Both the position numbers and the translations under genes were made by a program. 64,000 nucleotides of DNA, taken from assembly GCA_030587475.2 (NCBI GenBank), contig JAUQYZ020000253.1:10553-74552 (forward strand), given 5' to 3'. The DNA comes from Candidatus Sigynarchaeum calidifontis. GTDB taxonomy: Archaea; Asgardarchaeota; Lokiarchaeia; Sigyniarchaeales; Sigyniarchaeaceae. Of this stretch, positions 1 through 64,000 are shown one piece after another; position 1 is the stretch's first letter; every line of letters begins with the position of its first letter. The notes under the pieces are model-generated. The model worked only from the letters and a program-made list of their open reading frames with translations, did no database searches and was not told the DNA's origin.

Positions 1-556
1 CGATCTTGCCCGTTAGCTTCAAGTTTATAAAGTCTTGAGGTTCCAGGAACTTGTACGTGCTCTTGTACACGTCTGGCAGCTGTTCCTTGATGTAGAGAAC
101 GTGGGCGATCGGATCCTTCCCCGAACGGGTTGGCCCGCCGCCCGTGATGTTTATCCATTTCAACAGCTTGAACAGGTTATATCCAGACACCTTGATGAGC
201 CCTTTATGGAGCTTCTCCATGATATAGGCACCACGCGTGTCCATCCAGATCATCGAGTTCATCAAGTGATTGCCGTCCTTGTCCACGGGAACGGTACCGC
301 TCCACTGGCTCGTGTTGCACACGCCGACGATTTTTTCAACCGGCACGCTACCCTTGTCTATTAACTTTTTTGTCGTGGCCTTGATGGCATCCCACCACTC
401 TGCCGGGTCTTGTTCCGCCTTTCCACCCTTGTCCAGGTACAGCTTCACGTCTTGGAATGCCCAGTCGATGACGTCGCCGCGGATCGACACGATGGCGGTC
501 TTAGCGCCCGAGGTTCCATGGTCAATCGCGAGAATGTACTTGTCCTTTTCGTCCAT
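1..556 (-). CDS. FGGY-family carbohydrate kinase (xylulokinase-like), runs off the window start
   Basis: Not in the ORF track. Manual translation from ATG at 556 gives MDEKDKYILAIDHGTSGAKTAIV...AEQDPAEWWDAIK...SMIWMDTRG, the FGGY_N motifs. AGGAGG on the minus strand at 565-570. Confidence 0.85.
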   Translation of the reverse strand, partial: MDEKDKYILAIDHGTSGAKTAIVSIRGDVIDWAFQDVKLYLDKGGKAEQDPAEWWDAIKATTKKLIDKGSVPVEKIVGVCNTSQWSGTVPVDKDGNHLMNSMIWMDTRGAYIMEKLHKGLIKVSGYNLFKLLKWINITGGGPTRSGKDPIAHVLYIKEQLPDVYKSTYKFLEPQDFINLKLTGKI

Positions 557-589
557 TTTATTCGCCTCCTTTCTATAATGAAAAAATGA

Positions 590-1867
590 TTAGAAGTCCA
601 TTCGCTTCACGTTGCCATGCTCGTCGATGGACTCGTAGATGAGCGGGGACTGCTTGGACTTGATCTTGTTATCAACACCCATAGCCTCTTGCATGAGGGC
701 GAGGAATTGCATGGCATCCACGCACGCCTCGGGCGGTAGCACGCCCTTCTGCTTGATCTTGCCCCGTTGCAACATTATCGCCCCGAAGGCGCATGGTATA
801 CCCGTTGCCTCGCCGAGCGCTTGTCCCTTCCCCGCGCCCTCTGACACGAGCGAAAACACGTATGTTCGCGGTTCCAGCGTGCCTTTTTTCTTTCCCTTGC
901 AAACGATCTTGACACACCCTCGTTGCTCGCCAAAATTGACTCGCTTCAATATCTCGTCGCGCTTCTTGATCAGGTAGGCGATGGCGAACTCGTGGGGGAT
1001 GACTTTCTGGTCGCCAACCAGGACGGGCTCCTTGCTCGATAAACCGCAGCGGTGAATAGTCCTGGTGAGATTGTAATATTCCTCCGGCAGCACGCTGCCC
1101 TTGTTCGTGACGCGTTTCAATCCATTCTTTATGAACATGGGGAGCGTGATGGGCTCCGGATGCGGATACGGGTAGACCTTGTGCTTGCCAGGAAGATTGA
1201 TGAACTCGACCATCTCCGTGTAATTCTCGCTCTCGGCTTGGCTTAGCTTTACCGCCTTTCCATCGAGAAACATGGGAACATCAACATCCATGCAATAGAA
1301 CCGGTGCGCGATGACCCCGGGTCCTTCGGTTGGCTCCCCGCCATGCGTGTGGAACATATCGATGGACTCGCACTCTTCGAGCAAGTCCCGCGCGGCATAG
1401 CCAGCCAGCAAGTTGGTCACGCCGGGGCTGGAGCCCATGCCGATCAGCGCCGTGATGTTCGCTTTCTTGGCCGCCGCGTCCATGGCGAGTGCCTCGTAAG
1501 TGGCACCCGTGTCGTCGTTCACGTCGACATAATTGATACCAGTCTCGATAACGGCGGACAGAACGGGTTTCAGGAACTTGTAGTATGGCCCGATGCAATT
1601 AACGACAATGTCAGCCCCCTTGATGGCTTGTTTCACGCTCGATGCGTCGCTCGCGTTTACTTGTATCGCCGAAACCTTTTCACCGAGTTGTGTAGCCAGC
1701 GCAGTGGCTTTCTTCAGATCGATGTCGCCGATGACGACCTCAGAGAAATCCTTCGATTTCGCGAGGGTCTTGGTTGCGGCGGTGCCAACAACCCCACAGC
1801 CGCCCAGCACGACCGCCCGGGCCGGTTTTTTTTCGCGGCGGGACGGGGTGCCTCCATTGCTTGACAT
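590..1867 (-). CDS. saccharopine dehydrogenase-family oxidoreductase
   Basis: Rossmann motif VLGGCGVVG, VVNCIGPYY, NYVDV, GMGSSPGVTNL, HPEPITLP, GVLPPE. Confidence 0.85.
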   Translation of the reverse strand: MSSNGGTPSRREKKPARAVVLGGCGVVGTAATKTLAKSKDFSEVVIGDIDLKKATALATQLGEKVSAIQVNASDASSVKQAIKGADIVVNCIGPYYKFLKPVLSAVIETGINYVDVNDDTGATYEALAMDAAAKKANITALIGMGSSPGVTNLLAGYAARDLLEECESIDMFHTHGGEPTEGPGVIAHRFYCMDVDVPMFLDGKAVKLSQAESENYTEMVEFINLPGKHKVYPYPHPEPITLPMFIKNGLKRVTNKGSVLPEEYYNLTRTIHRCGLSSKEPVLVGDQKVIPHEFAIAYLIKKRDEILKRVNFGEQRGCVKIVCKGKKKGTLEPRTYVFSLVSEGAGKGQALGEATGIPCAFGAIMLQRGKIKQKGVLPPEACVDAMQFLALMQEAMGVDNKIKSKQSPLIYESIDEHGNVKRMDF

Positions 1868-1968
1868 ATGTCAACTTCCATCTGGGGGGTAAAAGAACCT
1901 TCTTGCATCCCAGCCGCCCCAAAAGTTCTTGTGGTGCCGCGGACACGGACTCGTGGTGAACAAGCGCG

Positions 1969-2859
1969 ATGGCTGGCAAGAGAAAGGTAGAGGAACCGCG
2001 CGCCGCGGAAAAAACGTGTGCCGCGGGGAATCACGTCTTGCGAATCGACGGTCCCGACCAGAAAGGATTGATTCATAAAATTACAGGAGTCATCTTCGAC
2101 AACAAGCTCAACATCATCAGCAATCACGAGTTTGTCGACCCTCAGAGTGGTCACTTCTTCATGAGATCCGAGTTCACGGGTGAGGTCGACGAGAACAGAT
2201 TGATTGCCGATCTCCATACAGCACTCCCCGCGCAGTTCAATATCGTCATGACCCATCCCGGCAAGAAAGGTATCATTGTTCTCGCTACGAAAGAACACCA
2301 TTGCCTCGCTGATTTGCTCATCCGCAACGAGTTCAACAAGATCAACGCGACGATCCTGGCCGTCATCAGCAACCACGACGTGTTGCGACATCTCGTTGAG
2401 AAATTCAAGATCCCGTTCCATCTTGTTCCTAGCGAGGGCAAGACCCGGGAAGCACACGAGGCCGAGATTATAAAAATTCTTGACCAATACAAGCCCGACT
2501 ACCTCGTGCTCGCCAAGTACATGCGAATCTTCACGCCCGCATTCGTCGAAAAGTTCAAGAACCGCATCGTGAACATACACCACTCGTTTTTACCCGCATT
2601 CATCGGTGTCAATCCTTACGAGCAGGCATTCCAGCGCGGCGTGAAGATCATCGGCGCGACATCGCATTTCGTGACCGCTAACCTTGACGAAGGGCCGATC
2701 ATCGTGCAAGAGGTGATCGAGATCGACCACACGTTTTCCGCCGAGGCCATGCGCCAGGCCGGCGAGGACATCGAGGTACTAACGCTCGCCAAGGCGCTCA
2801 AGTACGTGCTCGAAGACCGGGTCTTCATCAACGCGAACAAGACCATCATCTTCAAGTAA
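1969..2859 (+). CDS. purU: formyltetrahydrofolate deformylase
   Basis: N-terminal ACT domain (GPDQKGLI), LVLAKYMRI, NIHHSFLPAFIG.NPY.QAFQRGVKIIGATSHFVT..LDEGPII.Q. Confidence 0.95.
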   Translation: MAGKRKVEEPRAAEKTCAAGNHVLRIDGPDQKGLIHKITGVIFDNKLNIISNHEFVDPQSGHFFMRSEFTGEVDENRLIADLHTALPAQFNIVMTHPGKKGIIVLATKEHHCLADLLIRNEFNKINATILAVISNHDVLRHLVEKFKIPFHLVPSEGKTREAHEAEIIKILDQYKPDYLVLAKYMRIFTPAFVEKFKNRIVNIHHSFLPAFIGVNPYEQAFQRGVKIIGATSHFVTANLDEGPIIVQEVIEIDHTFSAEAMRQAGEDIEVLTLAKALKYVLEDRVFINANKTIIFK

Positions 2860-2881
2860 AGAAAAAAGAAAGCCACGAAAC

Positions 2882-4066
2882 CTAGTACCCGCGCATGAAG
2901 AGCCAGAGCATCATCTTGCCGACCATGGCCGTTTCATTTCCAGCAAAAGCATGGTTGCCCGTGTCGAACACGATGTAATTTTCCCTCGGCATCTTCAAGA
3001 AATCACGGTTCAGCTCGAAATTCTTGTAAAAGACGACCATGTCATCCTTGCAATGGGCGAGCATGACCCGGTAATCGTTGTTCACATCCGCCCAGACCGG
3101 GTGATCGAAGAATCCCTTCGTGCGGTTGAATGAATTATAAATGGGAGAGACCATGCGGTTCTGCAGCTTGGTCGGGTCGAGATTGATGCCCATGAACTCG
3201 TAACCGGCCTTGATGACTTTTTCCATGAAGGATTTCAGCGGCCGGGTCGCCGTTAGCATGAAATCGGCCCAGGTGCACAAGGCAATGATGAACTTCACCC
3301 TGGTATCGAGGTATGCCTCGTTCAAGACGATACCGCCGCCCATCGATGCGCCCCACGCGATGATCTGGTTGGTGTCAAAATCACCCTTTTCTTTCGCCCT
3401 GGCTTCCACGAAGTCCACGACCTTGCTGAAATCCTTGATGATGTATGCGGTGTCCCACTTGTTCCCGAACCTGGCTTGGCCGTGGCCGCGCGAGTCATAA
3501 AAAAGCAGCGCGAAGCCGAGAAACGACATCGGAATCCCGAGGGGATAGAAATCCTCCTTTCGGCCACCCATGCCGTGGCACACGATGACGACGGGGGCAT
3601 TCTTCGCCGGCGTGTTCGGCCCCTTGATGATCATGCCCGGGAGCGCGTTCCCGCCACCGATGGGGATGTCGACGGGCTCGTAGGAGACCTGATCGGAACG
3701 TGTCGGGACTGGAAACCGGCTAAACGCGGCCATCTTGGCCATGATCCACTTCACCACCGACACGTCGAGCCCGAGCCACGCGGCCATGAGGATGAAGCTC
3801 GGGAGCCAGCCTTGCCCACCGATTTCCCAGCCGATGGACGAGCCAAGGCCGTCCTGGATCCAGGCTGGTATCCACACGACGACTGGAGGTACGCCAAGGA
3901 TGATCACGAGCTGCAAGAGGAACTTTTTCAAGAACTCGGACTCCCAGTTGATGCCCGATGGCCGTTTTATACCGAGTTCCTTGTCAAGCCGTCTCAATTC
4001 CTCGGGGGTAATCGGGACGGGACGTGCTGCATGCTTTGCCCCCGGCTTTTCGAGTTGTTGATTCAT
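2882..4066 (-). CDS. membrane-anchored alpha/beta hydrolase
   Basis: Two N-terminal hydrophobic helices, CHGMGG, YDSRGHGQ, nucleophile motif GASMGG, HCKDD, GNHAF. Confidence 0.85.
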   Translation of the reverse strand: MNQQLEKPGAKHAARPVPITPEELRRLDKELGIKRPSGINWESEFLKKFLLQLVIILGVPPVVVWIPAWIQDGLGSSIGWEIGGQGWLPSFILMAAWLGLDVSVVKWIMAKMAAFSRFPVPTRSDQVSYEPVDIPIGGGNALPGMIIKGPNTPAKNAPVVIVCHGMGGRKEDFYPLGIPMSFLGFALLFYDSRGHGQARFGNKWDTAYIIKDFSKVVDFVEARAKEKGDFDTNQIIAWGASMGGGIVLNEAYLDTRVKFIIALCTWADFMLTATRPLKSFMEKVIKAGYEFMGINLDPTKLQNRMVSPIYNSFNRTKGFFDHPVWADVNNDYRVMLAHCKDDMVVFYKNFELNRDFLKMPRENYIVFDTGNHAFAGNETAMVGKMMLWLFMRGY

Positions 4067-4848
4067 GGCATGACCACCCCTGTCGGCGTGAATTGCTTGT
4101 ACCGCGGTTTTATGGCCTTGTTCATGGCGATGGAAAAAAACGCCGCGACGATCATCTCTTGCGAGAGAAACACGTGGCCGCCCATGTCGAGCAACAAGTA
4201 TCCCTTCTCGTCGATGCCGAGGGCGTCCTTGTTGTTTTTAAAATCGGCGAACGGCGCGACCTCGTCGTCCTTGCAATGGGCCAGGAAGATCTTGCCCTTC
4301 GCGCCGCTTGCTCGCTCCATGTCCAGGCGGGGTATCCCGCCGCAGCAGATGGCCTTCACGTCGCCGTCATTGGCACCCGCGTAGACCCCGGCCAGTGCCG
4401 GAATCCCGAAGCCCACGATACCGATGCGCGACCCGTCGACCTTGGCATTCTCGACCAGTGCTTTTTTAAAAGCAGGAAAGGCATTCACTATTTTATCGAC
4501 GAGCTGCTGGTCAGTAATGCCTTTCGCGACCAGCTCGACCGCGAGCGTCGGGAGCCCCTGGAGCCCGTAACAAGCCCCCCAGTGCTCGAAGGCCGGGTAC
4601 TTCACGCCGCGATCCGGGAGCAAGATCACGCCCGGCATCTCTGGACCGTCATCGAAGTCGGTGGACGTGTACAAGAACGCCCGGTAGGTCGTACCACCGG
4701 CCGTGATGGCGATTTCCTTCCGCTGCAAGTTATCCGTGAACACCTGGCCCCACCGAGGCGCGCGCAAGGTCCTGATGATCGACACGACCACGATGCCGAT
4801 CGCCCCGAGGATGCCCGCGAGCGCTATCCAGAAAACGACGATAAACAT
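4063..4848 (-). CDS. membrane-anchored alpha/beta hydrolase-fold protein lacking the catalytic nucleophile
   Basis: N-terminal TM helix. RIGIVGFGIPA sits at the nucleophile elbow. LAHCKDD and GGHVF are shared with the downstream paralog. ATGA overlap at 4063-4066. Confidence 0.7.
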   Translation of the reverse strand: MFIVVFWIALAGILGAIGIVVVSIIRTLRAPRWGQVFTDNLQRKEIAITAGGTTYRAFLYTSTDFDDGPEMPGVILLPDRGVKYPAFEHWGACYGLQGLPTLAVELVAKGITDQQLVDKIVNAFPAFKKALVENAKVDGSRIGIVGFGIPALAGVYAGANDGDVKAICCGGIPRLDMERASGAKGKIFLAHCKDDEVAPFADFKNNKDALGIDEKGYLLLDMGGHVFLSQEMIVAAFFSIAMNKAIKPRYKQFTPTGVVMP

Positions 4849-4866
4849 TATTTGGAGTCACCCGCT

Positions 4867-6279
4867 TCAATCTTTCGGGCGCAGGTCGAGGATGCGCTTT
4901 TCCTTGAGCTCCTTTTCCATCCCGAGGGACTGGCTCATGCCGTCGGCGGTGAGCACCTTGATGGCTGATGGGGCGATCTCCATCTTCTCCTGGATGTAGT
5001 TTGAAAGATCCGCGGCAAGCTTCTTCTCGGGGATGGCCTTGCCCTTCTTGAGACTGACGTTGATGATGAGATCGTCGATTTGTGTCTCCTTGTTGCGCTG
5101 CAAGATGACCTGCCACTCGTCGATGGACGGGTACTCGGGCATGATCGTGTAGAACTGGTTGAGGTCGACCAGCGTGCCCTTGACCTTGTCGAAACGCACG
5201 TCCTTGACTTCGGACACCCTGCCGATCATGGACGAGATGATGGGCACAGAGCGGCCGCAGTGCGGGCATTTCTCGTACTTGATGCCCTCCTCGGCGACGT
5301 CGCCCGTGCGATAGTTCATAACGATCGTGCCGCGGCCACCCAGCGCGGTCCAGACCAGCTCCCCCTTTTCGTTCGGGCCGACGCGCTCGCCTGTCTTGGG
5401 GTCGATGCAGTACCAGAGCTCGAGATCCGGGTAGGTGTGGTACCCGGTCAAGTCGCCGTCGACGCCCCGCGGGTCGGGACACTCGAGCGGGGCCATGCGA
5501 GACTCCGTAAAGCCATATGCCGCGCAGATGCAAGGATTCGGGGCGTTCATCTCCTTGAGGAGGCCCACGATCTGCTTGCGGAAGGTTTTCGTGCAGCGGT
5601 CCCCGCCCGTGATGAGCAAGCGGATGTCGCTCAGCTGCTTCTCGGCGCCATGCGCGGTCTTGAAGACGTGGTACATGTACCCGGGAACGCCGACGAACAC
5701 GCTTGCCTTGAAGCCGTAGGTCATGCCCACGATCTTCTGGGTGCCCAGGATCTTGCCGCCGCCCGTGTGGACTGCCGTGAGACCCTGCCCGGTCGTGGCG
5801 TAGTAGACCAGCCAGAAGGCAAGGTGCGGCGAGTAGGGGAAAGAGTTGATCACGACATCCTTCGGGTTCATCCCCGTAACAGCGACGAGGCGCTTGGCGA
5901 CGACATCCATCACGTTTTGTAGATCCCAGTTCGTGTACCAGAAGGGAGTGCTGAATGCCGTGCGTCCAGTGGTGGCAATCATGAACCGGGGTTGATATTC
6001 GGCATCATTTATGTTCTGCATGATATAATAATCCGGAACATATGGATTCTCGTCCACGGGCGCGATGTCCTTCTTGCTCGTGAACGGGAATTTCTTGATG
6101 AAATCATCGACGCCCGTGATGCTGGCCGGGTCGATGTTCTTTTCCTTCATGGCCTTCTTGTATGCCGGATGGTACTTGGCGACCTCGTTGAGCATGTACT
6201 TGATCTTCTTGTCCTGGAGCCGTTTTTGTTCGTCGAAAGGCATCTTGTCCCAGTTGTCGACCGCGTGTGATTGTGACAT
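4867..6279 (-). CDS. phenylacetate-CoA ligase (PaaK)-family AMP-binding enzyme
   Basis: PFTSKKDI, AYGFTE, GELVWT, NYRTGD, KCPHCGR, IGRVSE, KVKGTLV. Confidence 0.85.
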   Translation of the reverse strand: MSQSHAVDNWDKMPFDEQKRLQDKKIKYMLNEVAKYHPAYKKAMKEKNIDPASITGVDDFIKKFPFTSKKDIAPVDENPYVPDYYIMQNINDAEYQPRFMIATTGRTAFSTPFWYTNWDLQNVMDVVAKRLVAVTGMNPKDVVINSFPYSPHLAFWLVYYATTGQGLTAVHTGGGKILGTQKIVGMTYGFKASVFVGVPGYMYHVFKTAHGAEKQLSDIRLLITGGDRCTKTFRKQIVGLLKEMNAPNPCICAAYGFTESRMAPLECPDPRGVDGDLTGYHTYPDLELWYCIDPKTGERVGPNEKGELVWTALGGRGTIVMNYRTGDVAEEGIKYEKCPHCGRSVPIISSMIGRVSEVKDVRFDKVKGTLVDLNQFYTIMPEYPSIDEWQVILQRNKETQIDDLIINVSLKKGKAIPEKKLAADLSNYIQEKMEIAPSAIKVLTADGMSQSLGMEKELKEKRILDLRPKD

Positions 6280-6300
6280 CGGTTCTTTTTCCCCTCTTCT

Positions 6301-6498
6301 TTAATCGATTTCGTCGAGCGTGAGCTCGCGCAATTTCTTGGACTTGCAAGACTTGCTCGGGCACTTGTTGCCTTTCTTCTTGGCACACTTGGCGCATACC
6401 AGGCGCAAACAATCCTCGCAAATCAGCAGCTTGTTATCGCCAGCGATGGGCTGGTGACTCGAGAGCAAAAATCCACACTCGTTGCATGATTTTGTCAT
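6301..6498 (-). CDS. small 8-Cys double zinc finger (C4C4 RING-like) protein
   Basis: C-x2-C-x18-C-x2-C-x4-C-x2-C-x7-C-x4-C in 65 aa; AGGAG upstream on the minus strand. Confidence 0.7.
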   Translation of the reverse strand: MTKSCNECGFLLSSHQPIAGDNKLLICEDCLRLVCAKCAKKKGNKCPSKSCKSKKLRELTLDEID

Positions 6499-6686
6499 TC
6501 TAAACCAGTCTCCTTAATTGGTAGGTGATGATATTCCGAGTTCTGCTCGTGGCAATTAAAGGTTATAGCAAAGAATCACGGCGTGGCTCGCCGATCCTTT
6601 CACGTTTAAAATATACATTAATATAATGCCAAGTTCAAGCGGTGTCCATCTTAATGATTATAACTCCCGTGGGAGATTGACCTTCC

Positions 6687-8270
6687 ATGACGATTTCAAT
6701 TGTATTAAAAGATAAAATGGACCGCATCGTGAAAGCGCCGCTGCGCATCTACGATTCCATCGAGCGGGACATGGTCGACCATCGAACCGTGAAGGTCTCG
6801 ATGGTTGCCGCCCTTCTGGTCTACCATGCATTGCTAGTGCTCGGGGTGATATTTGCTCAATGGACGCCGGACTGGTCAGCCATCGACGGATACACGATAT
6901 GGGACAATTGGATCAGCGATCTCGGCGGCAGCAAGTATACCGTGCCCCACACGCCGTTGCCGATCTTGTATGACCTTGCATGCGTGTTCGCCGGGGCGTT
7001 GACGATCCCCTTGACATTTTTCCTTGAGGGCATCGTCGCGCCGCGGGATAGCAACATGAGCCGGTGGCGGCTCAGGCTCGCGAGCCTCGGCTTCCTCTTT
7101 GGCCTTGTTGGGAACATCGGTTACATCGGCGTGGGCGTGTTCTCCGAGGACAGGAACTTCTGGGGACTCCATGGTATCACGTCCGCGCTCGCGTTCGGTG
7201 GCTTTGTCGTGAGCGGGTTCTTCATCGCGCTCTGCGCGTTGATCTACCGCACGAGAATACCAAAAAAGGTTGGCATCTACATGCTCTTCGTCCCGCCCAT
7301 GACCATCGTCCTCCAGGCGCTGCCGGCGGTCGTGCCGGCCGTGAGCGGGCCGCTCATGGAATGGATGCTGCTCTTCTCCATCCTCGGGTGGGTGGACCCG
7401 CTCTCCATCATCACATTGGCTGGATTCAGGCGCGAGGAGGAGATTCGAAAGCACGGCGGCGCGGTCGAGCCGCCGGCCCACCAGCAGAAAGGGATGGAAT
7501 GGGTGCCCGTGAGGCGGTTCTTGCGGAAAAAACTGGATTTTTTGAAAATGATTGCCGACCGCCTGGAAGGCGTCTACACGGACGAGAAGGTGTTCAAGGT
7601 CGTCGCCTGGGCCGGCATCGTCGCGTGCCCGGCGCTGCTCCTCGCCGGGATCCTGGTCGCCGCGTCGGGTGGATTTAGCATCGGGATCGACGCCCCGACC
7701 GCACTGGGCTCGGTTGCCTTCACGCCGGCCCCGTGGCTGTTTGACGCGTTCTGCATCGTGATCGGGGTGCTCGCGATACCGGCCGTGTATTATTTCGAAA
7801 AGCAGCTAGCACCGCTGCCTGACCAGCTTGGCGGCGACCTTTCCCGCCCGAGATACAAGCTGACCACGTACGGGCTGGTGCTGGGCATCCTGGGAAGTTT
7901 CGGGTTCGTCATCCTGGGCATCTTTTCCCGCGACAGGCCGGTGAAGGCGGGTCATTACACGGTACCCGTGTTCGCGTACGCCGAAATCGCCGGTTGCATC
8001 GCGTTCGCCCTCGCATTCATGTGCATCGGCGAGTGCATCTTGCTCTACGAAACGGGTCACCCGAAGGTCTTGGGCTTGTACGGGCTGCTTGGCCCTTTCA
8101 TCGCGCTCGTGGCATGGGCCGCCACGAGAACGGCGCTTGCCGAGTGGCTGGTCCTCTTCGCTATCATCGCCTTCATGGTCTTGTTGCTCGCTTCATGCAT
8201 GGCGAGAACGTGCAAGGCGGGAACCGGCCTGCCCGTGAAGGGTACCACGAAACCAGGTGATGGAAAATGA
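6687..8270 (+). CDS. polytopic membrane protein with two tandem DUF998/Frag1-like units
   Basis: About 12 hydrophobic helices with an internal duplication (WISDLG...SRWRLRL...GVFSEDR...EWML versus PTALG...SRPRYKL...GIFSRDR...EWLV). Confidence 0.65.
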   Translation: MTISIVLKDKMDRIVKAPLRIYDSIERDMVDHRTVKVSMVAALLVYHALLVLGVIFAQWTPDWSAIDGYTIWDNWISDLGGSKYTVPHTPLPILYDLACVFAGALTIPLTFFLEGIVAPRDSNMSRWRLRLASLGFLFGLVGNIGYIGVGVFSEDRNFWGLHGITSALAFGGFVVSGFFIALCALIYRTRIPKKVGIYMLFVPPMTIVLQALPAVVPAVSGPLMEWMLLFSILGWVDPLSIITLAGFRREEEIRKHGGAVEPPAHQQKGMEWVPVRRFLRKKLDFLKMIADRLEGVYTDEKVFKVVAWAGIVACPALLLAGILVAASGGFSIGIDAPTALGSVAFTPAPWLFDAFCIVIGVLAIPAVYYFEKQLAPLPDQLGGDLSRPRYKLTTYGLVLGILGSFGFVILGIFSRDRPVKAGHYTVPVFAYAEIAGCIAFALAFMCIGECILLYETGHPKVLGLYGLLGPFIALVAWAATRTALAEWLVLFAIIAFMVLLLASCMARTCKAGTGLPVKGTTKPGDGK

Positions 8271-9070
8271 CGCGACGAGACGATCGAAGAGCCACGGCCA
8301 CCGTGATCGCGACCCTACTCATTAACCTATTCGCCATCGCCATTTTCCAAACAAGAATAGGTAACCGTGATGTGGAACCCGCCCGGCTCGGAAGCATCGC
8401 GGCAGCCGGCATTCACGATCCCGTGTCCATCGATGGCAATGCCGCAATGGATGCCTTCTTTAATGGAAACGGCACGGACGGCGCTTCTTGGTTGTCAGCC
8501 TACATGTTACTGCAGCTCGATATCGATGCAAGCGGCAGCCCCGCCGGCATCGAGCTCAAGAACACGAATCGCTTCATCATCATCCAATCATGCATGGTGA
8601 AAAACGCTGGAACGGGTGGGGATGGCATCCGCCTGGTAAATTGCACGAACGTGAAGATCAGCTGCTGCGTGGTGGAGAATAACACGAACGGGATTTCGCT
8701 CAAGAACTGTGCCAACAACAGCATCTTCGAGACCAACGCGAGCTGGAACGCTGCACACGGCGTGTTCCTGCAAAATTCGAGCCACAACAAGGTTTTGCTC
8801 AGCAACATCACGCGGAACGTCCAATACGGCGTTTATCTCGGCGACTCCTATCACAACGAGATCACGCGGAATTTCTTCAAGAAAAACGGCAACGGGTGCA
8901 TATTCCTCGAAAATTCGCGGGAGAACATCATCACGGAGAATAGATGCGACACGCCCGCAACACCAGGGTTCGATACCGCCTGGCTTGAGGTGTTCATCAC
9001 GCTCGGCATCACGACCGTGCTGATCGTGAATCATCGAGGGAAACGCTGCCCGATCGAAGCCATTGCTTGA
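8267..9070 (+). CDS. surface right-handed parallel beta-helix (NosD-like) protein with a C-terminal PGF-type sorting signal
   Basis: N-terminal hydrophobic signal, repeated GI.L.N.SNN.I units, C-terminal TPGFD followed by a TM helix and basic tail. Confidence 0.8.
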   Translation: MTRRDDRRATATVIATLLINLFAIAIFQTRIGNRDVEPARLGSIAAAGIHDPVSIDGNAAMDAFFNGNGTDGASWLSAYMLLQLDIDASGSPAGIELKNTNRFIIIQSCMVKNAGTGGDGIRLVNCTNVKISCCVVENNTNGISLKNCANNSIFETNASWNAAHGVFLQNSSHNKVLLSNITRNVQYGVYLGDSYHNEITRNFFKKNGNGCIFLENSRENIITENRCDTPATPGFDTAWLEVFITLGITTVLIVNHRGKRCPIEAIA

Positions 9071-9228
9071 TCGCGCTCATTTATTCTCTTAACCTCTTTT
9101 TACCTATACGAGCGAAATTTCGTGTGTACAAAGATCTGTGGCAGAGCCACGATCTTTATATCTGGCGATGTCAATATCATAACAAACGAATATGAGAGGA
9201 ATCAAAGGCAGAGCGTGATTTCACCACG

Positions 9229-9798
9229 ATGAGCACCCGGGGGAGTTCACAAATAACACCGTCACACGTCGACTATGCTTGGAAGGTCATCATTGGGGGC
9301 GAAGGGGGCGTTGGCAAGTCAACGCTGATCCATCGTTATGTGTACAAAGAATTCAAGGACAACACGGCGATGACGATCGGCTGCTCGCATCATAGCCAGT
9401 ATATCGATCGATACAATAAAACCATAAACCTCATCCTCTGGGACCTGGGTGGCCAAGAGCGGTTCCAAATGCTGCACCCCGCCTATGCAACGGGAGCGGC
9501 GGCTGGCTACGTCTGTTTCGACATGGCGGCACTAGAGACGCTGAAAAACGTCGACAAGTGGGCGCAGCTCATCCGGAAGTTCAACAAGCCCGACACGCCT
9601 GTCCTTCTTGTCGGCACGAAATACGACTTGATGCAAACGCAAGAACAATTGGACGAAGTCTGCGCGCTTGCGAACCAGAAAGTAGCTGCCCTCGGCCTCG
9701 ACGCGTTCATGGTCACGTCGTCCAAGATGAACGTGAACGTCGACGAGACCATCAACTACATGATCGATTACCTGCTCTGGAAAAACAGCAGCGCGTGA
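9229..9798 (+). CDS. Rab/Ras-like small GTPase
   Basis: G1 GEGGVGKS, switch I TIG, G3 WDLGGQERF, G4 GTKYD, G5 TSSK; no C-terminal prenylation cysteine. Confidence 0.92.
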   Translation: MSTRGSSQITPSHVDYAWKVIIGGEGGVGKSTLIHRYVYKEFKDNTAMTIGCSHHSQYIDRYNKTINLILWDLGGQERFQMLHPAYATGAAAGYVCFDMAALETLKNVDKWAQLIRKFNKPDTPVLLVGTKYDLMQTQEQLDEVCALANQKVAALGLDAFMVTSSKMNVNVDETINYMIDYLLWKNSSA

Positions 9799-9873
9799 GC
9801 CAGACCTGGCACGCGCATCAGAGCACGCGGGCGGATCCAAACCCATTTATCCCCCCACGAGAAGGACGGATGC

Positions 9874-10608
9874 ATGCTCGGCTCGGCATTCCTGCGGTTC
9901 GTGGGCGGGCACTTCACGGTGAAGGCCGCGATCGCCTTCATCGTCGCCGTCATGGGTATAATCGCCACGTGCCTCGTCATTTCCTGGCAGCTCTACGAAA
10001 CTTGCAGCGGCGGCGGGGAATTCAACCTCGTCGATTACCAGATTTCGTTCCTCGGCGACCCGCTCACGAACCCGTGTGGCCATCACCTATTCACGGCAAC
10101 CCTCTGGACGCTGGGCTGTGCCGCCGTCCCGCTGCTGTCGTTCTATCGCCGTGCGCTCGCGGCGCTCGAGGCCCGCGTGGCTGGCGTGTTCACTTTTTTC
10201 TTCGCCCTCGGCATTCCCGCCATGTTCGTTGTCGGCATCGTCCCGTGGTCCTTGGATCCGGACGTTCACATCATCTCCGCGGGCATGGCGTTCGGCGGCG
10301 CTGGCGTCGCGTATCTCCTCGCGGGCATCGGGATCATCATTGCCAGGGTACGCGATCGTGCCGGCAAGATCCCGGCAAGCCTCGTCATGCCGTTCCTCGT
10401 GTACGTCCCGTTCGTCATCCTCGGGATCTGGGTGCAAATGGGCAACTATCTCGAGTACGGACGGGTCTACAACGTGGGCGAATCGTGGCGATCGTTCTTG
10501 CTTTGGGAATGGCTGCTGTTCTTCGCGGTGCTTTCCATGTGCGCTTCCACGACGATTGCCCTCGCCCGGCCCGCTAGATCACGAGCAAAGCCCACCCGCG
10601 AACGATAG
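9874..10608 (+). CDS. DUF998/Frag1-like membrane protein
   Basis: About 6 TM helices, YQISFLG.P..NP, H..SA..AF, LWEWLLF. Confidence 0.6.
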   Translation: MLGSAFLRFVGGHFTVKAAIAFIVAVMGIIATCLVISWQLYETCSGGGEFNLVDYQISFLGDPLTNPCGHHLFTATLWTLGCAAVPLLSFYRRALAALEARVAGVFTFFFALGIPAMFVVGIVPWSLDPDVHIISAGMAFGGAGVAYLLAGIGIIIARVRDRAGKIPASLVMPFLVYVPFVILGIWVQMGNYLEYGRVYNVGESWRSFLLWEWLLFFAVLSMCASTTIALARPARSRAKPTRER

Positions 10609-10666
10609 CGGGGTTCTCGATAGACAAACTATCAATGAAGATGGCATTCCGCGTGCAGAAACGACG

Positions 10667-11050
10667 TTAAACTTTCTGCTGCTTGGCCAGGATGGCGACA
10701 CACAGCTCGTCGCTACCGACCTTCAAGGCCTTCACGATGCGGGCATCCGTGCTTTCGAAATGCACGTCGAGGAACAAAAACACGGGTGATTTCAATTTTT
10801 TAGAAAGAAGCTCCGATGTAGTCTTCGCGATGACCTCGTACTTGAAATTCGTGAGCGGTAGCGCGGACGAAACAACCGGCGCCTCGGCAAGACGCGTTGG
10901 TGCCGCGATCGCCATGTTCCCGAGGCCGGGCGCCCCGCTCGCGTCATCGGTCACGAGCACGACATAGGCGTTCCGCAGCCGGATCGCGTGGTAGAAAAAG
11001 GTGATGGGGCCGATCGAGGCCTGGTGCTCGTAGATTTCCCCCAGTGGCAT
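10667..11050 (-). CDS. proteasome assembly chaperone 4 (PAC4/PSMG4)-like protein
   Basis: FYHAIRLRNAYVVLV...LGNMAIAAP...VSSAL...SELLSKKLKSPVFLFLDV follows the PSMG4 pattern as recalled (HFHVMRL..SLFLWV..L.NLAVA...LAQRLARK..KQVFVS); similar length. Confidence 0.6.
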   Translation of the reverse strand: MPLGEIYEHQASIGPITFFYHAIRLRNAYVVLVTDDASGAPGLGNMAIAAPTRLAEAPVVSSALPLTNFKYEVIAKTTSELLSKKLKSPVFLFLDVHFESTDARIVKALKVGSDELCVAILAKQQKV

Positions 11051-11057
11051 GGCTTCA

Positions 11058-11891
11058 TCAGTCCAGGCTTATCTTGCCCCCGGAAAACAATTCACGGATG
11101 ACCTCGTCGGTCGTGAAATTCTCGTGGACGAGCTTGCACAGCGCCCTGGTGAGGAGAGTCGGATCCTTGGACTGGAAAATGTTACGCCCGAATGCCACGC
11201 CCCGCGCGCCAGCTTTCATAGCGTCCTCGACCGTTTGGAACAGTTTCTTGATGCCATCGACCTTTGGCCCCCCGGCGATGATGATCGGGGCGGGACACCC
11301 CTTGACGACCTCCTTGAAGCTATCGATGTCGCCAGTGTAGTTGGTCTTGATGATGTCGGCACCCAGCTCGGCGCCGAGGCGTGCCGCGAGCTTGACGGCG
11401 TCCGGGTCGTGCTCGCTCTTGACCTTGGCGCCCCGCGGGTACATCATGGCAAGGAGCGGATAGCCCCAGTGGCGACATTGCTTGGACACGTGACCCAGGT
11501 CCCGCAACGCTTCGGGCTCGTTCTCCGCCCCCACGTTAATATGCACGCTCACCGCGTCGGCGCCGATCTTGATGGCCTCCTCGATATCGGTGACGAGGGT
11601 CTTCTGGTTGGGGTCGGGCGCGAGCATTGTCGAGGCCGACAAGTGGATGATGAGGCCAATGTCCCGCCCGGCCATGCCCACGGAGCCCCGGTGGCCGTAC
11701 AACGGCACGAGCAAGTGCCCCAGAACTGCATCCGCGCCGCCCTCGGCGACCATGTTCACCATCTTCGGCAAATCCTCGATTCCCTGGATGGGACCAACCG
11801 TGACGCCATGATCCATTGGTATTATAACCGATTTACCCGTTTTCCTGTTCATGATGCGCTCCAGGCGCACTTTTTTCCCGATCATGCTCAT
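11058..11891 (-). CDS. 2-amino-3,7-dideoxy-D-threo-hept-6-ulosonate synthase (DhnA-type class I aldolase, AroA')
   Basis: [71 protein letters not shown]. Confidence 0.85.
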
Positions 11892-12001
11892 GACATTCAC
11901 TTGTTCATTTTTAACATGGTTTCGATGCGCTCTTCACCACGCATCGCGTGGATCGACTCTCTTTGAGGATAGAAAAGGAGCCGGGAAAAAAACGATCGCG
12001 A

Positions 12002-12421
12002 TCAGCTCGTCTTGATGATCTCGATGTCCACGGCCTTGAACTGGGGGATCTTCTGGAATCTCTCCTTGATGGTGCTCATTATATCGCTACCCTGCATCTC
12101 CACGTAGGCCTCGTAGCAGCACTCCTTCTCGTGAAAGCAGATCCCGCTGGTATGGACGGTCGTGATACGCAGGTCGTAGATGATGTCGGCGATGCTCTTC
12201 ACGGTCTGGGGAGAGAACTCGGTCAGATGCACGACGATCTTCAGCACCTCCTTGGCCTTGCAAGGGATGATGGAGATCTTCATGTTGTCTGGGCGGGAGT
12301 TGAAGATAACGAGGTAACTACTGGCCTCCGCGGTAAACTGGCGGAGTGCTTCCGGCGGAATCACCAGCGTGGTGAGGTTTTCTCGCGTGAGCATGATACC
12401 CGTCGATATATGCTGGCTCAT
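12002..12421 (-). CDS. ACT-domain protein with a possible N-terminal AbrB-like segment
   Basis: TLVIPPEALRQF resembles AbrB. C-terminal beta-alpha-beta-beta-alpha-beta pattern (KIVVHL...SIADIIYDLRITTVHTSG...YEAYVE...IKERFQKIP.FKAVDI). Start at ATG 12421 avoids overlap with the upstream gene. Confidence 0.6.
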   Translation of the reverse strand: MSQHISTGIMLTRENLTTLVIPPEALRQFTAEASSYLVIFNSRPDNMKISIIPCKAKEVLKIVVHLTEFSPQTVKSIADIIYDLRITTVHTSGICFHEKECCYEAYVEMQGSDIMSTIKERFQKIPQFKAVDIEIIKTS

Positions 12422-12440
12422 TTCTAGTTCATCCCTTCTC

Positions 12441-13892
12441 TCAATCTTTTCTAATGCGATCCTTGTCGACGCCATCATTATCTTTTTTCAACCGATCAGC
12501 GTCGATTCCGGATTTCTTGATGAATTTGCTCGTGATTTTATCGACGATCACGTCGAACGGCGAATCATCGAGTAGCCCAGCGCTAGTGCTTGTAACCGGT
12601 GCGTCAGCCTGCTTCTGCTCCTTGGCCGGGGGTACGAAAGCAGGTGGCGATCCGGCCATCATGTCCTCGCCAGGAAACAAGTCCTTCAAGTCCTCGCGCA
12701 CATCCGCGGCAACTTGCGGGGGAATGAATGGCCGCGGGATCCGGGCGATCTTTTCCTTGTCTGGCAGGGCGTTTTGTATGTATTCGGGAAATTGATCCAC
12801 GATATCGATGTCCGTCTTGAGCATAACATAGACCGTTCCTTGATATTCGAATTCATCGATGATATTGTCATTTTTGAGGTCCTCGATCACGTTGATCTTC
12901 GTGGCGACGACCGGTCCCTGGCGCAAGATGGCCCCGATCTTGGCCTTCGGGATCGGCATCTTCCGCAGCTCGGAGATGAGGTTGTAATGCTTCGGCATCG
13001 CCATGGCCGAGAACAGCTTGAGCTTGTCCGCATCATCCTTGTCGGACTTGTAGTTGCTGAAATACGCACCCACGAGGCTGATATAGTGCTCGATGACCGG
13101 CCGCGGCAAGTCGACCTGGTCGGCATTATCGAAGAGCTCCATCGCGCACGCCGGCGGAACCCGGTGCACGTCGATGTCTTTCACGAGGATGGCGTAGGTC
13201 TCTGGCCCGATCTTGTTGATGACGATGAATTTTTGCTCCTCGAGCATGGAAATGATCTTGTCGAAGTCCCTGTTGAAGTGCTGCTCCTCGAACCACTGGC
13301 GCAGCTCGTTATAGCGAACGGGATGCTTGGAAAGCTTGCGGATCGTGTTGTAGATCGCCGGGTTGACCATCAAGTTCGCGATGATCTCCTCGTGGCTTTT
13401 CTGCCGGATCTCTTCCTTCGTGGAATAATAGAGCTCCTTGAGCCACTTCATGACGATGGCGTAGCTCTGGTTCAGCTCAGCGTCGCTTTCGCTTGGGATG
13501 ATCGATTCTGAGCCTGGTGCAATTTTGGGAGAATGGTAGAAAGCTTTGAATAAGTCCGCCCGTCCGTGCATCTTGGTCACAAAATCGGTAATCCATGAAA
13601 GAATTTCGAGCTCCTTATCCGAGCTAGGCTTTTCCTTGAAAATAATAGAGCACATCAGCATTTCCTTGAGACCCCGCGCCCAGTCACTCTTGATCTCGAA
13701 ATAATAATTGAGGGACGTCGCGAAATCCTTGGTATTCAAGGAATGCCAGAACCAGCCCTCGTTCGTCGTTTGATCGAAGATCTGGTTCAGTGTCATCTTC
13801 TCCTCCTCGCCGACCTTCTCGGGGTACTCCATGTAGACTGTGGGCCCGATTTTCCGGTCGAAATAGCTTAACGCGACGATGAGCTCTGCCAT
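12441..13892 (-). CDS. folliculin/NPRL2-like longin (uDENN) protein with two winged-helix-like repeats
   Basis: N-terminal IVALSYFDRKIGP and YYFEIKSDWARG. Two internal repeats (YNTIRKLSKHP...MLEEQKFI...YAILVKDIDV and YNLISELRKMP...DLKNDNII...YVMLKTDIDI). Low-complexity tail. Confidence 0.7.
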   Translation of the reverse strand: MAELIVALSYFDRKIGPTVYMEYPEKVGEEEKMTLNQIFDQTTNEGWFWHSLNTKDFATSLNYYFEIKSDWARGLKEMLMCSIIFKEKPSSDKELEILSWITDFVTKMHGRADLFKAFYHSPKIAPGSESIIPSESDAELNQSYAIVMKWLKELYYSTKEEIRQKSHEEIIANLMVNPAIYNTIRKLSKHPVRYNELRQWFEEQHFNRDFDKIISMLEEQKFIVINKIGPETYAILVKDIDVHRVPPACAMELFDNADQVDLPRPVIEHYISLVGAYFSNYKSDKDDADKLKLFSAMAMPKHYNLISELRKMPIPKAKIGAILRQGPVVATKINVIEDLKNDNIIDEFEYQGTVYVMLKTDIDIVDQFPEYIQNALPDKEKIARIPRPFIPPQVAADVREDLKDLFPGEDMMAGSPPAFVPPAKEQKQADAPVTSTSAGLLDDSPFDVIVDKITSKFIKKSGIDADRLKKDNDGVDKDRIRKD

Positions 13893-14256
13893 TCTCAGGA
13901 TCTCTTCATTTCTTCACACATAAAGCCCCGTAGGACGAGGGCCACGCGACATGGCCCGTGATCGATGATGCGTGGATAGTCGGTTTCTCCGTGTATCGTA
14001 TAGCTAAGCAAATAGCACGATAAATAGTTAAGCGCGCGTGACGTGGTGCCACGTTCGAGTCATCCATGAGGGGATTATCGAGCCCCTAAAATGCCCCGTT
14101 GCCCCCCGATCGTGCCCCCCACATCCCGCTGACACACAAATTCATTGCGCATTGTAACTTACATTTACTTGATAGTGGTTGATAATAGCTGGCATGAAAA
14201 TCTTTTACACGGAAAACCGATGATGTTAATTCCATAATTCTATTTGGTGCTCTTAA

Positions 14257-15201
14257 TTGAGTGGAGTGAAAATCCTTTTTGCCGGTCTTGATAGTGCAGG
14301 AAAAACTTCTTTCCTGAACGCGCTGGAGGAGAAATACAGCACTTTACCGAATATCAAACCCACGTTTGGCCCAGACCGGCGCGAGTTTTCGATTTTCGGC
14401 TTCACGATCTCGAACTGGGACCTCGGCGGTCAGGAGACGTATCGAAAGGAATATATCCAAGAAAAGGAGCGTTATTTCTCCAGCCTGAACGCCCTCTTCT
14501 ACGTGGTGGACATCCAAAACACGCGGCGGGACGACGAGGCGTTCGGGTACTTGAAATCGATCATCGACGTGCTCGACGAGTTCAAGGAGAATCCGGCAAT
14601 CATCGTGTGCTGGCACAAGTGCGACAAGGACCTCGAGGCCAAGCCGGAGACGGTCGACCGCATCGCGAAGCTGGAAAACCGGCTAGCCATGACCATCGGC
14701 ACGCGCAAGGCCAAGACGTTCAGGACCAGCATCTTCGACAAGTGGACGCTGCTCAAGGCGTTCTCGCAAGGCCTCCTTGCGGTCTCGCCCAAGACCATGA
14801 TCATCGAGTCCCAGCTCAAGGACTTCGCGCGCAAGACGTTCTCCAGCGCCGTGATGGTCCTCGATTCCAACCACTTGCTCCTGGGTTCGCACACGACGTC
14901 ACCTGCCTTGCAAGAGGTCTGCGAGGCCATCGTCCCGCATTTCGCGGTCGCTGCGGAGCGCGTCGGCCAGTACGACATCAACTTGCTGAACCTCGTGCTG
15001 AGCCTCAAGCCGGGCAAGTACTACGCCGACCTCATCCAGGGCAAGGACATGGTCATCTTGTTCATCCCGCTCAAGGTGGGCACGTTGACCTTCTCGGTGC
15101 TCTCGCTCACGAAGAACCCGAAGACCCTCAAGCTGCTGCTCAAGCACAGCGACGCTCTCGCCAGCAACATGGAGGACATCATCAAGTCATTCTATTTCTA
15201 G
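14257..15201 (+). CDS. Rag/Gtr-like (Arf-related) GTPase with a C-terminal roadblock-like domain
   Basis: GLDSAGKTS, KPT, WDLGGQ, Rag-type G4 HKCD and G5 RTSIFD, TLLKAFS, then about 135 aa of roadblock-like CTD (AVMVLDSNHLLLGS). TTG/GTG start uncertain. Confidence 0.85.
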   Translation: MSGVKILFAGLDSAGKTSFLNALEEKYSTLPNIKPTFGPDRREFSIFGFTISNWDLGGQETYRKEYIQEKERYFSSLNALFYVVDIQNTRRDDEAFGYLKSIIDVLDEFKENPAIIVCWHKCDKDLEAKPETVDRIAKLENRLAMTIGTRKAKTFRTSIFDKWTLLKAFSQGLLAVSPKTMIIESQLKDFARKTFSSAVMVLDSNHLLLGSHTTSPALQEVCEAIVPHFAVAAERVGQYDINLLNLVLSLKPGKYYADLIQGKDMVILFIPLKVGTLTFSVLSLTKNPKTLKLLLKHSDALASNMEDIIKSFYF

Positions 15202-15218
15202 AATCCAAGCGAGCGTTT

Positions 15219-17402
15219 TCAAGGGATGCAAGGCGGTTCGCAGCCCCGATCGCGAGCCTGGAGGGCGCGGGTCACCGCGCGCTTCAGCCCCTTGAGATCT
15301 GGGGTGAGGACGCCGTTGAGCGCGGCGAACACCGAATTGGCGAGGGTTTCGAGCCGCGCAGCCTTGGGCATTCCTTCCACGAGCGGTAGCACGCGGGCAA
15401 TTTGCTCCTCGACGCGGGTATGCAAGGGTTGTAAATGTTCGCCACCGCACTTCTCGGCATCTCGAAAGAACCAGCCTTGTTTTTCTATCCAGACATAGCC
15501 CGGATCTTCGTGCAAGAAACGATCGAGGGGGCGGCTCATGTCCGGCGGCATGAACCCCATCTCCACGAGCTGGAGGTCGAGCAAGGAGAGCAAGGAACTG
15601 AACGGGACCGGTTCCCCGCGGCGTGAGAGGATCGAGTCGATGGCTTGCTTCAAGACGGCGCCCTCGTCGGCAATCCTTCGCAGGCCCGGACCGGTTGCCG
15701 TGAACGGCTTCACGAAGGTGATGATGTAGTCCCCGGTCGGGCTGCCAGCCGCGTGCAACAAGGATTTCTCCGACGGGCGGGGCGGGGGCTGGTACACGGT
15801 TTGCTGGAACGAGAAGCCGGAATCGAGCATGCCATCGTAGAGCAAGCCGCGCACGCGAGCATCGGTGTCGTGGAATGTCACGGTCATGTACCGCCCCGGC
15901 TTGAGAACACGAAAGCATTCACGAAAGGTAGCACCAAGCATGGCCTTGTACGTGCCGAAATCCTTGCCTTGTCCCGCGTTGACCGTGATCTCGTTATGGA
16001 ACGCGTCTTGCAACACGTGCGCCAAATCATGCGGGTGTTGCCATGCGAGGAAAAACGCGGCGAGTTCGGCGTATTGGATCGAGTCGCCGTACGGCGGGTC
16101 GGTGAAGATGTAATCGATCGACGCGTCAGGGATCCCCGCCAATTGCTGTGAATGACGCGTTTCGACGAGCGCCGTTTTTCCCTTGTTGGCGAAGAAATCG
16201 GCCTCGCTCGCAGCGATTTCCAGGACGGCGGGCTCGATCTCGTCGAGAACTCGCCAGCCCGCTGCGACCGATGTCTTGCGCGACAGCCACCAGCATGCCG
16301 GGTCCTCGATGCACACCTTGCACCAGCGCTGAGCGCCATCCTCCCAGCCCGACTTCGCGCGCAGCCCGTTCAAGATCTTGGCGACCCGCTCCCGGTAACC
16401 GCCCGCAACGTTCACTTCGAAGTATTCCGTTGGGTTCCAGAAGAAATGATGCGTCCACGATCCGACCTCGTACTTGCCGAGTGCCCGTCGCTCGCGCTGC
16501 TTGATGACCCAGACCATCTTGCTCGCTTGGGGAAGCATGCTGGAGAACGTGAAGCGCAGCATGTCCTTGACCGCTCTCTGCCGATCATCTTCCGCCGGGA
16601 TCGCCTCGATCGCCTTCCAAAACGCGTGCACCGCGATCAAGTTACGTGGCGTGAATAAATTACGGAGCCGCGGGTCTTGCCGCATGCCATGCCGCAGCTG
16701 CAAGAACGAAAAGCCGTTGGGATAGACCAGTGGCATGTCAAGGGACGGCAAGTCGTCGATCACTTGCTTGTACGCCGCGCTTTTTGCCAGCTCCGCCTGG
16801 GATGATGCCTCGCCATGCGATGGGTTCCCAGTCGACGTTCCGCACCTGCTGCACTGGCAGTAAAACCGGTACGGCTGGCTGACCCGGCGAGCGATCGATA
16901 ACCCGGTCATCCCACACGCGCTGCACGTGAATGCTGCGTCCTTGTTTCGAGGGTTGGCTGGCAAGTCGAGAAGATTTCCGCAACGACATTCCACCACGTC
17001 TCGCCAAAGCACGTGCGTGATCGTTGCAAGTTTTTCACACGCCGGGCACGATATAGAATAAAGACATTCGATGGATGGGGAGACCTGGTCATAAATGGAC
17101 TTCGCCAACCGCTCGAACTCGGTATAATCGACGCGGGCAATGGTGTTTCTAGAAATAAAGGTCGCGAGAGGGTTGGTGTCGAAGGAGATGACGCGCCGCC
17201 CAAGCCGAAGTGCCTCGTTCAGCGTGACGCCCGAACCACCGAACGGGTCTAATACGACCTCGCCCGGCCTGGAATAATTCGTGATATACGCCGCGACGAT
17301 GTTATATGGCTTCCTCGACCAGAATTTGTGCATCAAATACTCGGGCGTATGGTTATGCGGAAAAATTGGCCGTGCGATGTGATCCTGGCGCATCGGGGTC
17401 AT
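15219..17402 (-). CDS. amino (N6A/N4C) DNA methyltransferase with a zinc-ribbon insertion
   Basis: MHKFWSRKP, VLDPFGGSG (motif I), several CxxC, FTDPPY (motif IV), ECFRVLKPG. ATG at 17402 overlaps the upstream stop (ATGA). Confidence 0.88.
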   Translation of the reverse strand: MTPMRQDHIARPIFPHNHTPEYLMHKFWSRKPYNIVAAYITNYSRPGEVVLDPFGGSGVTLNEALRLGRRVISFDTNPLATFISRNTIARVDYTEFERLAKSIYDQVSPSIECLYSISCPACEKLATITHVLWRDVVECRCGNLLDLPANPRNKDAAFTCSACGMTGLSIARRVSQPYRFYCQCSRCGTSTGNPSHGEASSQAELAKSAAYKQVIDDLPSLDMPLVYPNGFSFLQLRHGMRQDPRLRNLFTPRNLIAVHAFWKAIEAIPAEDDRQRAVKDMLRFTFSSMLPQASKMVWVIKQRERRALGKYEVGSWTHHFFWNPTEYFEVNVAGGYRERVAKILNGLRAKSGWEDGAQRWCKVCIEDPACWWLSRKTSVAAGWRVLDEIEPAVLEIAASEADFFANKGKTALVETRHSQQLAGIPDASIDYIFTDPPYGDSIQYAELAAFFLAWQHPHDLAHVLQDAFHNEITVNAGQGKDFGTYKAMLGATFRECFRVLKPGRYMTVTFHDTDARVRGLLYDGMLDSGFSFQQTVYQPPPRPSEKSLLHAAGSPTGDYIITFVKPFTATGPGLRRIADEGAVLKQAIDSILSRRGEPVPFSSLLSLLDLQLVEMGFMPPDMSRPLDRFLHEDPGYVWIEKQGWFFRDAEKCGGEHLQPLHTRVEEQIARVLPLVEGMPKAARLETLANSVFAALNGVLTPDLKGLKRAVTRALQARDRGCEPPCIP

Positions 17403-17914
17403 CGCTTCTTCTCGTTCTGGTACGTGCCGCTGTATCCCGTGGCGAGCTTCTTTGCTGTCTTGAGAAAGATGATCTGGCCGATACGGGCCTTGTTGTATAG
17501 CTTGATGCCATGTGGATTGGCCACGAGGAAGAGTCCCCGGCCATAACCAGAATAGCCCGAATCCCACAGCGCAGATGCAAGGTACACGCCGCCCGCCATC
17601 AACGTGGATCGAGGGAGGATGACGCCGACGCAGTCGAGGGGAACGGTCACTTTCTGGCCATAGGCGACCATGTACGAGCCTTGCTCCAGATCCCAGTAGG
17701 AACTGAACGGATCCTTCTCGTCTATATAAGTGAAGGGAACCTCGACTAAGTCTGGATTCTTTCTCCTTGAATTGTCGAAATCGACGACCAGTTTGGAAGC
17801 GAACTTGAAGACCTTGTTAACCGTGATATCGACGCCGTTCACAACCTTCTGTTTTACCGCGTCGACGAGGTCCTCGACACACTTGATCGCGTCATCGGAG
17901 GACATGACTACCAT
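17399..17914 (-). CDS. archaeal dUTPase / dCTP deaminase-family protein
   Basis: NGVDIT, PRSTL, ALWDSGYSG.G, ARIGQIIF, GYSGTYQNE. Confidence 0.85.
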   Translation of the reverse strand: MVVMSSDDAIKCVEDLVDAVKQKVVNGVDITVNKVFKFASKLVVDFDNSRRKNPDLVEVPFTYIDEKDPFSSYWDLEQGSYMVAYGQKVTVPLDCVGVILPRSTLMAGGVYLASALWDSGYSGYGRGLFLVANPHGIKLYNKARIGQIIFLKTAKKLATGYSGTYQNEKKR

Positions 17915-18078
17915 ATGGTAAAATAATTTCATCAACCTTTTTGAACCGGGCTATTAACGTGTCGACACCTCGGTGCTTGCTCGTGAGCGCACGAAACGAC
18001 TCATGTTTGGATCTTTCGCACAAGGGTTAACTACAAGAAAAACGCTTAGGAAATCATCGGACACGGGCCATATCCGAA

Positions 18079-19905
18079 GTGATCGAGGCGAAACTCACGA
18101 GCCAGAAGCTTGAATTCAACCCCGGGAAAGATATGTTCACGAACAGCCGGCAAAAAGGGCCAACAAGGTGGATCCTCTCCCACTTGTTCCACGGCTGGAA
18201 CAAGGCCATCATCGCGGGATGGTTCTTGTTCATATTTACCAGCGCCACCTTTACATCAGGCGTTGCCATCGCCATCGGCCAATCGATCGATGGCTTCATG
18301 TCCAACGACGAGCAAACTGCGCTGGCAGGGGTCATTCTCGTATTCATCTTCGGGATCGGCGCGCCCATCTTCGGGCTGTCGGGAAACATTCTCCGGGAGA
18401 GGCTTGCCCAGCGGGTCGAACAAGAAACGCGCGCCGAGTTCTTCACGAGCTTGCTTGGCAAGGACCAATCATTCCATGACAGGCAAAAGACCGGCGACAT
18501 CATGGCACGGGCCACCGAGGACGTCCGCCTTCTCAACTTCATGGTGAGCCCGGCACTCAGTCTCATCGTCGAGGCGGCGATCAACACGGCTCTTCCCATC
18601 ATTTTAACCATCTTGAATTTCCCGCCCCAGCTCGCCATCATACCGGTCACCTTCTCGATCCTCTTCGTCATGGCCATACGCAAGTACATCCGTGACTTGA
18701 CACCGCCGACCCAGCAAGCTCGGACGGAGTTCGGTTTGATGGACGCGACGCTCAATGACGCGTTAGAAGGGATCGACGTGGTCAAGGCGATGGCCCGGGA
18801 GGATGATGAACGCCAGAAATACATGGTCCATGCTCAGCTCTATCGCGAGGCAGCGATGAAGGAGGGTTTCATCCAAGCCAGATACATCCCCTTGCTCATG
18901 GTAGCCCTCGCCACGACGGCCGGGCTCGTTCACGCGCTCGTGCTGCGCGCGTTCTACGATTTCCAGATCGGCCAAGTCATCGCCTACACGGCGCTGCTAT
19001 TGAACTTGCGGTTCCCGACGTACATCTCGATATGGGCATTCGCCATGGTCCGCGAGGCCGTTTCTGGCGCCGAACGGCTCCTCGAGATAATGAACAAGCA
19101 AACGGCGATCGATCAAAACCTGGCAGGAAACGCCAGGCGCATCGAGGGCCAGGTCACGTTTGACCACGTCACGTTCACCTATCCGGGCTCCACGAAACCC
19201 GTGCTGCGCGACGTCACCTTCGAGGTCGATGCGGGAAAGACCGTTGCCATCGTCGGTACCACGGGTTCTGGAAAGACCACGCTCACCAAGCTGCTCTCCC
19301 GGCTATATGATGTAACTGCAGGGCGCGTGCTCGTGGATGGGATACCGATTCAAGAATATTCCTTGGAGGCTTTGCGTTCCCAAATAGCTTTCATCGAGCA
19401 AGACATCTTCCTCTTCTCCACATCAATCGCGGATAACATATCATTCGGTAGAGCAGGCACGAGGGACGAGATCATCGCCGCTGCGAAGGATGCGATGGCT
19501 CACGAGTTTATCATGGCATTACCGAAGCAGTACGATACCCTCCTGGGGCAAGATGGAGTCCAGCTAAGTGGAGGGGAGAGACAGCGCGTGGCCATTGCCC
19601 GGGCATTCTTGTCGAATCCCAGGATCATCGTGCTCGATGATGCGACGTCGGCAATCGATTCGATGACCGAGGAACATATCCAGCGCGCCATGAAGGGCAT
19701 CAAGGCCGGTCGCACGACGTTCTTGATCACCCATCGATTGTCCCAGATCCGCTGGGCCGATCTCATAGTCGTGCTCAAGCAAGGTCAGGTCGTCGCGAAG
19801 GGCACGCACGAGGAACTGCTGCGCACGAGCGAGGAATACCGGAAGATCTTCGTGAAACGGTTCGACCTCACGGTCGACCAGCTGCTCAAGGCGGGGGAAC
19901 GTTAG
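18079..19905 (+). CDS. ABC exporter half-transporter (TMD-NBD), degenerate Walker B
   Basis: Six TM helices, GTTGSGKT, LSGGERQR, VLDDATS, THRLS. Confidence 0.92.
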   Translation: MIEAKLTSQKLEFNPGKDMFTNSRQKGPTRWILSHLFHGWNKAIIAGWFLFIFTSATFTSGVAIAIGQSIDGFMSNDEQTALAGVILVFIFGIGAPIFGLSGNILRERLAQRVEQETRAEFFTSLLGKDQSFHDRQKTGDIMARATEDVRLLNFMVSPALSLIVEAAINTALPIILTILNFPPQLAIIPVTFSILFVMAIRKYIRDLTPPTQQARTEFGLMDATLNDALEGIDVVKAMAREDDERQKYMVHAQLYREAAMKEGFIQARYIPLLMVALATTAGLVHALVLRAFYDFQIGQVIAYTALLLNLRFPTYISIWAFAMVREAVSGAERLLEIMNKQTAIDQNLAGNARRIEGQVTFDHVTFTYPGSTKPVLRDVTFEVDAGKTVAIVGTTGSGKTTLTKLLSRLYDVTAGRVLVDGIPIQEYSLEALRSQIAFIEQDIFLFSTSIADNISFGRAGTRDEIIAAAKDAMAHEFIMALPKQYDTLLGQDGVQLSGGERQRVAIARAFLSNPRIIVLDDATSAIDSMTEEHIQRAMKGIKAGRTTFLITHRLSQIRWADLIVVLKQGQVVAKGTHEELLRTSEEYRKIFVKRFDLTVDQLLKAGER

Positions 19906-19906
19906 G

Positions 19907-21706
19907 ATGGGCTGGCTCGGTTTGGAGGCGGAGGAATATGACCGCCAGTATAAGGATCGTGCTTTGTTCGCGCGCATCATCGACTACTTGCGCCCGTACA
20001 AGAAACGGGCGTACGCCGTCATCTTGTTCTTGACGCTCTCGTCTGCGGCGAATGCGATCACGCCGCTTGTTTCGAGCATGATCATCAACGCGGTCGACAT
20101 CACCGGGGATCCCGTGGCCATCGTGCTGCTCGTCGTGCTCGCGGCGGCATTGAACGTGACGGGTTGGGCGTTCAACTACGTCCGGCAAAAAAACTCGGTG
20201 ACCTTGCTGAGCGCTGTCGTTCTGGACATGCAGCAAGCCGCGGTCAAGGCATTGTACGGGCAAGATTTTCATTTCTTCGATCGCCAGGCGACCGGGAAAC
20301 TCGTGAGCCGGGTAAATAGCGACACGCGCAATTTCTGGGACATGGCCGAACTCGTGATGGAGACCGCTTCATCACTCGTGATCTTGTTTCTCGTGTTTGT
20401 TCCCATGTTTTTCATCAATATAATACTCGCGAGCTGGCTATGCCTGGTCATTCCCGTGATTTTCATCGTTGCATCGGCTTATCGGAAGATTGCAAGAAAG
20501 CGCACGTTACTCGGGCAACGTTCGCTTGCCCTGGTCAATGACACTGTCCAGGAGAACATCAGCGGCATCCAGATAACCAAGACCTTCAGGCAAGAAGCAA
20601 AGGTGCTCGCCAAGTTCACGAAGATAAACGATCAAGCGTACAAGGTCAACATGCGCAGGGCCATGGTCTTGAACTTCATTTTCCCGACCCTCGATTTGAC
20701 ATGGGGCGTTTTCATCGGGTTACTTGTTTTTTTCGGAGGAAACATGATCCTGGCAAGCGGGCTGGTTCCCGGCGATCTTTACCTGTTCTTGCAGAGTGCC
20801 TGGTTGCTGTTCTTCCCGCTCTTTTCGGTCGCCGCGTTCTGGCCCCAGTTCCAGACGGGGCTTTCTGCCGCGGAGCGCGTGTTCGCAATGATCGATGCGC
20901 CTCGTGTCGTGAAACAAACCGGTAACGTGCCTATCTCCGTTCAAGGACGGATTGATGTCGATCATCTATCATTCGAATACATCGCCGGCAAGAAGATATT
21001 TGACGATTTCTCGGTCAATATTAAGCCCGGTGAATCCATCGCCGTTGTTGGCCATACAGGCGCGGGCAAGTCTACACTTGCCAAATTGCTCATGCGATTC
21101 TACGAATACCAGGGCGGTGAGATCCGGATCGATGGCATCAGCCTTCGTGACGTTGATCTTTCCATCTATAAACGTCAAGTCGGCTATATCCCGCAAACCC
21201 CGTTTTTATGGGCTGACACGGTTGAAAATAACATCAAGACCAGCAAGCCCGATGCCACTCGTGATGAGGTCATGGCCGCGGTCGAGCTGGCTGGCGGCGC
21301 AGATTGGGTCGCAGAGCTACCGAACGGCATCGAAACGAACGTGAGTGAAAAAGGCAAGCTGCTATCTGCTGGCCAGCGCCAGCTCGTTGCCCTTGCACGC
21401 GTGTTCCTCGCGCGGCCGAAGATCCTGATCCTCGACGAGGCGACGGCTTCGGTCGACCCGTTTACCGAAACGAAGATACAAGAGGCATTGCAAAACGCGA
21501 TGCGCGGTCGCACGTCAATCATCATCGCCCATAGGCTGTGGACAGTTCGAAATGTCGACCGTATCCTGGTTCTTGACCACGGACGCATCGTTGAACAGGG
21601 ATCCCACGACCAGCTCATGGCCAAGAACGGAACCTACGCCGCGCTCTATGACACGTATTTCAAGCATCAATCCTACGAGTTTTTAGAATCGATAGGAAAA
21701 ACATGA
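19907..21706 (+). CDS. ABC exporter half-transporter (TMD-NBD), heterodimer partner
   Basis: GHTGAGKS, LSAGQRQ, ILDEATASVD, AHRL. Confidence 0.92.
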   Translation: MGWLGLEAEEYDRQYKDRALFARIIDYLRPYKKRAYAVILFLTLSSAANAITPLVSSMIINAVDITGDPVAIVLLVVLAAALNVTGWAFNYVRQKNSVTLLSAVVLDMQQAAVKALYGQDFHFFDRQATGKLVSRVNSDTRNFWDMAELVMETASSLVILFLVFVPMFFINIILASWLCLVIPVIFIVASAYRKIARKRTLLGQRSLALVNDTVQENISGIQITKTFRQEAKVLAKFTKINDQAYKVNMRRAMVLNFIFPTLDLTWGVFIGLLVFFGGNMILASGLVPGDLYLFLQSAWLLFFPLFSVAAFWPQFQTGLSAAERVFAMIDAPRVVKQTGNVPISVQGRIDVDHLSFEYIAGKKIFDDFSVNIKPGESIAVVGHTGAGKSTLAKLLMRFYEYQGGEIRIDGISLRDVDLSIYKRQVGYIPQTPFLWADTVENNIKTSKPDATRDEVMAAVELAGGADWVAELPNGIETNVSEKGKLLSAGQRQLVALARVFLARPKILILDEATASVDPFTETKIQEALQNAMRGRTSIIIAHRLWTVRNVDRILVLDHGRIVEQGSHDQLMAKNGTYAALYDTYFKHQSYEFLESIGKT

Positions 21707-22048
21707 GTGGACGAACCGAAAAACATCGGATAAGGAGCATCTATCCCGCGTTGTATGCTTCCGCGCAACGTTTATCTCGGTTTTTTTTTGATAATACGTG
21801 AGATTTGATGCGTATAGAATGTCATTTCGAGGTATCGCTGAAAATCCGCAAGTTTCGTGAATTTGTGCCCGTTTTCGGCCATCACGGTGTTGGCGATGAA
21901 GTCGTGCTTGTTACCTTCAAGTCCAGCACCGTTCTTGATCGCGAGTTCCACGTGCTGCTTGAACGGCATGACGATTTTCGTGAACCTATCGGGAACATCA
22001 TCGTAGCAGCAAGAGCACGAGTCCAGGGGCACGAAGACGGTCGCTTTT

Positions 22049-22768
22049 ATGGCGGATCGCGACAAGGTTATAATTCCCCGTGTACCTCTTGATTTTATGC
22101 CTACCGACCAAGAAGAACGCGTCGACCGCGTGATAGAGCTGAACGATGATCTCCTCGCCAATAACGAGTCCTTGGCAAGAAAAAACAGCGATATGTTAAA
22201 AAAACTTGGCATCAAGTCGGTCGACATCGTCGGTGCCATTGGTGCTGGCAAGACGCTAATACTGGAGAAACTGGTAGAAAAGCTAAGCAAGAACCACAAG
22301 ATACTCGTGATCAACGGCGATGTCACGCTGCGGATCGACGCCGACCGTATCCAGAAGCACGGTGCCAAGTGCATCCAGATCAACACGGGGCACGAGTGCG
22401 CCCTTAACGCCTATCACGTCTACACCGTGCTCACGAAACTTCCCGACTTGTCGAAGTACGACTTGCTTTTCATCGAGAACGTTGGTAACTTGATATGCCC
22501 CAGCGACTTCATGCTCGGTTCAGACATGCGCGTTGTTATCGTTTCCGTCACGGAAGGAGAACACGTGATTAGAAAGCACCCGTTGCTTGTCAAGGTAAGT
22601 CAAATATGCTTGATAAACAAGATCGATTTGTTGCCCCACTTGGAAGATGTTAACGTGGATCGCATGAAAGCGGATGCCCTCCAGATCAACCCTAGCTTGA
22701 AGGTCATCGCGACCTCGGCGAAGACGGGCCAAGGCCTCGACGATCTCGTCACGGCCATGCACTTGTGA
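22049..22768 (+). CDS. hypB: hydrogenase nickel incorporation GTPase HypB
   Basis: GAIGAGKT, QINTGHECAL, FIENVGNLICP..F.LG, SVTEG, KHP, INKIDL, TSAKTG. Confidence 0.9.
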   Translation: MADRDKVIIPRVPLDFMPTDQEERVDRVIELNDDLLANNESLARKNSDMLKKLGIKSVDIVGAIGAGKTLILEKLVEKLSKNHKILVINGDVTLRIDADRIQKHGAKCIQINTGHECALNAYHVYTVLTKLPDLSKYDLLFIENVGNLICPSDFMLGSDMRVVIVSVTEGEHVIRKHPLLVKVSQICLINKIDLLPHLEDVNVDRMKADALQINPSLKVIATSAKTGQGLDDLVTAMHL

Positions 22769-22836
22769 GGTCGTTCGTGCATACCCTTCAGAATAAAGTT
22801 GATATTTAAGGAAACGGAAGTATCTTATAGGTAAAC

Positions 22837-22894
22837 ATCGCCGGCAGCCGCCAACCGAGAGGTTGCTGGCGCGGGCGATAGGTTCTTTTTTTTT
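22837..22894 (+). terminator. GNRA-capped hairpin followed by a T9 tract (hypB terminator or SmAP3 leader element)
   Basis: ATCGCC/GGCGAT outer stem, CAACC-GAGA-GGTTG inner stem, T run at 22886-22894. Confidence 0.45.
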
Positions 22895-22926
22895 CGTCCG
22901 ATCTCGTTCAAAGGTGAATTATACAA

Positions 22927-23355
22927 ATGGAATCTCGAGACGCAGTCGGGTACAACAAGGAAATGAACACGATGCTGGAAGCCAAGGTGAAGGTCCAGCT
23001 CAAGCACAAGGAAAATTATTTCGTGACCGGGACATTGAAAGGGTTTTCCCGATCGGATAGCATTTTCCTCATCAACGCCGAGGACACGCTCGGCAACAAA
23101 TACACGAAACTCGTCATTCACGGGTCGGATTGGCTCAGTATTTCCTTGGAAGGAACTCCGTTCCCGATGGAAGGCCTATCCCTCCGCCTAAAAAACGTCT
23201 TTCCACCTGGCCAGGTCAAATATATGCCTGATATCCAGTCGATCTCCGTGATGGGGAAAATAACCATCAACGACAAGGGCGTTACCGGCGAAGGCCCGCT
23301 TTACGAGCGGGTAAAGGCCATCTACGACCAGTACATCACCGAGATAAACAAATAA
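22927..23355 (+). CDS. Sm-like archaeal protein with C-terminal extension (SmAP3/Lsm_C)
   Basis: Sm1 (VKVQL...TGTLKGF...IFLINAED), Sm2 (KLVIHGS), C-domain VFPPGQVKY...GVTGEGPLYERVK.IY..Y. Confidence 0.85.
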   Translation: MESRDAVGYNKEMNTMLEAKVKVQLKHKENYFVTGTLKGFSRSDSIFLINAEDTLGNKYTKLVIHGSDWLSISLEGTPFPMEGLSLRLKNVFPPGQVKYMPDIQSISVMGKITINDKGVTGEGPLYERVKAIYDQYITEINK

Positions 23356-23405
23356 ATCCTTTTCTATCTTATTCTCGTTTCATTTCACGCTTGAATAGTT
23401 ATCCT

Positions 23406-23930
23406 TCATTTTCCAGCGAGCATCGCGCCGTCGAGCAGCTCCTTCACGGGTCGAAGCTGGCTGGCATCACGCCCGGCGATGAGGTCGACGTTCCCGTGTT
23501 CCCTCGTTCGCAACGTGAGCATGAAAAACTCGGTGGTAGCTGGAATTCCCCGGGTCATATATCTCTCCGCCCTGGCATCGATGCTGAGCGATTCAATATC
23601 GGACAAGTCAAATTGCCGCGTTTTCGATATCGGATGGCTCCTGAATGTGGTCATCATCGATAGCATTCCTTCCTTACGATGATAGACGAGATGCCGGCGG
23701 ATGTTAAATGCGATGAAAACAAACACCGACGAGATTAGACCAGACACGGCAAGGGTCAAGATCTTGTTGAAGAGCGAATCGGCGCCAAGGATGATCGCGA
23801 ACAAGACGCATAACAAAGCGCAAAGAGCCGACACGGGTAATATCATCAATCGATTGGATCCGATCGAGAGGTCGAATTCCATCTCGTCATCCCGTTCCAC
23901 CTTGAAGCTGAAGGTTATCCACGCGCGCAT
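23406..23930 (-). CDS. hypothetical membrane protein (2 TM helices plus a beta-rich domain)
   Basis: Two hydrophobic helices; occupies the gap between neighbouring genes. Confidence 0.55.
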   Translation of the reverse strand: MRAWITFSFKVERDDEMEFDLSIGSNRLMILPVSALCALLCVLFAIILGADSLFNKILTLAVSGLISSVFVFIAFNIRRHLVYHRKEGMLSMMTTFRSHPISKTRQFDLSDIESLSIDARAERYMTRGIPATTEFFMLTLRTREHGNVDLIAGRDASQLRPVKELLDGAMLAGK

Positions 23931-24099
23931 GATGCGTCCATCTCGCTCAAACAGGCCTGAACAGGCCTTGCTTTTCTATTCTGCCACCTGGTGTGCCGGG
24001 AAAAGCTCGTGCTCTTCGAGATCATGGCAATTCATACCTATTTAAACCCATAGGGCACGAGCTTGATGCGCCCGTTCCAACTTCAAGATCAAGGCTCGC

Positions 24100-24771
24100 T
24101 CACCAGGGATAGAACGGTACGAGGATGAGGGAGAGCACCGTGCAAAACACGATCCCGACAGCTATTGCCAGGACGAACGGTACGATTCTCACACCCCGCG
24201 TCGCTTGTGGTAGGGGCCATCGCTTTTCCAACCTCCACCAGGATAGCAGTAGCAAGACCATCAAGGCAACTTCTATCCAGATCGCCCATTGCTCGTATCG
24301 AAAATCCGGGAGTGGTGCGAGGAGCACGTCAAGTGGCCAGGTTGTCGTGTGGAGGATCCCCTCCGGAAAGATCCCGGCAAATCCCCGCAACAAGCCCCAG
24401 TCCCACAAGTCAACCAGAATCCCGCCGAACAATCCCCACAAGTACCGTCGATCACGCCGGAGCATCCAGAACAAGAGCGAAGGAGTGAGGATGGCAATGT
24501 TGAGGATCGCCCATTGCAAGCTGCCATCACCCCAGTTGGAGATCGACGGGTGGTACGTAAATCGTGCCATAACATCGAGGAAATGGTGACCAATGTAGGC
24601 GAGGCTGAAGCAAAGCATGGAACGAATGACCTGGAGCACCGGCACGCGCGTGTTCCCCGCGCCGATCTCCCTCGCCAGAAAGGGGTGCACGTCGCTCAAC
24701 CTATCGGGAAGGGCCCGGTACACGCAGAGCACGATCAGTGCCGAGAATGCCAGGTGCGTCACGCCGTTCAT
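24100..24771 (-). CDS. membrane-bound metal-dependent hydrolase-like protein (YdjM-like)
   Basis: MNGVTH, GHHFLD, VDLWD, LH within multiple TM helices. Confidence 0.55.
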   Translation of the reverse strand: MNGVTHLAFSALIVLCVYRALPDRLSDVHPFLAREIGAGNTRVPVLQVIRSMLCFSLAYIGHHFLDVMARFTYHPSISNWGDGSLQWAILNIAILTPSLLFWMLRRDRRYLWGLFGGILVDLWDWGLLRGFAGIFPEGILHTTTWPLDVLLAPLPDFRYEQWAIWIEVALMVLLLLSWWRLEKRWPLPQATRGVRIVPFVLAIAVGIVFCTVLSLILVPFYPW

Positions 24772-24807
24772 ATAAACCGCCCGGTCGTCATTAAAAGGAA
24801 AAAAGAA

Positions 24808-26085
24808 TCACGGGAAGATGCCGCGCAAGATGATCGCCCTCGCGAGGCGTTCCACCGCGAGAATGTATGCTGCGATGCGCATAGGCACTTTCTTTTCTTG
24901 AGCGATGCGAATCACGTCGTTAAATGCCGCCACCATGACCCGACGAAGTTCTTTATTGATCCGTTCGAGATCCCAGAAGTACGCATCCCTATCTTGTATC
25001 CATTCGAAATAACTAACCGTAACACCGCCTGCATTCGCGAGGATGTCGGGAATGACGACCACGCCCTTCTTTGCAAGAACCTCGTCGGCATCGGGGGTCG
25101 TCGGCCCGTTGGCACCTTCCGCGACGATCTTTGCCCTGACCAGCTTGGCGACGTCCGTCGTTATTTGTTTCTCCACGGCGGCCGGGACGAGGATATCGCA
25201 GTCGCAAGTGAGCAGCTCCTTGTTCGTTATCGCTTTCTTCGACCCAGGAAAACCAGCAACGGATCCCGTCTTGTCGACATGTGCATCGAGGGCCTGGATG
25301 TCCAGTCCATCTTCATTGTAGATACCGCCATTGATGTCGCTCACCGCGACGATCTTGCACTTGTGGTGCTGGGCAAGCTGGAGCGCGCAGTTTGACCCGA
25401 CGTTTCCGAAGCCTTGAATTGCTATGCGCTGTTTATCAAGGTCGATGCCTTTTTGCTGGCAATAGGCCTCGATGATGTACATGAGCCCAGTTCCCGTGGC
25501 TGCTTCCCGGCCAAGGGAGCCACCAATGTCCACGGGTTTTCCCGTCACGACGCCGTGAGCAGGCTCGCCCGTGTTCCGGGCGATCATGGCATACGTGTCC
25601 ATCATCCATGCCATGATCTGTGCATTGGTGCCAACGTCCGGCGCTGGGACATCCTTGAGGGAACCTATCATGTCGCTGATGGCATACGTGTATCGTCTCG
25701 TGAGCCGTTGGAGCTCGCTCTTCGACAGTTTCGAGGGGTCGACGGCGATGCCGCCCTTCGCCCCGCCGTATGGAAGGTTCACGACCGCGCATTTCATCGT
25801 CATCCAGAACGCGAGAGCCTTCACCTCGTCCAGGTCGACAGCCGGGGCATAGCGGATACCACCCTTGGTCGGCCCCCGAACGTCGCAGTGCTGGACGCGG
25901 AAGCCGTCGAATACCCTCATCGTCCCATCGTCCATGACGATCGGCAAAGACACGCTCAGCATGCGCTGGCAATGTTTCAGGAACTCCAACGCGTTGAGCC
26001 ATTCCTTATCCTTCGGCAAGTATTTTGCTGCATTCTCGAGCTGGGTTAGTGCCATCTCCCACGCGCTGCGCTTCTCGTCGCTCAT
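24808..26085 (-). CDS. gdhA: glutamate dehydrogenase
   Basis: GFRVQH, GPTKGGIRY, MTMKCAVVNLPYGGAKGG, DVPAPDVGT, IQGFGNVG, EGANGPTT, NAGGVTVSYFEW. Confidence 0.96.
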   Translation of the reverse strand: MSDEKRSAWEMALTQLENAAKYLPKDKEWLNALEFLKHCQRMLSVSLPIVMDDGTMRVFDGFRVQHCDVRGPTKGGIRYAPAVDLDEVKALAFWMTMKCAVVNLPYGGAKGGIAVDPSKLSKSELQRLTRRYTYAISDMIGSLKDVPAPDVGTNAQIMAWMMDTYAMIARNTGEPAHGVVTGKPVDIGGSLGREAATGTGLMYIIEAYCQQKGIDLDKQRIAIQGFGNVGSNCALQLAQHHKCKIVAVSDINGGIYNEDGLDIQALDAHVDKTGSVAGFPGSKKAITNKELLTCDCDILVPAAVEKQITTDVAKLVRAKIVAEGANGPTTPDADEVLAKKGVVVIPDILANAGGVTVSYFEWIQDRDAYFWDLERINKELRRVMVAAFNDVIRIAQEKKVPMRIAAYILAVERLARAIILRGIFP

Positions 26086-26201
26086 GTGCTTTCATCTCGA
26101 TATCGAAAGGTCTTGGTACCTCGCGATCCATTTATCACGGCTCCTTATGAGTGCTTTTCTATCAGTTTTATAATCCAACGTGCGTTTTTCCCGTCGATAG
26201 C

Positions 26202-27218
26202 ATGACGTTTTCCGAGGATCGCGTTGATGCGCCTGGTCTGAAGACATGTATCATCGGAGCAGGCTCCATCGGCAAGCTATTTTGCGGGTACCTCGCTGCG
26301 GCAGGCAATGATGTTCACTTGGTTGCACGCGGTGGTCAATTATCCGACATCGTGTCCCGGGGGATAAAAATTCACTTGCCAGGATCGGATGCAATCATCG
26401 ATGTACCCGAAGTTTCCGTCGTGGATCGCGTGGACAAGATCGCGACTGTTGGCGCGCTTGATGCGATCATCATCGCGGTTAAAGCTTATGATGTTCATGA
26501 TGTGCTCGAATCCATACGGGCAGCTCCTGGCATTGATCTTTCCAGGATAACAATCGTGCTGCTCCAGAACGGCATCGGCATCGAGGAATCAGCTCGTTTA
26601 ATTTTCCCATCTATCCCGATCGTGCGCATCACGACCGATAACGGGGCTTACTCTGGCCAAGGCGGATGGGTAATGCATGCGGGCAAGGGCGAGATACATC
26701 TCGGGTATTGGGACGAGGTGCGGCGACCTGGTTCAGCGGCCACTGACTATCGCCTCCAAGACATGTTCACGAAGGCGGGTTTGCCCGCCACGTGCACGAC
26801 GAATATCAGGGAAAAGGTGTGGCAAAAGTTGATCGTGAATGCCGGGATTAACCCGGTTGGAGCGCTGTTCCAGGTGCGCAATGGCTTGATCCTCGAAATA
26901 CCGGCGCTTCGAAGAATATCGGAGCATCTCACGAGCGAAGCTTTAACCGTCGCTCGCGCGGGAAACTTCATCACGGACTTCGATGGCCAGGCGGCCGTTC
27001 GATCCGTGCTCGAAAAAACTGCCAACAACAAGAATTCAATGTTGCAAGACCGGGAACGCGGCCGCCGCACCGAGATCGATTTCATAAACGGCGCTATCGT
27101 CCGGCACGGGCGCGAGCTGGGAGTTGCGACCCCGTGGAACGAGATGATCATGGAGATCATGCGCGGGTTCGAGGGACTTGCTCGCGAGACAGATAACCCC
27201 ATAAGGTTCCAGGAATAA
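26202..27218 (+). CDS. panE: ketopantoate reductase
   Basis: IIGAGSIG, AVKAYD, LQNGIG, WQKLIVNAGINP, SMLQD..GRRTEIDFING. Confidence 0.92.
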   Translation: MTFSEDRVDAPGLKTCIIGAGSIGKLFCGYLAAAGNDVHLVARGGQLSDIVSRGIKIHLPGSDAIIDVPEVSVVDRVDKIATVGALDAIIIAVKAYDVHDVLESIRAAPGIDLSRITIVLLQNGIGIEESARLIFPSIPIVRITTDNGAYSGQGGWVMHAGKGEIHLGYWDEVRRPGSAATDYRLQDMFTKAGLPATCTTNIREKVWQKLIVNAGINPVGALFQVRNGLILEIPALRRISEHLTSEALTVARAGNFITDFDGQAAVRSVLEKTANNKNSMLQDRERGRRTEIDFINGAIVRHGRELGVATPWNEMIMEIMRGFEGLARETDNPIRFQE

Positions 27219-27250
27219 TTTTTCATAATAACGGGAGGACACCCGATATC

Positions 27251-28444
27251 ATGAAGCTGCCCGAGCGCGGAATCCCACAATCCAAGATCCTGGCCGACAT
27301 CAAGAAGGCCACCGCGCAAGACGAGCGATATCAGACCGGGCACATCCTCGGCTCCATGTGTACTATTCCTCACGAGTTTGCAATCAAGATCGCTTCGATG
27401 TTCCCTGAGAAAAACCTCGGGGACCCCGGATTGTTCCCCGGCACCTCGAAACTCGAGGCGGAAACCATACAAATGATCGGCGACATGCTTGGCGATGAAC
27501 ACGTGGTAGGAAACATCGTGGGAGGCGGGAGCGAGGCAAACATCATCGCGATGCGTGTTGCCAAGAAATATAAAGAAAATTTAGAAAAGCCCGAGGTCAT
27601 CGCGCCCGAAACGTTACATCTATCCTTCATCAAAGCAGCGGAATTGATGGGTTTCAAGCTCCGCACGATCAAGCTCGATAGCAATTTTGAATTCGACATC
27701 GGTGAATTCGAGCGGGCAATCAACGACAACACCATTGCCGTTGTAGGCATCGCGGGCACGACATCTCTCGGGCTTGTCGATCCTATCGACAAAATGGGGA
27801 AAATCATCGAAAGCAAGAACGCGAACATATATTTTCACGTCGATGCGGCATTCGGGGGTTTCGTGCTCCCGTTCATGAGGGATTTAGGACATAAGTTCCC
27901 TGGTTATGATTTTTCAGTCCCGCAAGTCGCGAGCATGACTTGCGACCCGCACAAGATGGGCATGAACATCATCCCGAGCGGCAGTTTCATCTTGCGGGAA
28001 CACTTCTACAAGGACGTGCTCGGGTTCGACATCCCGTACCTTGCAGGTGGTGCATTCAAGCATTTCAACGTCATGGGAACACGTCCAGGCAATGTCGTGC
28101 TCGCATGCTGGGGGCTTATGCGGCACCTCGGCAAGGAAGGATTCCGTGCCGTGGTGTCTGAATGTTGGGAAAACACGCTGTATCTCCGAAAGCGGCTTCG
28201 TGAACTTGAAAGATATGTCGAAGTAGCGCGCGAGCCCGTTATCAACGTTTTAGGCATTAAATCCGCATCAAGCATTCAAATGAATGATATTGATAAAGAG
28301 CTTCGTAAATCGGGTTATTATCTTGGCTTTTTCAAGAACATGAACCCGCCAATCGAGCGTATCGTCATAATGCCACACGTGAAACCCCCCGTTATCGACA
28401 CGTTCATAGATGTTCTCGGAGCTGTCGTGAAAAAATTGAAATGA
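27251..28444 (+). CDS. mfnA: PLP-dependent L-tyrosine/L-aspartate decarboxylase
   Basis: ILGSMCT.PH, NLGDPGLFPGT, GGSEAN, HVDAAFGGF, DPHKMG, GTRPG. Confidence 0.92.
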   Translation: MKLPERGIPQSKILADIKKATAQDERYQTGHILGSMCTIPHEFAIKIASMFPEKNLGDPGLFPGTSKLEAETIQMIGDMLGDEHVVGNIVGGGSEANIIAMRVAKKYKENLEKPEVIAPETLHLSFIKAAELMGFKLRTIKLDSNFEFDIGEFERAINDNTIAVVGIAGTTSLGLVDPIDKMGKIIESKNANIYFHVDAAFGGFVLPFMRDLGHKFPGYDFSVPQVASMTCDPHKMGMNIIPSGSFILREHFYKDVLGFDIPYLAGGAFKHFNVMGTRPGNVVLACWGLMRHLGKEGFRAVVSECWENTLYLRKRLRELERYVEVAREPVINVLGIKSASSIQMNDIDKELRKSGYYLGFFKNMNPPIERIVIMPHVKPPVIDTFIDVLGAVVKKLK

Positions 28445-28459
28445 CCCCCTTCGTTCTTG

Positions 28460-29482
28460 ATGAAGATGCACGTTCCTATGCCGGTTTTCAAACGCGTCGC
28501 CGTGGGCGTTCCCCACAGGATCAGTGGCTTTTTCGAGATCGTCGACAAGGGATCTGCACGTCCCAAGAACCATACCATCGATGACTTGCTGTCCATCGGC
28601 TCTCGTGGCGGGGGTCCATGCTTGTCCGAGAAGGGCATCACGACCGTCGAGATCGATGAAAAAAAAACGCCTGGCACGATCACGATACTCATAAACGGGG
28701 TTGATTACTCGTCCAACGCAAGAACGACGCTTTCCGTTCTGAAATGGATGGATGTCGACATCGCCAAGGAGCAATCGATCATCATCCGGCACGACATGCC
28801 GCTCTTGATGGGTGCGGGCTATGGCAGTTCCGGGTCAGGGGCTCTGGGCACGGCCATCGCCTTGAACGTCATGTTCGACCTGGGCTTGTCGCTCGACGAG
28901 TGCGGGAAATATGCACATGCTGCCGAAGTCGAGAATAAAACCGGCCTCGGGACTGTCGGGGGCCAGATACGAGGGGGATGCACGATCAGCATGGTACCGG
29001 GTTACCCGTTCACCATGGCATCGATAATCGTCCCGCCCAAGATCAAGATCGCTTGCGTCACTCGTGGCGGCTTGTCAACAGCAAAGATGCTCAGCGATCC
29101 TCAGATCCGCAAGAGCATCATCGAGAGCGGCAAGGTGGCCATGTCATCGATATCACGACGATTCACGATCGAAAATTTCTTGCGAACGGCCATCACGTTC
29201 GTGAATGGAACGTGGATGCGGTTCATGGAACAGCTCGACTTGGGAGCCGTCAAGAATCTCATGTCTTCGATCAACGACGACCACGCAAGGAGGCCGGTCG
29301 ATGTGCTCGGGGCTTCAATGAACCAAATGGGGAAGTCCGTGTACGTGATCTACAAGAGCTCGGTCGATGCCGAGGATTACATAGAAAAAGTTTGCATGGA
29401 TTGCGGGTTCGACGACGTGCGTTTCATGGACATCGAATGTAGTGGCCCGAGCGTTCATCGCGTCGAGTCGATCCAAAAATAA
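28460..29482 (+). CDS. pantoate kinase (GHMP family)
   Basis: VPHRISGFF, GSRGGG, GAGYGSSGSGALG, AHAAEVENKTGLGTV, ASMNQMGKSV. Confidence 0.85.
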   Translation: MKMHVPMPVFKRVAVGVPHRISGFFEIVDKGSARPKNHTIDDLLSIGSRGGGPCLSEKGITTVEIDEKKTPGTITILINGVDYSSNARTTLSVLKWMDVDIAKEQSIIIRHDMPLLMGAGYGSSGSGALGTAIALNVMFDLGLSLDECGKYAHAAEVENKTGLGTVGGQIRGGCTISMVPGYPFTMASIIVPPKIKIACVTRGGLSTAKMLSDPQIRKSIIESGKVAMSSISRRFTIENFLRTAITFVNGTWMRFMEQLDLGAVKNLMSSINDDHARRPVDVLGASMNQMGKSVYVIYKSSVDAEDYIEKVCMDCGFDDVRFMDIECSGPSVHRVESIQK

Positions 29483-29490
29483 TTGATTTT

Positions 29491-30162
29491 TTACTTGACT
29501 GGATTCCTCAGCGTGCCAATGGGCGCGATCGTGGCCTCGACGATATCGCCGGCCTGGATCGGCCCTACTCCATCCGGCGTCCCCGTAGCGATAATGTCCC
29601 CTTCTTGCAGGGTCATGTACCTCGATATAAAAGAGATCAGTCTTGAAACGGAAAAGATCATCTCCCGGGTGCTTGATTTTTGCTTGATGACACCATTAAC
29701 CTTGAGCTCGAGCGGCACGTCCCGCGGGTCGAGTTCCGCCGCGAGCACGATACACGGCCCAACGGGGCCGAACGTGTCGAGATTCTTGGAACGGAACCAT
29801 GGCCATTGCTTTGCAATGTCTCGTTTTTGCAAATCACGAGCCGTGATATCGTTGAAGATCGTATAGCCAAATACATACTCCATAGCACTTCTTTCATCGA
29901 CATCCTTGCAGTCTGCCCCGATAATGACCGCGAGCTCTATCTCGTGATCGACGCGTTCGATCCCTAGCTCTTGCTTCGGCATCACGATAGGTTGCCCGTT
30001 TGCGATCAAGCACGTTGGGGTTTTACAAAAAAACATCGGCTCTGCAGGGATTTGGCTGTCGAATTCCTTTGCATGGGCGGCATAATTCTTGCCGAGGCAG
30101 ACGATCTTCACCGGGTGAAGCCCGTAAGTCTCGTCGTGGTTTTTAATGGGAAGCTTGATCAC
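29491..30162 (-). CDS. fumarylacetoacetate hydrolase-family protein
   Basis: KIVCLGKNYAAH, DHEIELAVIIG, NDITARDLQ, DTFGPVGP, GDIIATGTP.GVG. Confidence 0.93.
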   Translation of the reverse strand: MIKLPIKNHDETYGLHPVKIVCLGKNYAAHAKEFDSQIPAEPMFFCKTPTCLIANGQPIVMPKQELGIERVDHEIELAVIIGADCKDVDERSAMEYVFGYTIFNDITARDLQKRDIAKQWPWFRSKNLDTFGPVGPCIVLAAELDPRDVPLELKVNGVIKQKSSTREMIFSVSRLISFISRYMTLQEGDIIATGTPDGVGPIQAGDIVEATIAPIGTLRNPVK

Positions 30163-30310
30163 ACTTGTTTAAATCATTGGTAGGCTTTATGCAATCAAGG
30201 TTAGATGCTCCATGTCTGGTACCCCGATCTTACAAATATACATCGCTTGACTGATCAGGGGAGGCCACGAAAGGGGAGAACGCTTGTTTTCGTGACTGGT
30301 GAAGAATACA

Positions 30311-31606
30311 ATGAGCAGCGGCAAGATCGATCATCATGATAAGAGCAGCATTGATTATTACAAAGTCAAACGGGATCTAGAAATATTAAAAAGTAAGCAT
30401 GGCTTTCACACCGAGCTTATTTCACTTTACATCCCGCCGAGCCGTCCCCTGGCTACTGTTATCGGGTACTTGCGCAACGAGATATCTGAATCGTCGAACA
30501 TAAAGTCGAAGAGCACGCGGCAGATGGTGACCGATGCCATCACGTCGCTTATTGCACGGCTCAAGATCATCTCCGACAGCAAGGTGCAATCCGAGACGGG
30601 CTTTATTCTCTTCGATGGTTTCATCCCGGTTCATGGTCCCGGCTCGGAGAAGGAGGAACAGTATGTCATCATCCCACCAGAACCCGTCCGGACGTTCATT
30701 TACCACTGTGCTTCTGAATTTCTCACCGGCCCGCTCGAGGAAATGCTGGTCGACAAGTCCACGATCGGGATCATCTCGATCGAGCGCAACGAAAGCGCCA
30801 TCGGCACGCTGCGGGGTAAGCACGTGCAAATCCTTGATGTTATGACATCGGGGATCCATGGCAAGCACAGGGCGGGTGGGCAGTCCCAGCACAGGTTCGA
30901 GAGACTTATCGAGGAGGCAGCACGCGAGTTCTACAAGCGCGTGGGAGATCATGCGAACACGATCTTTGGTGAAATAAAGGAACTCGATGGCATCCTCATC
31001 GGCGGGCCTGGCCTCACGAAACAAGAGTTTCTCGAGGGCCCATTCATGCGCGACGAGCTCAAGGCAAAGGTGCTCAAGCCCCTTATCGATACCGATGGCG
31101 GCGGCGAGACAGGCGTGCGCTCCTTGCTGTACAAGGCCCAGGACTTGTTGCGCGATACCGAGTTCATGAAAGAGAGAAAGGTGATCGATAAGTTCATGGA
31201 TCACGTGGCACGCGATACCGGGCTGATCATCTACGGTTTGCGCGAGACGATCGACGCGCTGAACAATTCCGCGGTGGAGGTCTTGCTACTCAGCGAGGGG
31301 CTCAACAAGGTTCGCGTGTCCCGGGTGTGCAACGGTTGCAACAAGGAAACAGACCTGTTCGTTTCCACCATCGAGGTCGATAAAAAAATCGACGAATTGC
31401 GCACCGGCGAGTGCCCTGAATGCAAGACCGGCTTCGTGAATTCGAAAATCGAGAAGCAAGACGCGATCGAGTATCTCGGCGATTTGGCGAGCAAGTCCGG
31501 GGCCACGGTTCGCATGATCTCCACGGCGACCGAGCAAGGAAAGGTACTTCACGATACGTTCGGCGGTATAGCGGGTTTCCTGCGATACAAGTACAACGCG
31601 GCTTGA
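30311..31606 (+). CDS. prf1: peptide chain release factor aRF1
   Basis: TELISLYIPP, NIKS, YHC, GKHRAGGQSQHRFER, GGPG.TK, CxxC...CxxC minidomain, FGGIAGFLRY. Confidence 0.96.
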   Translation: MSSGKIDHHDKSSIDYYKVKRDLEILKSKHGFHTELISLYIPPSRPLATVIGYLRNEISESSNIKSKSTRQMVTDAITSLIARLKIISDSKVQSETGFILFDGFIPVHGPGSEKEEQYVIIPPEPVRTFIYHCASEFLTGPLEEMLVDKSTIGIISIERNESAIGTLRGKHVQILDVMTSGIHGKHRAGGQSQHRFERLIEEAAREFYKRVGDHANTIFGEIKELDGILIGGPGLTKQEFLEGPFMRDELKAKVLKPLIDTDGGGETGVRSLLYKAQDLLRDTEFMKERKVIDKFMDHVARDTGLIIYGLRETIDALNNSAVEVLLLSEGLNKVRVSRVCNGCNKETDLFVSTIEVDKKIDELRTGECPECKTGFVNSKIEKQDAIEYLGDLASKSGATVRMISTATEQGKVLHDTFGGIAGFLRYKYNAA

Positions 31607-31707
31607 TCTCGCGTCAATTGGTTTTTTATTCCGTCATTAAACGCGGAAATCGTCCATGCCGTGTTATATCTTGTCAACGTAAATAGATGCGGGTCAATGG
31701 CCATTGC

Positions 31708-32814
31708 TCACTTGGCAACTCGAGGCACGAGCCCGGCACCGAGTAACATGTCCAGCACGACTATGGCCGCGGCGTGCTCGATGACAGGCACGGCGCGGGG
31801 CACGATGCACGGGTCGTGACGCCCCTCGTATTCGAGATCGATGGGCGTCTTCGTTGACATGTCGACGCTCTTCTGATTCTTGCCGATGGATGACGTCGGC
31901 TTGATCACGACACGAAACACGACGGGCGCGCCGGTCGTGATCCCACCGAGGATCCCACCCGCGTTGTTGGTCACGGGATAAACGTGCTTGGTGGCATTGA
32001 TCTCGTAAGGATCGTTATTTTCTGAGCCTTTCATGCGCGCTGCGGTAAAGCCCGCCCCGAACTCGATGCCCTTCACGGCACCGACGGAAAACATCATGGC
32101 TGCAATTTGGCTCTCGACCGAGCTGAAAAACGGATCACCGAGACCGCCCGGCAATCCGTCGATGATACACTCGACAATACCACCGACGGAATCCTTATCT
32201 TTTCCCGCTTGCTCGATGGCCGCAACCATCTTCTTCGCCACGCCTGAGTCGTAGCAACGCACCGGGTTCGATTCGGTCTTTTCACGCATAACTTTCAAAT
32301 CGACCGCACCATCGTACGCGATTCCCGCGATCTCGCGCGCGTGGGCGCCGATGATGACGGGAACGACTTTTTTATATATCTGTGATGCAACCGCGCCGGC
32401 CATAACGAGCCCCGCGGTGAGCCGACCGGAAAATCTGCCCGATCCCCGGTAATCATTGAACCCGCCGTATCGCAGCAAGGCAGTGTAATCCGCGTGACCG
32501 GGACGCAAGATATCCTTGAATTTCTCGTAAGACGACGAATCTGCGTCCTTATTCCACGTCACGATGGTTACCGGCGCCCCGGTTGTCCTCCCCTTGAACA
32601 AGCCCGACAAGCACTCGACGAAATCCTCCTCGGCACGGCTGGTCGTGACCTTGCTCTGCCCGGGCTTGCGCCGTGCCATCTCCGTGTTGACGTTCTCGAT
32701 GTCGATCGGGTATCCTGCCGGCACGCCGTCGAGAACGACGCCGACCAAGCGCCCGTGGCTCTCGCCCAGGATCGTGACGACGAAATTGTTGCCGAAGCTG
32801 TTCGGTGGACTCAT
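31708..32814 (-). CDS. aroC: chorismate synthase
   Basis: GESHG, RRKPGQS, RPGHADY, NNAGGILGGITTG, KPTSSI, GRHDPCI.PRA. Confidence 0.96.
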   Translation of the reverse strand: MSPPNSFGNNFVVTILGESHGRLVGVVLDGVPAGYPIDIENVNTEMARRKPGQSKVTTSRAEEDFVECLSGLFKGRTTGAPVTIVTWNKDADSSSYEKFKDILRPGHADYTALLRYGGFNDYRGSGRFSGRLTAGLVMAGAVASQIYKKVVPVIIGAHAREIAGIAYDGAVDLKVMREKTESNPVRCYDSGVAKKMVAAIEQAGKDKDSVGGIVECIIDGLPGGLGDPFFSSVESQIAAMMFSVGAVKGIEFGAGFTAARMKGSENNDPYEINATKHVYPVTNNAGGILGGITTGAPVVFRVVIKPTSSIGKNQKSVDMSTKTPIDLEYEGRHDPCIVPRAVPVIEHAAAIVVLDMLLGAGLVPRVAK

Positions 32815-32909
32815 CTATATTTATCACCACGCGGCTCGCACGCCGCACTCTTGGATGATGTAGTCACCGCGCAAGAAAAATATCTATCGACCTCCTTGGT
32901 CTTATCATC

Positions 32910-34202
32910 GTGACTGGTAAAGCTGCCCCGATAGAGATCCCTTGCCTGAAGGCACCTTTCGACGCACGCATACACGTGCCGGGATCCAAGTCGATCACGA
33001 ACCGGGCACTCCTCATCGCCGCATTAGCTAGCGGTACATCGATATTAAGGAATGTTTTGTTCAGTGATGACACGGAATACATGATCAAGGCGCTGGTCAA
33101 GCTAGGCATCATCTTGGACATCGATCGCGAGCAAAACGTGATCGTGGTTCACGGCAAGGGTGGTGAACTCACCGTCCCGCCCGACCCGATCTACATCGGC
33201 AATTCCGGGACGTGCGCGCGGTTCCTCACGACGGCAGTCGCGCTCGGCCATGGTAGATACGTGATCGACGGGAACGAGCGCATGCGCCAGCGCCCCATCC
33301 AAGATCTCGTCGACGGCCTCAAGGGACTTGGCGTCGCCGTGACGACCATCGACAACACGGGATGCCCGCCGCTAACGGTCGATGCAAGCGGCTTGCGAGG
33401 CGGAAGGACGACCGTCTCCGGTTCCACGTCGTCCCAGTACTTGTCTTCCATCTTGCTGTCTGCCCCTTACGCGAGCTCGCAAGTGACGATCAATATCAAG
33501 GGGAAGATGGTGTCGCGGCCATACGTGGTCATGTCCGCGAGAATGATGCAGCAGTTCGGCGCTCGCGTGAGCTGGACGGATGACCACGAGATCACGGTCT
33601 TCACGGACAAGAAATACACAGGACGCGAATACACGATCGAGTCGGATTACTCGAGCGCATCATATTTTGCGGGGGCGGCCGCGCTCGGCGGGGGGCACAT
33701 CGTGCTCACGCGCTTGCCGGCGGATTCACTGCAAGGCGATGCCGCTTTCATTGATATACTCGGGCAGATGGGGGCACGTGTGGTACAACACGATGACGCG
33801 GTCGAGGTAACGGGCACGGGCACGCTTACTGGGGTTGACGTCGACATGTACGAATGTTCCGACCTCGTGCCGACCGTGGCGGTGCTCGGTGCCTTCGCCA
33901 GCGGCAAGACCCGCATCACCAACGTGGAGAACATTCGCGTGAAGGAATCGGACCGCATCACCGCGATCACGACGGAACTCAAGAGGATCGGCGCGCAGGT
34001 GGTGGAATTCAAGGACGGGCTCGAGGTCGAAGGAGGTAAGCCGCTCCATGGCGCGTCGATCAAGACTTATGACGACCACCGCATCGCCATGGCTTTTTCG
34101 CTTGCTGGTCTGAAGGTAAAAGGCATCAAGATCGAGGATCCCGGCTGCGTCGCGAAGACCTACCCGACATTTTTCGAGGAACTCCTGAAGATAGCCCACT
34201 GA
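32910..34202 (+). CDS. aroA: 3-phosphoshikimate 1-carboxyvinyltransferase (EPSP synthase)
   Basis: PGSKSITNRAL, GNSGTCARF, RMRQRPI, SSQYLS, RVKESDRI, DDHRIAMAF, KTYPTFF. Confidence 0.96.
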   Translation: MTGKAAPIEIPCLKAPFDARIHVPGSKSITNRALLIAALASGTSILRNVLFSDDTEYMIKALVKLGIILDIDREQNVIVVHGKGGELTVPPDPIYIGNSGTCARFLTTAVALGHGRYVIDGNERMRQRPIQDLVDGLKGLGVAVTTIDNTGCPPLTVDASGLRGGRTTVSGSTSSQYLSSILLSAPYASSQVTINIKGKMVSRPYVVMSARMMQQFGARVSWTDDHEITVFTDKKYTGREYTIESDYSSASYFAGAAALGGGHIVLTRLPADSLQGDAAFIDILGQMGARVVQHDDAVEVTGTGTLTGVDVDMYECSDLVPTVAVLGAFASGKTRITNVENIRVKESDRITAITTELKRIGAQVVEFKDGLEVEGGKPLHGASIKTYDDHRIAMAFSLAGLKVKGIKIEDPGCVAKTYPTFFEELLKIAH

Positions 34203-34443
34203 TCCGGGCGACGCGCCATTGTATCTCGCAATGGCGGCCGATCCTTTCGGGATCGACGTCGTCATCCCCGTCGTATAAACCGATCTTGGCTATGGGAGGG
34301 TTTTATGTGGAAGAAAGGCACCCACTCGCCATTCCTATTTAAAGATATAGCTCCGGGGACAACGGTTCATAATACTATTGCGATAATTTAATAAGCATGT
34401 ATTTGCCTTACTACATCTGCACAGATTACAAGTATGAATCAAG

Positions 34444-34710
34444 GTGGACAAAACCATGATGCGAATCGAACTTGATCAGAAAATGATGAAATCGATAGAT
34501 CTGCTGGTATCCGCAATAGGGACACTTGGATTGTTCGTCTTAATTAGCCTCACGTTCCTTCTTGGGTTGCACGGGCAATTTATTATCTACACGCTGCTGC
34601 CCTCGATTGCGGGCATCATGGGATGGAAGGGTATTTATTTCCTTTACCGCTCCCGGATGAAAGCTCCACACGTGCAAGCGGTAAACTGCCCTTGCCCTGA
34701 ATGCGCGTGA
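34444..34710 (+). CDS. small 2-TM membrane protein with a C-terminal CxCxxC
   Basis: Two hydrophobic helices, ends NCPCPECA; AT-rich upstream region. Confidence 0.55.
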   Translation: MDKTMMRIELDQKMMKSIDLLVSAIGTLGLFVLISLTFLLGLHGQFIIYTLLPSIAGIMGWKGIYFLYRSRMKAPHVQAVNCPCPECA

Positions 34711-34738
34711 TCACGCGAGCTCCAGGTTTCTCCTTTTT

Positions 34739-35374
34739 TCAATGGATCAGCATGTCGATCCACGTGAACAAGACATTCCACAGCGGGTACGTCACGTAAA
34801 TGGTCAGCAAGAAGACACCGAACCCGCTGGCAAACCCGCCAATCACGTCTGTCGGGTAATGCACGCCCACGTACACTCTCGATATGGCGACGAGAACGCC
34901 CATCAGTATCAAGAGGGGCAGCATCCAATACCATGCGCTCGCATCGAAAAATCTTGTCATGAGCATCGTGAGCAAGAGCATGTTCGACAAGAAGAATTGC
35001 ACGTGACCAGAAGGAAAAGAAGGTCCTTTAAAAAAACGTGCCGATGTCCTGATTGTCACGTTTTCGAGCACGTGACAAGGGCGAATGCGGTAGAATTTCA
35101 TCTTGACGGCAAGCACTGCGAGGAGACTCGAGATGTTTGCGACCGCATATTTCACGAACGCCCACGCGAACGGGACATGACCGAATGCCGCGACGAAGAA
35201 CATGACCATCATGAGCACCGCCCACGTCGGGCTCGATGCAACGTGCGTGTAATGTTTTAAAAAACCAGCCGCCTTACTTGTCCACCCGTTGATGCGCCGG
35301 AACCACTTTAAATCCCATGCTCGAACGCGAGCGATAAACGTGGCGACCTTAGACTGCGGTGCCTGCTCGGCCAC
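34739..35374 (-). CDS. PAP2-family membrane phosphatase
   Basis: KMKFYRIRP, SFPSGH, SRVYVGVHYPTDV..G. Confidence 0.92.
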   Translation of the reverse strand: MAEQAPQSKVATFIARVRAWDLKWFRRINGWTSKAAGFLKHYTHVASSPTWAVLMMVMFFVAAFGHVPFAWAFVKYAVANISSLLAVLAVKMKFYRIRPCHVLENVTIRTSARFFKGPSFPSGHVQFFLSNMLLLTMLMTRFFDASAWYWMLPLLILMGVLVAISRVYVGVHYPTDVIGGFASGFGVFLLTIYVTYPLWNVLFTWIDMLIH

Positions 35375-35438
35375 GGGGATTGTCCACCTCTATTGACAAG
35401 TAAAAAGGAAAAAGAGAATCGGGATCAAGGCGATGGTC

Positions 35439-36821
35439 CTACAACTGGTCGATGGATATTATTTTGATCCCTTCCGCTTTTGAAATGTTGCCGATACGTG
35501 TTCCGACGATGGTTTTTACGCCGGATTGGATCGACGCGTCCAGTAACCGCTGGCTGATGATGCCATCGAACAAGATGTGACGAACTTTGCCACCCTCCTT
35601 TTGTAGCTCGTCGACTATCACCGACGTGGGAACCTCCTTAACGGAGTTGAGGCCCTCATCGTAAAAAATAGCTTTGGTCGTGCCGAGGACACCTTTACTC
35701 GCTGCCTTGATGGGATCGGGCACGTCGGAGGGGGAGGCGATCTGCAGCGGCGTCGGTGACGATACGGCCCTGGACGGGTACGAGTGCCGCTCGCCGAGGT
35801 CGGAGCGGTCGCCTCGCTCGCCACGCTTGGGGCGCTCGAACTTTTTCGGTTTCTTCGTGGGTGGAGCCTTCGACTTTATCCCGCGTTTCTGCCGTGCCTC
35901 TTTCTGCGGAGGAGCATGCTCGCGCTCCCTCTCGCGGTCGAAGCCGGGTTTTTTCCCTTCCAAGCTCGACGTGAAACTTGCCGCGTTGGCGGGCTTGTTG
36001 TTGATGTACGGCACCTTGGCTTGGAGCGTCCGCAAGAGATCCTTTTTCGTGATTTCCTCGACCTCCTTGCCTTCAGGAGCCCTGGCCACGAAATCGATTT
36101 TACCGACTTGAAGCAGCTCGTTGAGGATCATGTCGCCGCCGCGATCCCCGTCGAGTAGCGCGATCGTCGTTTTTTTCTTGCTCAGCTCAGCCACGGTCTT
36201 CGGGACACTCGTGCCGTTCGTCGCGATCGCGTTTTTCACGCCGATCTCGAGCAATCGCAATATGTCGGCCCGCCCCTCGGTGATGATGATCGTGTCTGAA
36301 GTATCGATTTCGGGGCCCGCCGGGAGCTTTTCCTCGCCGTAGGCCACGATTTCCTCCGCCAAGCGTGACTGGCTCACCTTATCGGTAATCTCCTGGGTCT
36401 CGGGTGATACCTCGAGATCCCATTTCTGGAGTAACTGGGTCGCCCGGTCGATGATCTTATCGCGTTTCGTCTTCCGGACGTCTTCAAGGCTTTCCAGCTT
36501 GAACGCGGCCATGCACGGGCCGACCCGGTCGACCGTCTCGATCGTTGCCGCGAGGATCGCCGTCTCGACCCGGTCGAGCGAGCTCGGGATCGTGATCTTC
36601 CCTTTCGTGATGCCGTTCTCGCTGGTCATCTCCACGTTGATGCGACCGATGCGACCGCTCTTTTGCAAATCCCTGATATCGAGTTCTTCACCGAGCAAGC
36701 CTTCAGTCTGTCCAAATATCGCCCCGACGACGTCACTCTTTTCGACGACGCCTTGGATCTCGAACGACGCGGAGATCTCGTATTTTACTGTGCTGAATTC
36801 CTGGAATTGCTTGTCTGACAT
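35439..36821 (-). CDS. dnaG: archaeal DnaG (TOPRIM, exosome-associated)
   Basis: VEKSDVVGAIFGQTEGLLGEELD.RDLQKSGRIGRI, ETVDRVGPC, EGRAD, DGDRGG, FDGIISQRLLD. Confidence 0.95.
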   Translation of the reverse strand: MSDKQFQEFSTVKYEISASFEIQGVVEKSDVVGAIFGQTEGLLGEELDIRDLQKSGRIGRINVEMTSENGITKGKITIPSSLDRVETAILAATIETVDRVGPCMAAFKLESLEDVRKTKRDKIIDRATQLLQKWDLEVSPETQEITDKVSQSRLAEEIVAYGEEKLPAGPEIDTSDTIIITEGRADILRLLEIGVKNAIATNGTSVPKTVAELSKKKTTIALLDGDRGGDMILNELLQVGKIDFVARAPEGKEVEEITKKDLLRTLQAKVPYINNKPANAASFTSSLEGKKPGFDREREREHAPPQKEARQKRGIKSKAPPTKKPKKFERPKRGERGDRSDLGERHSYPSRAVSSPTPLQIASPSDVPDPIKAASKGVLGTTKAIFYDEGLNSVKEVPTSVIVDELQKEGGKVRHILFDGIISQRLLDASIQSGVKTIVGTRIGNISKAEGIKIISIDQL

Positions 36822-37462
36822 TTGTCATTACACCGTCGCATGCACGGCGGCCTGCAAACCGAAAAAAACATGCAATTCCCGCACCCACGCGGCATCCATT
36901 CGAAGACGGGCTAGCTCGCCTGGTCACGCTAGCCCCGGGATGCTTTTCCCCGCCTTTCAGAGCGAGGCCAACAATGCTCATCTTTCATAAACTTGCACGC
37001 GAGGACTATTCTTCTACCGCGTTTGTATTGATTCCGTGAAACAACATGTGGTGTTGGCGTGAATCAAGTAAACGTGATGGGATGTGTCGAATGTGAGTAA
37101 TTATCGGGAATTGGTGTTTTTTATTCGGATATTCGATCCGTCTGCAAATTCTTTGTGTTTGTTATTGTTTTATCGAACCGTTTTCTGGGTTCCACGAGTA
37201 ATCGTGAATATGACTGTATGCACGATGATTTAACGTGATTCGGGTGAGGGATTTACCTTTGTCTTGGGGAATCCCTACGTGGGTATATAATAAACAAATA
37301 TACATAAACATTGGTTTGATCAAAACATCGCGGCCACGACTCCCGCGAAGATATCCCGAATTCGATACCTTTAACTCGACAACGAGATTCCAGGATCCTA
37401 GCCAGATATCATCAAGAATTGCCAGGACAAGCATTTTCACGCGGGTCATTTTCGTGATCTCC

Positions 37463-38488
37463 ATGTCTCCAAAATTGATATTTTTCGGCGGCAAGGGTGG
37501 CGTCGGGAAATCGACGACATCAGCAGCAACGGCCGTTTATCTCGCCAAGCTTAGGCCCGATAAGAAAATTTTTCTCATTAGTTTTGATATCGCCCATAAT
37601 TTAGGAGACCTGTTTAACATGGAGATCGGGGATAAGATCACCCAGGTTTTGCCGAATTTATGGGCGATGGAACCGGATGCCGAGCGATATACCGAGGATT
37701 TTGTCAAGGTGTTCGTCGAGAAAGCGAAAAAACTCGCCCTCGACATGCCACTGGTGAAGAAACTCACGAACCTGGAGCAGTATATCGAAGAAAGCTTTTC
37801 CGCTGCATCAATCCCACTCGCAGTGAAGAATTCTATCTTTTTTGACCAGATCTTGGAATCAGAAAATGATTTTGACATGTTTATCGTCGACATGCCGCCT
37901 ACAGGCAACATGGTCTCGATCTTCGAGGTTCCAAAGACGACAATGCAGGTTTTCTTGAAGAGCACGCTGGAGACCATGGACAAGGTGCTAGAGTTCGTCG
38001 CGGCCATGCGCAGGCTGAATCCGGCAAATTGGTTCCGTCCTGGTGCAACCGAGCGGCGAAAGAATCAGGCAGCCGAGCTCCTTGGGATGCTCAAGGAACT
38101 CGACCGGCGCAACGATCACATCATGCGCATGCTCAAGACCATGTCGTCTCTCCGTTTCGTGACCATCGCCGAGCGTCCGAGCTACGAGGAGATCCGGCGT
38201 GCTGCCGATCTCGTGAAAAAATACGTGCCGCTCGACGGCGTGGTCATCAACAAGTTGAACCACGAAGGAATCGATTGCAAGTATTGTGCCACGGAGACCG
38301 TCCACCAGAAGAAATATGTCAAGTTGATCGAGGAGGACGAACACTTCAGGGGCAAAAAAATATGGCAAACCTGGCGCATGGAGGACGAGGTTATCGGGAT
38401 CGACAAGCTCGAGGAATTTGCCAAGTCATTGTACAAGGACGACACGTTCGAGATGATCCTTCGCCCGTCGCGACCAGGCGACGTTTGA
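37463..38488 (+). CDS. ArsA/Get3 (TRC40)-family ATPase
   Basis: FGGKGGVGKST, SFDIAHNLGD, VDMPPTG, VINKL, CKYC; start at ATG 37463. Confidence 0.88.
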   Translation: MSPKLIFFGGKGGVGKSTTSAATAVYLAKLRPDKKIFLISFDIAHNLGDLFNMEIGDKITQVLPNLWAMEPDAERYTEDFVKVFVEKAKKLALDMPLVKKLTNLEQYIEESFSAASIPLAVKNSIFFDQILESENDFDMFIVDMPPTGNMVSIFEVPKTTMQVFLKSTLETMDKVLEFVAAMRRLNPANWFRPGATERRKNQAAELLGMLKELDRRNDHIMRMLKTMSSLRFVTIAERPSYEEIRRAADLVKKYVPLDGVVINKLNHEGIDCKYCATETVHQKKYVKLIEEDEHFRGKKIWQTWRMEDEVIGIDKLEEFAKSLYKDDTFEMILRPSRPGDV

Positions 38489-38515
38489 AGTTACGTGAAG
38501 TCAAGGTAAAGGAGC

Positions 38516-40633
38516 ATGCCCCTCGCGTTCAACGTCGACCGCATGCAAGCCCTGGGACGCTCGGGGATCTTGCGCGTGACCGGCACGGGGGATACAAGGG
38601 AGAAAACACCCCTTTTCATCCCAACGCTGCACGTACCTTTGCTTGGCTTGCCCGCGTACGTCCATTTCATCGAAACTCTCGTGACCGCCGGAAAGGTGAA
38701 GATGGTACTCGTCCCACCGCAAGCCGACATCTCGATGCTACCGGATGCCATGGAAAAACACGCGTTCCTTAGCAAGCTCGTGCTCCTCGCGGAGGCACCC
38801 GGCACGGCACAGCCCGCAATTCCCCCGTGCGCCTCGAGCATCCCGATTTTTCGATCGCCCTATCCGTCGACGTCTTTGGACGCTGCCTTCTCGATCGATC
38901 ACGCGAGACATTTCCTTGAGGCCGTTCAGCGAACTTGGGCCGGCGCTGCGGGTTCTTTCGCGCTAGCGATCGATGACCACGGCTTTCCCCAAATCCTTGA
39001 GGGACTCGATGCCTCGTTCATCAACATGGCCGCGTGGGCATTAGCGGTCGAATGTTTTGATACCGGCAGCTATGCCATCGACGATCTCGTGCGGAAATCG
39101 GTCGCGCTTCACGAGCGCCTCAGGCTCGATATATGTCGCCTCGCGTGGACAGCAGCGAAACCGCACCAGTTCAGCCACCTCGTGGCTGCAGGGTTTGATG
39201 CCGTCATCGAGACGGGGTATCTTGCCGACGCGAGCAAGGGCATCTATTATTTACCCGGCAAGACGTTGCGGATCGACGAATTGACGGAGTTGCCTTGCAG
39301 CTGTCCCTATTGCCAGCAACTGGCACCGGCCGGGGGCTCGGCCAAGCTCGGGACGCTTGGTGATCGCGTGGCACTGTACTCCCACAACATCACGATCGCA
39401 CTTGACGAAATGGCGCATATACGCCAGGAGATGCGTCTCCGCACGTTCCGCGATCATCTAGAAACCCGCAACCACGGTAGCGCTTTACTGGCCACGTTCC
39501 AGCGCAAGCTCGATGCACGGACGACGGGCATCACCACGACGACCACCGACCTCGCTGCCAGGGCATCGATCAACTTCATCGGGGCGGACTCCTACACGCG
39601 GCCCGAGGTGATCAAGTTCAGGCACAAGGTCGCCGCGCACTTCCACTTACCGCCCCGAACCCGGTGGGTCGTGCTGCTCCCTTGCAGCGCGCACAAGCCA
39701 TATTCAGACTCGCCGTCCCACGTGCGTTTCGTCGCTGCCATGTCGCGCGGTTGGAAGGACTGGCGCAGGCACTGCTCGGAGATCATCATCACCTCGCCCA
39801 TCGGCATCGTCCCCCGCCAGCTCGAGCGCTGTTTCCCCGCGGCACATTACGACGTGCCCGTGACGGGTTACTGGGACGAGCAAGAACATCGGTTCTCGGC
39901 CAACATGCTCGCCGCCCTCGTCAACGCGCACCTCGCATCGGGCAGCACCATCGACGGTATCGTCGCCCACGTCGACGGCGGGTATCGTGGCGCGTGCGAG
40001 CTCGCCGTCAAGGAAATCTCAATTCCCTTCACGTTCACGGGGCGCTTCGAATCCGCCACTTCGCGGGAAGCCCTCGACGCGCTCGCCGCGGCCATGGCCT
40101 CCCTTGCTACCAAGACAGAAATCAAGCCATGCGAAAAACCAGTCGGATCGCCGCAGGACGAGGACATGCGCGTGCTCGTCGATTACCAGCTCGAGACGCG
40201 GGGCGCCGGCAAGGTGCTATTTCCAGGCGCGATCAAGGTGCGGCAGCTGCAAGGTGTGGTCGTCCAAGCCATCGACAAGACGAGCGGCCAGCCGATGCTC
40301 GTCATTGACGGAGGTAGCGGCCACATCACGCTCGATAAACAAGCCGCCGATAGACTCTGGCAAGCCGCGCGATTGGATCCCACCATCAAGCTCAAGAAAG
40401 TACGATTTTGCGACAAGAACATAACTGGCAGCTCCGTGTTTCCGGGCGGGGTTGACCAGGCTGATGAAAATATTGCAGTCGGCGACGACGTGTTTGTCCA
40501 CGATAGGGAGGGACGTCTTTTGGCCTACGGCACTGCGGTAGTGCCGGGACCTCGCATGAAGGAGATGCACGGCGGTCCCGTCGTGGCTATCGTGAAAAAG
40601 CTAGGGGGGAAAACAGGTAATGTTTCCACTTGA
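38516..40633 (+). CDS. arcS: archaeosine synthase ArcS (TgtA2-type, with PUA domain)
   Basis: Degenerate TGT barrel with LPCSCPYC...HN, LLPCSAHKPYSDSPSH, ITSPIGIVPRQLE..FPAAHYDVPVTG.W, C-terminal PUA. Confidence 0.88.
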   Translation: MPLAFNVDRMQALGRSGILRVTGTGDTREKTPLFIPTLHVPLLGLPAYVHFIETLVTAGKVKMVLVPPQADISMLPDAMEKHAFLSKLVLLAEAPGTAQPAIPPCASSIPIFRSPYPSTSLDAAFSIDHARHFLEAVQRTWAGAAGSFALAIDDHGFPQILEGLDASFINMAAWALAVECFDTGSYAIDDLVRKSVALHERLRLDICRLAWTAAKPHQFSHLVAAGFDAVIETGYLADASKGIYYLPGKTLRIDELTELPCSCPYCQQLAPAGGSAKLGTLGDRVALYSHNITIALDEMAHIRQEMRLRTFRDHLETRNHGSALLATFQRKLDARTTGITTTTTDLAARASINFIGADSYTRPEVIKFRHKVAAHFHLPPRTRWVVLLPCSAHKPYSDSPSHVRFVAAMSRGWKDWRRHCSEIIITSPIGIVPRQLERCFPAAHYDVPVTGYWDEQEHRFSANMLAALVNAHLASGSTIDGIVAHVDGGYRGACELAVKEISIPFTFTGRFESATSREALDALAAAMASLATKTEIKPCEKPVGSPQDEDMRVLVDYQLETRGAGKVLFPGAIKVRQLQGVVVQAIDKTSGQPMLVIDGGSGHITLDKQAADRLWQAARLDPTIKLKKVRFCDKNITGSSVFPGGVDQADENIAVGDDVFVHDREGRLLAYGTAVVPGPRMKEMHGGPVVAIVKKLGGKTGNVST

Positions 40634-41711
40634 CTTGGAAGTCATCGCCCGCGAATGCCGCGACCGCGCGACCCGGAACAAGAAAAAGCTGAATGCGGTT
40701 GGCCCGGCAGAAATGGTGCACTCCTGGTTCGCGCCAGCCATGCTCCATGGCAAGCGGGGGCACGAGCTCGTGGTCATTTTGCTCACGCGCGGTTGCCGGC
40801 ATTATTATTCTAACGAGCTCGGCTGCACCATGTGCGGCTATAATAACGACAGCGCCGGCGAGCCAGTGCCACCCGAGGCCGTGCTCGCCCAGATCGAGAG
40901 TGTACTGGTAAAGCACGACGCGGAATTGCAAATGACCAGCGACGTGGTGGTCAAGATATTCAATTCTGGTAGTTTTTTTGACGAACTAGAGATTCCAGCC
41001 GTGATTCAAGAGAAGATATTGAAACGGGTTGCATTAATGCCCCAGGTGAAGGAGATCGCCGTGGAATCGCGCCCTGAATTCGTCGACGAGGCGTCCGCCA
41101 GGCGTTTCAAGTCGTGCTTGCGTGCGGACCAGGCGGGCGAGGTCGGCATGGGGCTGGAAACGTGGAACGACGACGTGAGGGCGAAATTCATCAACAAGGG
41201 TTTTACCCGCGAGCAGTTCCTCTCTGCACATGGCACGCTTCAAGCGGCTGGCATCGGCACGAAGGTCTACTTGCTCCTCAAGCCGCCGTTCCTCGGCGAG
41301 CGCGCGGCGTTCGATGACGTGGTGTCGTCGATCGAGCACTTGATGGTGCTCGGCGTCTCGACCATCTCGATCAACCCCGTCGCCGTCCACGCGCACACGG
41401 TCGTGGAAAGGCTGTGGGAACGAGGCGTGTATCGCCCGCCATGGCTACGCACCGTCCGGCTCGTGCTCCAGCGCGCGTTCACTTCGCGCGTCCGCGACGA
41501 ACGGGTACTGCTCATCTGCGACCCGGTCGCGGGGGGAAAGCCCCGCGGTGCCCACGATTGCAATGACCCCACGTGCAACCAGCGGTCATCGGAGACCATC
41601 AGAGCGGCTATCGAAGCCCAGGACACGGTTCCCGGTCTCGATCCCTTGCAGATAGATGGAAGCGACACGTGTGGTTGCACCATGCAATGGCTCGACGAGA
41701 TGCGGCTGTAG
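40620..41711 (+). CDS. archaeosine biosynthesis radical SAM protein RaSEA
   Basis: LTRGC...GCTMCGY, VKIFNSGSFFD..E, VESRPEF, INKG, YLLLKPPFL.E, YRPPWL, RGAHDC; overlaps arcS. Confidence 0.9.
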   Translation: MFPLDLEVIARECRDRATRNKKKLNAVGPAEMVHSWFAPAMLHGKRGHELVVILLTRGCRHYYSNELGCTMCGYNNDSAGEPVPPEAVLAQIESVLVKHDAELQMTSDVVVKIFNSGSFFDELEIPAVIQEKILKRVALMPQVKEIAVESRPEFVDEASARRFKSCLRADQAGEVGMGLETWNDDVRAKFINKGFTREQFLSAHGTLQAAGIGTKVYLLLKPPFLGERAAFDDVVSSIEHLMVLGVSTISINPVAVHAHTVVERLWERGVYRPPWLRTVRLVLQRAFTSRVRDERVLLICDPVAGGKPRGAHDCNDPTCNQRSSETIRAAIEAQDTVPGLDPLQIDGSDTCGCTMQWLDEMRL

Positions 41712-41776
41712 GAGAAAGGAAAAAAGAGGATTTTTTAAAAACAAATCGTTTCAACAACGATTTTTTGCACTTTGAT

Positions 41777-44700
41777 TTATTTTACGGGGCAATTCCCGCC
41801 GAGGAAGGTGCCTATCTCGGCTCTCAAGGCGTTGAACGCGCGATAATCCATTTCAGGCTTCCACTCGTTCATAAGGCTTGTCACGCGGGAGAGCAGCGAT
41901 CTGCCGACCTGGATTTTCGGATTGCTTGGATCCGCGATAGTCAAGTTGCCGATCGTGAAGCGCAGCAACTCGAAGTAATCGTGGTCCTCGAAGCCATCAC
42001 GCACGAGCTCGAGCCGGCTCGAAATATAATACCCGCCGCCAGGGGCGAAATATGTCAATGTTCCGCCGTTCCAACCTTGATAGCCGAGCCCGTCCGCGGT
42101 GTTGTAAGGGGTATTGATCGACCAGATCAAGTAATGTGTATAGTTATAAATGAATGTCTGCCAACCCAAGGCCCGCTGCTGCACCGCAAAACTCGCCGTG
42201 TTGATCGTCGGAAACGGGAAGCCCGGTCCACCCGTGGTGTAGATCCAGATCTGCTTTCCTGCTGCTTGCCATTCGGCGAAATAATACGGGACGTGTCCGC
42301 TCGTGTGGTGCACGATGATATCAACCACATCCCGGATTTCAGGACTATCACCCATCGTTTGCATGATCGGGATGGTCATATTCAAGGTATATTTTAACCA
42401 TCGGTAAAAGGCCAACCAATACGTGATTTCATGTGCCGGGGCCGCATCGAGCTCATCGCGGCCATTGTAATAGGTCTCATCGTACCATGACGTGTTCCTG
42501 CCCATCTCGTCGACGCGCGTCTTTGATTTCAGATGAGCTTCGAGCTGAGCCCAGTAGGCCGCGATCGTGCTGTTATATTTCGAGCAAGTCGAATACGTGT
42601 AAGCATCGTAAGGCGAACCATCGACGATGAACGTTCCTCCTGGTAGCACCGCTTGCGGGGAAAACCAGATCCCGAACGTGTTCATCTTCATCGCGTGGTA
42701 TTTATCGTAAAAGGCGTCCATCGCGGTGAAATTGAGCCCGCTTGGAGTACCGTTTGCCTGAATCGAGATGATCTGCGGCAAAGGAGCGTATGTCCACAGC
42801 ATCATCCGGTGTTCCTGGAAAATCTGCATGGTCTCGTTGAACAAGCTAGTGTCCTCGGGGATGCCCGAAAGGCCGAAGTTCGAAGCCAACGTGGGCACGT
42901 CTGGGAGCTTGAAGTCGAACACTCGCAGCTTGATAATAAACTTGATCGTCTGGATGTCTGCCCAACCGGAATCCCATTTTTTGTCGACGACGAAAGAGAG
43001 ATTACCCTCGTACTCGCCCGCTGGTGTAGCCGGGGGAACGTAAAACGTGAACCACATCGGGTGGTTGAGGCCATCAGCGACAGTCATAGGATAGAACGGC
43101 ACGAGCCGGTCGGCGATCACGTTGGAAAGTGCTTCCACGTATTCCATGACATACGGCTTGAATTTTGCCGCTGCCGGGGAGATGAAAGCAGGCCCCCCGA
43201 CCTGGTCAAAGCCGGAGAAGCTCACCGCGTATACCGAGAAATGCAGCTGGTTGATGGGGCGCATCACGATCTGGATGGATTCATACTCGTTCCGCGCCAT
43301 CTCGATCGGGATCTGGTTGTTGACATTGAATTGAACCCCCGGAACGGCTCCAGGGAAATAATATCTATCCACCCGGTTAAACGGGCTTGCCAGGTAGAAG
43401 ATGCAATTGTTGTCGACGTTCGCGAGAACGGGGAAGCTCTGCACGGACTGCACCGCGGATCCGATAAAAAACCCCGACACGCCGATGATGGTCAAGACGA
43501 ACAAGACGCGGGATATCGGGCGGGCCGACGTGGAACCGGTCCTCTTTTCTTGCGCCAGCCTCGCGGGCGGTGTCGTTGACACCTTTACTTGATTTGACGG
43601 GGTAACAGATGCCCTGGCCTTCGGGGGTACGAGCGTTAACATCAAGAAAGTACCACTGATCGCTGCGGCGGCTAGGAAATAATAAAACGCGTAGTCCGAC
43701 TCGGGGCTTGACCCCAGGAGAAAGCTCGTCCAGAAACACGTTCCACCGAGGATGAAGAGGAACGATAGGATCCCGTGCGGCGCGCGTGGATGGAAGCGAA
43801 TGACCTGGAGCAAGAAAAAGAATTCCATTGCGATGAGCATTGGCGTCATGACGTTCGACGCGCGCAGGTAGAGGATCTCCACGCCTGCACTCATCCAGAG
43901 GATATACAATGCCAAAATGGTCACGATCCCCGTGGCCCAGACGTGCGCGTGGGACGCGACATGGGAAATCACGCGATGCAAGAAACTGCCCTCCGAAGTG
44001 GCCGATCGCCGGATAGATAGCATCGAGACGAATGCTACTATCCAGGTAATGCCAATGGTTACCAGCGCGTCGTCCAGGACGGTTCGCTTGTTCAACACGT
44101 AATAAAGTGTCATTACATCCTCGCCTGGCGCAGGGCTCGCGAATCGGACGAATTGCAGGGGCCACATGTAGCCGATGATGACCTGGAGAACGATCATTCC
44201 CACCACGAAGAAGCCAAAGTTGAACCGGTTTGGACCAGGGAGGGTCGACACGCCCGGGAGGGCTTTATCATCATCTAGGACTGGTAGAGGCCTGAAACCC
44301 GATCGCCAGACACGGGACATGCCCGCGATCGCCATCACGCCGTACGCCAGGCCGAGCAACGCGTACTTGACGAGGAGGAGGCCCGCGAGCAGCAGTGCCA
44401 GGGAGGCAAGGACTTGCGGAAACAATACCCCCCCGAGCATCGCGTCCCACTTTGCCGCCATGGCCGGTGCCTTGCGATAATCTTCCAGCGCGTCAAGGAT
44501 GCACGCGAAGAAAAACACGTACGAGCAACCCAAGACGAACATGTATAGCCACGTGTAATATACGGCCGCGTATCCGTACGTGTAAAGCGCCGCTTCGTGA
44601 TTCCAGCTCGTGATGTAGAACAAGAGGCCGCAAAAGACCAGCATCGAACCGAAGGTAGCCGCGGTGATGATCACGCGTAACACGTTCCGCGCCTTCTCGC

Positions 44701-44896
44701 CCGGGATGCGGAACAATATTGCATAAGCGATGCACCCAGCCAGCGCCCCCGTGAACAATACCACCTCCATGAGCCGAAAAAAGTCCAATTGCTTCGCCAC
44801 CGGGGCGCTGTTGTGATACATCAAGAAGGTAAACGTCCAGTATGCAAAAGCAAACCCCGCGAGGCGTGATAGCGAGAGCCGTTGAATCGTCGACAT
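41777..44896 (-). CDS. polytopic membrane protein fused to a GH123-like/DUF4091 glycoside hydrolase domain
   Basis: About 14 N-terminal TM helices, then ARNEYESIQI, MWFTFYVPP..PAGEYEG, LRVFDFKLP, DE, IWIYT, R.LGW, SSRLELVRDGFEDHDY. Confidence 0.7.
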   Translation of the reverse strand: MSTIQRLSLSRLAGFAFAYWTFTFLMYHNSAPVAKQLDFFRLMEVVLFTGALAGCIAYAILFRIPGEKARNVLRVIITAATFGSMLVFCGLLFYITSWNHEAALYTYGYAAVYYTWLYMFVLGCSYVFFFACILDALEDYRKAPAMAAKWDAMLGGVLFPQVLASLALLLAGLLLVKYALLGLAYGVMAIAGMSRVWRSGFRPLPVLDDDKALPGVSTLPGPNRFNFGFFVVGMIVLQVIIGYMWPLQFVRFASPAPGEDVMTLYYVLNKRTVLDDALVTIGITWIVAFVSMLSIRRSATSEGSFLHRVISHVASHAHVWATGIVTILALYILWMSAGVEILYLRASNVMTPMLIAMEFFFLLQVIRFHPRAPHGILSFLFILGGTCFWTSFLLGSSPESDYAFYYFLAAAAISGTFLMLTLVPPKARASVTPSNQVKVSTTPPARLAQEKRTGSTSARPISRVLFVLTIIGVSGFFIGSAVQSVQSFPVLANVDNNCIFYLASPFNRVDRYYFPGAVPGVQFNVNNQIPIEMARNEYESIQIVMRPINQLHFSVYAVSFSGFDQVGGPAFISPAAAKFKPYVMEYVEALSNVIADRLVPFYPMTVADGLNHPMWFTFYVPPATPAGEYEGNLSFVVDKKWDSGWADIQTIKFIIKLRVFDFKLPDVPTLASNFGLSGIPEDTSLFNETMQIFQEHRMMLWTYAPLPQIISIQANGTPSGLNFTAMDAFYDKYHAMKMNTFGIWFSPQAVLPGGTFIVDGSPYDAYTYSTCSKYNSTIAAYWAQLEAHLKSKTRVDEMGRNTSWYDETYYNGRDELDAAPAHEITYWLAFYRWLKYTLNMTIPIMQTMGDSPEIRDVVDIIVHHTSGHVPYYFAEWQAAGKQIWIYTTGGPGFPFPTINTASFAVQQRALGWQTFIYNYTHYLIWSINTPYNTADGLGYQGWNGGTLTYFAPGGGYYISSRLELVRDGFEDHDYFELLRFTIGNLTIADPSNPKIQVGRSLLSRVTSLMNEWKPEMDYRAFNALRAEIGTFLGGNCPVK

Positions 44897-45041
44897 GAGT
44901 AATACTTTCGTTCTCTGGCTATTTGTGCGCAGCGAGCGTTCCAGATACCTTTATGAACCGCCCCGCCGAAGCTATCCCTGGTAACAAGGGCGTTCGAAAG
45001 CCCTCGCCGAATTGGCATGCCGAGTCAAAGCGTGGATCCGG

Positions 45042-46145
45042 ATGAGTATCACGACAATGAAGGAGCCAAGACTGGTAATCTTGAGCTTTAGCGAACTTGA
45101 ATGGTTAAAAAAGAGGATGAAAGGACAAAAGGGAACATTAGGCGGCATCGAGACGAACCACAAGAACTTGATGCGTGGACTCGCGGCTCGCGGGCACGTG
45201 ATCATCGAGAACCGTCCCGTCCCCGAAGGTATGACCCCGGACATCATCATCTGCCCCACCTTCGGTCCCTTGGCGCTGATCAACATCTGGCGAAAGAAGA
45301 AGAAATACAACTGCGCTTGCGTGCAGCACGCCCACACGACGCCCGAGGACATGGAGGGTGGCTTTTTGCCTGCCGGCCTCGGACCGCTGATGCGTGTATA
45401 TCTCCGCCAGCTTTACCGGTTCAGCGACATCTTGATCACCCCGTCCAACTTTTCCAAGCAATCGTTGATCCACCTTGCTATCCCCACCGGCGTGAAGATT
45501 ATCCCCGTGTCGAACGGCGTCGACTTGACGAAGTTCCGGTACAGCGACGAGCGACGGGCCAGGTTCCGCGAGTTCTTGCGAGCGAAGTTCGGGATCGATC
45601 CAGCCAAGCCCGTCATCGTCTGCGTCGGCGTGGTATGGGCGCGCAAGGGGGTGGACGTGTACCACGCGGTCGCAAAGGCGCTGCCGCAATACCATTTCAT
45701 CTGGGTTGGCCCGTACATCACCACGAAAGCGCTCGTCGATCAATACAGCGACTTGCAAAATCTCACGTTCACGGGGTTCGTCGATGACATCGTCGACGCG
45801 TACTGCGGCTCCGACGTGTTCTTCTTTCCGTCCCGCGCGGAGAACCAGGGCATCCCGCTGCTCGAAGCGGCAGCTTGCAAGCTACCCATCCTCTGCCGCG
45901 ACCTGCCAACGTATGACTGGTTGGAGAACGGCGTGCATTGCATCAAGGAAACGACGACCGAGGGATTCAAGGCCGCGCTCGTGCGATTAATCCAGGACAA
46001 GGGGCTGCGGGAGATGCTGGTGTCGAACGCGCTCGAGAACGTGCAGCAACACGATTTGGAGCGGATCCTGGACAAGGTCGAGGGCATATACCGGCGCGCT
46101 ATCAAGCTCCGGAAAATCGTGATCGAGCGGTATCAAAAAAAGTAG
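45042..46145 (+). CDS. GT4 (GT-B) glycosyltransferase
   Basis: HAHTT.ED, ITPS.FSK, VSNGVDL, RKGVD, DVFFFPS..ENQGIPLLEAAAC. Confidence 0.9.
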   Translation: MSITTMKEPRLVILSFSELEWLKKRMKGQKGTLGGIETNHKNLMRGLAARGHVIIENRPVPEGMTPDIIICPTFGPLALINIWRKKKKYNCACVQHAHTTPEDMEGGFLPAGLGPLMRVYLRQLYRFSDILITPSNFSKQSLIHLAIPTGVKIIPVSNGVDLTKFRYSDERRARFREFLRAKFGIDPAKPVIVCVGVVWARKGVDVYHAVAKALPQYHFIWVGPYITTKALVDQYSDLQNLTFTGFVDDIVDAYCGSDVFFFPSRAENQGIPLLEAAACKLPILCRDLPTYDWLENGVHCIKETTTEGFKAALVRLIQDKGLREMLVSNALENVQQHDLERILDKVEGIYRRAIKLRKIVIERYQKK

Positions 46146-46623
46146 GAAGACACGCCGACTTGATCGCTTTTCGAATTCATGCGGGGAATGAAGTGTATAT
46201 TCAAGCGTTTCTTTCGTGGAAAAAGGATGAAAACCCGCGCGATGCTCCCGTCTTGCGAAATATGCAACAGCTCGGCTTCCATGAAAGTCGTTGGCCGTCA
46301 ACAAGGCCGGGTCAAACGAAGATTTTTTTTAGAAAATCGGGCCATGCAGCCACATCACAATCGTACCAGACATCGACTGCCGAGAAATGGCTCGACAAAA
46401 TCCGACTGGCGAAATAGGTGCACGTTCTCGGCCCGCACAGAGCTCGATAACGTTAATACCGTATCAACAAGTATTTAAATGTTTATAAAAGGGGGAGATA
46501 AGTTAGAAAAACCGTTAAGTGAACATGGAACATTTATATGCCGATGAGGATTTTCTTTCGTTACTATTTCCACGGTTTCGACGGATTTGCGTCTTTAAAA
46601 AAAGATTAGAGAACCCGCCGTAG

Positions 46624-47010
46624 GTGTCCACTTCGTCAGCCATCAACCACTCTCCAGGGAAGCCGCTACGCCTCGGGAAACCGCTCCAGCGAACCAGCGC
46701 GGACCACTTGCTCTTCCGTGTAGGAGCCGATATCCCGCTGAAATCACTCGGCGAGAGGGTTGTGGACTCGTCGATGACGAATTGCGTGGGCACGGTCTAC
46801 GATATTTTCGGGCCCGTCGAAAGCCCGTTTCTTTCCGTCAAGTTGCAAGATTCGGGGGAAGCAAGATCCACCAACGACGTCGATTACCTTTCCGCGAGCT
46901 ATTTCGTGCTCCTCGAGCAGAGGCGGCCGGGGGGCAGGAACGCGAAAGATGCCAGAAAGTTCAGCAAATCCACCAGGTTCACCAAAACCGCCAAAACCAA
47001 ACGGGGCTGA
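46624..47010 (+). CDS. H/ACA RNP protein Gar1/Naf1
   Basis: RLGK, VVD...[18 protein letters not shown], basic tail; directly upstream of tfb. Confidence 0.85.
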
Positions 47011-47014
47011 ATGC

Positions 47015-47971
47015 ATGGTCGTAAATCCAAGGGAGATCAACATCGAACGTGATGTCGAGGGAGAACAAGAGAAATGCATAACTTGCGGGACTGAAGTTTT
47101 TTTCGTGGATGATTACCGGGGCGAGAAAGTATGCTCCGCGTGTGGAACGGTAATGAAAGCAAAGATCATCGATCCAGGCCCGGAATGGCGGGCATTCGAT
47201 GCCGACCAGAAAAAGAAACGCACGCGGGTCGGAGCGCCGCTGACGTACACGATCCATGACAAGGGCTTGAGTACCATCATCGATTTCCGCGACCGGGACG
47301 TGTTCGGTCGAAAGATCTCGCCGCGCATAAAGGCACAAGTTTACCGGCTTCGGAAATGGCAGCGCCGCATCCGGGTATCGGACGCCATGGAGCGCAACCT
47401 GACCTTTGCATTGAGCGAGCTAGACCGAATGGCGTCAGCATTGTCGCTGCCCAAGAACTTGCGGGAAACCGCGTCGAAGATCTATCGAAGTGCTGTTAAA
47501 AATCATCTCATCCGTGGCCGCAGCATCGAGGGGGTCGCTGCTGCCAGCATCTATGCTTCTTGTCGTCTTTGTAAAATACCTCGCACGCTTCAAGAAATCG
47601 CCGAGGTCGCTCGCGTGGACAAGAAGGAGATCGGCCGCTGTTACCGGTTCATCTCGCACCGGCTCTCGCTCAACGCCGGCCCCACGTCGCCCGTCGAGTA
47701 CATCTCGCGGTTCGCCAGCGGGCTCAAGCTGTCGGGCAAGTGCCAGTCGACCGCCCGCCACATCTTGCAGGTCGCGTCGAAAAAAGGGCTCACGTCCGGC
47801 CGCGGCCCGACAGGGGTCGCCGCCGCGGCGCTCTACCTGGCCAGCGTGCTCGAGAAGGAGAGGCGCACCCAGCGCGATATCGCCAAGATAGCCCAGGTGA
47901 CCGAAGTCACGGTTCGCAATCGCTTTAAAGAACTCATCAGCAAGCTCAACATAAACATTACTGACGAGTGA
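47015..47971 (+). CDS. tfb: transcription initiation factor IIB
   Basis: Zinc ribbon, [15 protein letters not shown]....[41 protein letters not shown]. Confidence 0.97.
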
Positions 47972-48206
47972 GATCCCTGGGTTCCGGCAGGAATCTGGCA
48001 CGATTTCAACCTCGTCGCCCCTATTCTTCCTTTTTCTCTTGATTCGCTTCACCCATGAGCTCGTCCAGGTCAAGAGACTCCCACTGTCTCCGAGGTTGCC
48101 TCGGCTTGTTTTCGGCCGCGCCAGCCCCATTGTGCGAAACACGTGCAAGCTCCGCTTTTTTAGCGCGCGATGGTGGTCTTCGTGATTATCTTGTTAGATC
48201 GCCCAA

Positions 48207-48506
48207 TTGAGCGATTTCCATAGCTTCTATACTTATTTCAGCTTCAATTTCATTCGATCAGATGTCGTACATTTACACGATCCGCATCTCGACCCTGTTG
48301 CGAGCAGCGCCGCGATGGAGATCCATGCTGCCGGCCTTCCGGATCTCCTGGATTGCTGGATCGCTGGCAGCGCGATCGCTCTAGGCGGTCTATTTATCAC
48401 CGAGGACGATGTGCTGAGGAACCTCGTCCGATCTGTGCCGGCTTACGCCAAGATTGCCGTCTTGAATTGGAACGAATTCCACGATCACGTGAAAAACCAT
48501 GGATAG
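48207..48506 (+). pseudogene. PIN/VapC-like fragment (C-terminal half only)
   Basis: DLLDCWIAGSA...FITEDD matches the PIN C-terminus; no N-terminal hydrophobic-strand DT motif; TTG start. Confidence 0.45.
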
Positions 48507-48536
48507 CGTCAAGTAGATATCTACATTCTAACCACA

Positions 48537-48914
48537 TCACTGCTTCTCCAGCCGTGCCTTGTTCTTGTACACCGCGGCCGGGTACTTGGCCGCGTTCTTC
48601 CCGATCTTGTCGATGATGGCCGCGGCGATGTCGATTCGCTTGCCCGTGATGCGCTCGATCGCGTTTACAAGGTTCAAGCTGTAGATCATGACGTCGGCTA
48701 TCTCTTCGATGACCTCGTCCAGGTGCTCTTTCTTCCGCACGTGCTCGCGTGCCTCGTCGATGCTCTTCCACAAGAAGTGCTCGGACAGCTCGCCGGCTTC
48801 TATCGAGATCGCGAGCGCCAGGTCTTTCGGCTCGTGGAACCGCTCCCACTCCCGCTCGGCCACGAACCGCCGCAATGCATCGCGCAAGGAATCGATGTCA
48901 TGTTCGGGTGCCAT
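48537..48914 (-). CDS. MazG-like nucleotide pyrophosphohydrolase (dCTPase type)
   Basis: F..EREWERFH.PKDLA..ISIEAGEL.EHF.W, EEIADV..Y, K..KN..KYP. Confidence 0.92.
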   Translation of the reverse strand: MAPEHDIDSLRDALRRFVAEREWERFHEPKDLALAISIEAGELSEHFLWKSIDEAREHVRKKEHLDEVIEEIADVMIYSLNLVNAIERITGKRIDIAAAIIDKIGKNAAKYPAAVYKNKARLEKQ

Positions 48915-49053
48915 GCTAGGACTTCGCTACGACACTTAAAAAAAGGCTCGATCAATTGAGCACGGGTTTCTGGTTGGATAGCACAAAACATCGGATTTTT
49001 TCACAAGGTAGTGCCAACAAGTGATGATTGTAGGCGCAAAAGGCGAGGAATTG

Positions 49054-49500
49054 TTATAACCCGTCGGAGCTGAAAAGATCCTTCAGGTCCTCCATTGCGG
49101 CCGCGTTCGATGATGAAAGCATCTTTTTCAACGTCTTGCCAAGCAGCGGGGCAAATTTCTTCATGGATGCTCGCACGAGACCTATTTGGATGTCCTTGTC
49201 GGAGATCACGCCGAGCACGCCCGCGTCCTCGCACGCCACGGCGAACCTGAAACCATTCTTGAACTCGTTGATCTGGATCTCGAGCCCCGAAAACTCGAGG
49301 GAATTTCCCTCCTCCTCGCCCGCCTGGAACACGGCACCCATAATCGCGCCGACCGCTTCAAGATCGAGTTGCTTGAACGCGTACTTGCTGAAATTGGCGA
49401 TCATCATGCCCGTCCGGTCCATTAATATGACATGCGTTATTCCAGACACGGATTGACCAATTTGCTCGAGTATCTGGTGGATGGTTTCCATACTGGACAT
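49054..49500 (-). CDS. roadblock/LC7 (MglB/LAMTOR-like) protein
   Basis: GITHVILMDRTGMMIA...AVGAIMGAVF...INEFKNG...GVLGVI....QIGLVR. Confidence 0.85.
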   Translation of the reverse strand: MSSMETIHQILEQIGQSVSGITHVILMDRTGMMIANFSKYAFKQLDLEAVGAIMGAVFQAGEEEGNSLEFSGLEIQINEFKNGFRFAVACEDAGVLGVISDKDIQIGLVRASMKKFAPLLGKTLKKMLSSSNAAAMEDLKDLFSSDGL

Positions 49501-49788
49501 GTGACCAGCCGGCAGGTGTTCATCCAAATACAAATGGGCTATTTAATAAATGCAAATAAAACCTATTAAATCTCTTCTTTATGTCACATTTAACCTTTTC
49601 TGAGTCATTTGTGGTAACAGAAAGATTGATCGACGGTTTTTTTCTCGTTTCTGGACATGGCGAGCCCTCAGCAACTCGTGAAGGTGCATGTCGATGGAAC
49701 GGGACCAGCCTATCAACGAGGAACAGTCTTGTTATAACAGCAGAATACAAAAGCCATATAACCGATCGAAAAACAAAGTACCCCGGTA

Positions 49789-51060
49789 ATGACCGCGATG
49801 GCGTCCGAGATCATCTGCATCGGCTTCAATTGCCGCCCGATCGCCCAGAAGGTATCGGAAGCCGGATATCGCCCGATTGTGATCGATTATTTTGGCGATC
49901 TCGACATTCATCCATGCGCCGCGGAAGGCCATTATTTCCTGGAAGAATCAAGCGATCCGAAGGACGCGGAGCATTTTAAGGCATGGGCGCTGGCCACGCT
50001 CGACCGCCTTGCTCGGTCGCGGGGGGGCAAAAAGCCGCTTATTCTCCCCGGCAGCGGCTTCGACGACGAACCGGAGGCATGGGCGAAATTTACCAGCCTG
50101 GGCCGCGTACTGGGTAGTAGTCCCGAGGCGATCAAGCGGGCGAGAAACTTGAATACCATCGCGGACTTGTTGTGGGAAACCCCGAGCACCATCATCGTCC
50201 CGAAAACGAGGCACGTGACCATCGACGCTGCCACGGAGCCCACGACGATGTCCCGCGAGATCCACGGCGAGCTTTCCTTTCCTGTCGTCGCCAAGCGTAC
50301 CCGCACTGCCGGTGGGGCGGGCATTGAATTTGTCCAGAAAACGACATCGCTCGAGGAAGTATTCCGGCGCGTGAAAGAAGATTTACAAGGCAAGGCAGGC
50401 ACGTCTGTATCATTCAATATCCAGGAATTCGTCGGAGGAGCTGAAGCCCGCGATGCAAGCGTTCTCGCCATTAATGGTCGTGTCGTGTGCAAGACCCTCC
50501 AGGTCATCGGCGATGCGGCACTGCACGCGCCGAAGCGATTCTCGTACTGCGGCAACACCATACCCTTCGATACCGGGGATCCTTCCCTCGATCATTCAAT
50601 TGATTTACTGGTCGCGATGCTCCACCGGGATTTCGGGCTCGATGGCCTCTACGGGCTCGACATGGTGCTCGCGAAGGGGAAGGGATACCTCGTCGAGGTC
50701 AATCCACGCGTGCCAGGTAGCACCGAGCTGGCTTCCGTCTCGGTTGGCCGCAACTTGATCGCCGACCACGTGGCATCCTTCCTTGCCCCCGGCAGCCTTC
50801 CCGGCACGTACACGCCGGCACGTCATGCGATCAAGCGGATCCTCTTCGCCGGGAAGGATTTCACCATGCCAGCCCTCGACACGCTCGGTATCCATGGCAA
50901 ACTGCATGACATCACGCCGCCCGGTACCCAGGTGTCCCGAGGGATGCCGGTCGTGACCTACATGCACCACGGCCCGCTGGATGCTGCTGGAAGCATCGAC
51001 GTGGCGGCGAGGCAAGACATCAAAGCAATCTATGCATTCCTCGAACGGGACAGACCATGA
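49789..51060 (+). CDS. ATP-grasp superfamily ligase (archaeal type)
   Basis: GFNCRPIA, IDYFGDLD, GSGF, AGGAGI, IQEFVGG, FSYCGN, GLYGLD, VEVNPR.PGS. Confidence 0.85.
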   Translation: MTAMASEIICIGFNCRPIAQKVSEAGYRPIVIDYFGDLDIHPCAAEGHYFLEESSDPKDAEHFKAWALATLDRLARSRGGKKPLILPGSGFDDEPEAWAKFTSLGRVLGSSPEAIKRARNLNTIADLLWETPSTIIVPKTRHVTIDAATEPTTMSREIHGELSFPVVAKRTRTAGGAGIEFVQKTTSLEEVFRRVKEDLQGKAGTSVSFNIQEFVGGAEARDASVLAINGRVVCKTLQVIGDAALHAPKRFSYCGNTIPFDTGDPSLDHSIDLLVAMLHRDFGLDGLYGLDMVLAKGKGYLVEVNPRVPGSTELASVSVGRNLIADHVASFLAPGSLPGTYTPARHAIKRILFAGKDFTMPALDTLGIHGKLHDITPPGTQVSRGMPVVTYMHHGPLDAAGSIDVAARQDIKAIYAFLERDRP

Positions 51061-51887
51061 CCGCGTGGCACCTCACTTTCCTCGGGACAGCCGCCAGCGC
51101 CGTGTCCAAGGCACGGAACCCGACGAGCATGCTACTCACGATCGATGGCAGGCATCTCCTCGTCGAGTGCGCGGAGGGCACCACCCGTCGGCTCGTGGAG
51201 CTCGGCATCGATATCCGGGACATCGTGGCCGTTTATATATCGCACGGTCATAATGATCACGTCAGCGGAATTGTCACCTTCCTGTGGCAGAACGTCCTCG
51301 TTGCCAGGCGAACCAAGCCACTCTGCATCATCGGCCCAGGTTACGTCATCGAAACCGTCAAGAAAATGATCGACATGATGGGCACTCCGGCCGGATTCTT
51401 CTCGTTCGAGCTCGTGTACGAGCCGCTGGACGAGCAACATCTCGGTGAACCGTGCGAGATCCCGGGCCTCGCGGCGGGCGGGCACGTCACGCGGCGGCAC
51501 GCCCGTTCGGTGCACGACCCGCCTGCCAGGGCAATCCGAATCGACATCGCTGACCCGACAGGCAGGGTCATCGTATCGCTCTGCTATTCCTCGGACACGA
51601 GCCCGACCGGCGAGGTCGCGACCCTCGCTACGGGCTGCGAGTATCTCGTCCACGAGGCGACCATGTCCGACGAGGAGGAGAAGGCGGCCACCCGGTTCAA
51701 CCATTCGACCCCGTCGGGCGCCGGCCGGGTTGCTACCAACGCGGGCGCGAAGCACCTCGTGATCGTCCACTATTCCGTGTTTCTCGAGGGCAAGGAAAGC
51801 GAGATCATCACGGGAGCAAAAAAAACATTCGCCGGCGACGTGATCGTCGCCAAGGATCTCATGGGATTACCGCTGCAGAAGAGATAA
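51057..51887 (+). CDS. ribonuclease Z-like metallo-beta-lactamase-fold protein
   Basis: LTFLGT, R.PTS, ISHGHNDH, YSSDT, LVHEAT, HST, LVIVHYS, AKDL. Confidence 0.8.
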   Translation: MTAWHLTFLGTAASAVSKARNPTSMLLTIDGRHLLVECAEGTTRRLVELGIDIRDIVAVYISHGHNDHVSGIVTFLWQNVLVARRTKPLCIIGPGYVIETVKKMIDMMGTPAGFFSFELVYEPLDEQHLGEPCEIPGLAAGGHVTRRHARSVHDPPARAIRIDIADPTGRVIVSLCYSSDTSPTGEVATLATGCEYLVHEATMSDEEEKAATRFNHSTPSGAGRVATNAGAKHLVIVHYSVFLEGKESEIITGAKKTFAGDVIVAKDLMGLPLQKR

Positions 51888-51901
51888 GATGAAGGATTTG
51901 C

Positions 51902-52666
51902 TCATGGCTTGATGAGTTCCTTGATGCGCACGACGTAACGCATCAAGTTGGAGCTGCCACTTGCCGGTATCGATATTGCAAGCAAGCGGGCCTCGTCGAG
52001 CACGTGGATGATGATGCTTTGCTGTTCACCGATGATGGTCGTGAACTCCGCGTCCTCGCCCGTGATCAAGTTGTTCACGTTGAAGATCGCCGATACGAAA
52101 GCAGAGAGCCGGGCCTCGTCGATGTTGTCGCTCTGAATTTTTATCGGCAGGCCGTCCCTCGTAACGATGGCGTACATCTTCGCGTCGGGAATGGCAACTT
52201 TAATCCTGTAAAAAATGTCGCCGTAGTTTATATCGGATGACTCGATGATCGCGGAAATCTTGAGGGCGAGCTCGTTGAGCTCGGACACGTACGGGTCGAT
52301 GCCCTCGAGCTCGACGACTTGCCTGTCCAGGATGGCGCCAAACGAGATGTTCCTCGTGAGGAAGCATGCCAGGATGTACGTGGGGCCGTACGTGATAACG
52401 TGCTTGAGGTTGTCCTCGGCGATCTTGGACGATGCCTTGGACGATATGAAGAGGATAGACGTCGTCGCGGCGACCATCTCCTTGGCATTATATTTCTTGA
52501 TGTCTGGCTTGATGCAAGAGGCCACGATGTTGCCCCCGTGCGTGCCGACTGACAATGCTTTTATCGCCAGACCTTTCTTGATCTTCTCGTCGAGCAATTC
52601 CTCGACCCGTTCTATGAAATCCTTCTGGCTTTCCGGTATCTTTGACACGGCTAGTTCACCATGCAC
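51902..52666 (-). CDS. tandem (two-domain) roadblock/LC7 protein
   Basis: Two roadblock-like units: ALSVGTHGGNIVAS... and YAIVTRDGLPI...RLSAFVSAI. Confidence 0.75.
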   Translation of the reverse strand: MHGELAVSKIPESQKDFIERVEELLDEKIKKGLAIKALSVGTHGGNIVASCIKPDIKKYNAKEMVAATTSILFISSKASSKIAEDNLKHVITYGPTYILACFLTRNISFGAILDRQVVELEGIDPYVSELNELALKISAIIESSDINYGDIFYRIKVAIPDAKMYAIVTRDGLPIKIQSDNIDEARLSAFVSAIFNVNNLITGEDAEFTTIIGEQQSIIIHVLDEARLLAISIPASGSSNLMRYVVRIKELIKP

Positions 52667-52675
52667 GCTATAACC

Positions 52676-53311
52676 CTATTCAAGCTCTCGCTTGAGCTTC
52701 TCCAGCTCCTTTTTGACGTCCTCGGCAGTTGGCTTGTTGGCTTCCAGGTCCTCGACGGCAATGTTCTCGGGCATCTGGCCTTCTGGAGTTCCCGCCAGCT
52801 TGGCACCCATGTCGAGCGCGACCTCGGCTTGCATTTCCTCGAGCTCCCTTGTGACCTGGTCGTCGGCGAGCACGTCTTCGGTCGTGTCGCCCATGGCCTC
52901 CGCTGCCTCGTCGATGACGGCCCGGGCCTCCTCCGAATCCGCCACGATGCTCTCGACGTTGAGGGCCTCGATGACCTTCGCGTACCTGTTTAACACGCCC
53001 ACCGCGGTCGACAGGGCCTTCGTCGCGTTCTCGATGGTCTCGGCTTGGTCGATCGCGTCCATTTGGTCGCTGAGTTTGCGTTGAATATTGTAAAGGTTCT
53101 CGATATCCTTTTCTTGCTTGAGTTTTTTCGAGAGATGCACCTTGGCAAGTTTTTCATTCTTCTGCGCCAGTGCGGCCATCGCTTTCTTCTTGAGATCGGC
53201 GATGACTTGCTCCTTTTTCTTTATGGACGCGTCAATCTTCTTAATGCTATCCTTGAGATCGAGAAATGCCGTGTCCTTGCCGATTTCTTTCTTCTTGAAA
53301 AGTTTCTTCAT
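52676..53311 (-). CDS. ESCRT-III Snf7-family (Vps20/32/60-like) protein
   Basis: Amphipathic MKKLFKKK, basic N-half with A..AL..KN..LAK.HL.KK, acidic C-half (VESIVAD..E, ELEEM..E), terminal helix EDVKKELEKLKRELE; start at ATG 53311. Confidence 0.85.
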   Translation of the reverse strand: MKKLFKKKEIGKDTAFLDLKDSIKKIDASIKKKEQVIADLKKKAMAALAQKNEKLAKVHLSKKLKQEKDIENLYNIQRKLSDQMDAIDQAETIENATKALSTAVGVLNRYAKVIEALNVESIVADSEEARAVIDEAAEAMGDTTEDVLADDQVTRELEEMQAEVALDMGAKLAGTPEGQMPENIAVEDLEANKPTAEDVKKELEKLKRELE

Positions 53312-53421
53312 GGTCGGTCGCTCGTGGCCGGACGACTGCTTATGGTCGGATGTTATATCAATGATGGAGCCTAATAACTTTAACATTACCGCCGAATTCG
53401 ACGATGTTAAGGTGAGCATCA

Positions 53422-54447
53422 ATGAACACAACAGTCGTGGGATCATTCCCCCTCGAAAACACGCCGGCCAATTTCGAGCAAGCGTTTCTCGACCAGGTGG
53501 ACGCGGGCATCACGATCCCGTGCTATCCCCAGTTGGTCGACATGAACCACCAGATCCTCGAGCCGTTGTTGAAAATCATCCCGGGCTTGAAGCTGGTGGC
53601 CAAGGAATTTCATTTTTCGGGTGATTTCAAGGCACCAAGGGATGTCGTGGCCACCGAGTACGGGAAGAAGGTCCTGGATATCTTGGAAAAAAAACCCGAT
53701 GTCAAGAAGCGCATCGCTGGCACCAAGGCTTGCCTCACGGGGCCCTTCACGCTGTGCTCGAACATCATCATGGACGACGCCAGCATCAAGGAAAAATACA
53801 AGCCGCTCTTGTTCCGCGAGACGCGTGCCCACCAGGTACCCGAGTTCGTGGAGGAGATGGCGGGTTACATCGCCCGCATCACGAAAGCCTACGCGGACAT
53901 GGGATTCACGATCGTCTCGATCGACGACCCGTTTCTCTCGCAAATCGTCGGCCGCCGCAAGATCCTGTTCCACGAGCGACCATTCATCTTGAAGGTATTG
54001 GATACCGCGGCGAAGAACCTGGCCAAGCAAGGCTCCCTCCACGTTTGCGGCGTGCTCAGCCCGCAGCTTCGCGACTTGCTGCTCGAGTCGTCCATTCACC
54101 ACCTCGACCACGAGTTCAAGACCTCGCCGCAGAACATGGAAATCTTCGACAAGCAAATGCTTGTCGACCACGGGAAGGTGCTCGCTTTCGGGAGCTTGCA
54201 AACGAATCCGGTGCCGATGCCGGGCAAGAAACCCGACGACGTGGTCGAGAGCGTCGATGAGGTTACCAAGCACCTCCAGGTCGCGAAAGAAAGATTCGGG
54301 GCCGAGAATTTACTGGTAAAACCGGACTGTGGCTTTGGTGGCATGAACGCGTTCGACCGGGCTTACGGGCCGGGGATCGGGCACGACATCGTGAAGAAGA
54401 AACTGAAGGTGATGACCACCGCCGTGAAAAAGGTCTTCGACGAGTGA
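53422..54447 (+). CDS. core (single-barrel) cobalamin-independent-type methionine synthase
   Basis: TTVVGSFP, QVDAGI, KACLTGPFTL, SIDDP, LHVCG, HEF, VKPDCG. Confidence 0.85.
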   Translation: MNTTVVGSFPLENTPANFEQAFLDQVDAGITIPCYPQLVDMNHQILEPLLKIIPGLKLVAKEFHFSGDFKAPRDVVATEYGKKVLDILEKKPDVKKRIAGTKACLTGPFTLCSNIIMDDASIKEKYKPLLFRETRAHQVPEFVEEMAGYIARITKAYADMGFTIVSIDDPFLSQIVGRRKILFHERPFILKVLDTAAKNLAKQGSLHVCGVLSPQLRDLLLESSIHHLDHEFKTSPQNMEIFDKQMLVDHGKVLAFGSLQTNPVPMPGKKPDDVVESVDEVTKHLQVAKERFGAENLLVKPDCGFGGMNAFDRAYGPGIGHDIVKKKLKVMTTAVKKVFDE

Positions 54448-54621
54448 GCAGGATCCCCGATTGTTTTTTTATTTCCGCGCGTGACCAGCAACCATGAATC
54501 TCCCGTTTACCTTACTGGTCAACCTTTTAATTCTGCATTGACATTCAGAGGTTCGACGAGGCACGCGCGAGGAATCCAATGGTATATTGCCAATGCCTTG
54601 GTCGAACGAGTTGAATGGAAC

Positions 54622-55053
54622 ATGTCGGAAAAGAAAGAAAAGCAGTCTAGCTGGTTATTGAACTTGTTCATGCTCATCGTCGGTGCCATGACGATCTTCC
54701 TGGCGGTCGTGTATTACATAACGTTCTATTTTGGCCTTACACTGCCGTCGTGGTGGCCTTTTGTTGGTTTAGGCACGTTGACGTTCTTGATGCTCGTGGG
54801 AAGCTTGCCCGTTGGCGCATGGATGCTGATCGGGTCGATTGGCTTGTGGAAGGAGAAGGCCTGGGCACTCGGCGTCGCGTTCGTGTGCTTCACCCTCATT
54901 CTTGCAAACGGGCTCTGGGGCACCATACAATACATCATGAACAACCTCACGACCTTCTACCTGGACTGGTTCTGCTGGATTGCCATCATCATGGTAACGT
55001 TCTCTGGCGTCGGGTTGATCTACCTCATCGCGACGCACAATCGATACCATTGA
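54622..55053 (+). CDS. hypothetical 4-TM membrane protein
   Basis: Four hydrophobic helices; start MSEKKEK. Confidence 0.65.
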   Translation: MSEKKEKQSSWLLNLFMLIVGAMTIFLAVVYYITFYFGLTLPSWWPFVGLGTLTFLMLVGSLPVGAWMLIGSIGLWKEKAWALGVAFVCFTLILANGLWGTIQYIMNNLTTFYLDWFCWIAIIMVTFSGVGLIYLIATHNRYH

Positions 55054-55171
55054 ACCTATCATCCGGGATGACCTAAGCCAATCTTCCCTTTTTTTTTCCG
55101 TTCGCACGAAGAGCATTTTTGAACCCGTGCCTTGAAGACAACATGTACCTCTTGCTGGCGGGGATTCCTCG

Positions 55172-56404
55172 ATGCCGTTCGTGAAGGATGCGCTTTACTC
55201 GTACATGACCATCGGCCGCGAGTTCGAGCCCTTGATCGATTCGGTGCCCGTGCAGCGGCTGCGCCGCATCCGGCAGCTCGCCGGAACGGAATACGTGTAT
55301 CCTGGTGCCACGCACACGCGGTTCGAGCACAGCCTCGGCGTCATGCACCTGGCCGGCAGGCTATGCGACTCGCTGAACGCGAATGCGGGCGAGATAGTCG
55401 TGCCCGAGGGGGACAAGCGGGCGGTTATGAGCGCCGCGCTGCTCCACGACATCGGCCACGGGCCATTCTCGCACGTGTTCGAGAAACTCTACGAGGCGCG
55501 GCACAAGAACCACGAGGACATCACGCGCTGGCTCATCGCCGAGGAGCTCGATTCGTGCCTCGAGAAGATGGGGCTGGATCCGGAAGTCATCGGCAAGCTT
55601 GCCACGGGCCAGGCCGTGGACAAGGATCGTCTCTTTCTCGGGCAGGTCGTCGCGGGCACCATCGACTGCGACTCGCTTGACTACCTCGTCCGGGACTCGT
55701 ACTACACGGGCGCCGTGGTCGGAAACCTGGACGTGCAGCGCATCCTGCTCATGACCCGCGTGCTCGGCGGGAACCTCGCCTTCGACATCAAGATCGGCGT
55801 GCCCATCATCGAGGGCTATTTTTTACTGCGCGTGAACAGCTTCAAGCAAATATACTTCCACAAGACGAGCCGGAGTGCCCAGATCATGATCTACAACGCG
55901 CTGGAGGCAAAGAAAGACGAGTTCGACCTCGGCGTGCTCGATAAACCGAAGGATTTCCTGAAATGGGACGATTACACGCTCTGGACGACGATCCAGGACG
56001 AGCCGTTCATGGTCAAGCTCAAGCGTCGCGAGATGCTCAAGATGGTGTTCGAAAAGGTGGACAGGACCGGCGAGCCCGGGCGGCGACTTGGCGACCCGGA
56101 GATCAAGGCGCTCGAGGCCCGCATCGCGGCCGAGGCCGGGGTTGGCGAGAAAGACGTGTTCGTCGACGTGCCATACATGTCGACAGTCCCCTATGCGCAT
56201 GCTACGTCATTCGACCCAGAGGACATTCCCATCGTCGATTATGCGGATGACGGGGGCATGACCGTCCAGAAACTATCGGACCTTTCCTTGCTCTTCTCGA
56301 TGCTGAAAGGTTACTATAACATCATCCGCGTGTACACGTGGGCCGCGCACCGCGACAAGGTTGCCCGCGCGGCCAAGGAGGTGCTTGGTGAAGGTGGAAA
56401 ATAA
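55172..56404 (+). CDS. HD-domain phosphohydrolase (SAMHD1/dNTP triphosphohydrolase-like)
   Basis: QRLRRIRQL, VYPGATHTRFEHSLGV, LLHDIGHGPFSH.FE, D.D.LDYL.RD, IYFHKT. Confidence 0.92.
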   Translation: MPFVKDALYSYMTIGREFEPLIDSVPVQRLRRIRQLAGTEYVYPGATHTRFEHSLGVMHLAGRLCDSLNANAGEIVVPEGDKRAVMSAALLHDIGHGPFSHVFEKLYEARHKNHEDITRWLIAEELDSCLEKMGLDPEVIGKLATGQAVDKDRLFLGQVVAGTIDCDSLDYLVRDSYYTGAVVGNLDVQRILLMTRVLGGNLAFDIKIGVPIIEGYFLLRVNSFKQIYFHKTSRSAQIMIYNALEAKKDEFDLGVLDKPKDFLKWDDYTLWTTIQDEPFMVKLKRREMLKMVFEKVDRTGEPGRRLGDPEIKALEARIAAEAGVGEKDVFVDVPYMSTVPYAHATSFDPEDIPIVDYADDGGMTVQKLSDLSLLFSMLKGYYNIIRVYTWAAHRDKVARAAKEVLGEGGK

Positions 56405-56449
56405 AAAAAGTTCCTTGCAGTCCTATCACGGTCTTGCTTGCCGTCGGGA

Positions 56450-57922
56450 TTAGATGTATTCCTTTATGAGCCCCTTCACGTTGTCCCTGAATTCCGTGAG
56501 GTGCTTCTCGATCTTGTCGACAGCGGACTTGTCGGTCAAGAAAGCAAGGACGTAGACCTTGAAATCCTGGCAATCCAGGACGTGGAACGTGATGATCGTG
56601 TTCTCGATCATGTACGACGCACGGGTAGCCTTCCCGGAAACGAAGTTTTCGAAGTTGTTGTAAATCGCCGTGAAATGCGGGGCGCTGAGCTCGAAGAGCT
56701 TGCCCGATTCCTCGTCGACAGCGTAATCAGACATGATCAGGCCCTTCTCGTTGACGAGCAAGATGCCCCTCGCCCCCGATTGCTTGGCAAGCTTTTCGAG
56801 CTGGTAGCGGAAGATGTCGCGGTTCGGGCTGAGGGCCGCGAGGCCGTAAGAAAACGCTGTCGCGAGGCTATATGGCTCGAAGATCGACGTTTCAAAAAAT
56901 TTCACCGAGAAATCCTCCGACGCCGCGCTGAAGAGCTCGCGCGCCGCCTCGATGTTCTTTTTCAGCTTGACTTGACCGTCAGGCTCTTGGGGCGTCTCGC
57001 TCTTGTGCAAGCACAAGATGATGGGAGGGTTTTGCTCGAATTTTGCTAAAACGGCCAAGATTTGCTTGTAATAATCAACAGACTCCTCGAATCGCTTGTC
57101 ATCACGCACGTCGATCAAGTAAAAAAGCAAGTCAATGTCGAACAAATAAAGCTCGGCCGCGTCCTTGACATATTGTGTCCTGTAGCTATCTTGTCCCCCG
57201 AGATCCCAAATAGAAATTGTCAAACCCATGATAGCCGACTGGGATCTTGCTACCCCCTTGGTGGGCTGCACCTGGGCAAGGTTACTGTATTTCTTTTCAA
57301 GCCCGAGGATCATCGACGTTTTACCGCTGTTGTCGAGCCCGGCGAAAACGATCTTGAGACTGCGCTTGGATGATAAGGGATATGCAACCTTGCGCTCGGC
57401 GAATTCATTGATCGCCTTGAAAAGATCTACCATGACCGTTACAAACTCGTCTTGGGTCAGCATTTTCTTTATCCGGATCGCATGTTCGACGATGAGCGAT
57501 CGCAATTCAGCCATGTTGTCGTAGAAGAAGTTCTTGTGTTCCTCCAAGACCAGGATGGTGATCGTCGATGCCCGCGCGGAACCACGTGCGCCTTGGTCCG
57601 GGATGAGGAAAAAGTACGTCAAGCCATCCATCTTGATGTCGGGGAACGGAAGTATGCCAAAAGCCTTGATATCATCACGATCCCCTTCAGATTCTTGATA
57701 AACCCTTTCGCCCATGAGTAATGAAATACTCTTCATGCTGATGTGCAAAAAAGTGCCAAGATCAAGCGGAGGATTATATAATTCCTTTACGTTTTCCTTC
57801 TTGATGACCCTGATACCGTTCTCTTCATTTATGAGAACCATTTCTGGAATCGGCCCCTCATCGCCAAAAATACTAAGAATCAAGGCCTGGATGATTCGCT
57901 GGTTCTCATTCATTAATGCCAC
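56450..57922 (-). CDS. longin (FLCN/SMCR8-like) - Rag-like GTPase - roadblock fusion protein
   Basis: N-terminal LILSIFGDEGP...YFFLIPDQGARG; GLDNSGKTS, QPT, WDLGGQ, HKSE, ETSIFE; roadblock CTD GILLVNEKGLIM. Confidence 0.82.
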   Translation of the reverse strand: MALMNENQRIIQALILSIFGDEGPIPEMVLINEENGIRVIKKENVKELYNPPLDLGTFLHISMKSISLLMGERVYQESEGDRDDIKAFGILPFPDIKMDGLTYFFLIPDQGARGSARASTITILVLEEHKNFFYDNMAELRSLIVEHAIRIKKMLTQDEFVTVMVDLFKAINEFAERKVAYPLSSKRSLKIVFAGLDNSGKTSMILGLEKKYSNLAQVQPTKGVARSQSAIMGLTISIWDLGGQDSYRTQYVKDAAELYLFDIDLLFYLIDVRDDKRFEESVDYYKQILAVLAKFEQNPPIILCLHKSETPQEPDGQVKLKKNIEAARELFSAASEDFSVKFFETSIFEPYSLATAFSYGLAALSPNRDIFRYQLEKLAKQSGARGILLVNEKGLIMSDYAVDEESGKLFELSAPHFTAIYNNFENFVSGKATRASYMIENTIITFHVLDCQDFKVYVLAFLTDKSAVDKIEKHLTEFRDNVKGLIKEYI

Positions 57923-58145
57923 GACATTTCTTGATTTGGTTCAAAGATACACGGAGAGATCAAGAGGATTGAATATTTGTTCTGTTTTCATATATCTCTT
58001 AAAAGCCTTAAAATTATGTTTTGTACTCATCGCCACAGATCTGATAATACGAATACCACTTTTTAATAACTACCAGGGTTTGCACACAAGGCTTGGAATG
58101 TACATATGGAGATTATAAGCACGATCAATTAATTATTCTCTTTTT

Positions 58146-58466
58146 CTAAATAGGTGGTTCAAAAAAAACCTCTCGATCATTAAAGCCTTTCACGACCAAG
58201 TCTTTCATGCAAATCCCACAAGTGATCTTTTTCCCCACGGCTGGTTGGAATTGCGCTGGACCTTCACGAGTCCACCCAAAGATAAATCCACAATGCGTGC
58301 ATACACAATGCCTGTATCCAGAAACATCTGGAATAAAAGGTTCAGCACCTCGCCATCGGTTATCTCTGTTTTGAAATTCGATTTCCCAATCATCAATTCT
58401 CTTCACGATTAATTCAGCTTCACATTTTGGACAAATCGTGTTCATATCAATGTATATTTCATTCAC
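58146..58466 (-). CDS. small zinc-ribbon repeat protein (LysW-like fold, no EDWGE tail)
   Basis: Three CxxC motifs; internal repeat TICPKCEAELIVKRIDDWEIEF / ITCGICMKDLVVKGFNDREVFF; AT-rich. Confidence 0.6.
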   Translation of the reverse strand: MNEIYIDMNTICPKCEAELIVKRIDDWEIEFQNRDNRWRGAEPFIPDVSGYRHCVCTHCGFIFGWTREGPAQFQPAVGKKITCGICMKDLVVKGFNDREVFFEPPI

Positions 58467-58598
58467 ATCTTTATCCCACTCAAACCGGGCCCCACAAGAC
58501 GGGCATCGACATCGTCGGGGAAAGACGACCGTCGTGATAATTTCACCAGCCTATAACATTAATCCATTCATCGAATGATGAGAAAATTGCTTCTCTAG

Positions 58599-58632
58599 AA
58601 GACGGCGGAATTGTAAGACGGCGGCATCGTAA
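58599..58632. repeat. short imperfect tandem repeat (AAGACGGCGG x2, 16-nt period)
   Basis: AAGACGGCGGAATTGT followed by AAGACGGCGGCATCGT. Confidence 0.5.
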
Positions 58633-58651
58633 CATGTTTTTCCCCTCAGGT

Positions 58652-59746
58652 TTACTTCTGCGCCCCGAGTCGATCAAGTGACACGGTTCCCACGTAGATG
58701 TCATCGAGGAGATCGTGGTTCGATTTTTCCAGTGCCATGATTTCCACGAGCCCCTTGTGCTTGCCGCCAGCCAGGCCGTTCGCGATGAACGCCGCGCCTT
58801 GAGCGGCGGTCTTGGAAATGCGTGCTATGGATCCAACCGTGCGGACCGGGAAGGAAAACGGCTTTTTCAAGAAATTCACCAGTTGGCCGGCGATCTCATT
58901 CGACGCGCGCCCGGACACGATGATTTCCTTGATGCTGGACGGGTCAGAGAACGATGGTACAAGGGAAAAGATACCCTGGAGCATGTCATGGTAGAAACCT
59001 GACACCGCGTCCGCCGTGCGCTCGTCTTTCTTCGCCATCAAGAAAATCTCCTTCGGCGTGAGATCTTCGTGACCCACGATGGCTGACAGGCCCCCGCCGT
59101 AGATATCCTTTTTCGAAACGTGGTCGAGCAAGTAGGCGAGCTCGCCATCAAGGCGGCCCGCCGTGCCGAACCCCATGCCGCCCAGCGACCCGCCGATGCC
59201 GTCGACGATCTTGCCATTCTCCACGGCAATGTACGCGTTGAAACCGAAGCCCACCTCGACGAGAATGAAACATGTCGATGCGAGCGGGATGTTCAAGAAA
59301 CCCGCCTGGTCAACGATGGCTGCAGCAGCGGCACAAACCTTGTCCGCGGTACCCATGTCGATGCGGTTGTACTTGAAGCAGCGCTTGACGGTCTCGAGCT
59401 GCTTCACGCCCGGTATCACGTATCCCTTGATGCCCGCGTCCTTGAGCATGCGCAAGACCTTGCCGATGCCCATGACGTGGGGGTCGGAGGACCGGCGCAA
59501 GTTGGCCTTGGCGATATCGCTATCGGTCATGGCCGCGATCGGTTTCAGCGGGATCCCGTGCCCAGAAGGTGCCACGATCGTGTCGAGCGGCTCGTTGCTC
59601 TCGATGACTTGCAGCAGCTTCCGCGGCTCGGCCAGCACTTGTTTCGTGGGCACGGACACGTCGAGGAACACGTCGTCGCCCTCGAGACCCAGGATGTCCC
59701 ACGATCCCGACCCTGGATCGATCCCGATAACGCGCACGCGCGACAT
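58652..59746 (-). CDS. DUF1464-family ASKHA (butyrate kinase-like) protein
   Basis: IGIDPGS.SWD, APSGHG, IPGV..L, NRIDMGTADK, VE.G.GF, IVDGIGG, DGELAY, AAQGAA.IANGL.GG. Confidence 0.82.
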   Translation of the reverse strand: MSRVRVIGIDPGSGSWDILGLEGDDVFLDVSVPTKQVLAEPRKLLQVIESNEPLDTIVAPSGHGIPLKPIAAMTDSDIAKANLRRSSDPHVMGIGKVLRMLKDAGIKGYVIPGVKQLETVKRCFKYNRIDMGTADKVCAAAAAIVDQAGFLNIPLASTCFILVEVGFGFNAYIAVENGKIVDGIGGSLGGMGFGTAGRLDGELAYLLDHVSKKDIYGGGLSAIVGHEDLTPKEIFLMAKKDERTADAVSGFYHDMLQGIFSLVPSFSDPSSIKEIIVSGRASNEIAGQLVNFLKKPFSFPVRTVGSIARISKTAAQGAAFIANGLAGGKHKGLVEIMALEKSNHDLLDDIYVGTVSLDRLGAQK

Positions 59747-59794
59747 TAATAACTCTTAGCGATGGATAGTAGAAAAAAGGTTGGTAGTTCTCCA

Positions 59795-60333
59795 CCATGA
59801 ACCCCACGAGCAAGGGCAGATCCGGCGAAGTCGCCGCGATCGTCTACGCGGAGCTGATCGAGGAGGGAGCCACGCCGGTCGCGTGGTACCCGCCCGGCGA
59901 ATCGATTTCTTACATCGATCTCACCAACATCAGCCTCAAATCCATTTCGCTGCTCGTGGGCGACAAGCCGGATCACGCCCGACTCAACGATGCCCGGTTC
60001 ATCGTCGATCAAGAGAACGCTTTCGCCGTCATCCCGTTCCCAGATCAAGACGCCGTCGGGATCGCGTACATGTTCAACTACACGAACGTGGACGGGAAAA
60101 ACGTGATCTGCACGATCACGGCGACGGTTAACGCCAAGCTGCGCAATTTCTTGTTTGAAAAGCACGAGAACATAGAACAAATGCTCAGGTTCACCGCGTT
60201 CGAGGTCTTGAAAATCGTCATGCGCGAGAAGGCTTATAAAAAGGATGATCTCGTCTCGCGGCTCCAGTTACTCCACGAGAAGCTGACCAAGCTCGCGAAA
60301 GGCTAGGGGAGCCATGAATCCCACGAGCAAGGG
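59795..60333 (+). repeat. 22-bp direct repeat (21/22 identical) flanking the longin-like gene
   Basis: CCATGAACCCCACGAGCAAGGG at 59795-59816 and CCATGAATCCCACGAGCAAGGG at 60312-60333. Confidence 0.85.
59797..60306 (+). CDS. stand-alone longin-like protein, paralog of the N-domain of 56450-57922
   Basis: AIVYAEL.EEGATP, ISLKSISLLVG, FAVIPFPD, TITATV...NFLFE parallel ISMKSISLLMG, FGILPFPD, TITILV...NFFYD. Confidence 0.75.
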   Translation: MNPTSKGRSGEVAAIVYAELIEEGATPVAWYPPGESISYIDLTNISLKSISLLVGDKPDHARLNDARFIVDQENAFAVIPFPDQDAVGIAYMFNYTNVDGKNVICTITATVNAKLRNFLFEKHENIEQMLRFTAFEVLKIVMREKAYKKDDLVSRLQLLHEKLTKLAKG

Positions 60334-60359
60334 GATGAAAGAGAGGACACGGGAGGGAC

Positions 60360-62054
60360 ATGCACATGGCAGCGGGGCACCGAACCATCTGGCTCGTCAC
60401 CGGGGAGCTGGCAGAGAAAAACATCTCGGTTCTCGCCGCCAAGAACCCGTCCGTGAGATCCATCACCGCGCCCGTGAGCGTGGCATCGTTCATCACGAGC
60501 AAGGACGTGAAAAAGCTCGTTGCTGATAACCCGGACATGGCGTCCGGGATCATCGTCTTGCCGGGCATGATTCGCTGGAACACTGCTCCCCTGGAGGACG
60601 AGCTCGGGGCCATCATCGTGAAAGGACCGTGCAACGCTGCCGAGTTGCACCAATTCATCAAGGGCGTCGTGAACATCGCCAAGGAGCACGCGGGCGCGTC
60701 CCGCCAGGAGCTGTCCATGCTGATAGCCAACCTCAAGCGGACGAAGGAACAGGACCGCGAGGGATACCGGGCCATCCTGGAGGAGCGCGCCGCGCTGTTG
60801 GATCGCCCCGGCAGGCCTCCTTCCCCGGTCCAACACGAGGAGAACCAGCGCGTGCTCGACAAGCTCCACGTGCAAGGCCGCAACTTTCGGGTCGCTGGCT
60901 CGAAGTTCGTCATCGGTAAAGATTTCCCGCCGGCGATCATGGCCGAAATAATAAACGCCGCGGCGAAGCCCGCAACAGAAATCGACTCGCAAGTGGAATA
61001 TTTCCTCGCGAGCGGCGCGGACATCATAGACGTGGGCGCGACGCCGGGCAAGCATGATCCGGAGGCCCTTGCCGCCATCGTCGCCAGGATCAAGAAGCAA
61101 TGGCGCTGCATCGTGAGCATCGACAGCCTCGACGAGAAGGAGATCCTGGCATCCGTCGACGCCGGCGCGAGCATCGTCCTCAGCATCGACGAGGGCAATG
61201 CTGGCATCTTGCCATCGCTCGACAAGGAAACTGCCCTGGTCATCATCCCCACGAACGTGAAGGCGGGCACCTTTCCCACGACGCCAAACGAGCGGGTCGG
61301 CACGCTCGCCCGCCTGGTGAAGCGGGCGCGCGAGCTGGGCTTCACGCGCATCGTCGCCGACCCGATCCTCAACAGTCCCATCGTCCCCGGATTCGCGATC
61401 TCCCTGGAAGCGTTCAACAAGTTTGCCCAGGCGGCGGTCACCGACCCGGATCTCGACGTGCCGCTGTTCATTGGCGGGTCAAACGTGACCGAGATGATCG
61501 ACACGGACTCCACCGGCGTGAACGCGCTACTCGCGGTGATAGGCGCCGAGCTCGGCGCTGGGATCCTCTTCACGTCGGAAGATTCGGCCAAGTGCATCGG
61601 TTCCGTGAAGGAGCTTCGCGCGGCGCGGGACATGGCTTTTTATGCGTCTCTGAAGGGTGTGCACCCAAAAGACTTGCCTTTCGACGCGTTCAACGCGAAG
61701 AAAAAGCACAAGACAATCCCGCCCTTCGAAGTGCCTGCAAAGGGTTCCGCGCCCGGAACGACCATCATCGACGCCGACGTGCCGGGCGTCGCCCGGCCCT
61801 ACCGCGCCGATCCATCGGGCACGTATTTCAAGTTCATGGTCGACCATGTCCGAGGGAGGATTTACGCCGCTGCCTTCACCAAGGATGGAATGGCACGCGT
61901 GTTCCAAGGTAAATCTGCGGAGGTGATAGGAAAGGAAATCCTCGCAATGCACGACGACTTGACAAAGAGTCACGTGCTCTACATCGGCCGGGAACTTGCC
62001 CGTGCCGAGGACTGCCTCGCGCACGGAGCGGTCTACGTGCAAGACGAGACGTGA
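60360..62054 (+). CDS. archaeal dihydropteroate synthase-like protein (methanopterin pathway)
   Basis: LVTGELA, PVSVASF, MAEI, GADIIDVG, SIDS, LSID, ADPIL, NVTEMID.DS.GVNA, E.S.K, PKDL, H..Y.GREL..A; GGAGG upstream. Confidence 0.85.
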   Translation: MHMAAGHRTIWLVTGELAEKNISVLAAKNPSVRSITAPVSVASFITSKDVKKLVADNPDMASGIIVLPGMIRWNTAPLEDELGAIIVKGPCNAAELHQFIKGVVNIAKEHAGASRQELSMLIANLKRTKEQDREGYRAILEERAALLDRPGRPPSPVQHEENQRVLDKLHVQGRNFRVAGSKFVIGKDFPPAIMAEIINAAAKPATEIDSQVEYFLASGADIIDVGATPGKHDPEALAAIVARIKKQWRCIVSIDSLDEKEILASVDAGASIVLSIDEGNAGILPSLDKETALVIIPTNVKAGTFPTTPNERVGTLARLVKRARELGFTRIVADPILNSPIVPGFAISLEAFNKFAQAAVTDPDLDVPLFIGGSNVTEMIDTDSTGVNALLAVIGAELGAGILFTSEDSAKCIGSVKELRAARDMAFYASLKGVHPKDLPFDAFNAKKKHKTIPPFEVPAKGSAPGTTIIDADVPGVARPYRADPSGTYFKFMVDHVRGRIYAAAFTKDGMARVFQGKSAEVIGKEILAMHDDLTKSHVLYIGRELARAEDCLAHGAVYVQDET

Positions 62055-62126
62055 CCCCGCCGGGCGCGTTCGTATACCGGCGCCAGCCCTCGCTTTTTTA
62101 ACCACGGAGCCATTACACGGCGTGTT

Positions 62127-63098
62127 ATGGCGCGCCATGTATTCCAGCACGACGTGCAATCCGAGCGTCCCGACTTCCCCATCGCGCTTGACCGGGTAGG
62201 CATCGAAGATGTAGTTAAACGCATCGATATCAAGCGCAAGGACGGCCGGTACTCGATGGACGTGTCGATCAAGGCATACGTGAACTTACCGGCGATGCAG
62301 CGTGGTTCCCACATGTCTCGTTCGGCGGAATCCATCGAGGATTGCATTTCGGAACTTGTATTCTCGCCCAAGGAGAACATCGAAGAATTTGCCGTGGGGA
62401 TTGCCCGCGCCATGCTCGACAAGCACGCCTACGCGGATAACTGTCATGTCGAGATGGAAGGGCCGATCATCCTCCAGGCCAGGCAGCGCGAGGGGGAAGC
62501 CTCGACCCAGGCATCGTACCGGCTGCGCTGCACCGCCGACGCTTCTCGCGGGCCCAAGGGACAAGGCGACTACGTGTACAAGATCGCCATCTCGGTGACG
62601 GCGGAAGGCATGATCGCGTGCCCGTGCGGACAGGAGATGTCGCGCGAGTTTGCCAAGGAAATCCTCGCATCGCGCGATGACATCAGGCTCGACCCGGTCG
62701 TGATCGACAATATTCTAAACGTGATCCCGCTCGCGACCCATAACCAGCGCGCCAATGGCACGATCACGCTCCAGGTGCCCGCGCCCGGTGCTGTCGATCT
62801 CTACGACATCATCGATGCGATCGAATCATCGATGTCCGGCCGCATCTCGGGCATCTTGAAGCGTCCCGACGAGGCGTCGCTCATCCGCACCGTGCACCAG
62901 GACCCGATGTTCACCGAGGATGTCGTGCGCCGCATGGCGTCGGTCCTGGCCGGGGAGAAGTTCAAGCACTTGCCAGGCGATATGGTGGCGACCATCGCGC
63001 TCGTGAGCATGGAATCCATCCACCCGCACCAGGCATCGGCGTTGCTCACGACGACGCTCGCCAAGCTCCGGGAAGCATCGGCGAAGATCAAGGGCTGA
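62127..63098 (+). CDS. mptA: GTP cyclohydrolase MptA (FolE2 family)
   Basis: DVQ, L.RVG, V.LP..QRGSHMSR, GMIACPC.QE, THNQR, LKRPDE, P.FTEDVVR, ESIH.H. Confidence 0.92.
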   Translation: MARHVFQHDVQSERPDFPIALDRVGIEDVVKRIDIKRKDGRYSMDVSIKAYVNLPAMQRGSHMSRSAESIEDCISELVFSPKENIEEFAVGIARAMLDKHAYADNCHVEMEGPIILQARQREGEASTQASYRLRCTADASRGPKGQGDYVYKIAISVTAEGMIACPCGQEMSREFAKEILASRDDIRLDPVVIDNILNVIPLATHNQRANGTITLQVPAPGAVDLYDIIDAIESSMSGRISGILKRPDEASLIRTVHQDPMFTEDVVRRMASVLAGEKFKHLPGDMVATIALVSMESIHPHQASALLTTTLAKLREASAKIKG

Positions 63099-63213
63099 AA
63101 AATGCCCATCAAAAGGCGAGTCTCGTCCGGTCTGGCGCGAGCACGATGCAAACACGCACGAGATCGTCCGTACAAGCACGCTGGCCCTGTAAAGGAAAAA
63201 AATGGAAGGAAGA

Positions 63214-63933
63214 TCAGGAATACTGCACCCTTTCTAGCGTGCTCCCCGTCGTTGGCACGGCCCTCAAGGAATTTCGCACGAGAAGAAAGTACACGCCATT
63301 CAGTGCCGTCGCCCCTATCCCGAAGGGAATGCTAAAAGTCGAGAATCCCAGCCAGATCAACCCGATCTGGATGAAATAGTACGCGATCCCGCTCGCAACG
63401 AGGACGAGGGAGATGATGGGGATCACGATGGTGATCTCGTTCTTCAACGCGTCCTTGACGAGGCACACGGCGAACAAAACAGACGGGACAACGGAAGGCA
63501 GCGACACCACGAGGCCGTACGCGATGTGGATAGCGAGTATAACATCCATCCCGCTATCGATCAAGGCGTGCTCCAAGGTGGTTCCCAGGGTCGAATATAT
63601 CACGCCGAGGACGAGTGCAAGCACGAACGAGCCGAGAAGGATGAACCCGGCGATAAAGAGTAACTTGCGCTCCAGCCGCTTCCCGGCGATGATCAAGAGT
63701 ACCGCGGCGGCGATGGTACATGGAAGGGTGATCAAGCCCACGATGAAGGTGGCGGTCAAAAACGACCCGCCCATCATGAAGATGAGGGGTATGAACGTGG
63801 AAAGAACCGAGGCCCCAGCGAGACAGAAGTACATGATGGCGATGGCCAGCAGGATGCCACGCCCAACAGCCAGCGTTTCTCGACTTGTCGCTCGTGTCAT
63901 GGCAGTTCTTGCTCCGGAAGGTTCCATGAGCAA
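63214..63933 (-). CDS. hypothetical polytopic membrane protein
   Basis: About 6 hydrophobic helices, no recognised motif. Confidence 0.6.
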   Translation of the reverse strand: MLMEPSGARTAMTRATSRETLAVGRGILLAIAIMYFCLAGASVLSTFIPLIFMMGGSFLTATFIVGLITLPCTIAAAVLLIIAGKRLERKLLFIAGFILLGSFVLALVLGVIYSTLGTTLEHALIDSGMDVILAIHIAYGLVVSLPSVVPSVLFAVCLVKDALKNEITIVIPIISLVLVASGIAYYFIQIGLIWLGFSTFSIPFGIGATALNGVYFLLVRNSLRAVPTTGSTLERVQYS

Positions 63934-64000
63934 GGAGGCGATTTCAAGGATTTAAACGTATCATCGCCGGCGAGGGTCGATTGCTTGCCGGCAAGAGAGA

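Follow-up and report, generated by a model that had tools for sequence, protein, structure and literature searches.

A conserved longin, ACT and Rag-like GTPase gene group and two further groups of longin, GTPase and roadblock genes in an Asgard archaeal genome

The window, by which we mean the whole stretch of 64,000 nucleotides that was analysed, comes from an Asgard, Sigynarchaeota-like genome, and seven of its genes carry all of the parts listed for it. In our assessment the window probably comprises three small gene groups (M1, M2 and M3) that are independently inherited and are neighbours only in this genus, with M1 forming a functional unit in which a GAP mechanism is predicted. The first-pass annotation had suggested that these genes may form one proto Rag-Ragulator-GAP signalling system. 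All of the part types that it claimed are present, at or close to the positions it assigned to them, and its family assignments are correct, but the step from these families to a single system is unsupported by the genome evidence. The features are as follows.

M1, 12002-15201: AbrB+ACT protein, Arg-finger longin protein with two winged helices, and Rag-like GTPase
ACT158, 12002-12478, minus strand: small AbrB/MazE-like plus ACT protein; likely start Met20, about 12421
LW483, 12441-13892, minus strand: 483 aa; Arg-finger longin, long helix, two winged-helix domains and disordered tail
M1 intergenic region, 13893-14256, no strand: 364 bp, divergent, between LW483 and RagA314
RagA314, 14257-15201, plus strand: 314 aa; Rag-like GTPase, short form (GTPase plus C-terminal domain); Gtr1_RagA match
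M3, 49054-52666: roadblock plus tandem roadblock
Single roadblock, ORF 49054-49533, minus strand: Met at 49500; Robl_LC7 match
Tandem roadblock, 51902-52666, minus strand: two roadblock domains, 18-148 and 149-247 (jackhmmer)
M2, 56450-60306: longin-GTPase-roadblock Rag-like protein plus Arg-less longin
RagB490, 56450-57922, minus strand: 490 aa; Rag-like GTPase, long form; Arg-finger longin (1-180), GTPase (188-363) and roadblock (368-489)
Lg169, 59797-60306, plus strand: 169 aa; stand-alone longin without GP or Arg motif

A folliculin- and NPRL2-like longin in M1

The longin of LW483 spans residues 1-122. Searches of Pfam and of PDB sequences returned no match to the protein, and its relationships were seen by comparison of structures. 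The predicted model (pLDDT 75.5) has longin topology, with the longin at 4-119 and winged helices at 167-245 and 283-367. In the VIA comparison the best match to this model was the FLCN chain 8dhb_J (Z 13.4, rmsd 2.7 over 136 residues), and the GATOR1 chain 9o5a_H, which we take to be NPRL2, matched at Z 12.4 over 189 residues, whereas SNARE longins reached Z 9.7 or less. VIA and Foldseek both placed FLCN, GATOR1 chains, Lst4 and SMCR8/C9orf72 above other longins. The chains closest to the LW483 longin fold are thus those of GATOR1 (NPRL2-NPRL3-DEPDC5), which acts on RagA, and of FLCN-FNIP, which acts on RagC (PDB 7t3b, 8dhb, 6nzd, 9o5a). As in these complexes, a longin precedes winged helices, the GP hairpin and the loop arginine are invariant (G16, P17, A72, R73 and G74 in 30/30 homologues), and a RagA/Gtr1-like GTPase is encoded alongside. 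Unlike them, M1 has no DENN domain, no DEPDC5-like partner and no identified heterodimeric longin partner; the operon or fusion partner of LW483 is instead an AbrB+ACT protein, and Pfam Folliculin or NPR2 is matched by 0/30 members of the family.

M1 is best read as a GAP-like longin, a sensor and a Rag-like switch, all three being predicted roles. LW483, with its invariant GP hairpin and its invariant arginine in the β4-β5 loop, would be co-transcribed with the AbrB+ACT protein, divergently from the RagA/Gtr1-like GTPase gene. By the most likely mechanism, the longin would dock onto the GTPase domain and R73 would serve as the arginine finger that turns the Rag-like switch off, while the ACT domain may bind a small molecule of metabolism, possibly an amino acid, and tune this activity. 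The winged helices, which family-wide are acidic to neutral (net charge, median –5 and 0), may act as protein-protein modules, as in NPRL2 and NPRL3, which also carry winged helices.

The same structural comparisons bear on whether the longin proteins might instead be platforms, exchange factors of the kind seen in TRAPP, Mon1-Ccz1 and DENN, or bifunctional regulators as reported for MglB, with the conserved arginine having a structural role. The LW483 model also matches chains of DENND1, a Rab35 GEF (Z 8.2), longin and roadblock regulators are mostly GEFs or scaffolds according to the accessible text of PMC10933270, and a GEF role has been proposed for an Asgard DENN module (Liu et al., 10.1101/2020.10.19.343400, in its accessible parts). 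Against this, the best structural matches are three longin-GAP complexes, and the GP and Arg motifs, a mark of catalytic subunits, are invariant, as for the GAP longins in the available portion of PMC12290439. We regard such a role as rather unlikely.

Asgard longins' GP motif and arginine finger are described in the accessible text of PMC12290439, where the partner GTPase is left open, and Liu et al. (10.1101/2020.10.19.343400) refer to ‘NPRL2-like proteins in Asgards’. The same motif pair is found in the same structural places in both longin families of the window, and these families are Asgard-specific; that Asgard longins are forerunners of the eukaryotic longin GAPs is a published idea. 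Between the LW483 and RagB490 longin families the two motifs align in register, and profile-profile comparison gave a weak match (probability 1.4%, E 0.038). In the source genome, fusions of the same longin families to Arf-like (2) and Ras-like (6) GTPases also occur, so that this class of longin is not Rag-specific.

Conserved linkage of the longin, ACT and Rag-like genes in M1

The Pfam family Gtr1_RagA matches both RagA314 and RagB490 (1.3e-25; about 91 bits, cut-off 22), and the GTPase motif quoted in the first-pass annotation can be read directly in both. Against the PDB, the RagA314 family profile matched LokiRagO (8yl2) at 2.3e-54, human RagA at 1.2e-24 and Gtr1 at 1.6e-22, with weaker matches to Sar1/Arf (about 1e-14) and RagC (4e-13). 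The C-terminal domain of RagA314 can be aligned to the roadblock domain modelled for RagB490; Pfam Robl_LC7 is found in 0/27 members of the RagA314 family. ACT158 has no Pfam match, and its ESM Atlas model matched archaeal MazE/AbrB+ACT clusters (TM 0.65-0.68), the aligned part being named PF01842 ACT, from which we assign an AbrB-like domain with an ACT domain after it.

The linkage of the Rag-like, longin and ACT genes in M1 is conserved, and here the association proposed by the earlier reading is real and locally maintained. The divergent LW483/RagA314 layout is retained in the three family relatives (G001, G002 and G003, 3/3) and in L021-L023. Among 80 longin loci (65 of them with 3 kb or more of sequence upstream), in which relatives are not independent samples, a RagA-like gene lies upstream of the longin gene on the opposite strand in 39. 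No Rag-like neighbour was found at 25 of the 80 loci with sufficient flank, including a 20-row clade that has none. In the longin tree the linked state occurs on several deep branches and needs 8 changes, and the linked GTPases form a single clade (support 95). As a control, 25 window genes were followed as longin neighbours outside the f1 clade, and the only ones to recur were the RagA-like gene (36/77 loci) and the ACT gene (1/77); the other 22 were found at 0/77 loci. In addition, a paralogous fused module stands head-to-head with another Rag-like gene in the source genome (G000, contig C185), G001 and G002.

The ACT gene is next to the longin gene at 4/80 loci. In G001 and G002 the longin gene has the ACT orthologue directly downstream, and in G003 a piece at a contig end takes this place; 7 of the 74 cluster representatives of the ACT158 family are fused behind a GP+Arg longin (longin-AbrB-ACT), i.e., as Rosetta-stone fusions. 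The accessible parts of PMC12290439 and Liu et al. give no partner GTPase, conserved neighbourhood or ACT link, whereas M1 provides the Rag-like neighbour and the AbrB-ACT fusion in the proportions above. MK-D1 GTPase genes generally lie outside operons with roadblock or longin genes, according to the available text of Tran et al. (2024, PMC10933270), a pattern to which M1 is a conserved exception at the level of neighbourhood. Parts lists have been published, whereas no report of the M1 linkage was found; Data S1 of the Traffic paper, or the supplementary tables or Fig. 5c of Liu et al., may list the family.

A divergent gene next to two winged helices and an AbrB-like domain is an arrangement classically seen for transcription regulators as well, which counts against the GAP reading. 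LW483 and the AbrB-ACT protein would then be ligand-responsive DNA-binders controlling the divergent Rag-like gene, with the longin as a sensor or dimerisation domain. Consistent with this, the divergent genes share the 364-bp intergenic region, the LW483 winged helices match ArsR/SmtB-type repressors (Z 8.0-8.7), and the N-terminal half of ACT158 matches MazE/AbrB clusters. Several properties nevertheless make this quite unlikely: the acidic to neutral charge of the winged helices holds across the family; the invariant residues are the longin GP and Arg motifs, not a recognition helix; paralogous longins are directly fused to GTPases; and at 36 loci the longin and Rag-like genes are separated by two enzyme genes, so that no promoter is shared there.

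The M2 and M3 gene groups

M2 is best explained as a self-contained variant, with a longin of the same kind fused ahead of the GTPase. Of the two Arg-finger longins that had been listed, both exist, but the second has no gene of its own, being residues 1-180 of the 490-aa Rag-like protein RagB490. Its model (pLDDT 75.9) has longin topology in the N-terminal domain, and G23, P24, A112, R113 and G114 are invariant in 33/33 family members. Pfam Folliculin is matched at E≤1 by 32/33 members, at best with 1.4e-5 and by RagB490 itself with 0.17. Foldseek matched RagB490 to LokiRagO (8yl2, E 6e-22, TMt 0.73), then to RagA and Gtr1, so that 8yl2 is both the best structural match of RagB490 and the best match of the RagA314 family profile. 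RagB490 has exactly the longin-GTPase-roadblock architecture described in the accessible text of Tran et al. (2024, PMC10933270; PDB 8yl2 LokiRagO, 8zla LokiRagM); a paper describing the PDB LokiRag entries was not found in the literature.

Lg169 is 26% identical to the N-terminal domain of RagB490 (BLASTP, E 1e-9), and its Atlas leads are NPR2- and Folliculin-bearing clusters (0.90 and 0.76). At the position of the arginine motif it reads VDG, and its G001 orthologue reads REK. As a degenerate, Arg-less paralog near RagB490 it could be a non-catalytic partner. The pairing of an Arg-bearing with an Arg-less longin does exist, but is restricted to family f1, to which the stand-alone Lg169 orthologues are confined.

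In M3, the single roadblock matches Robl_LC7 (2.5e-6, 27.6 bits against a Pfam cut-off of 23) and, among PDB sequences, the Robl_LC7 protein 7f8m (5.9e-4). For the tandem roadblock, Pfam finds the C-terminal half (28.3 bits) and jackhmmer both halves (5e-21 and 2.8e-16); a search against PDB sequences gave no match. The tandem roadblock is single-copy in 102/121 sampled genomes, all of the same order, and single-roadblock orthologues lie 2.5 kb from it in G001 and G003. The roadblock/tandem-roadblock pair is conserved, and it has no genomic tie to any GTPase. Like Ragulator (LAMTOR1-5), the window has a full-length roadblock protein and another with two roadblocks. Unlike Ragulator, M3 yields no LAMTOR-specific family match above cut-off (MAPKK1_Int, i.e., LAMTOR3, 3.2e-4, 21.0 bits against 25) and has no genomic link to Rag-like genes outside this genus.

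Genomic relations among the three groups

As a single system, the seven genes would supply Rag-like paralogs that pair as heterodimers by way of their C-terminal domains, use the roadblock and tandem-roadblock proteins as a docking site, and are controlled by the Arg-bearing/Arg-less longin pair and the ACT sensor. Every part type is present, and RagA314 and RagB490, 32% identical over 317 aa with the C-terminal domain included, are each other's best paralogs in the genome (156 bits against 138 for the next) and in 3/3 relatives. Only 3/12 Rag-like loci have a longin, ACT or roadblock neighbour, and two of those three are in the window. Short and long Rag-like genes also adjoin in four genomes (G036, G108, G118 and G058); these short forms belong to a different clade from the RagA314 orthogroup. 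By their PDB titles, the solved Asgard Rag-like proteins are a homotetramer and a monomer, not a heterodimer.

Density relative to random placement depends on what is counted, being above chance for genes and not for loci. Seven of the 48 part genes of the genome fall within 48.3 kb, where 0.47 would be expected, and seven were reached in 1/20,000 random-placement trials. When 42 loci were placed randomly, the maximum was at least 2 in 99.6% of trials and at least 3 in 39%.

Conserved co-location of the groups was contradicted by the relatives. In G001, a one-contig relative, they lie at 113.5-116.9 kb, 362.5-365.4 kb and 885.5-889.2 kb, i.e., 250 to 775 kb apart, and by coordinate the longin gene is separated from the tandem-roadblock gene by 1.1 to 3.05 Mb in three closed genomes from the order. 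RagB-like matches lay within 50 kb of the tandem roadblock in 0/21 genomes having both; the two were on different contigs in 20 and 1.29 Mb apart in one. With the groups scattered in relatives and locus density close to random, the genome evidence stands against one Rag-Ragulator-GAP system, which we consider very unlikely, and the caveat attached to the original proposal, that dispersed genes from families with many paralogs might be together by chance, proved decisive. Synteny is broken precisely at the junction of the tandem roadblock and Snf7.

Rag-like GTPases of the window

All 135 window ORFs of at least 125 aa were scanned against Pfam, and the translations were also read directly; the assembly comprises 4.99 Mb in 269 contigs and is 89% complete. 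Source labels of close homologues (such as Sigynarchaeota, Lokiarchaeia and Promethearchaeota) mark the organism as an Asgard archaeon. The first-pass annotation had proposed one window-wide proto Rag-Ragulator-GAP system. Its parts were recovered: both Rag-like GTPases, and the single roadblock, tandem roadblock and ACT proteins by Pfam, jackhmmer and an Atlas model. Its description of the longins as two with an Arg finger and one without holds at the motif level, with ARG in LW483 and RagB490 and VDG in Lg169.

Module M1
12002-12478, minus strand: ACT158, AbrB-like plus ACT domains (predicted, Atlas model)
12441-13892, minus strand: LW483, 483 aa, N-terminal longin
14257-15201, plus strand: RagA314, short Rag-like GTPase (Gtr1_RagA, 1.3e-25)
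Module M3
49054-49533, minus strand: single roadblock protein (Robl_LC7 above cut-off)
51902-52666, minus strand: tandem roadblock protein (two roadblock domains, jackhmmer)
Module M2
56450-57922, minus strand: RagB490, longin-GTPase-roadblock protein (Gtr1_RagA, 1.3e-25)
59797-60306, plus strand: Lg169, 169 aa, stand-alone longin

Both GTPases had Gtr1_RagA as their top Pfam family, at 90.7 and 90.6 bits (cut-off 22), and the profile of the RagA314 family matched human RagA in the PDB at 1.2e-24 versus 4e-14 for Sar1. Judged by these matches, the G domains of RagA314 and RagB490 are of the Gtr1/RagA type, nearer to Rag than to Arf/Sar. The two proteins share 32% identity over 317 aa, the C-terminal domain included, and are mutual best paralogs within the genome. 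In the model of RagB490, built from 33 sequences (pLDDT 75.9), the longin extends to about residue 180, followed by the GTPase (188-363) and a C-terminal domain with roadblock topology (368-489). Full-length Foldseek alignments of RagB490 to RagA/Gtr1 covered 300-320 columns with a TMt of about 0.7; the closest structure was 8yl2, a solved RagA-like protein of Asgard origin, with RagA and Gtr1 next. Of the Asgard relatives with solved structures, 8yl2 is titled a homotetramer and 8zla a monomer. None of the 27 members of the RagA314 family matched Robl_LC7 in Pfam, and a C-terminal roadblock is predicted in RagA314 from its alignment to that of RagB490.

The RagB490 family is large, with 447 proteins at E<=1e-30. 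Longin-GTPase-roadblock fusions have been published for MK-D1 (PMC10933270), and RagB490 shares the architecture of those proteins as described there. In other genomes of the order, long longin-GTPase-roadblock genes have a short Rag-like gene 1-9 kb away (L116 in G036, L117-L118 in G118, L119 in G108 and L120 in G058), often with a second long paralog close by; these neighbours are candidate short/long Rag-like pairs. We considered RagA314 as the counterpart of these short forms and rejected this, as the tree places them in a separate clade; since they form a clade of their own, these neighbourhoods do not support a RagA314-RagB490 pair.

Longin folds and their conserved motifs

The model of LW483, from a 30-sequence alignment (pLDDT 75.5), comprises a longin (4-119), a long helix and two winged-helix domains (167-245 and 283-367), and ends in a disordered tail. 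Its top Foldseek matches were the active FLCN GAP complex (8dhb_J, E 6.5e-4), GATOR1 chains and FLCN in 6nzd and 6ulg.

Structural alignments of the LW483 model (VIA-align)
Structure; Z score; further values
8dhb_J (FLCN); 13.4; rmsd 2.7, 136 residues
6nzd_H; 12.7
9o5a_H (GATOR1 chain); 12.4; 189 residues, extending past the longin
Solved Lokiarchaeota longin; 12.0
Lst4; 11.7
7o2w_A (C9orf72-SMCR8); 10.3
SNARE, TRAPP and AP longins; 9.7 or less

By these alignments, the longin fold of LW483 most resembles that of the FLCN/NPRL2/SMCR8-class GAP subunits. Residues G16, P17, A72, R73 and G74 are invariant in LW483 homologues (30/30), as are G23, P24, A112, R113 and G114 in RagB490 homologues (33/33). 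In both models the GP motif lies at the β1-β2 hairpin and the Arg at the β4-β5 loop, so that, at the level of the models, the LW483 and RagB490 longins carry the GP motif and the conserved Arg, a candidate finger, of longin GAP subunits. Action of the longins as a GEF or a platform instead of a GAP is unlikely in our judgement; we favor the GAP reading. GP and Arg motifs of Asgard longins have been reported, the partner GTPase class being posed as a question in the text of PMC12290439.

Sequence profiles placed the longins less firmly. Pfam Folliculin matched 32/33 members of the RagB490 family at E<=1 (best 1.4e-5), RagB490 itself scoring E 0.17 and 12.2 bits (cut-off 23.3), and neither Folliculin (PF11704) nor NPR2 (PF06218) matched any of 30 LW483-family members at E<=1; as judged by these searches, the longins do not belong to Pfam Folliculin/NPR2. 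Comparison of the LW483 and RagB490 longin families by hhalign, which served for motif register only, aligned GP on GP and ARG on ARG with a probability of 1.4% (E 0.038). Assignment to an FLCN/NPRL2-type family is therefore weaker, given both the missing Folliculin/NPR2 matches and the hhalign probability. The LW483 family profile gave no matches to PDB sequences at E<=10. Scattered weak Pfam matches of this family, to Afi1 (3/30, best 0.0076) and DUF1878 (10/30), were judged to be noise, or at most a lead.

The genome encodes six LW483-type longins and nine of the RagB-N/Lg169 type. Among these 15, nine are fused to GTPases that are Arf-like (2), Ras-like (6) or Rag-like (1), which limits the Rag specificity that can be ascribed to these longins. 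The eight fusions to Arf-like and Ras-like GTPases, with GP/Arg-type longins, lie on contigs C99, C95, C118, C8, C5, C10, C198 and C200. The Arg is kept in 13 of the 15, the exceptions being the C198 gene and Lg169. In-frame stops occurred in LW483 orthologues of the same-genus genome G002 (one TGA) and of six genomes (one TAA), and second LW483 copies of G010, G030, G036 and G047 had two TAA each; these may be broken copies, or the alignments may extend beyond the true stop.

Linkage of LW483 to a Rag-like gene and an ACT domain

One genome per species yielded 157 LW483 relatives, for which the best 80 loci were retained with 6-kb flanks; 65 of the 80 had 3 kb or more of sequence upstream. 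A RagA-like gene lay upstream on the opposite strand in 39/80 of these best loci. The gap between the longin and RagA-like genes was 129-290 bp in three loci and 1.06-2.2 kb in 36, with one or two genes between (a HAD hydrolase and a CN hydrolase in L045). As a neighbor control, 25 window genes (590-28444) were searched in the same 80 loci. Outside the clade of the same family (f1), the RagA-like gene recurred in 36/77 loci and ACT158 in 1/77; the neighborhood of longin and Rag outlasts the other 22 window neighbors (0/77 LW483 loci) and names a concrete candidate pair. In a tree of 81 longins the Rag-linked state appears on several deep branches, with eight changes needed, and one 20-row clade is without a Rag-like neighbor. 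The linked GTPases form a single clade (support 95). The layout of M1, with ACT158 and LW483 divergent from RagA314, is kept in 3/3 same-family genomes, and M1 is a conserved unit. Within the genome, only 3 of the 12 strong Rag-like loci (out of 30 PF04670 matches) have a gene for a longin, an ACT protein or a roadblock no more than 5 kb away, a limit on specificity. A search of sequencing runs found none of RNA that covers the locus; it listed two DNA runs sharing a small part of its words.

ACT158 had no Pfam match at E<=0.01. Its Atlas model aligned to archaeal MazE/AbrB+ACT clusters with a TM of 0.65-0.68, the aligned part of the clusters being PF01842 or PF22629, annotated as 'meets the bar for a name'. 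By this match, an ACT fold (β-α-β-β-α-β) occupies the C-terminal half, and ACT158 is accordingly read from the model as having an AbrB-like domain in front of an ACT domain. It lies directly downstream of LW483 in this genome, in the one-contig relative G001 and in G002, with a piece at a contig end in G003; across the best 80 of the 157 loci, it adjoins the LW483 relative in only four. Four ACT158-like proteins are encoded in the genome. In the ACT158 family, seven of the 74 cluster representatives are longin-AbrB-ACT fusions of about 290-310 aa, in which an LW483-type longin with GP and W[AG]RG motifs is N-terminal to the AbrB-ACT part. One such fusion, on contig C185, is head-to-head with a 402-aa Rag-like gene (Gtr1_RagA 1.1e-25), a layout repeated in G001 and G002. 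These recurrent fusions provide a candidate sensor, and M1 is a concrete GAP-sensor-GTPase candidate.

In the mechanism that we consider most likely, LW483 would dock on RagA314 and supply R73, stimulating GTP hydrolysis, by analogy to NPRL2 on RagA and FLCN on RagC; ACT158 would add metabolite control. Alternatively, M1 may be a regulator-target pair, in which DNA-binding LW483 and ACT158 control the Rag-like gene next to them. Across the LW483 family the two winged-helix domains carry an acidic or neutral charge (median net charge -5 and 0), which argues weakly against this and may fit protein-protein roles better than DNA binding; we regard a regulator-target pair as quite improbable. The preferred GAP-sensor reading is open to experiment, as the pair and its sensor are testable with three small soluble proteins. 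A broader proposal, which we hold to be rather doubtful, is that M1 and the fused paralog survive as relatives of the system ancestral to the amino-acid sensing that lies upstream of TOR in eukaryotes, with a metabolite-binding ACT domain coupled directly to an NPRL2/FLCN-like Arg-finger longin that switches off a RagA-like GTPase. If this were true, sensor, GAP and Rag would have formed one three-gene (or two-gene) unit predating TOR, Ragulator and lysosomes.

Asgard Rag-like GTPases, roadblocks and FLCN/NPRL2-like longins have already been published as parts lists. Liu et al. (10.1101/2020.10.19.343400) describe NPRL2-like longins and longin-Rag fusions in Asgards and a roadblock-Rab-like GTPase-DENN operon, and state that most such genes are without conserved neighborhoods. 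Tran et al. (PMC10933270) report Rag-like architectures and consider the matching of GTPases to regulators from genome layout impossible, and a 2025 Traffic paper (PMC12290439) asks which GTPase class is served by Arg-finger longins. Literature searches found no paper tying an Arg-finger longin to a Rag-like neighbor or an ACT domain, although the family may be listed in Data S1 of PMC12290439 or in supplementary material of Liu et al.; none joining Asgard, longin and ACT domain; and none on LokiRagO, LokiRagM or LokiRag.

One system or three modules

A profile collection of the Rag-like, roadblock, longin and ACT158 families identified 48 part genes in the genome, 19 of them roadblock proteins. 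Whether the parts are denser in the window than in the genome depended on the unit counted. By genes they are: the 48.3-kb span holds 7/48 versus 0.47 expected, and random placement reached seven in 1/20,000 trials. When part genes at most 5 kb apart were merged, giving 42 loci in the genome, the window held two, and random placement gave a maximum of at least two in 99.6% of trials; counting the window as three modules, the random probability of a maximum of at least three was 39%. The gene-level excess is thus due to tight local groups, and the locus density is at the random level.

Each of M1, M2 and M3 is kept in all three same-family genomes. In G001, the three gene groups lie at about 114, 362 and 886 kb. 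One G001 block reads TFIIB-MazG-roadblock-ATPgrasp-MBL-tandem roadblock, and another, elsewhere, reads Snf7-MetE-like-HD-RagB-DUF1464-Lg169-pterin-GCHY; this puts the breakpoint exactly at the junction of the tandem roadblock and Snf7. Among the three same-family genomes, G002 alone still has the tandem roadblock near RagB. Across 121 sampled genomes of the class, LW483 orthologues were found in 100 genomes and the tandem roadblock, as a single copy, in 102, all of one order. The distance between LW483 and the tandem roadblock in three closed genomes was 1.1, 1.4 and 3.05 Mb by coordinate, and none of the 21 genomes having both a RagB-like match and the tandem roadblock held them within 50 kb (20 on different contigs, one 1.29 Mb apart). 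The 48-kb co-location is therefore genus-specific. With the modules far apart in G001 and locus density at the random level, a single window-wide system is unsupported, and the cluster should not be taken for an operon-like system.

In M3, the roadblock pair lies 2.5 kb apart in same-family genomes, and no GTPase neighbor was found at any place examined. MAPKK1_Int (LAMTOR3) scored 21.0 bits on the single roadblock against a cut-off of 25, and the tandem roadblock had no match among PDB sequences at E<=1. Unlike Ragulator, then, no LAMTOR-specific family reached its cut-off; only the generic Robl_LC7 did so in the window roadblock. A Snf7/ESCRT-III-family gene (52676-53446, minus strand; Snf7 9.7e-15) ends 10 nt before the same-strand tandem roadblock gene. 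In G001, the full Snf7 orthologue is with the RagB block, and a 145-aa Snf7-like ORF (3e-13; L101 9240-9674) lies beside the tandem roadblock.

In M2, Lg169 aligns to the N-terminal domain of RagB490 (E 1e-9), and the VDG at its ARG column is REK in the G001 orthologue. Stand-alone Lg169 was found only in family f1; outside it, the query matched the N-terminus of RagB-like proteins, all matches lying in ORFs of 258-504 aa, mostly of RagB-like size (468-504 aa). Lg169 probably arose by local duplication of the RagB N-terminal domain and has lost both motifs. M2 as a conserved unit beyond the family was rejected, as none of the window neighbors of M2 recurred around RagB orthologues in the four genomes examined.

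Lg169 heads a same-strand run (59797-63098, plus) that also encodes a pterin-binding/DUF4346 protein and a GTP cyclohydrolase of the FolE2 type; in the G001 counterpart (L102 8366-11627) the longin ORF directly adjoins its successor at 8902. Between RagB490 and Lg169 lie a 106-aa Cys-rich ORF (58146-58466, minus), undetected in G001, and a DUF1464 protein (58652-59746, minus; 5.2e-78), which keeps its position there and had no match among PDB sequences at E<=0.01.

Just outside the 48-kb span, a plus-strand run (6687-10608) opens with a membrane protein of 527 aa in which two stretches match the Frag1/DRAM/Sfk1 family (1.5e-11). A NosD/β-helix protein comes next, then a Ras-family GTPase (9229-9798; 6.2e-34) and a multi-pass membrane ORF of 244 aa. 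Further eukaryote-like window genes, as assigned by Pfam, are a PAC4-type proteasome assembly chaperone (10667-11050, minus; 2.2e-8) and an ArsA/Get3-type ATPase (37235-38488, plus; 5.5e-51).
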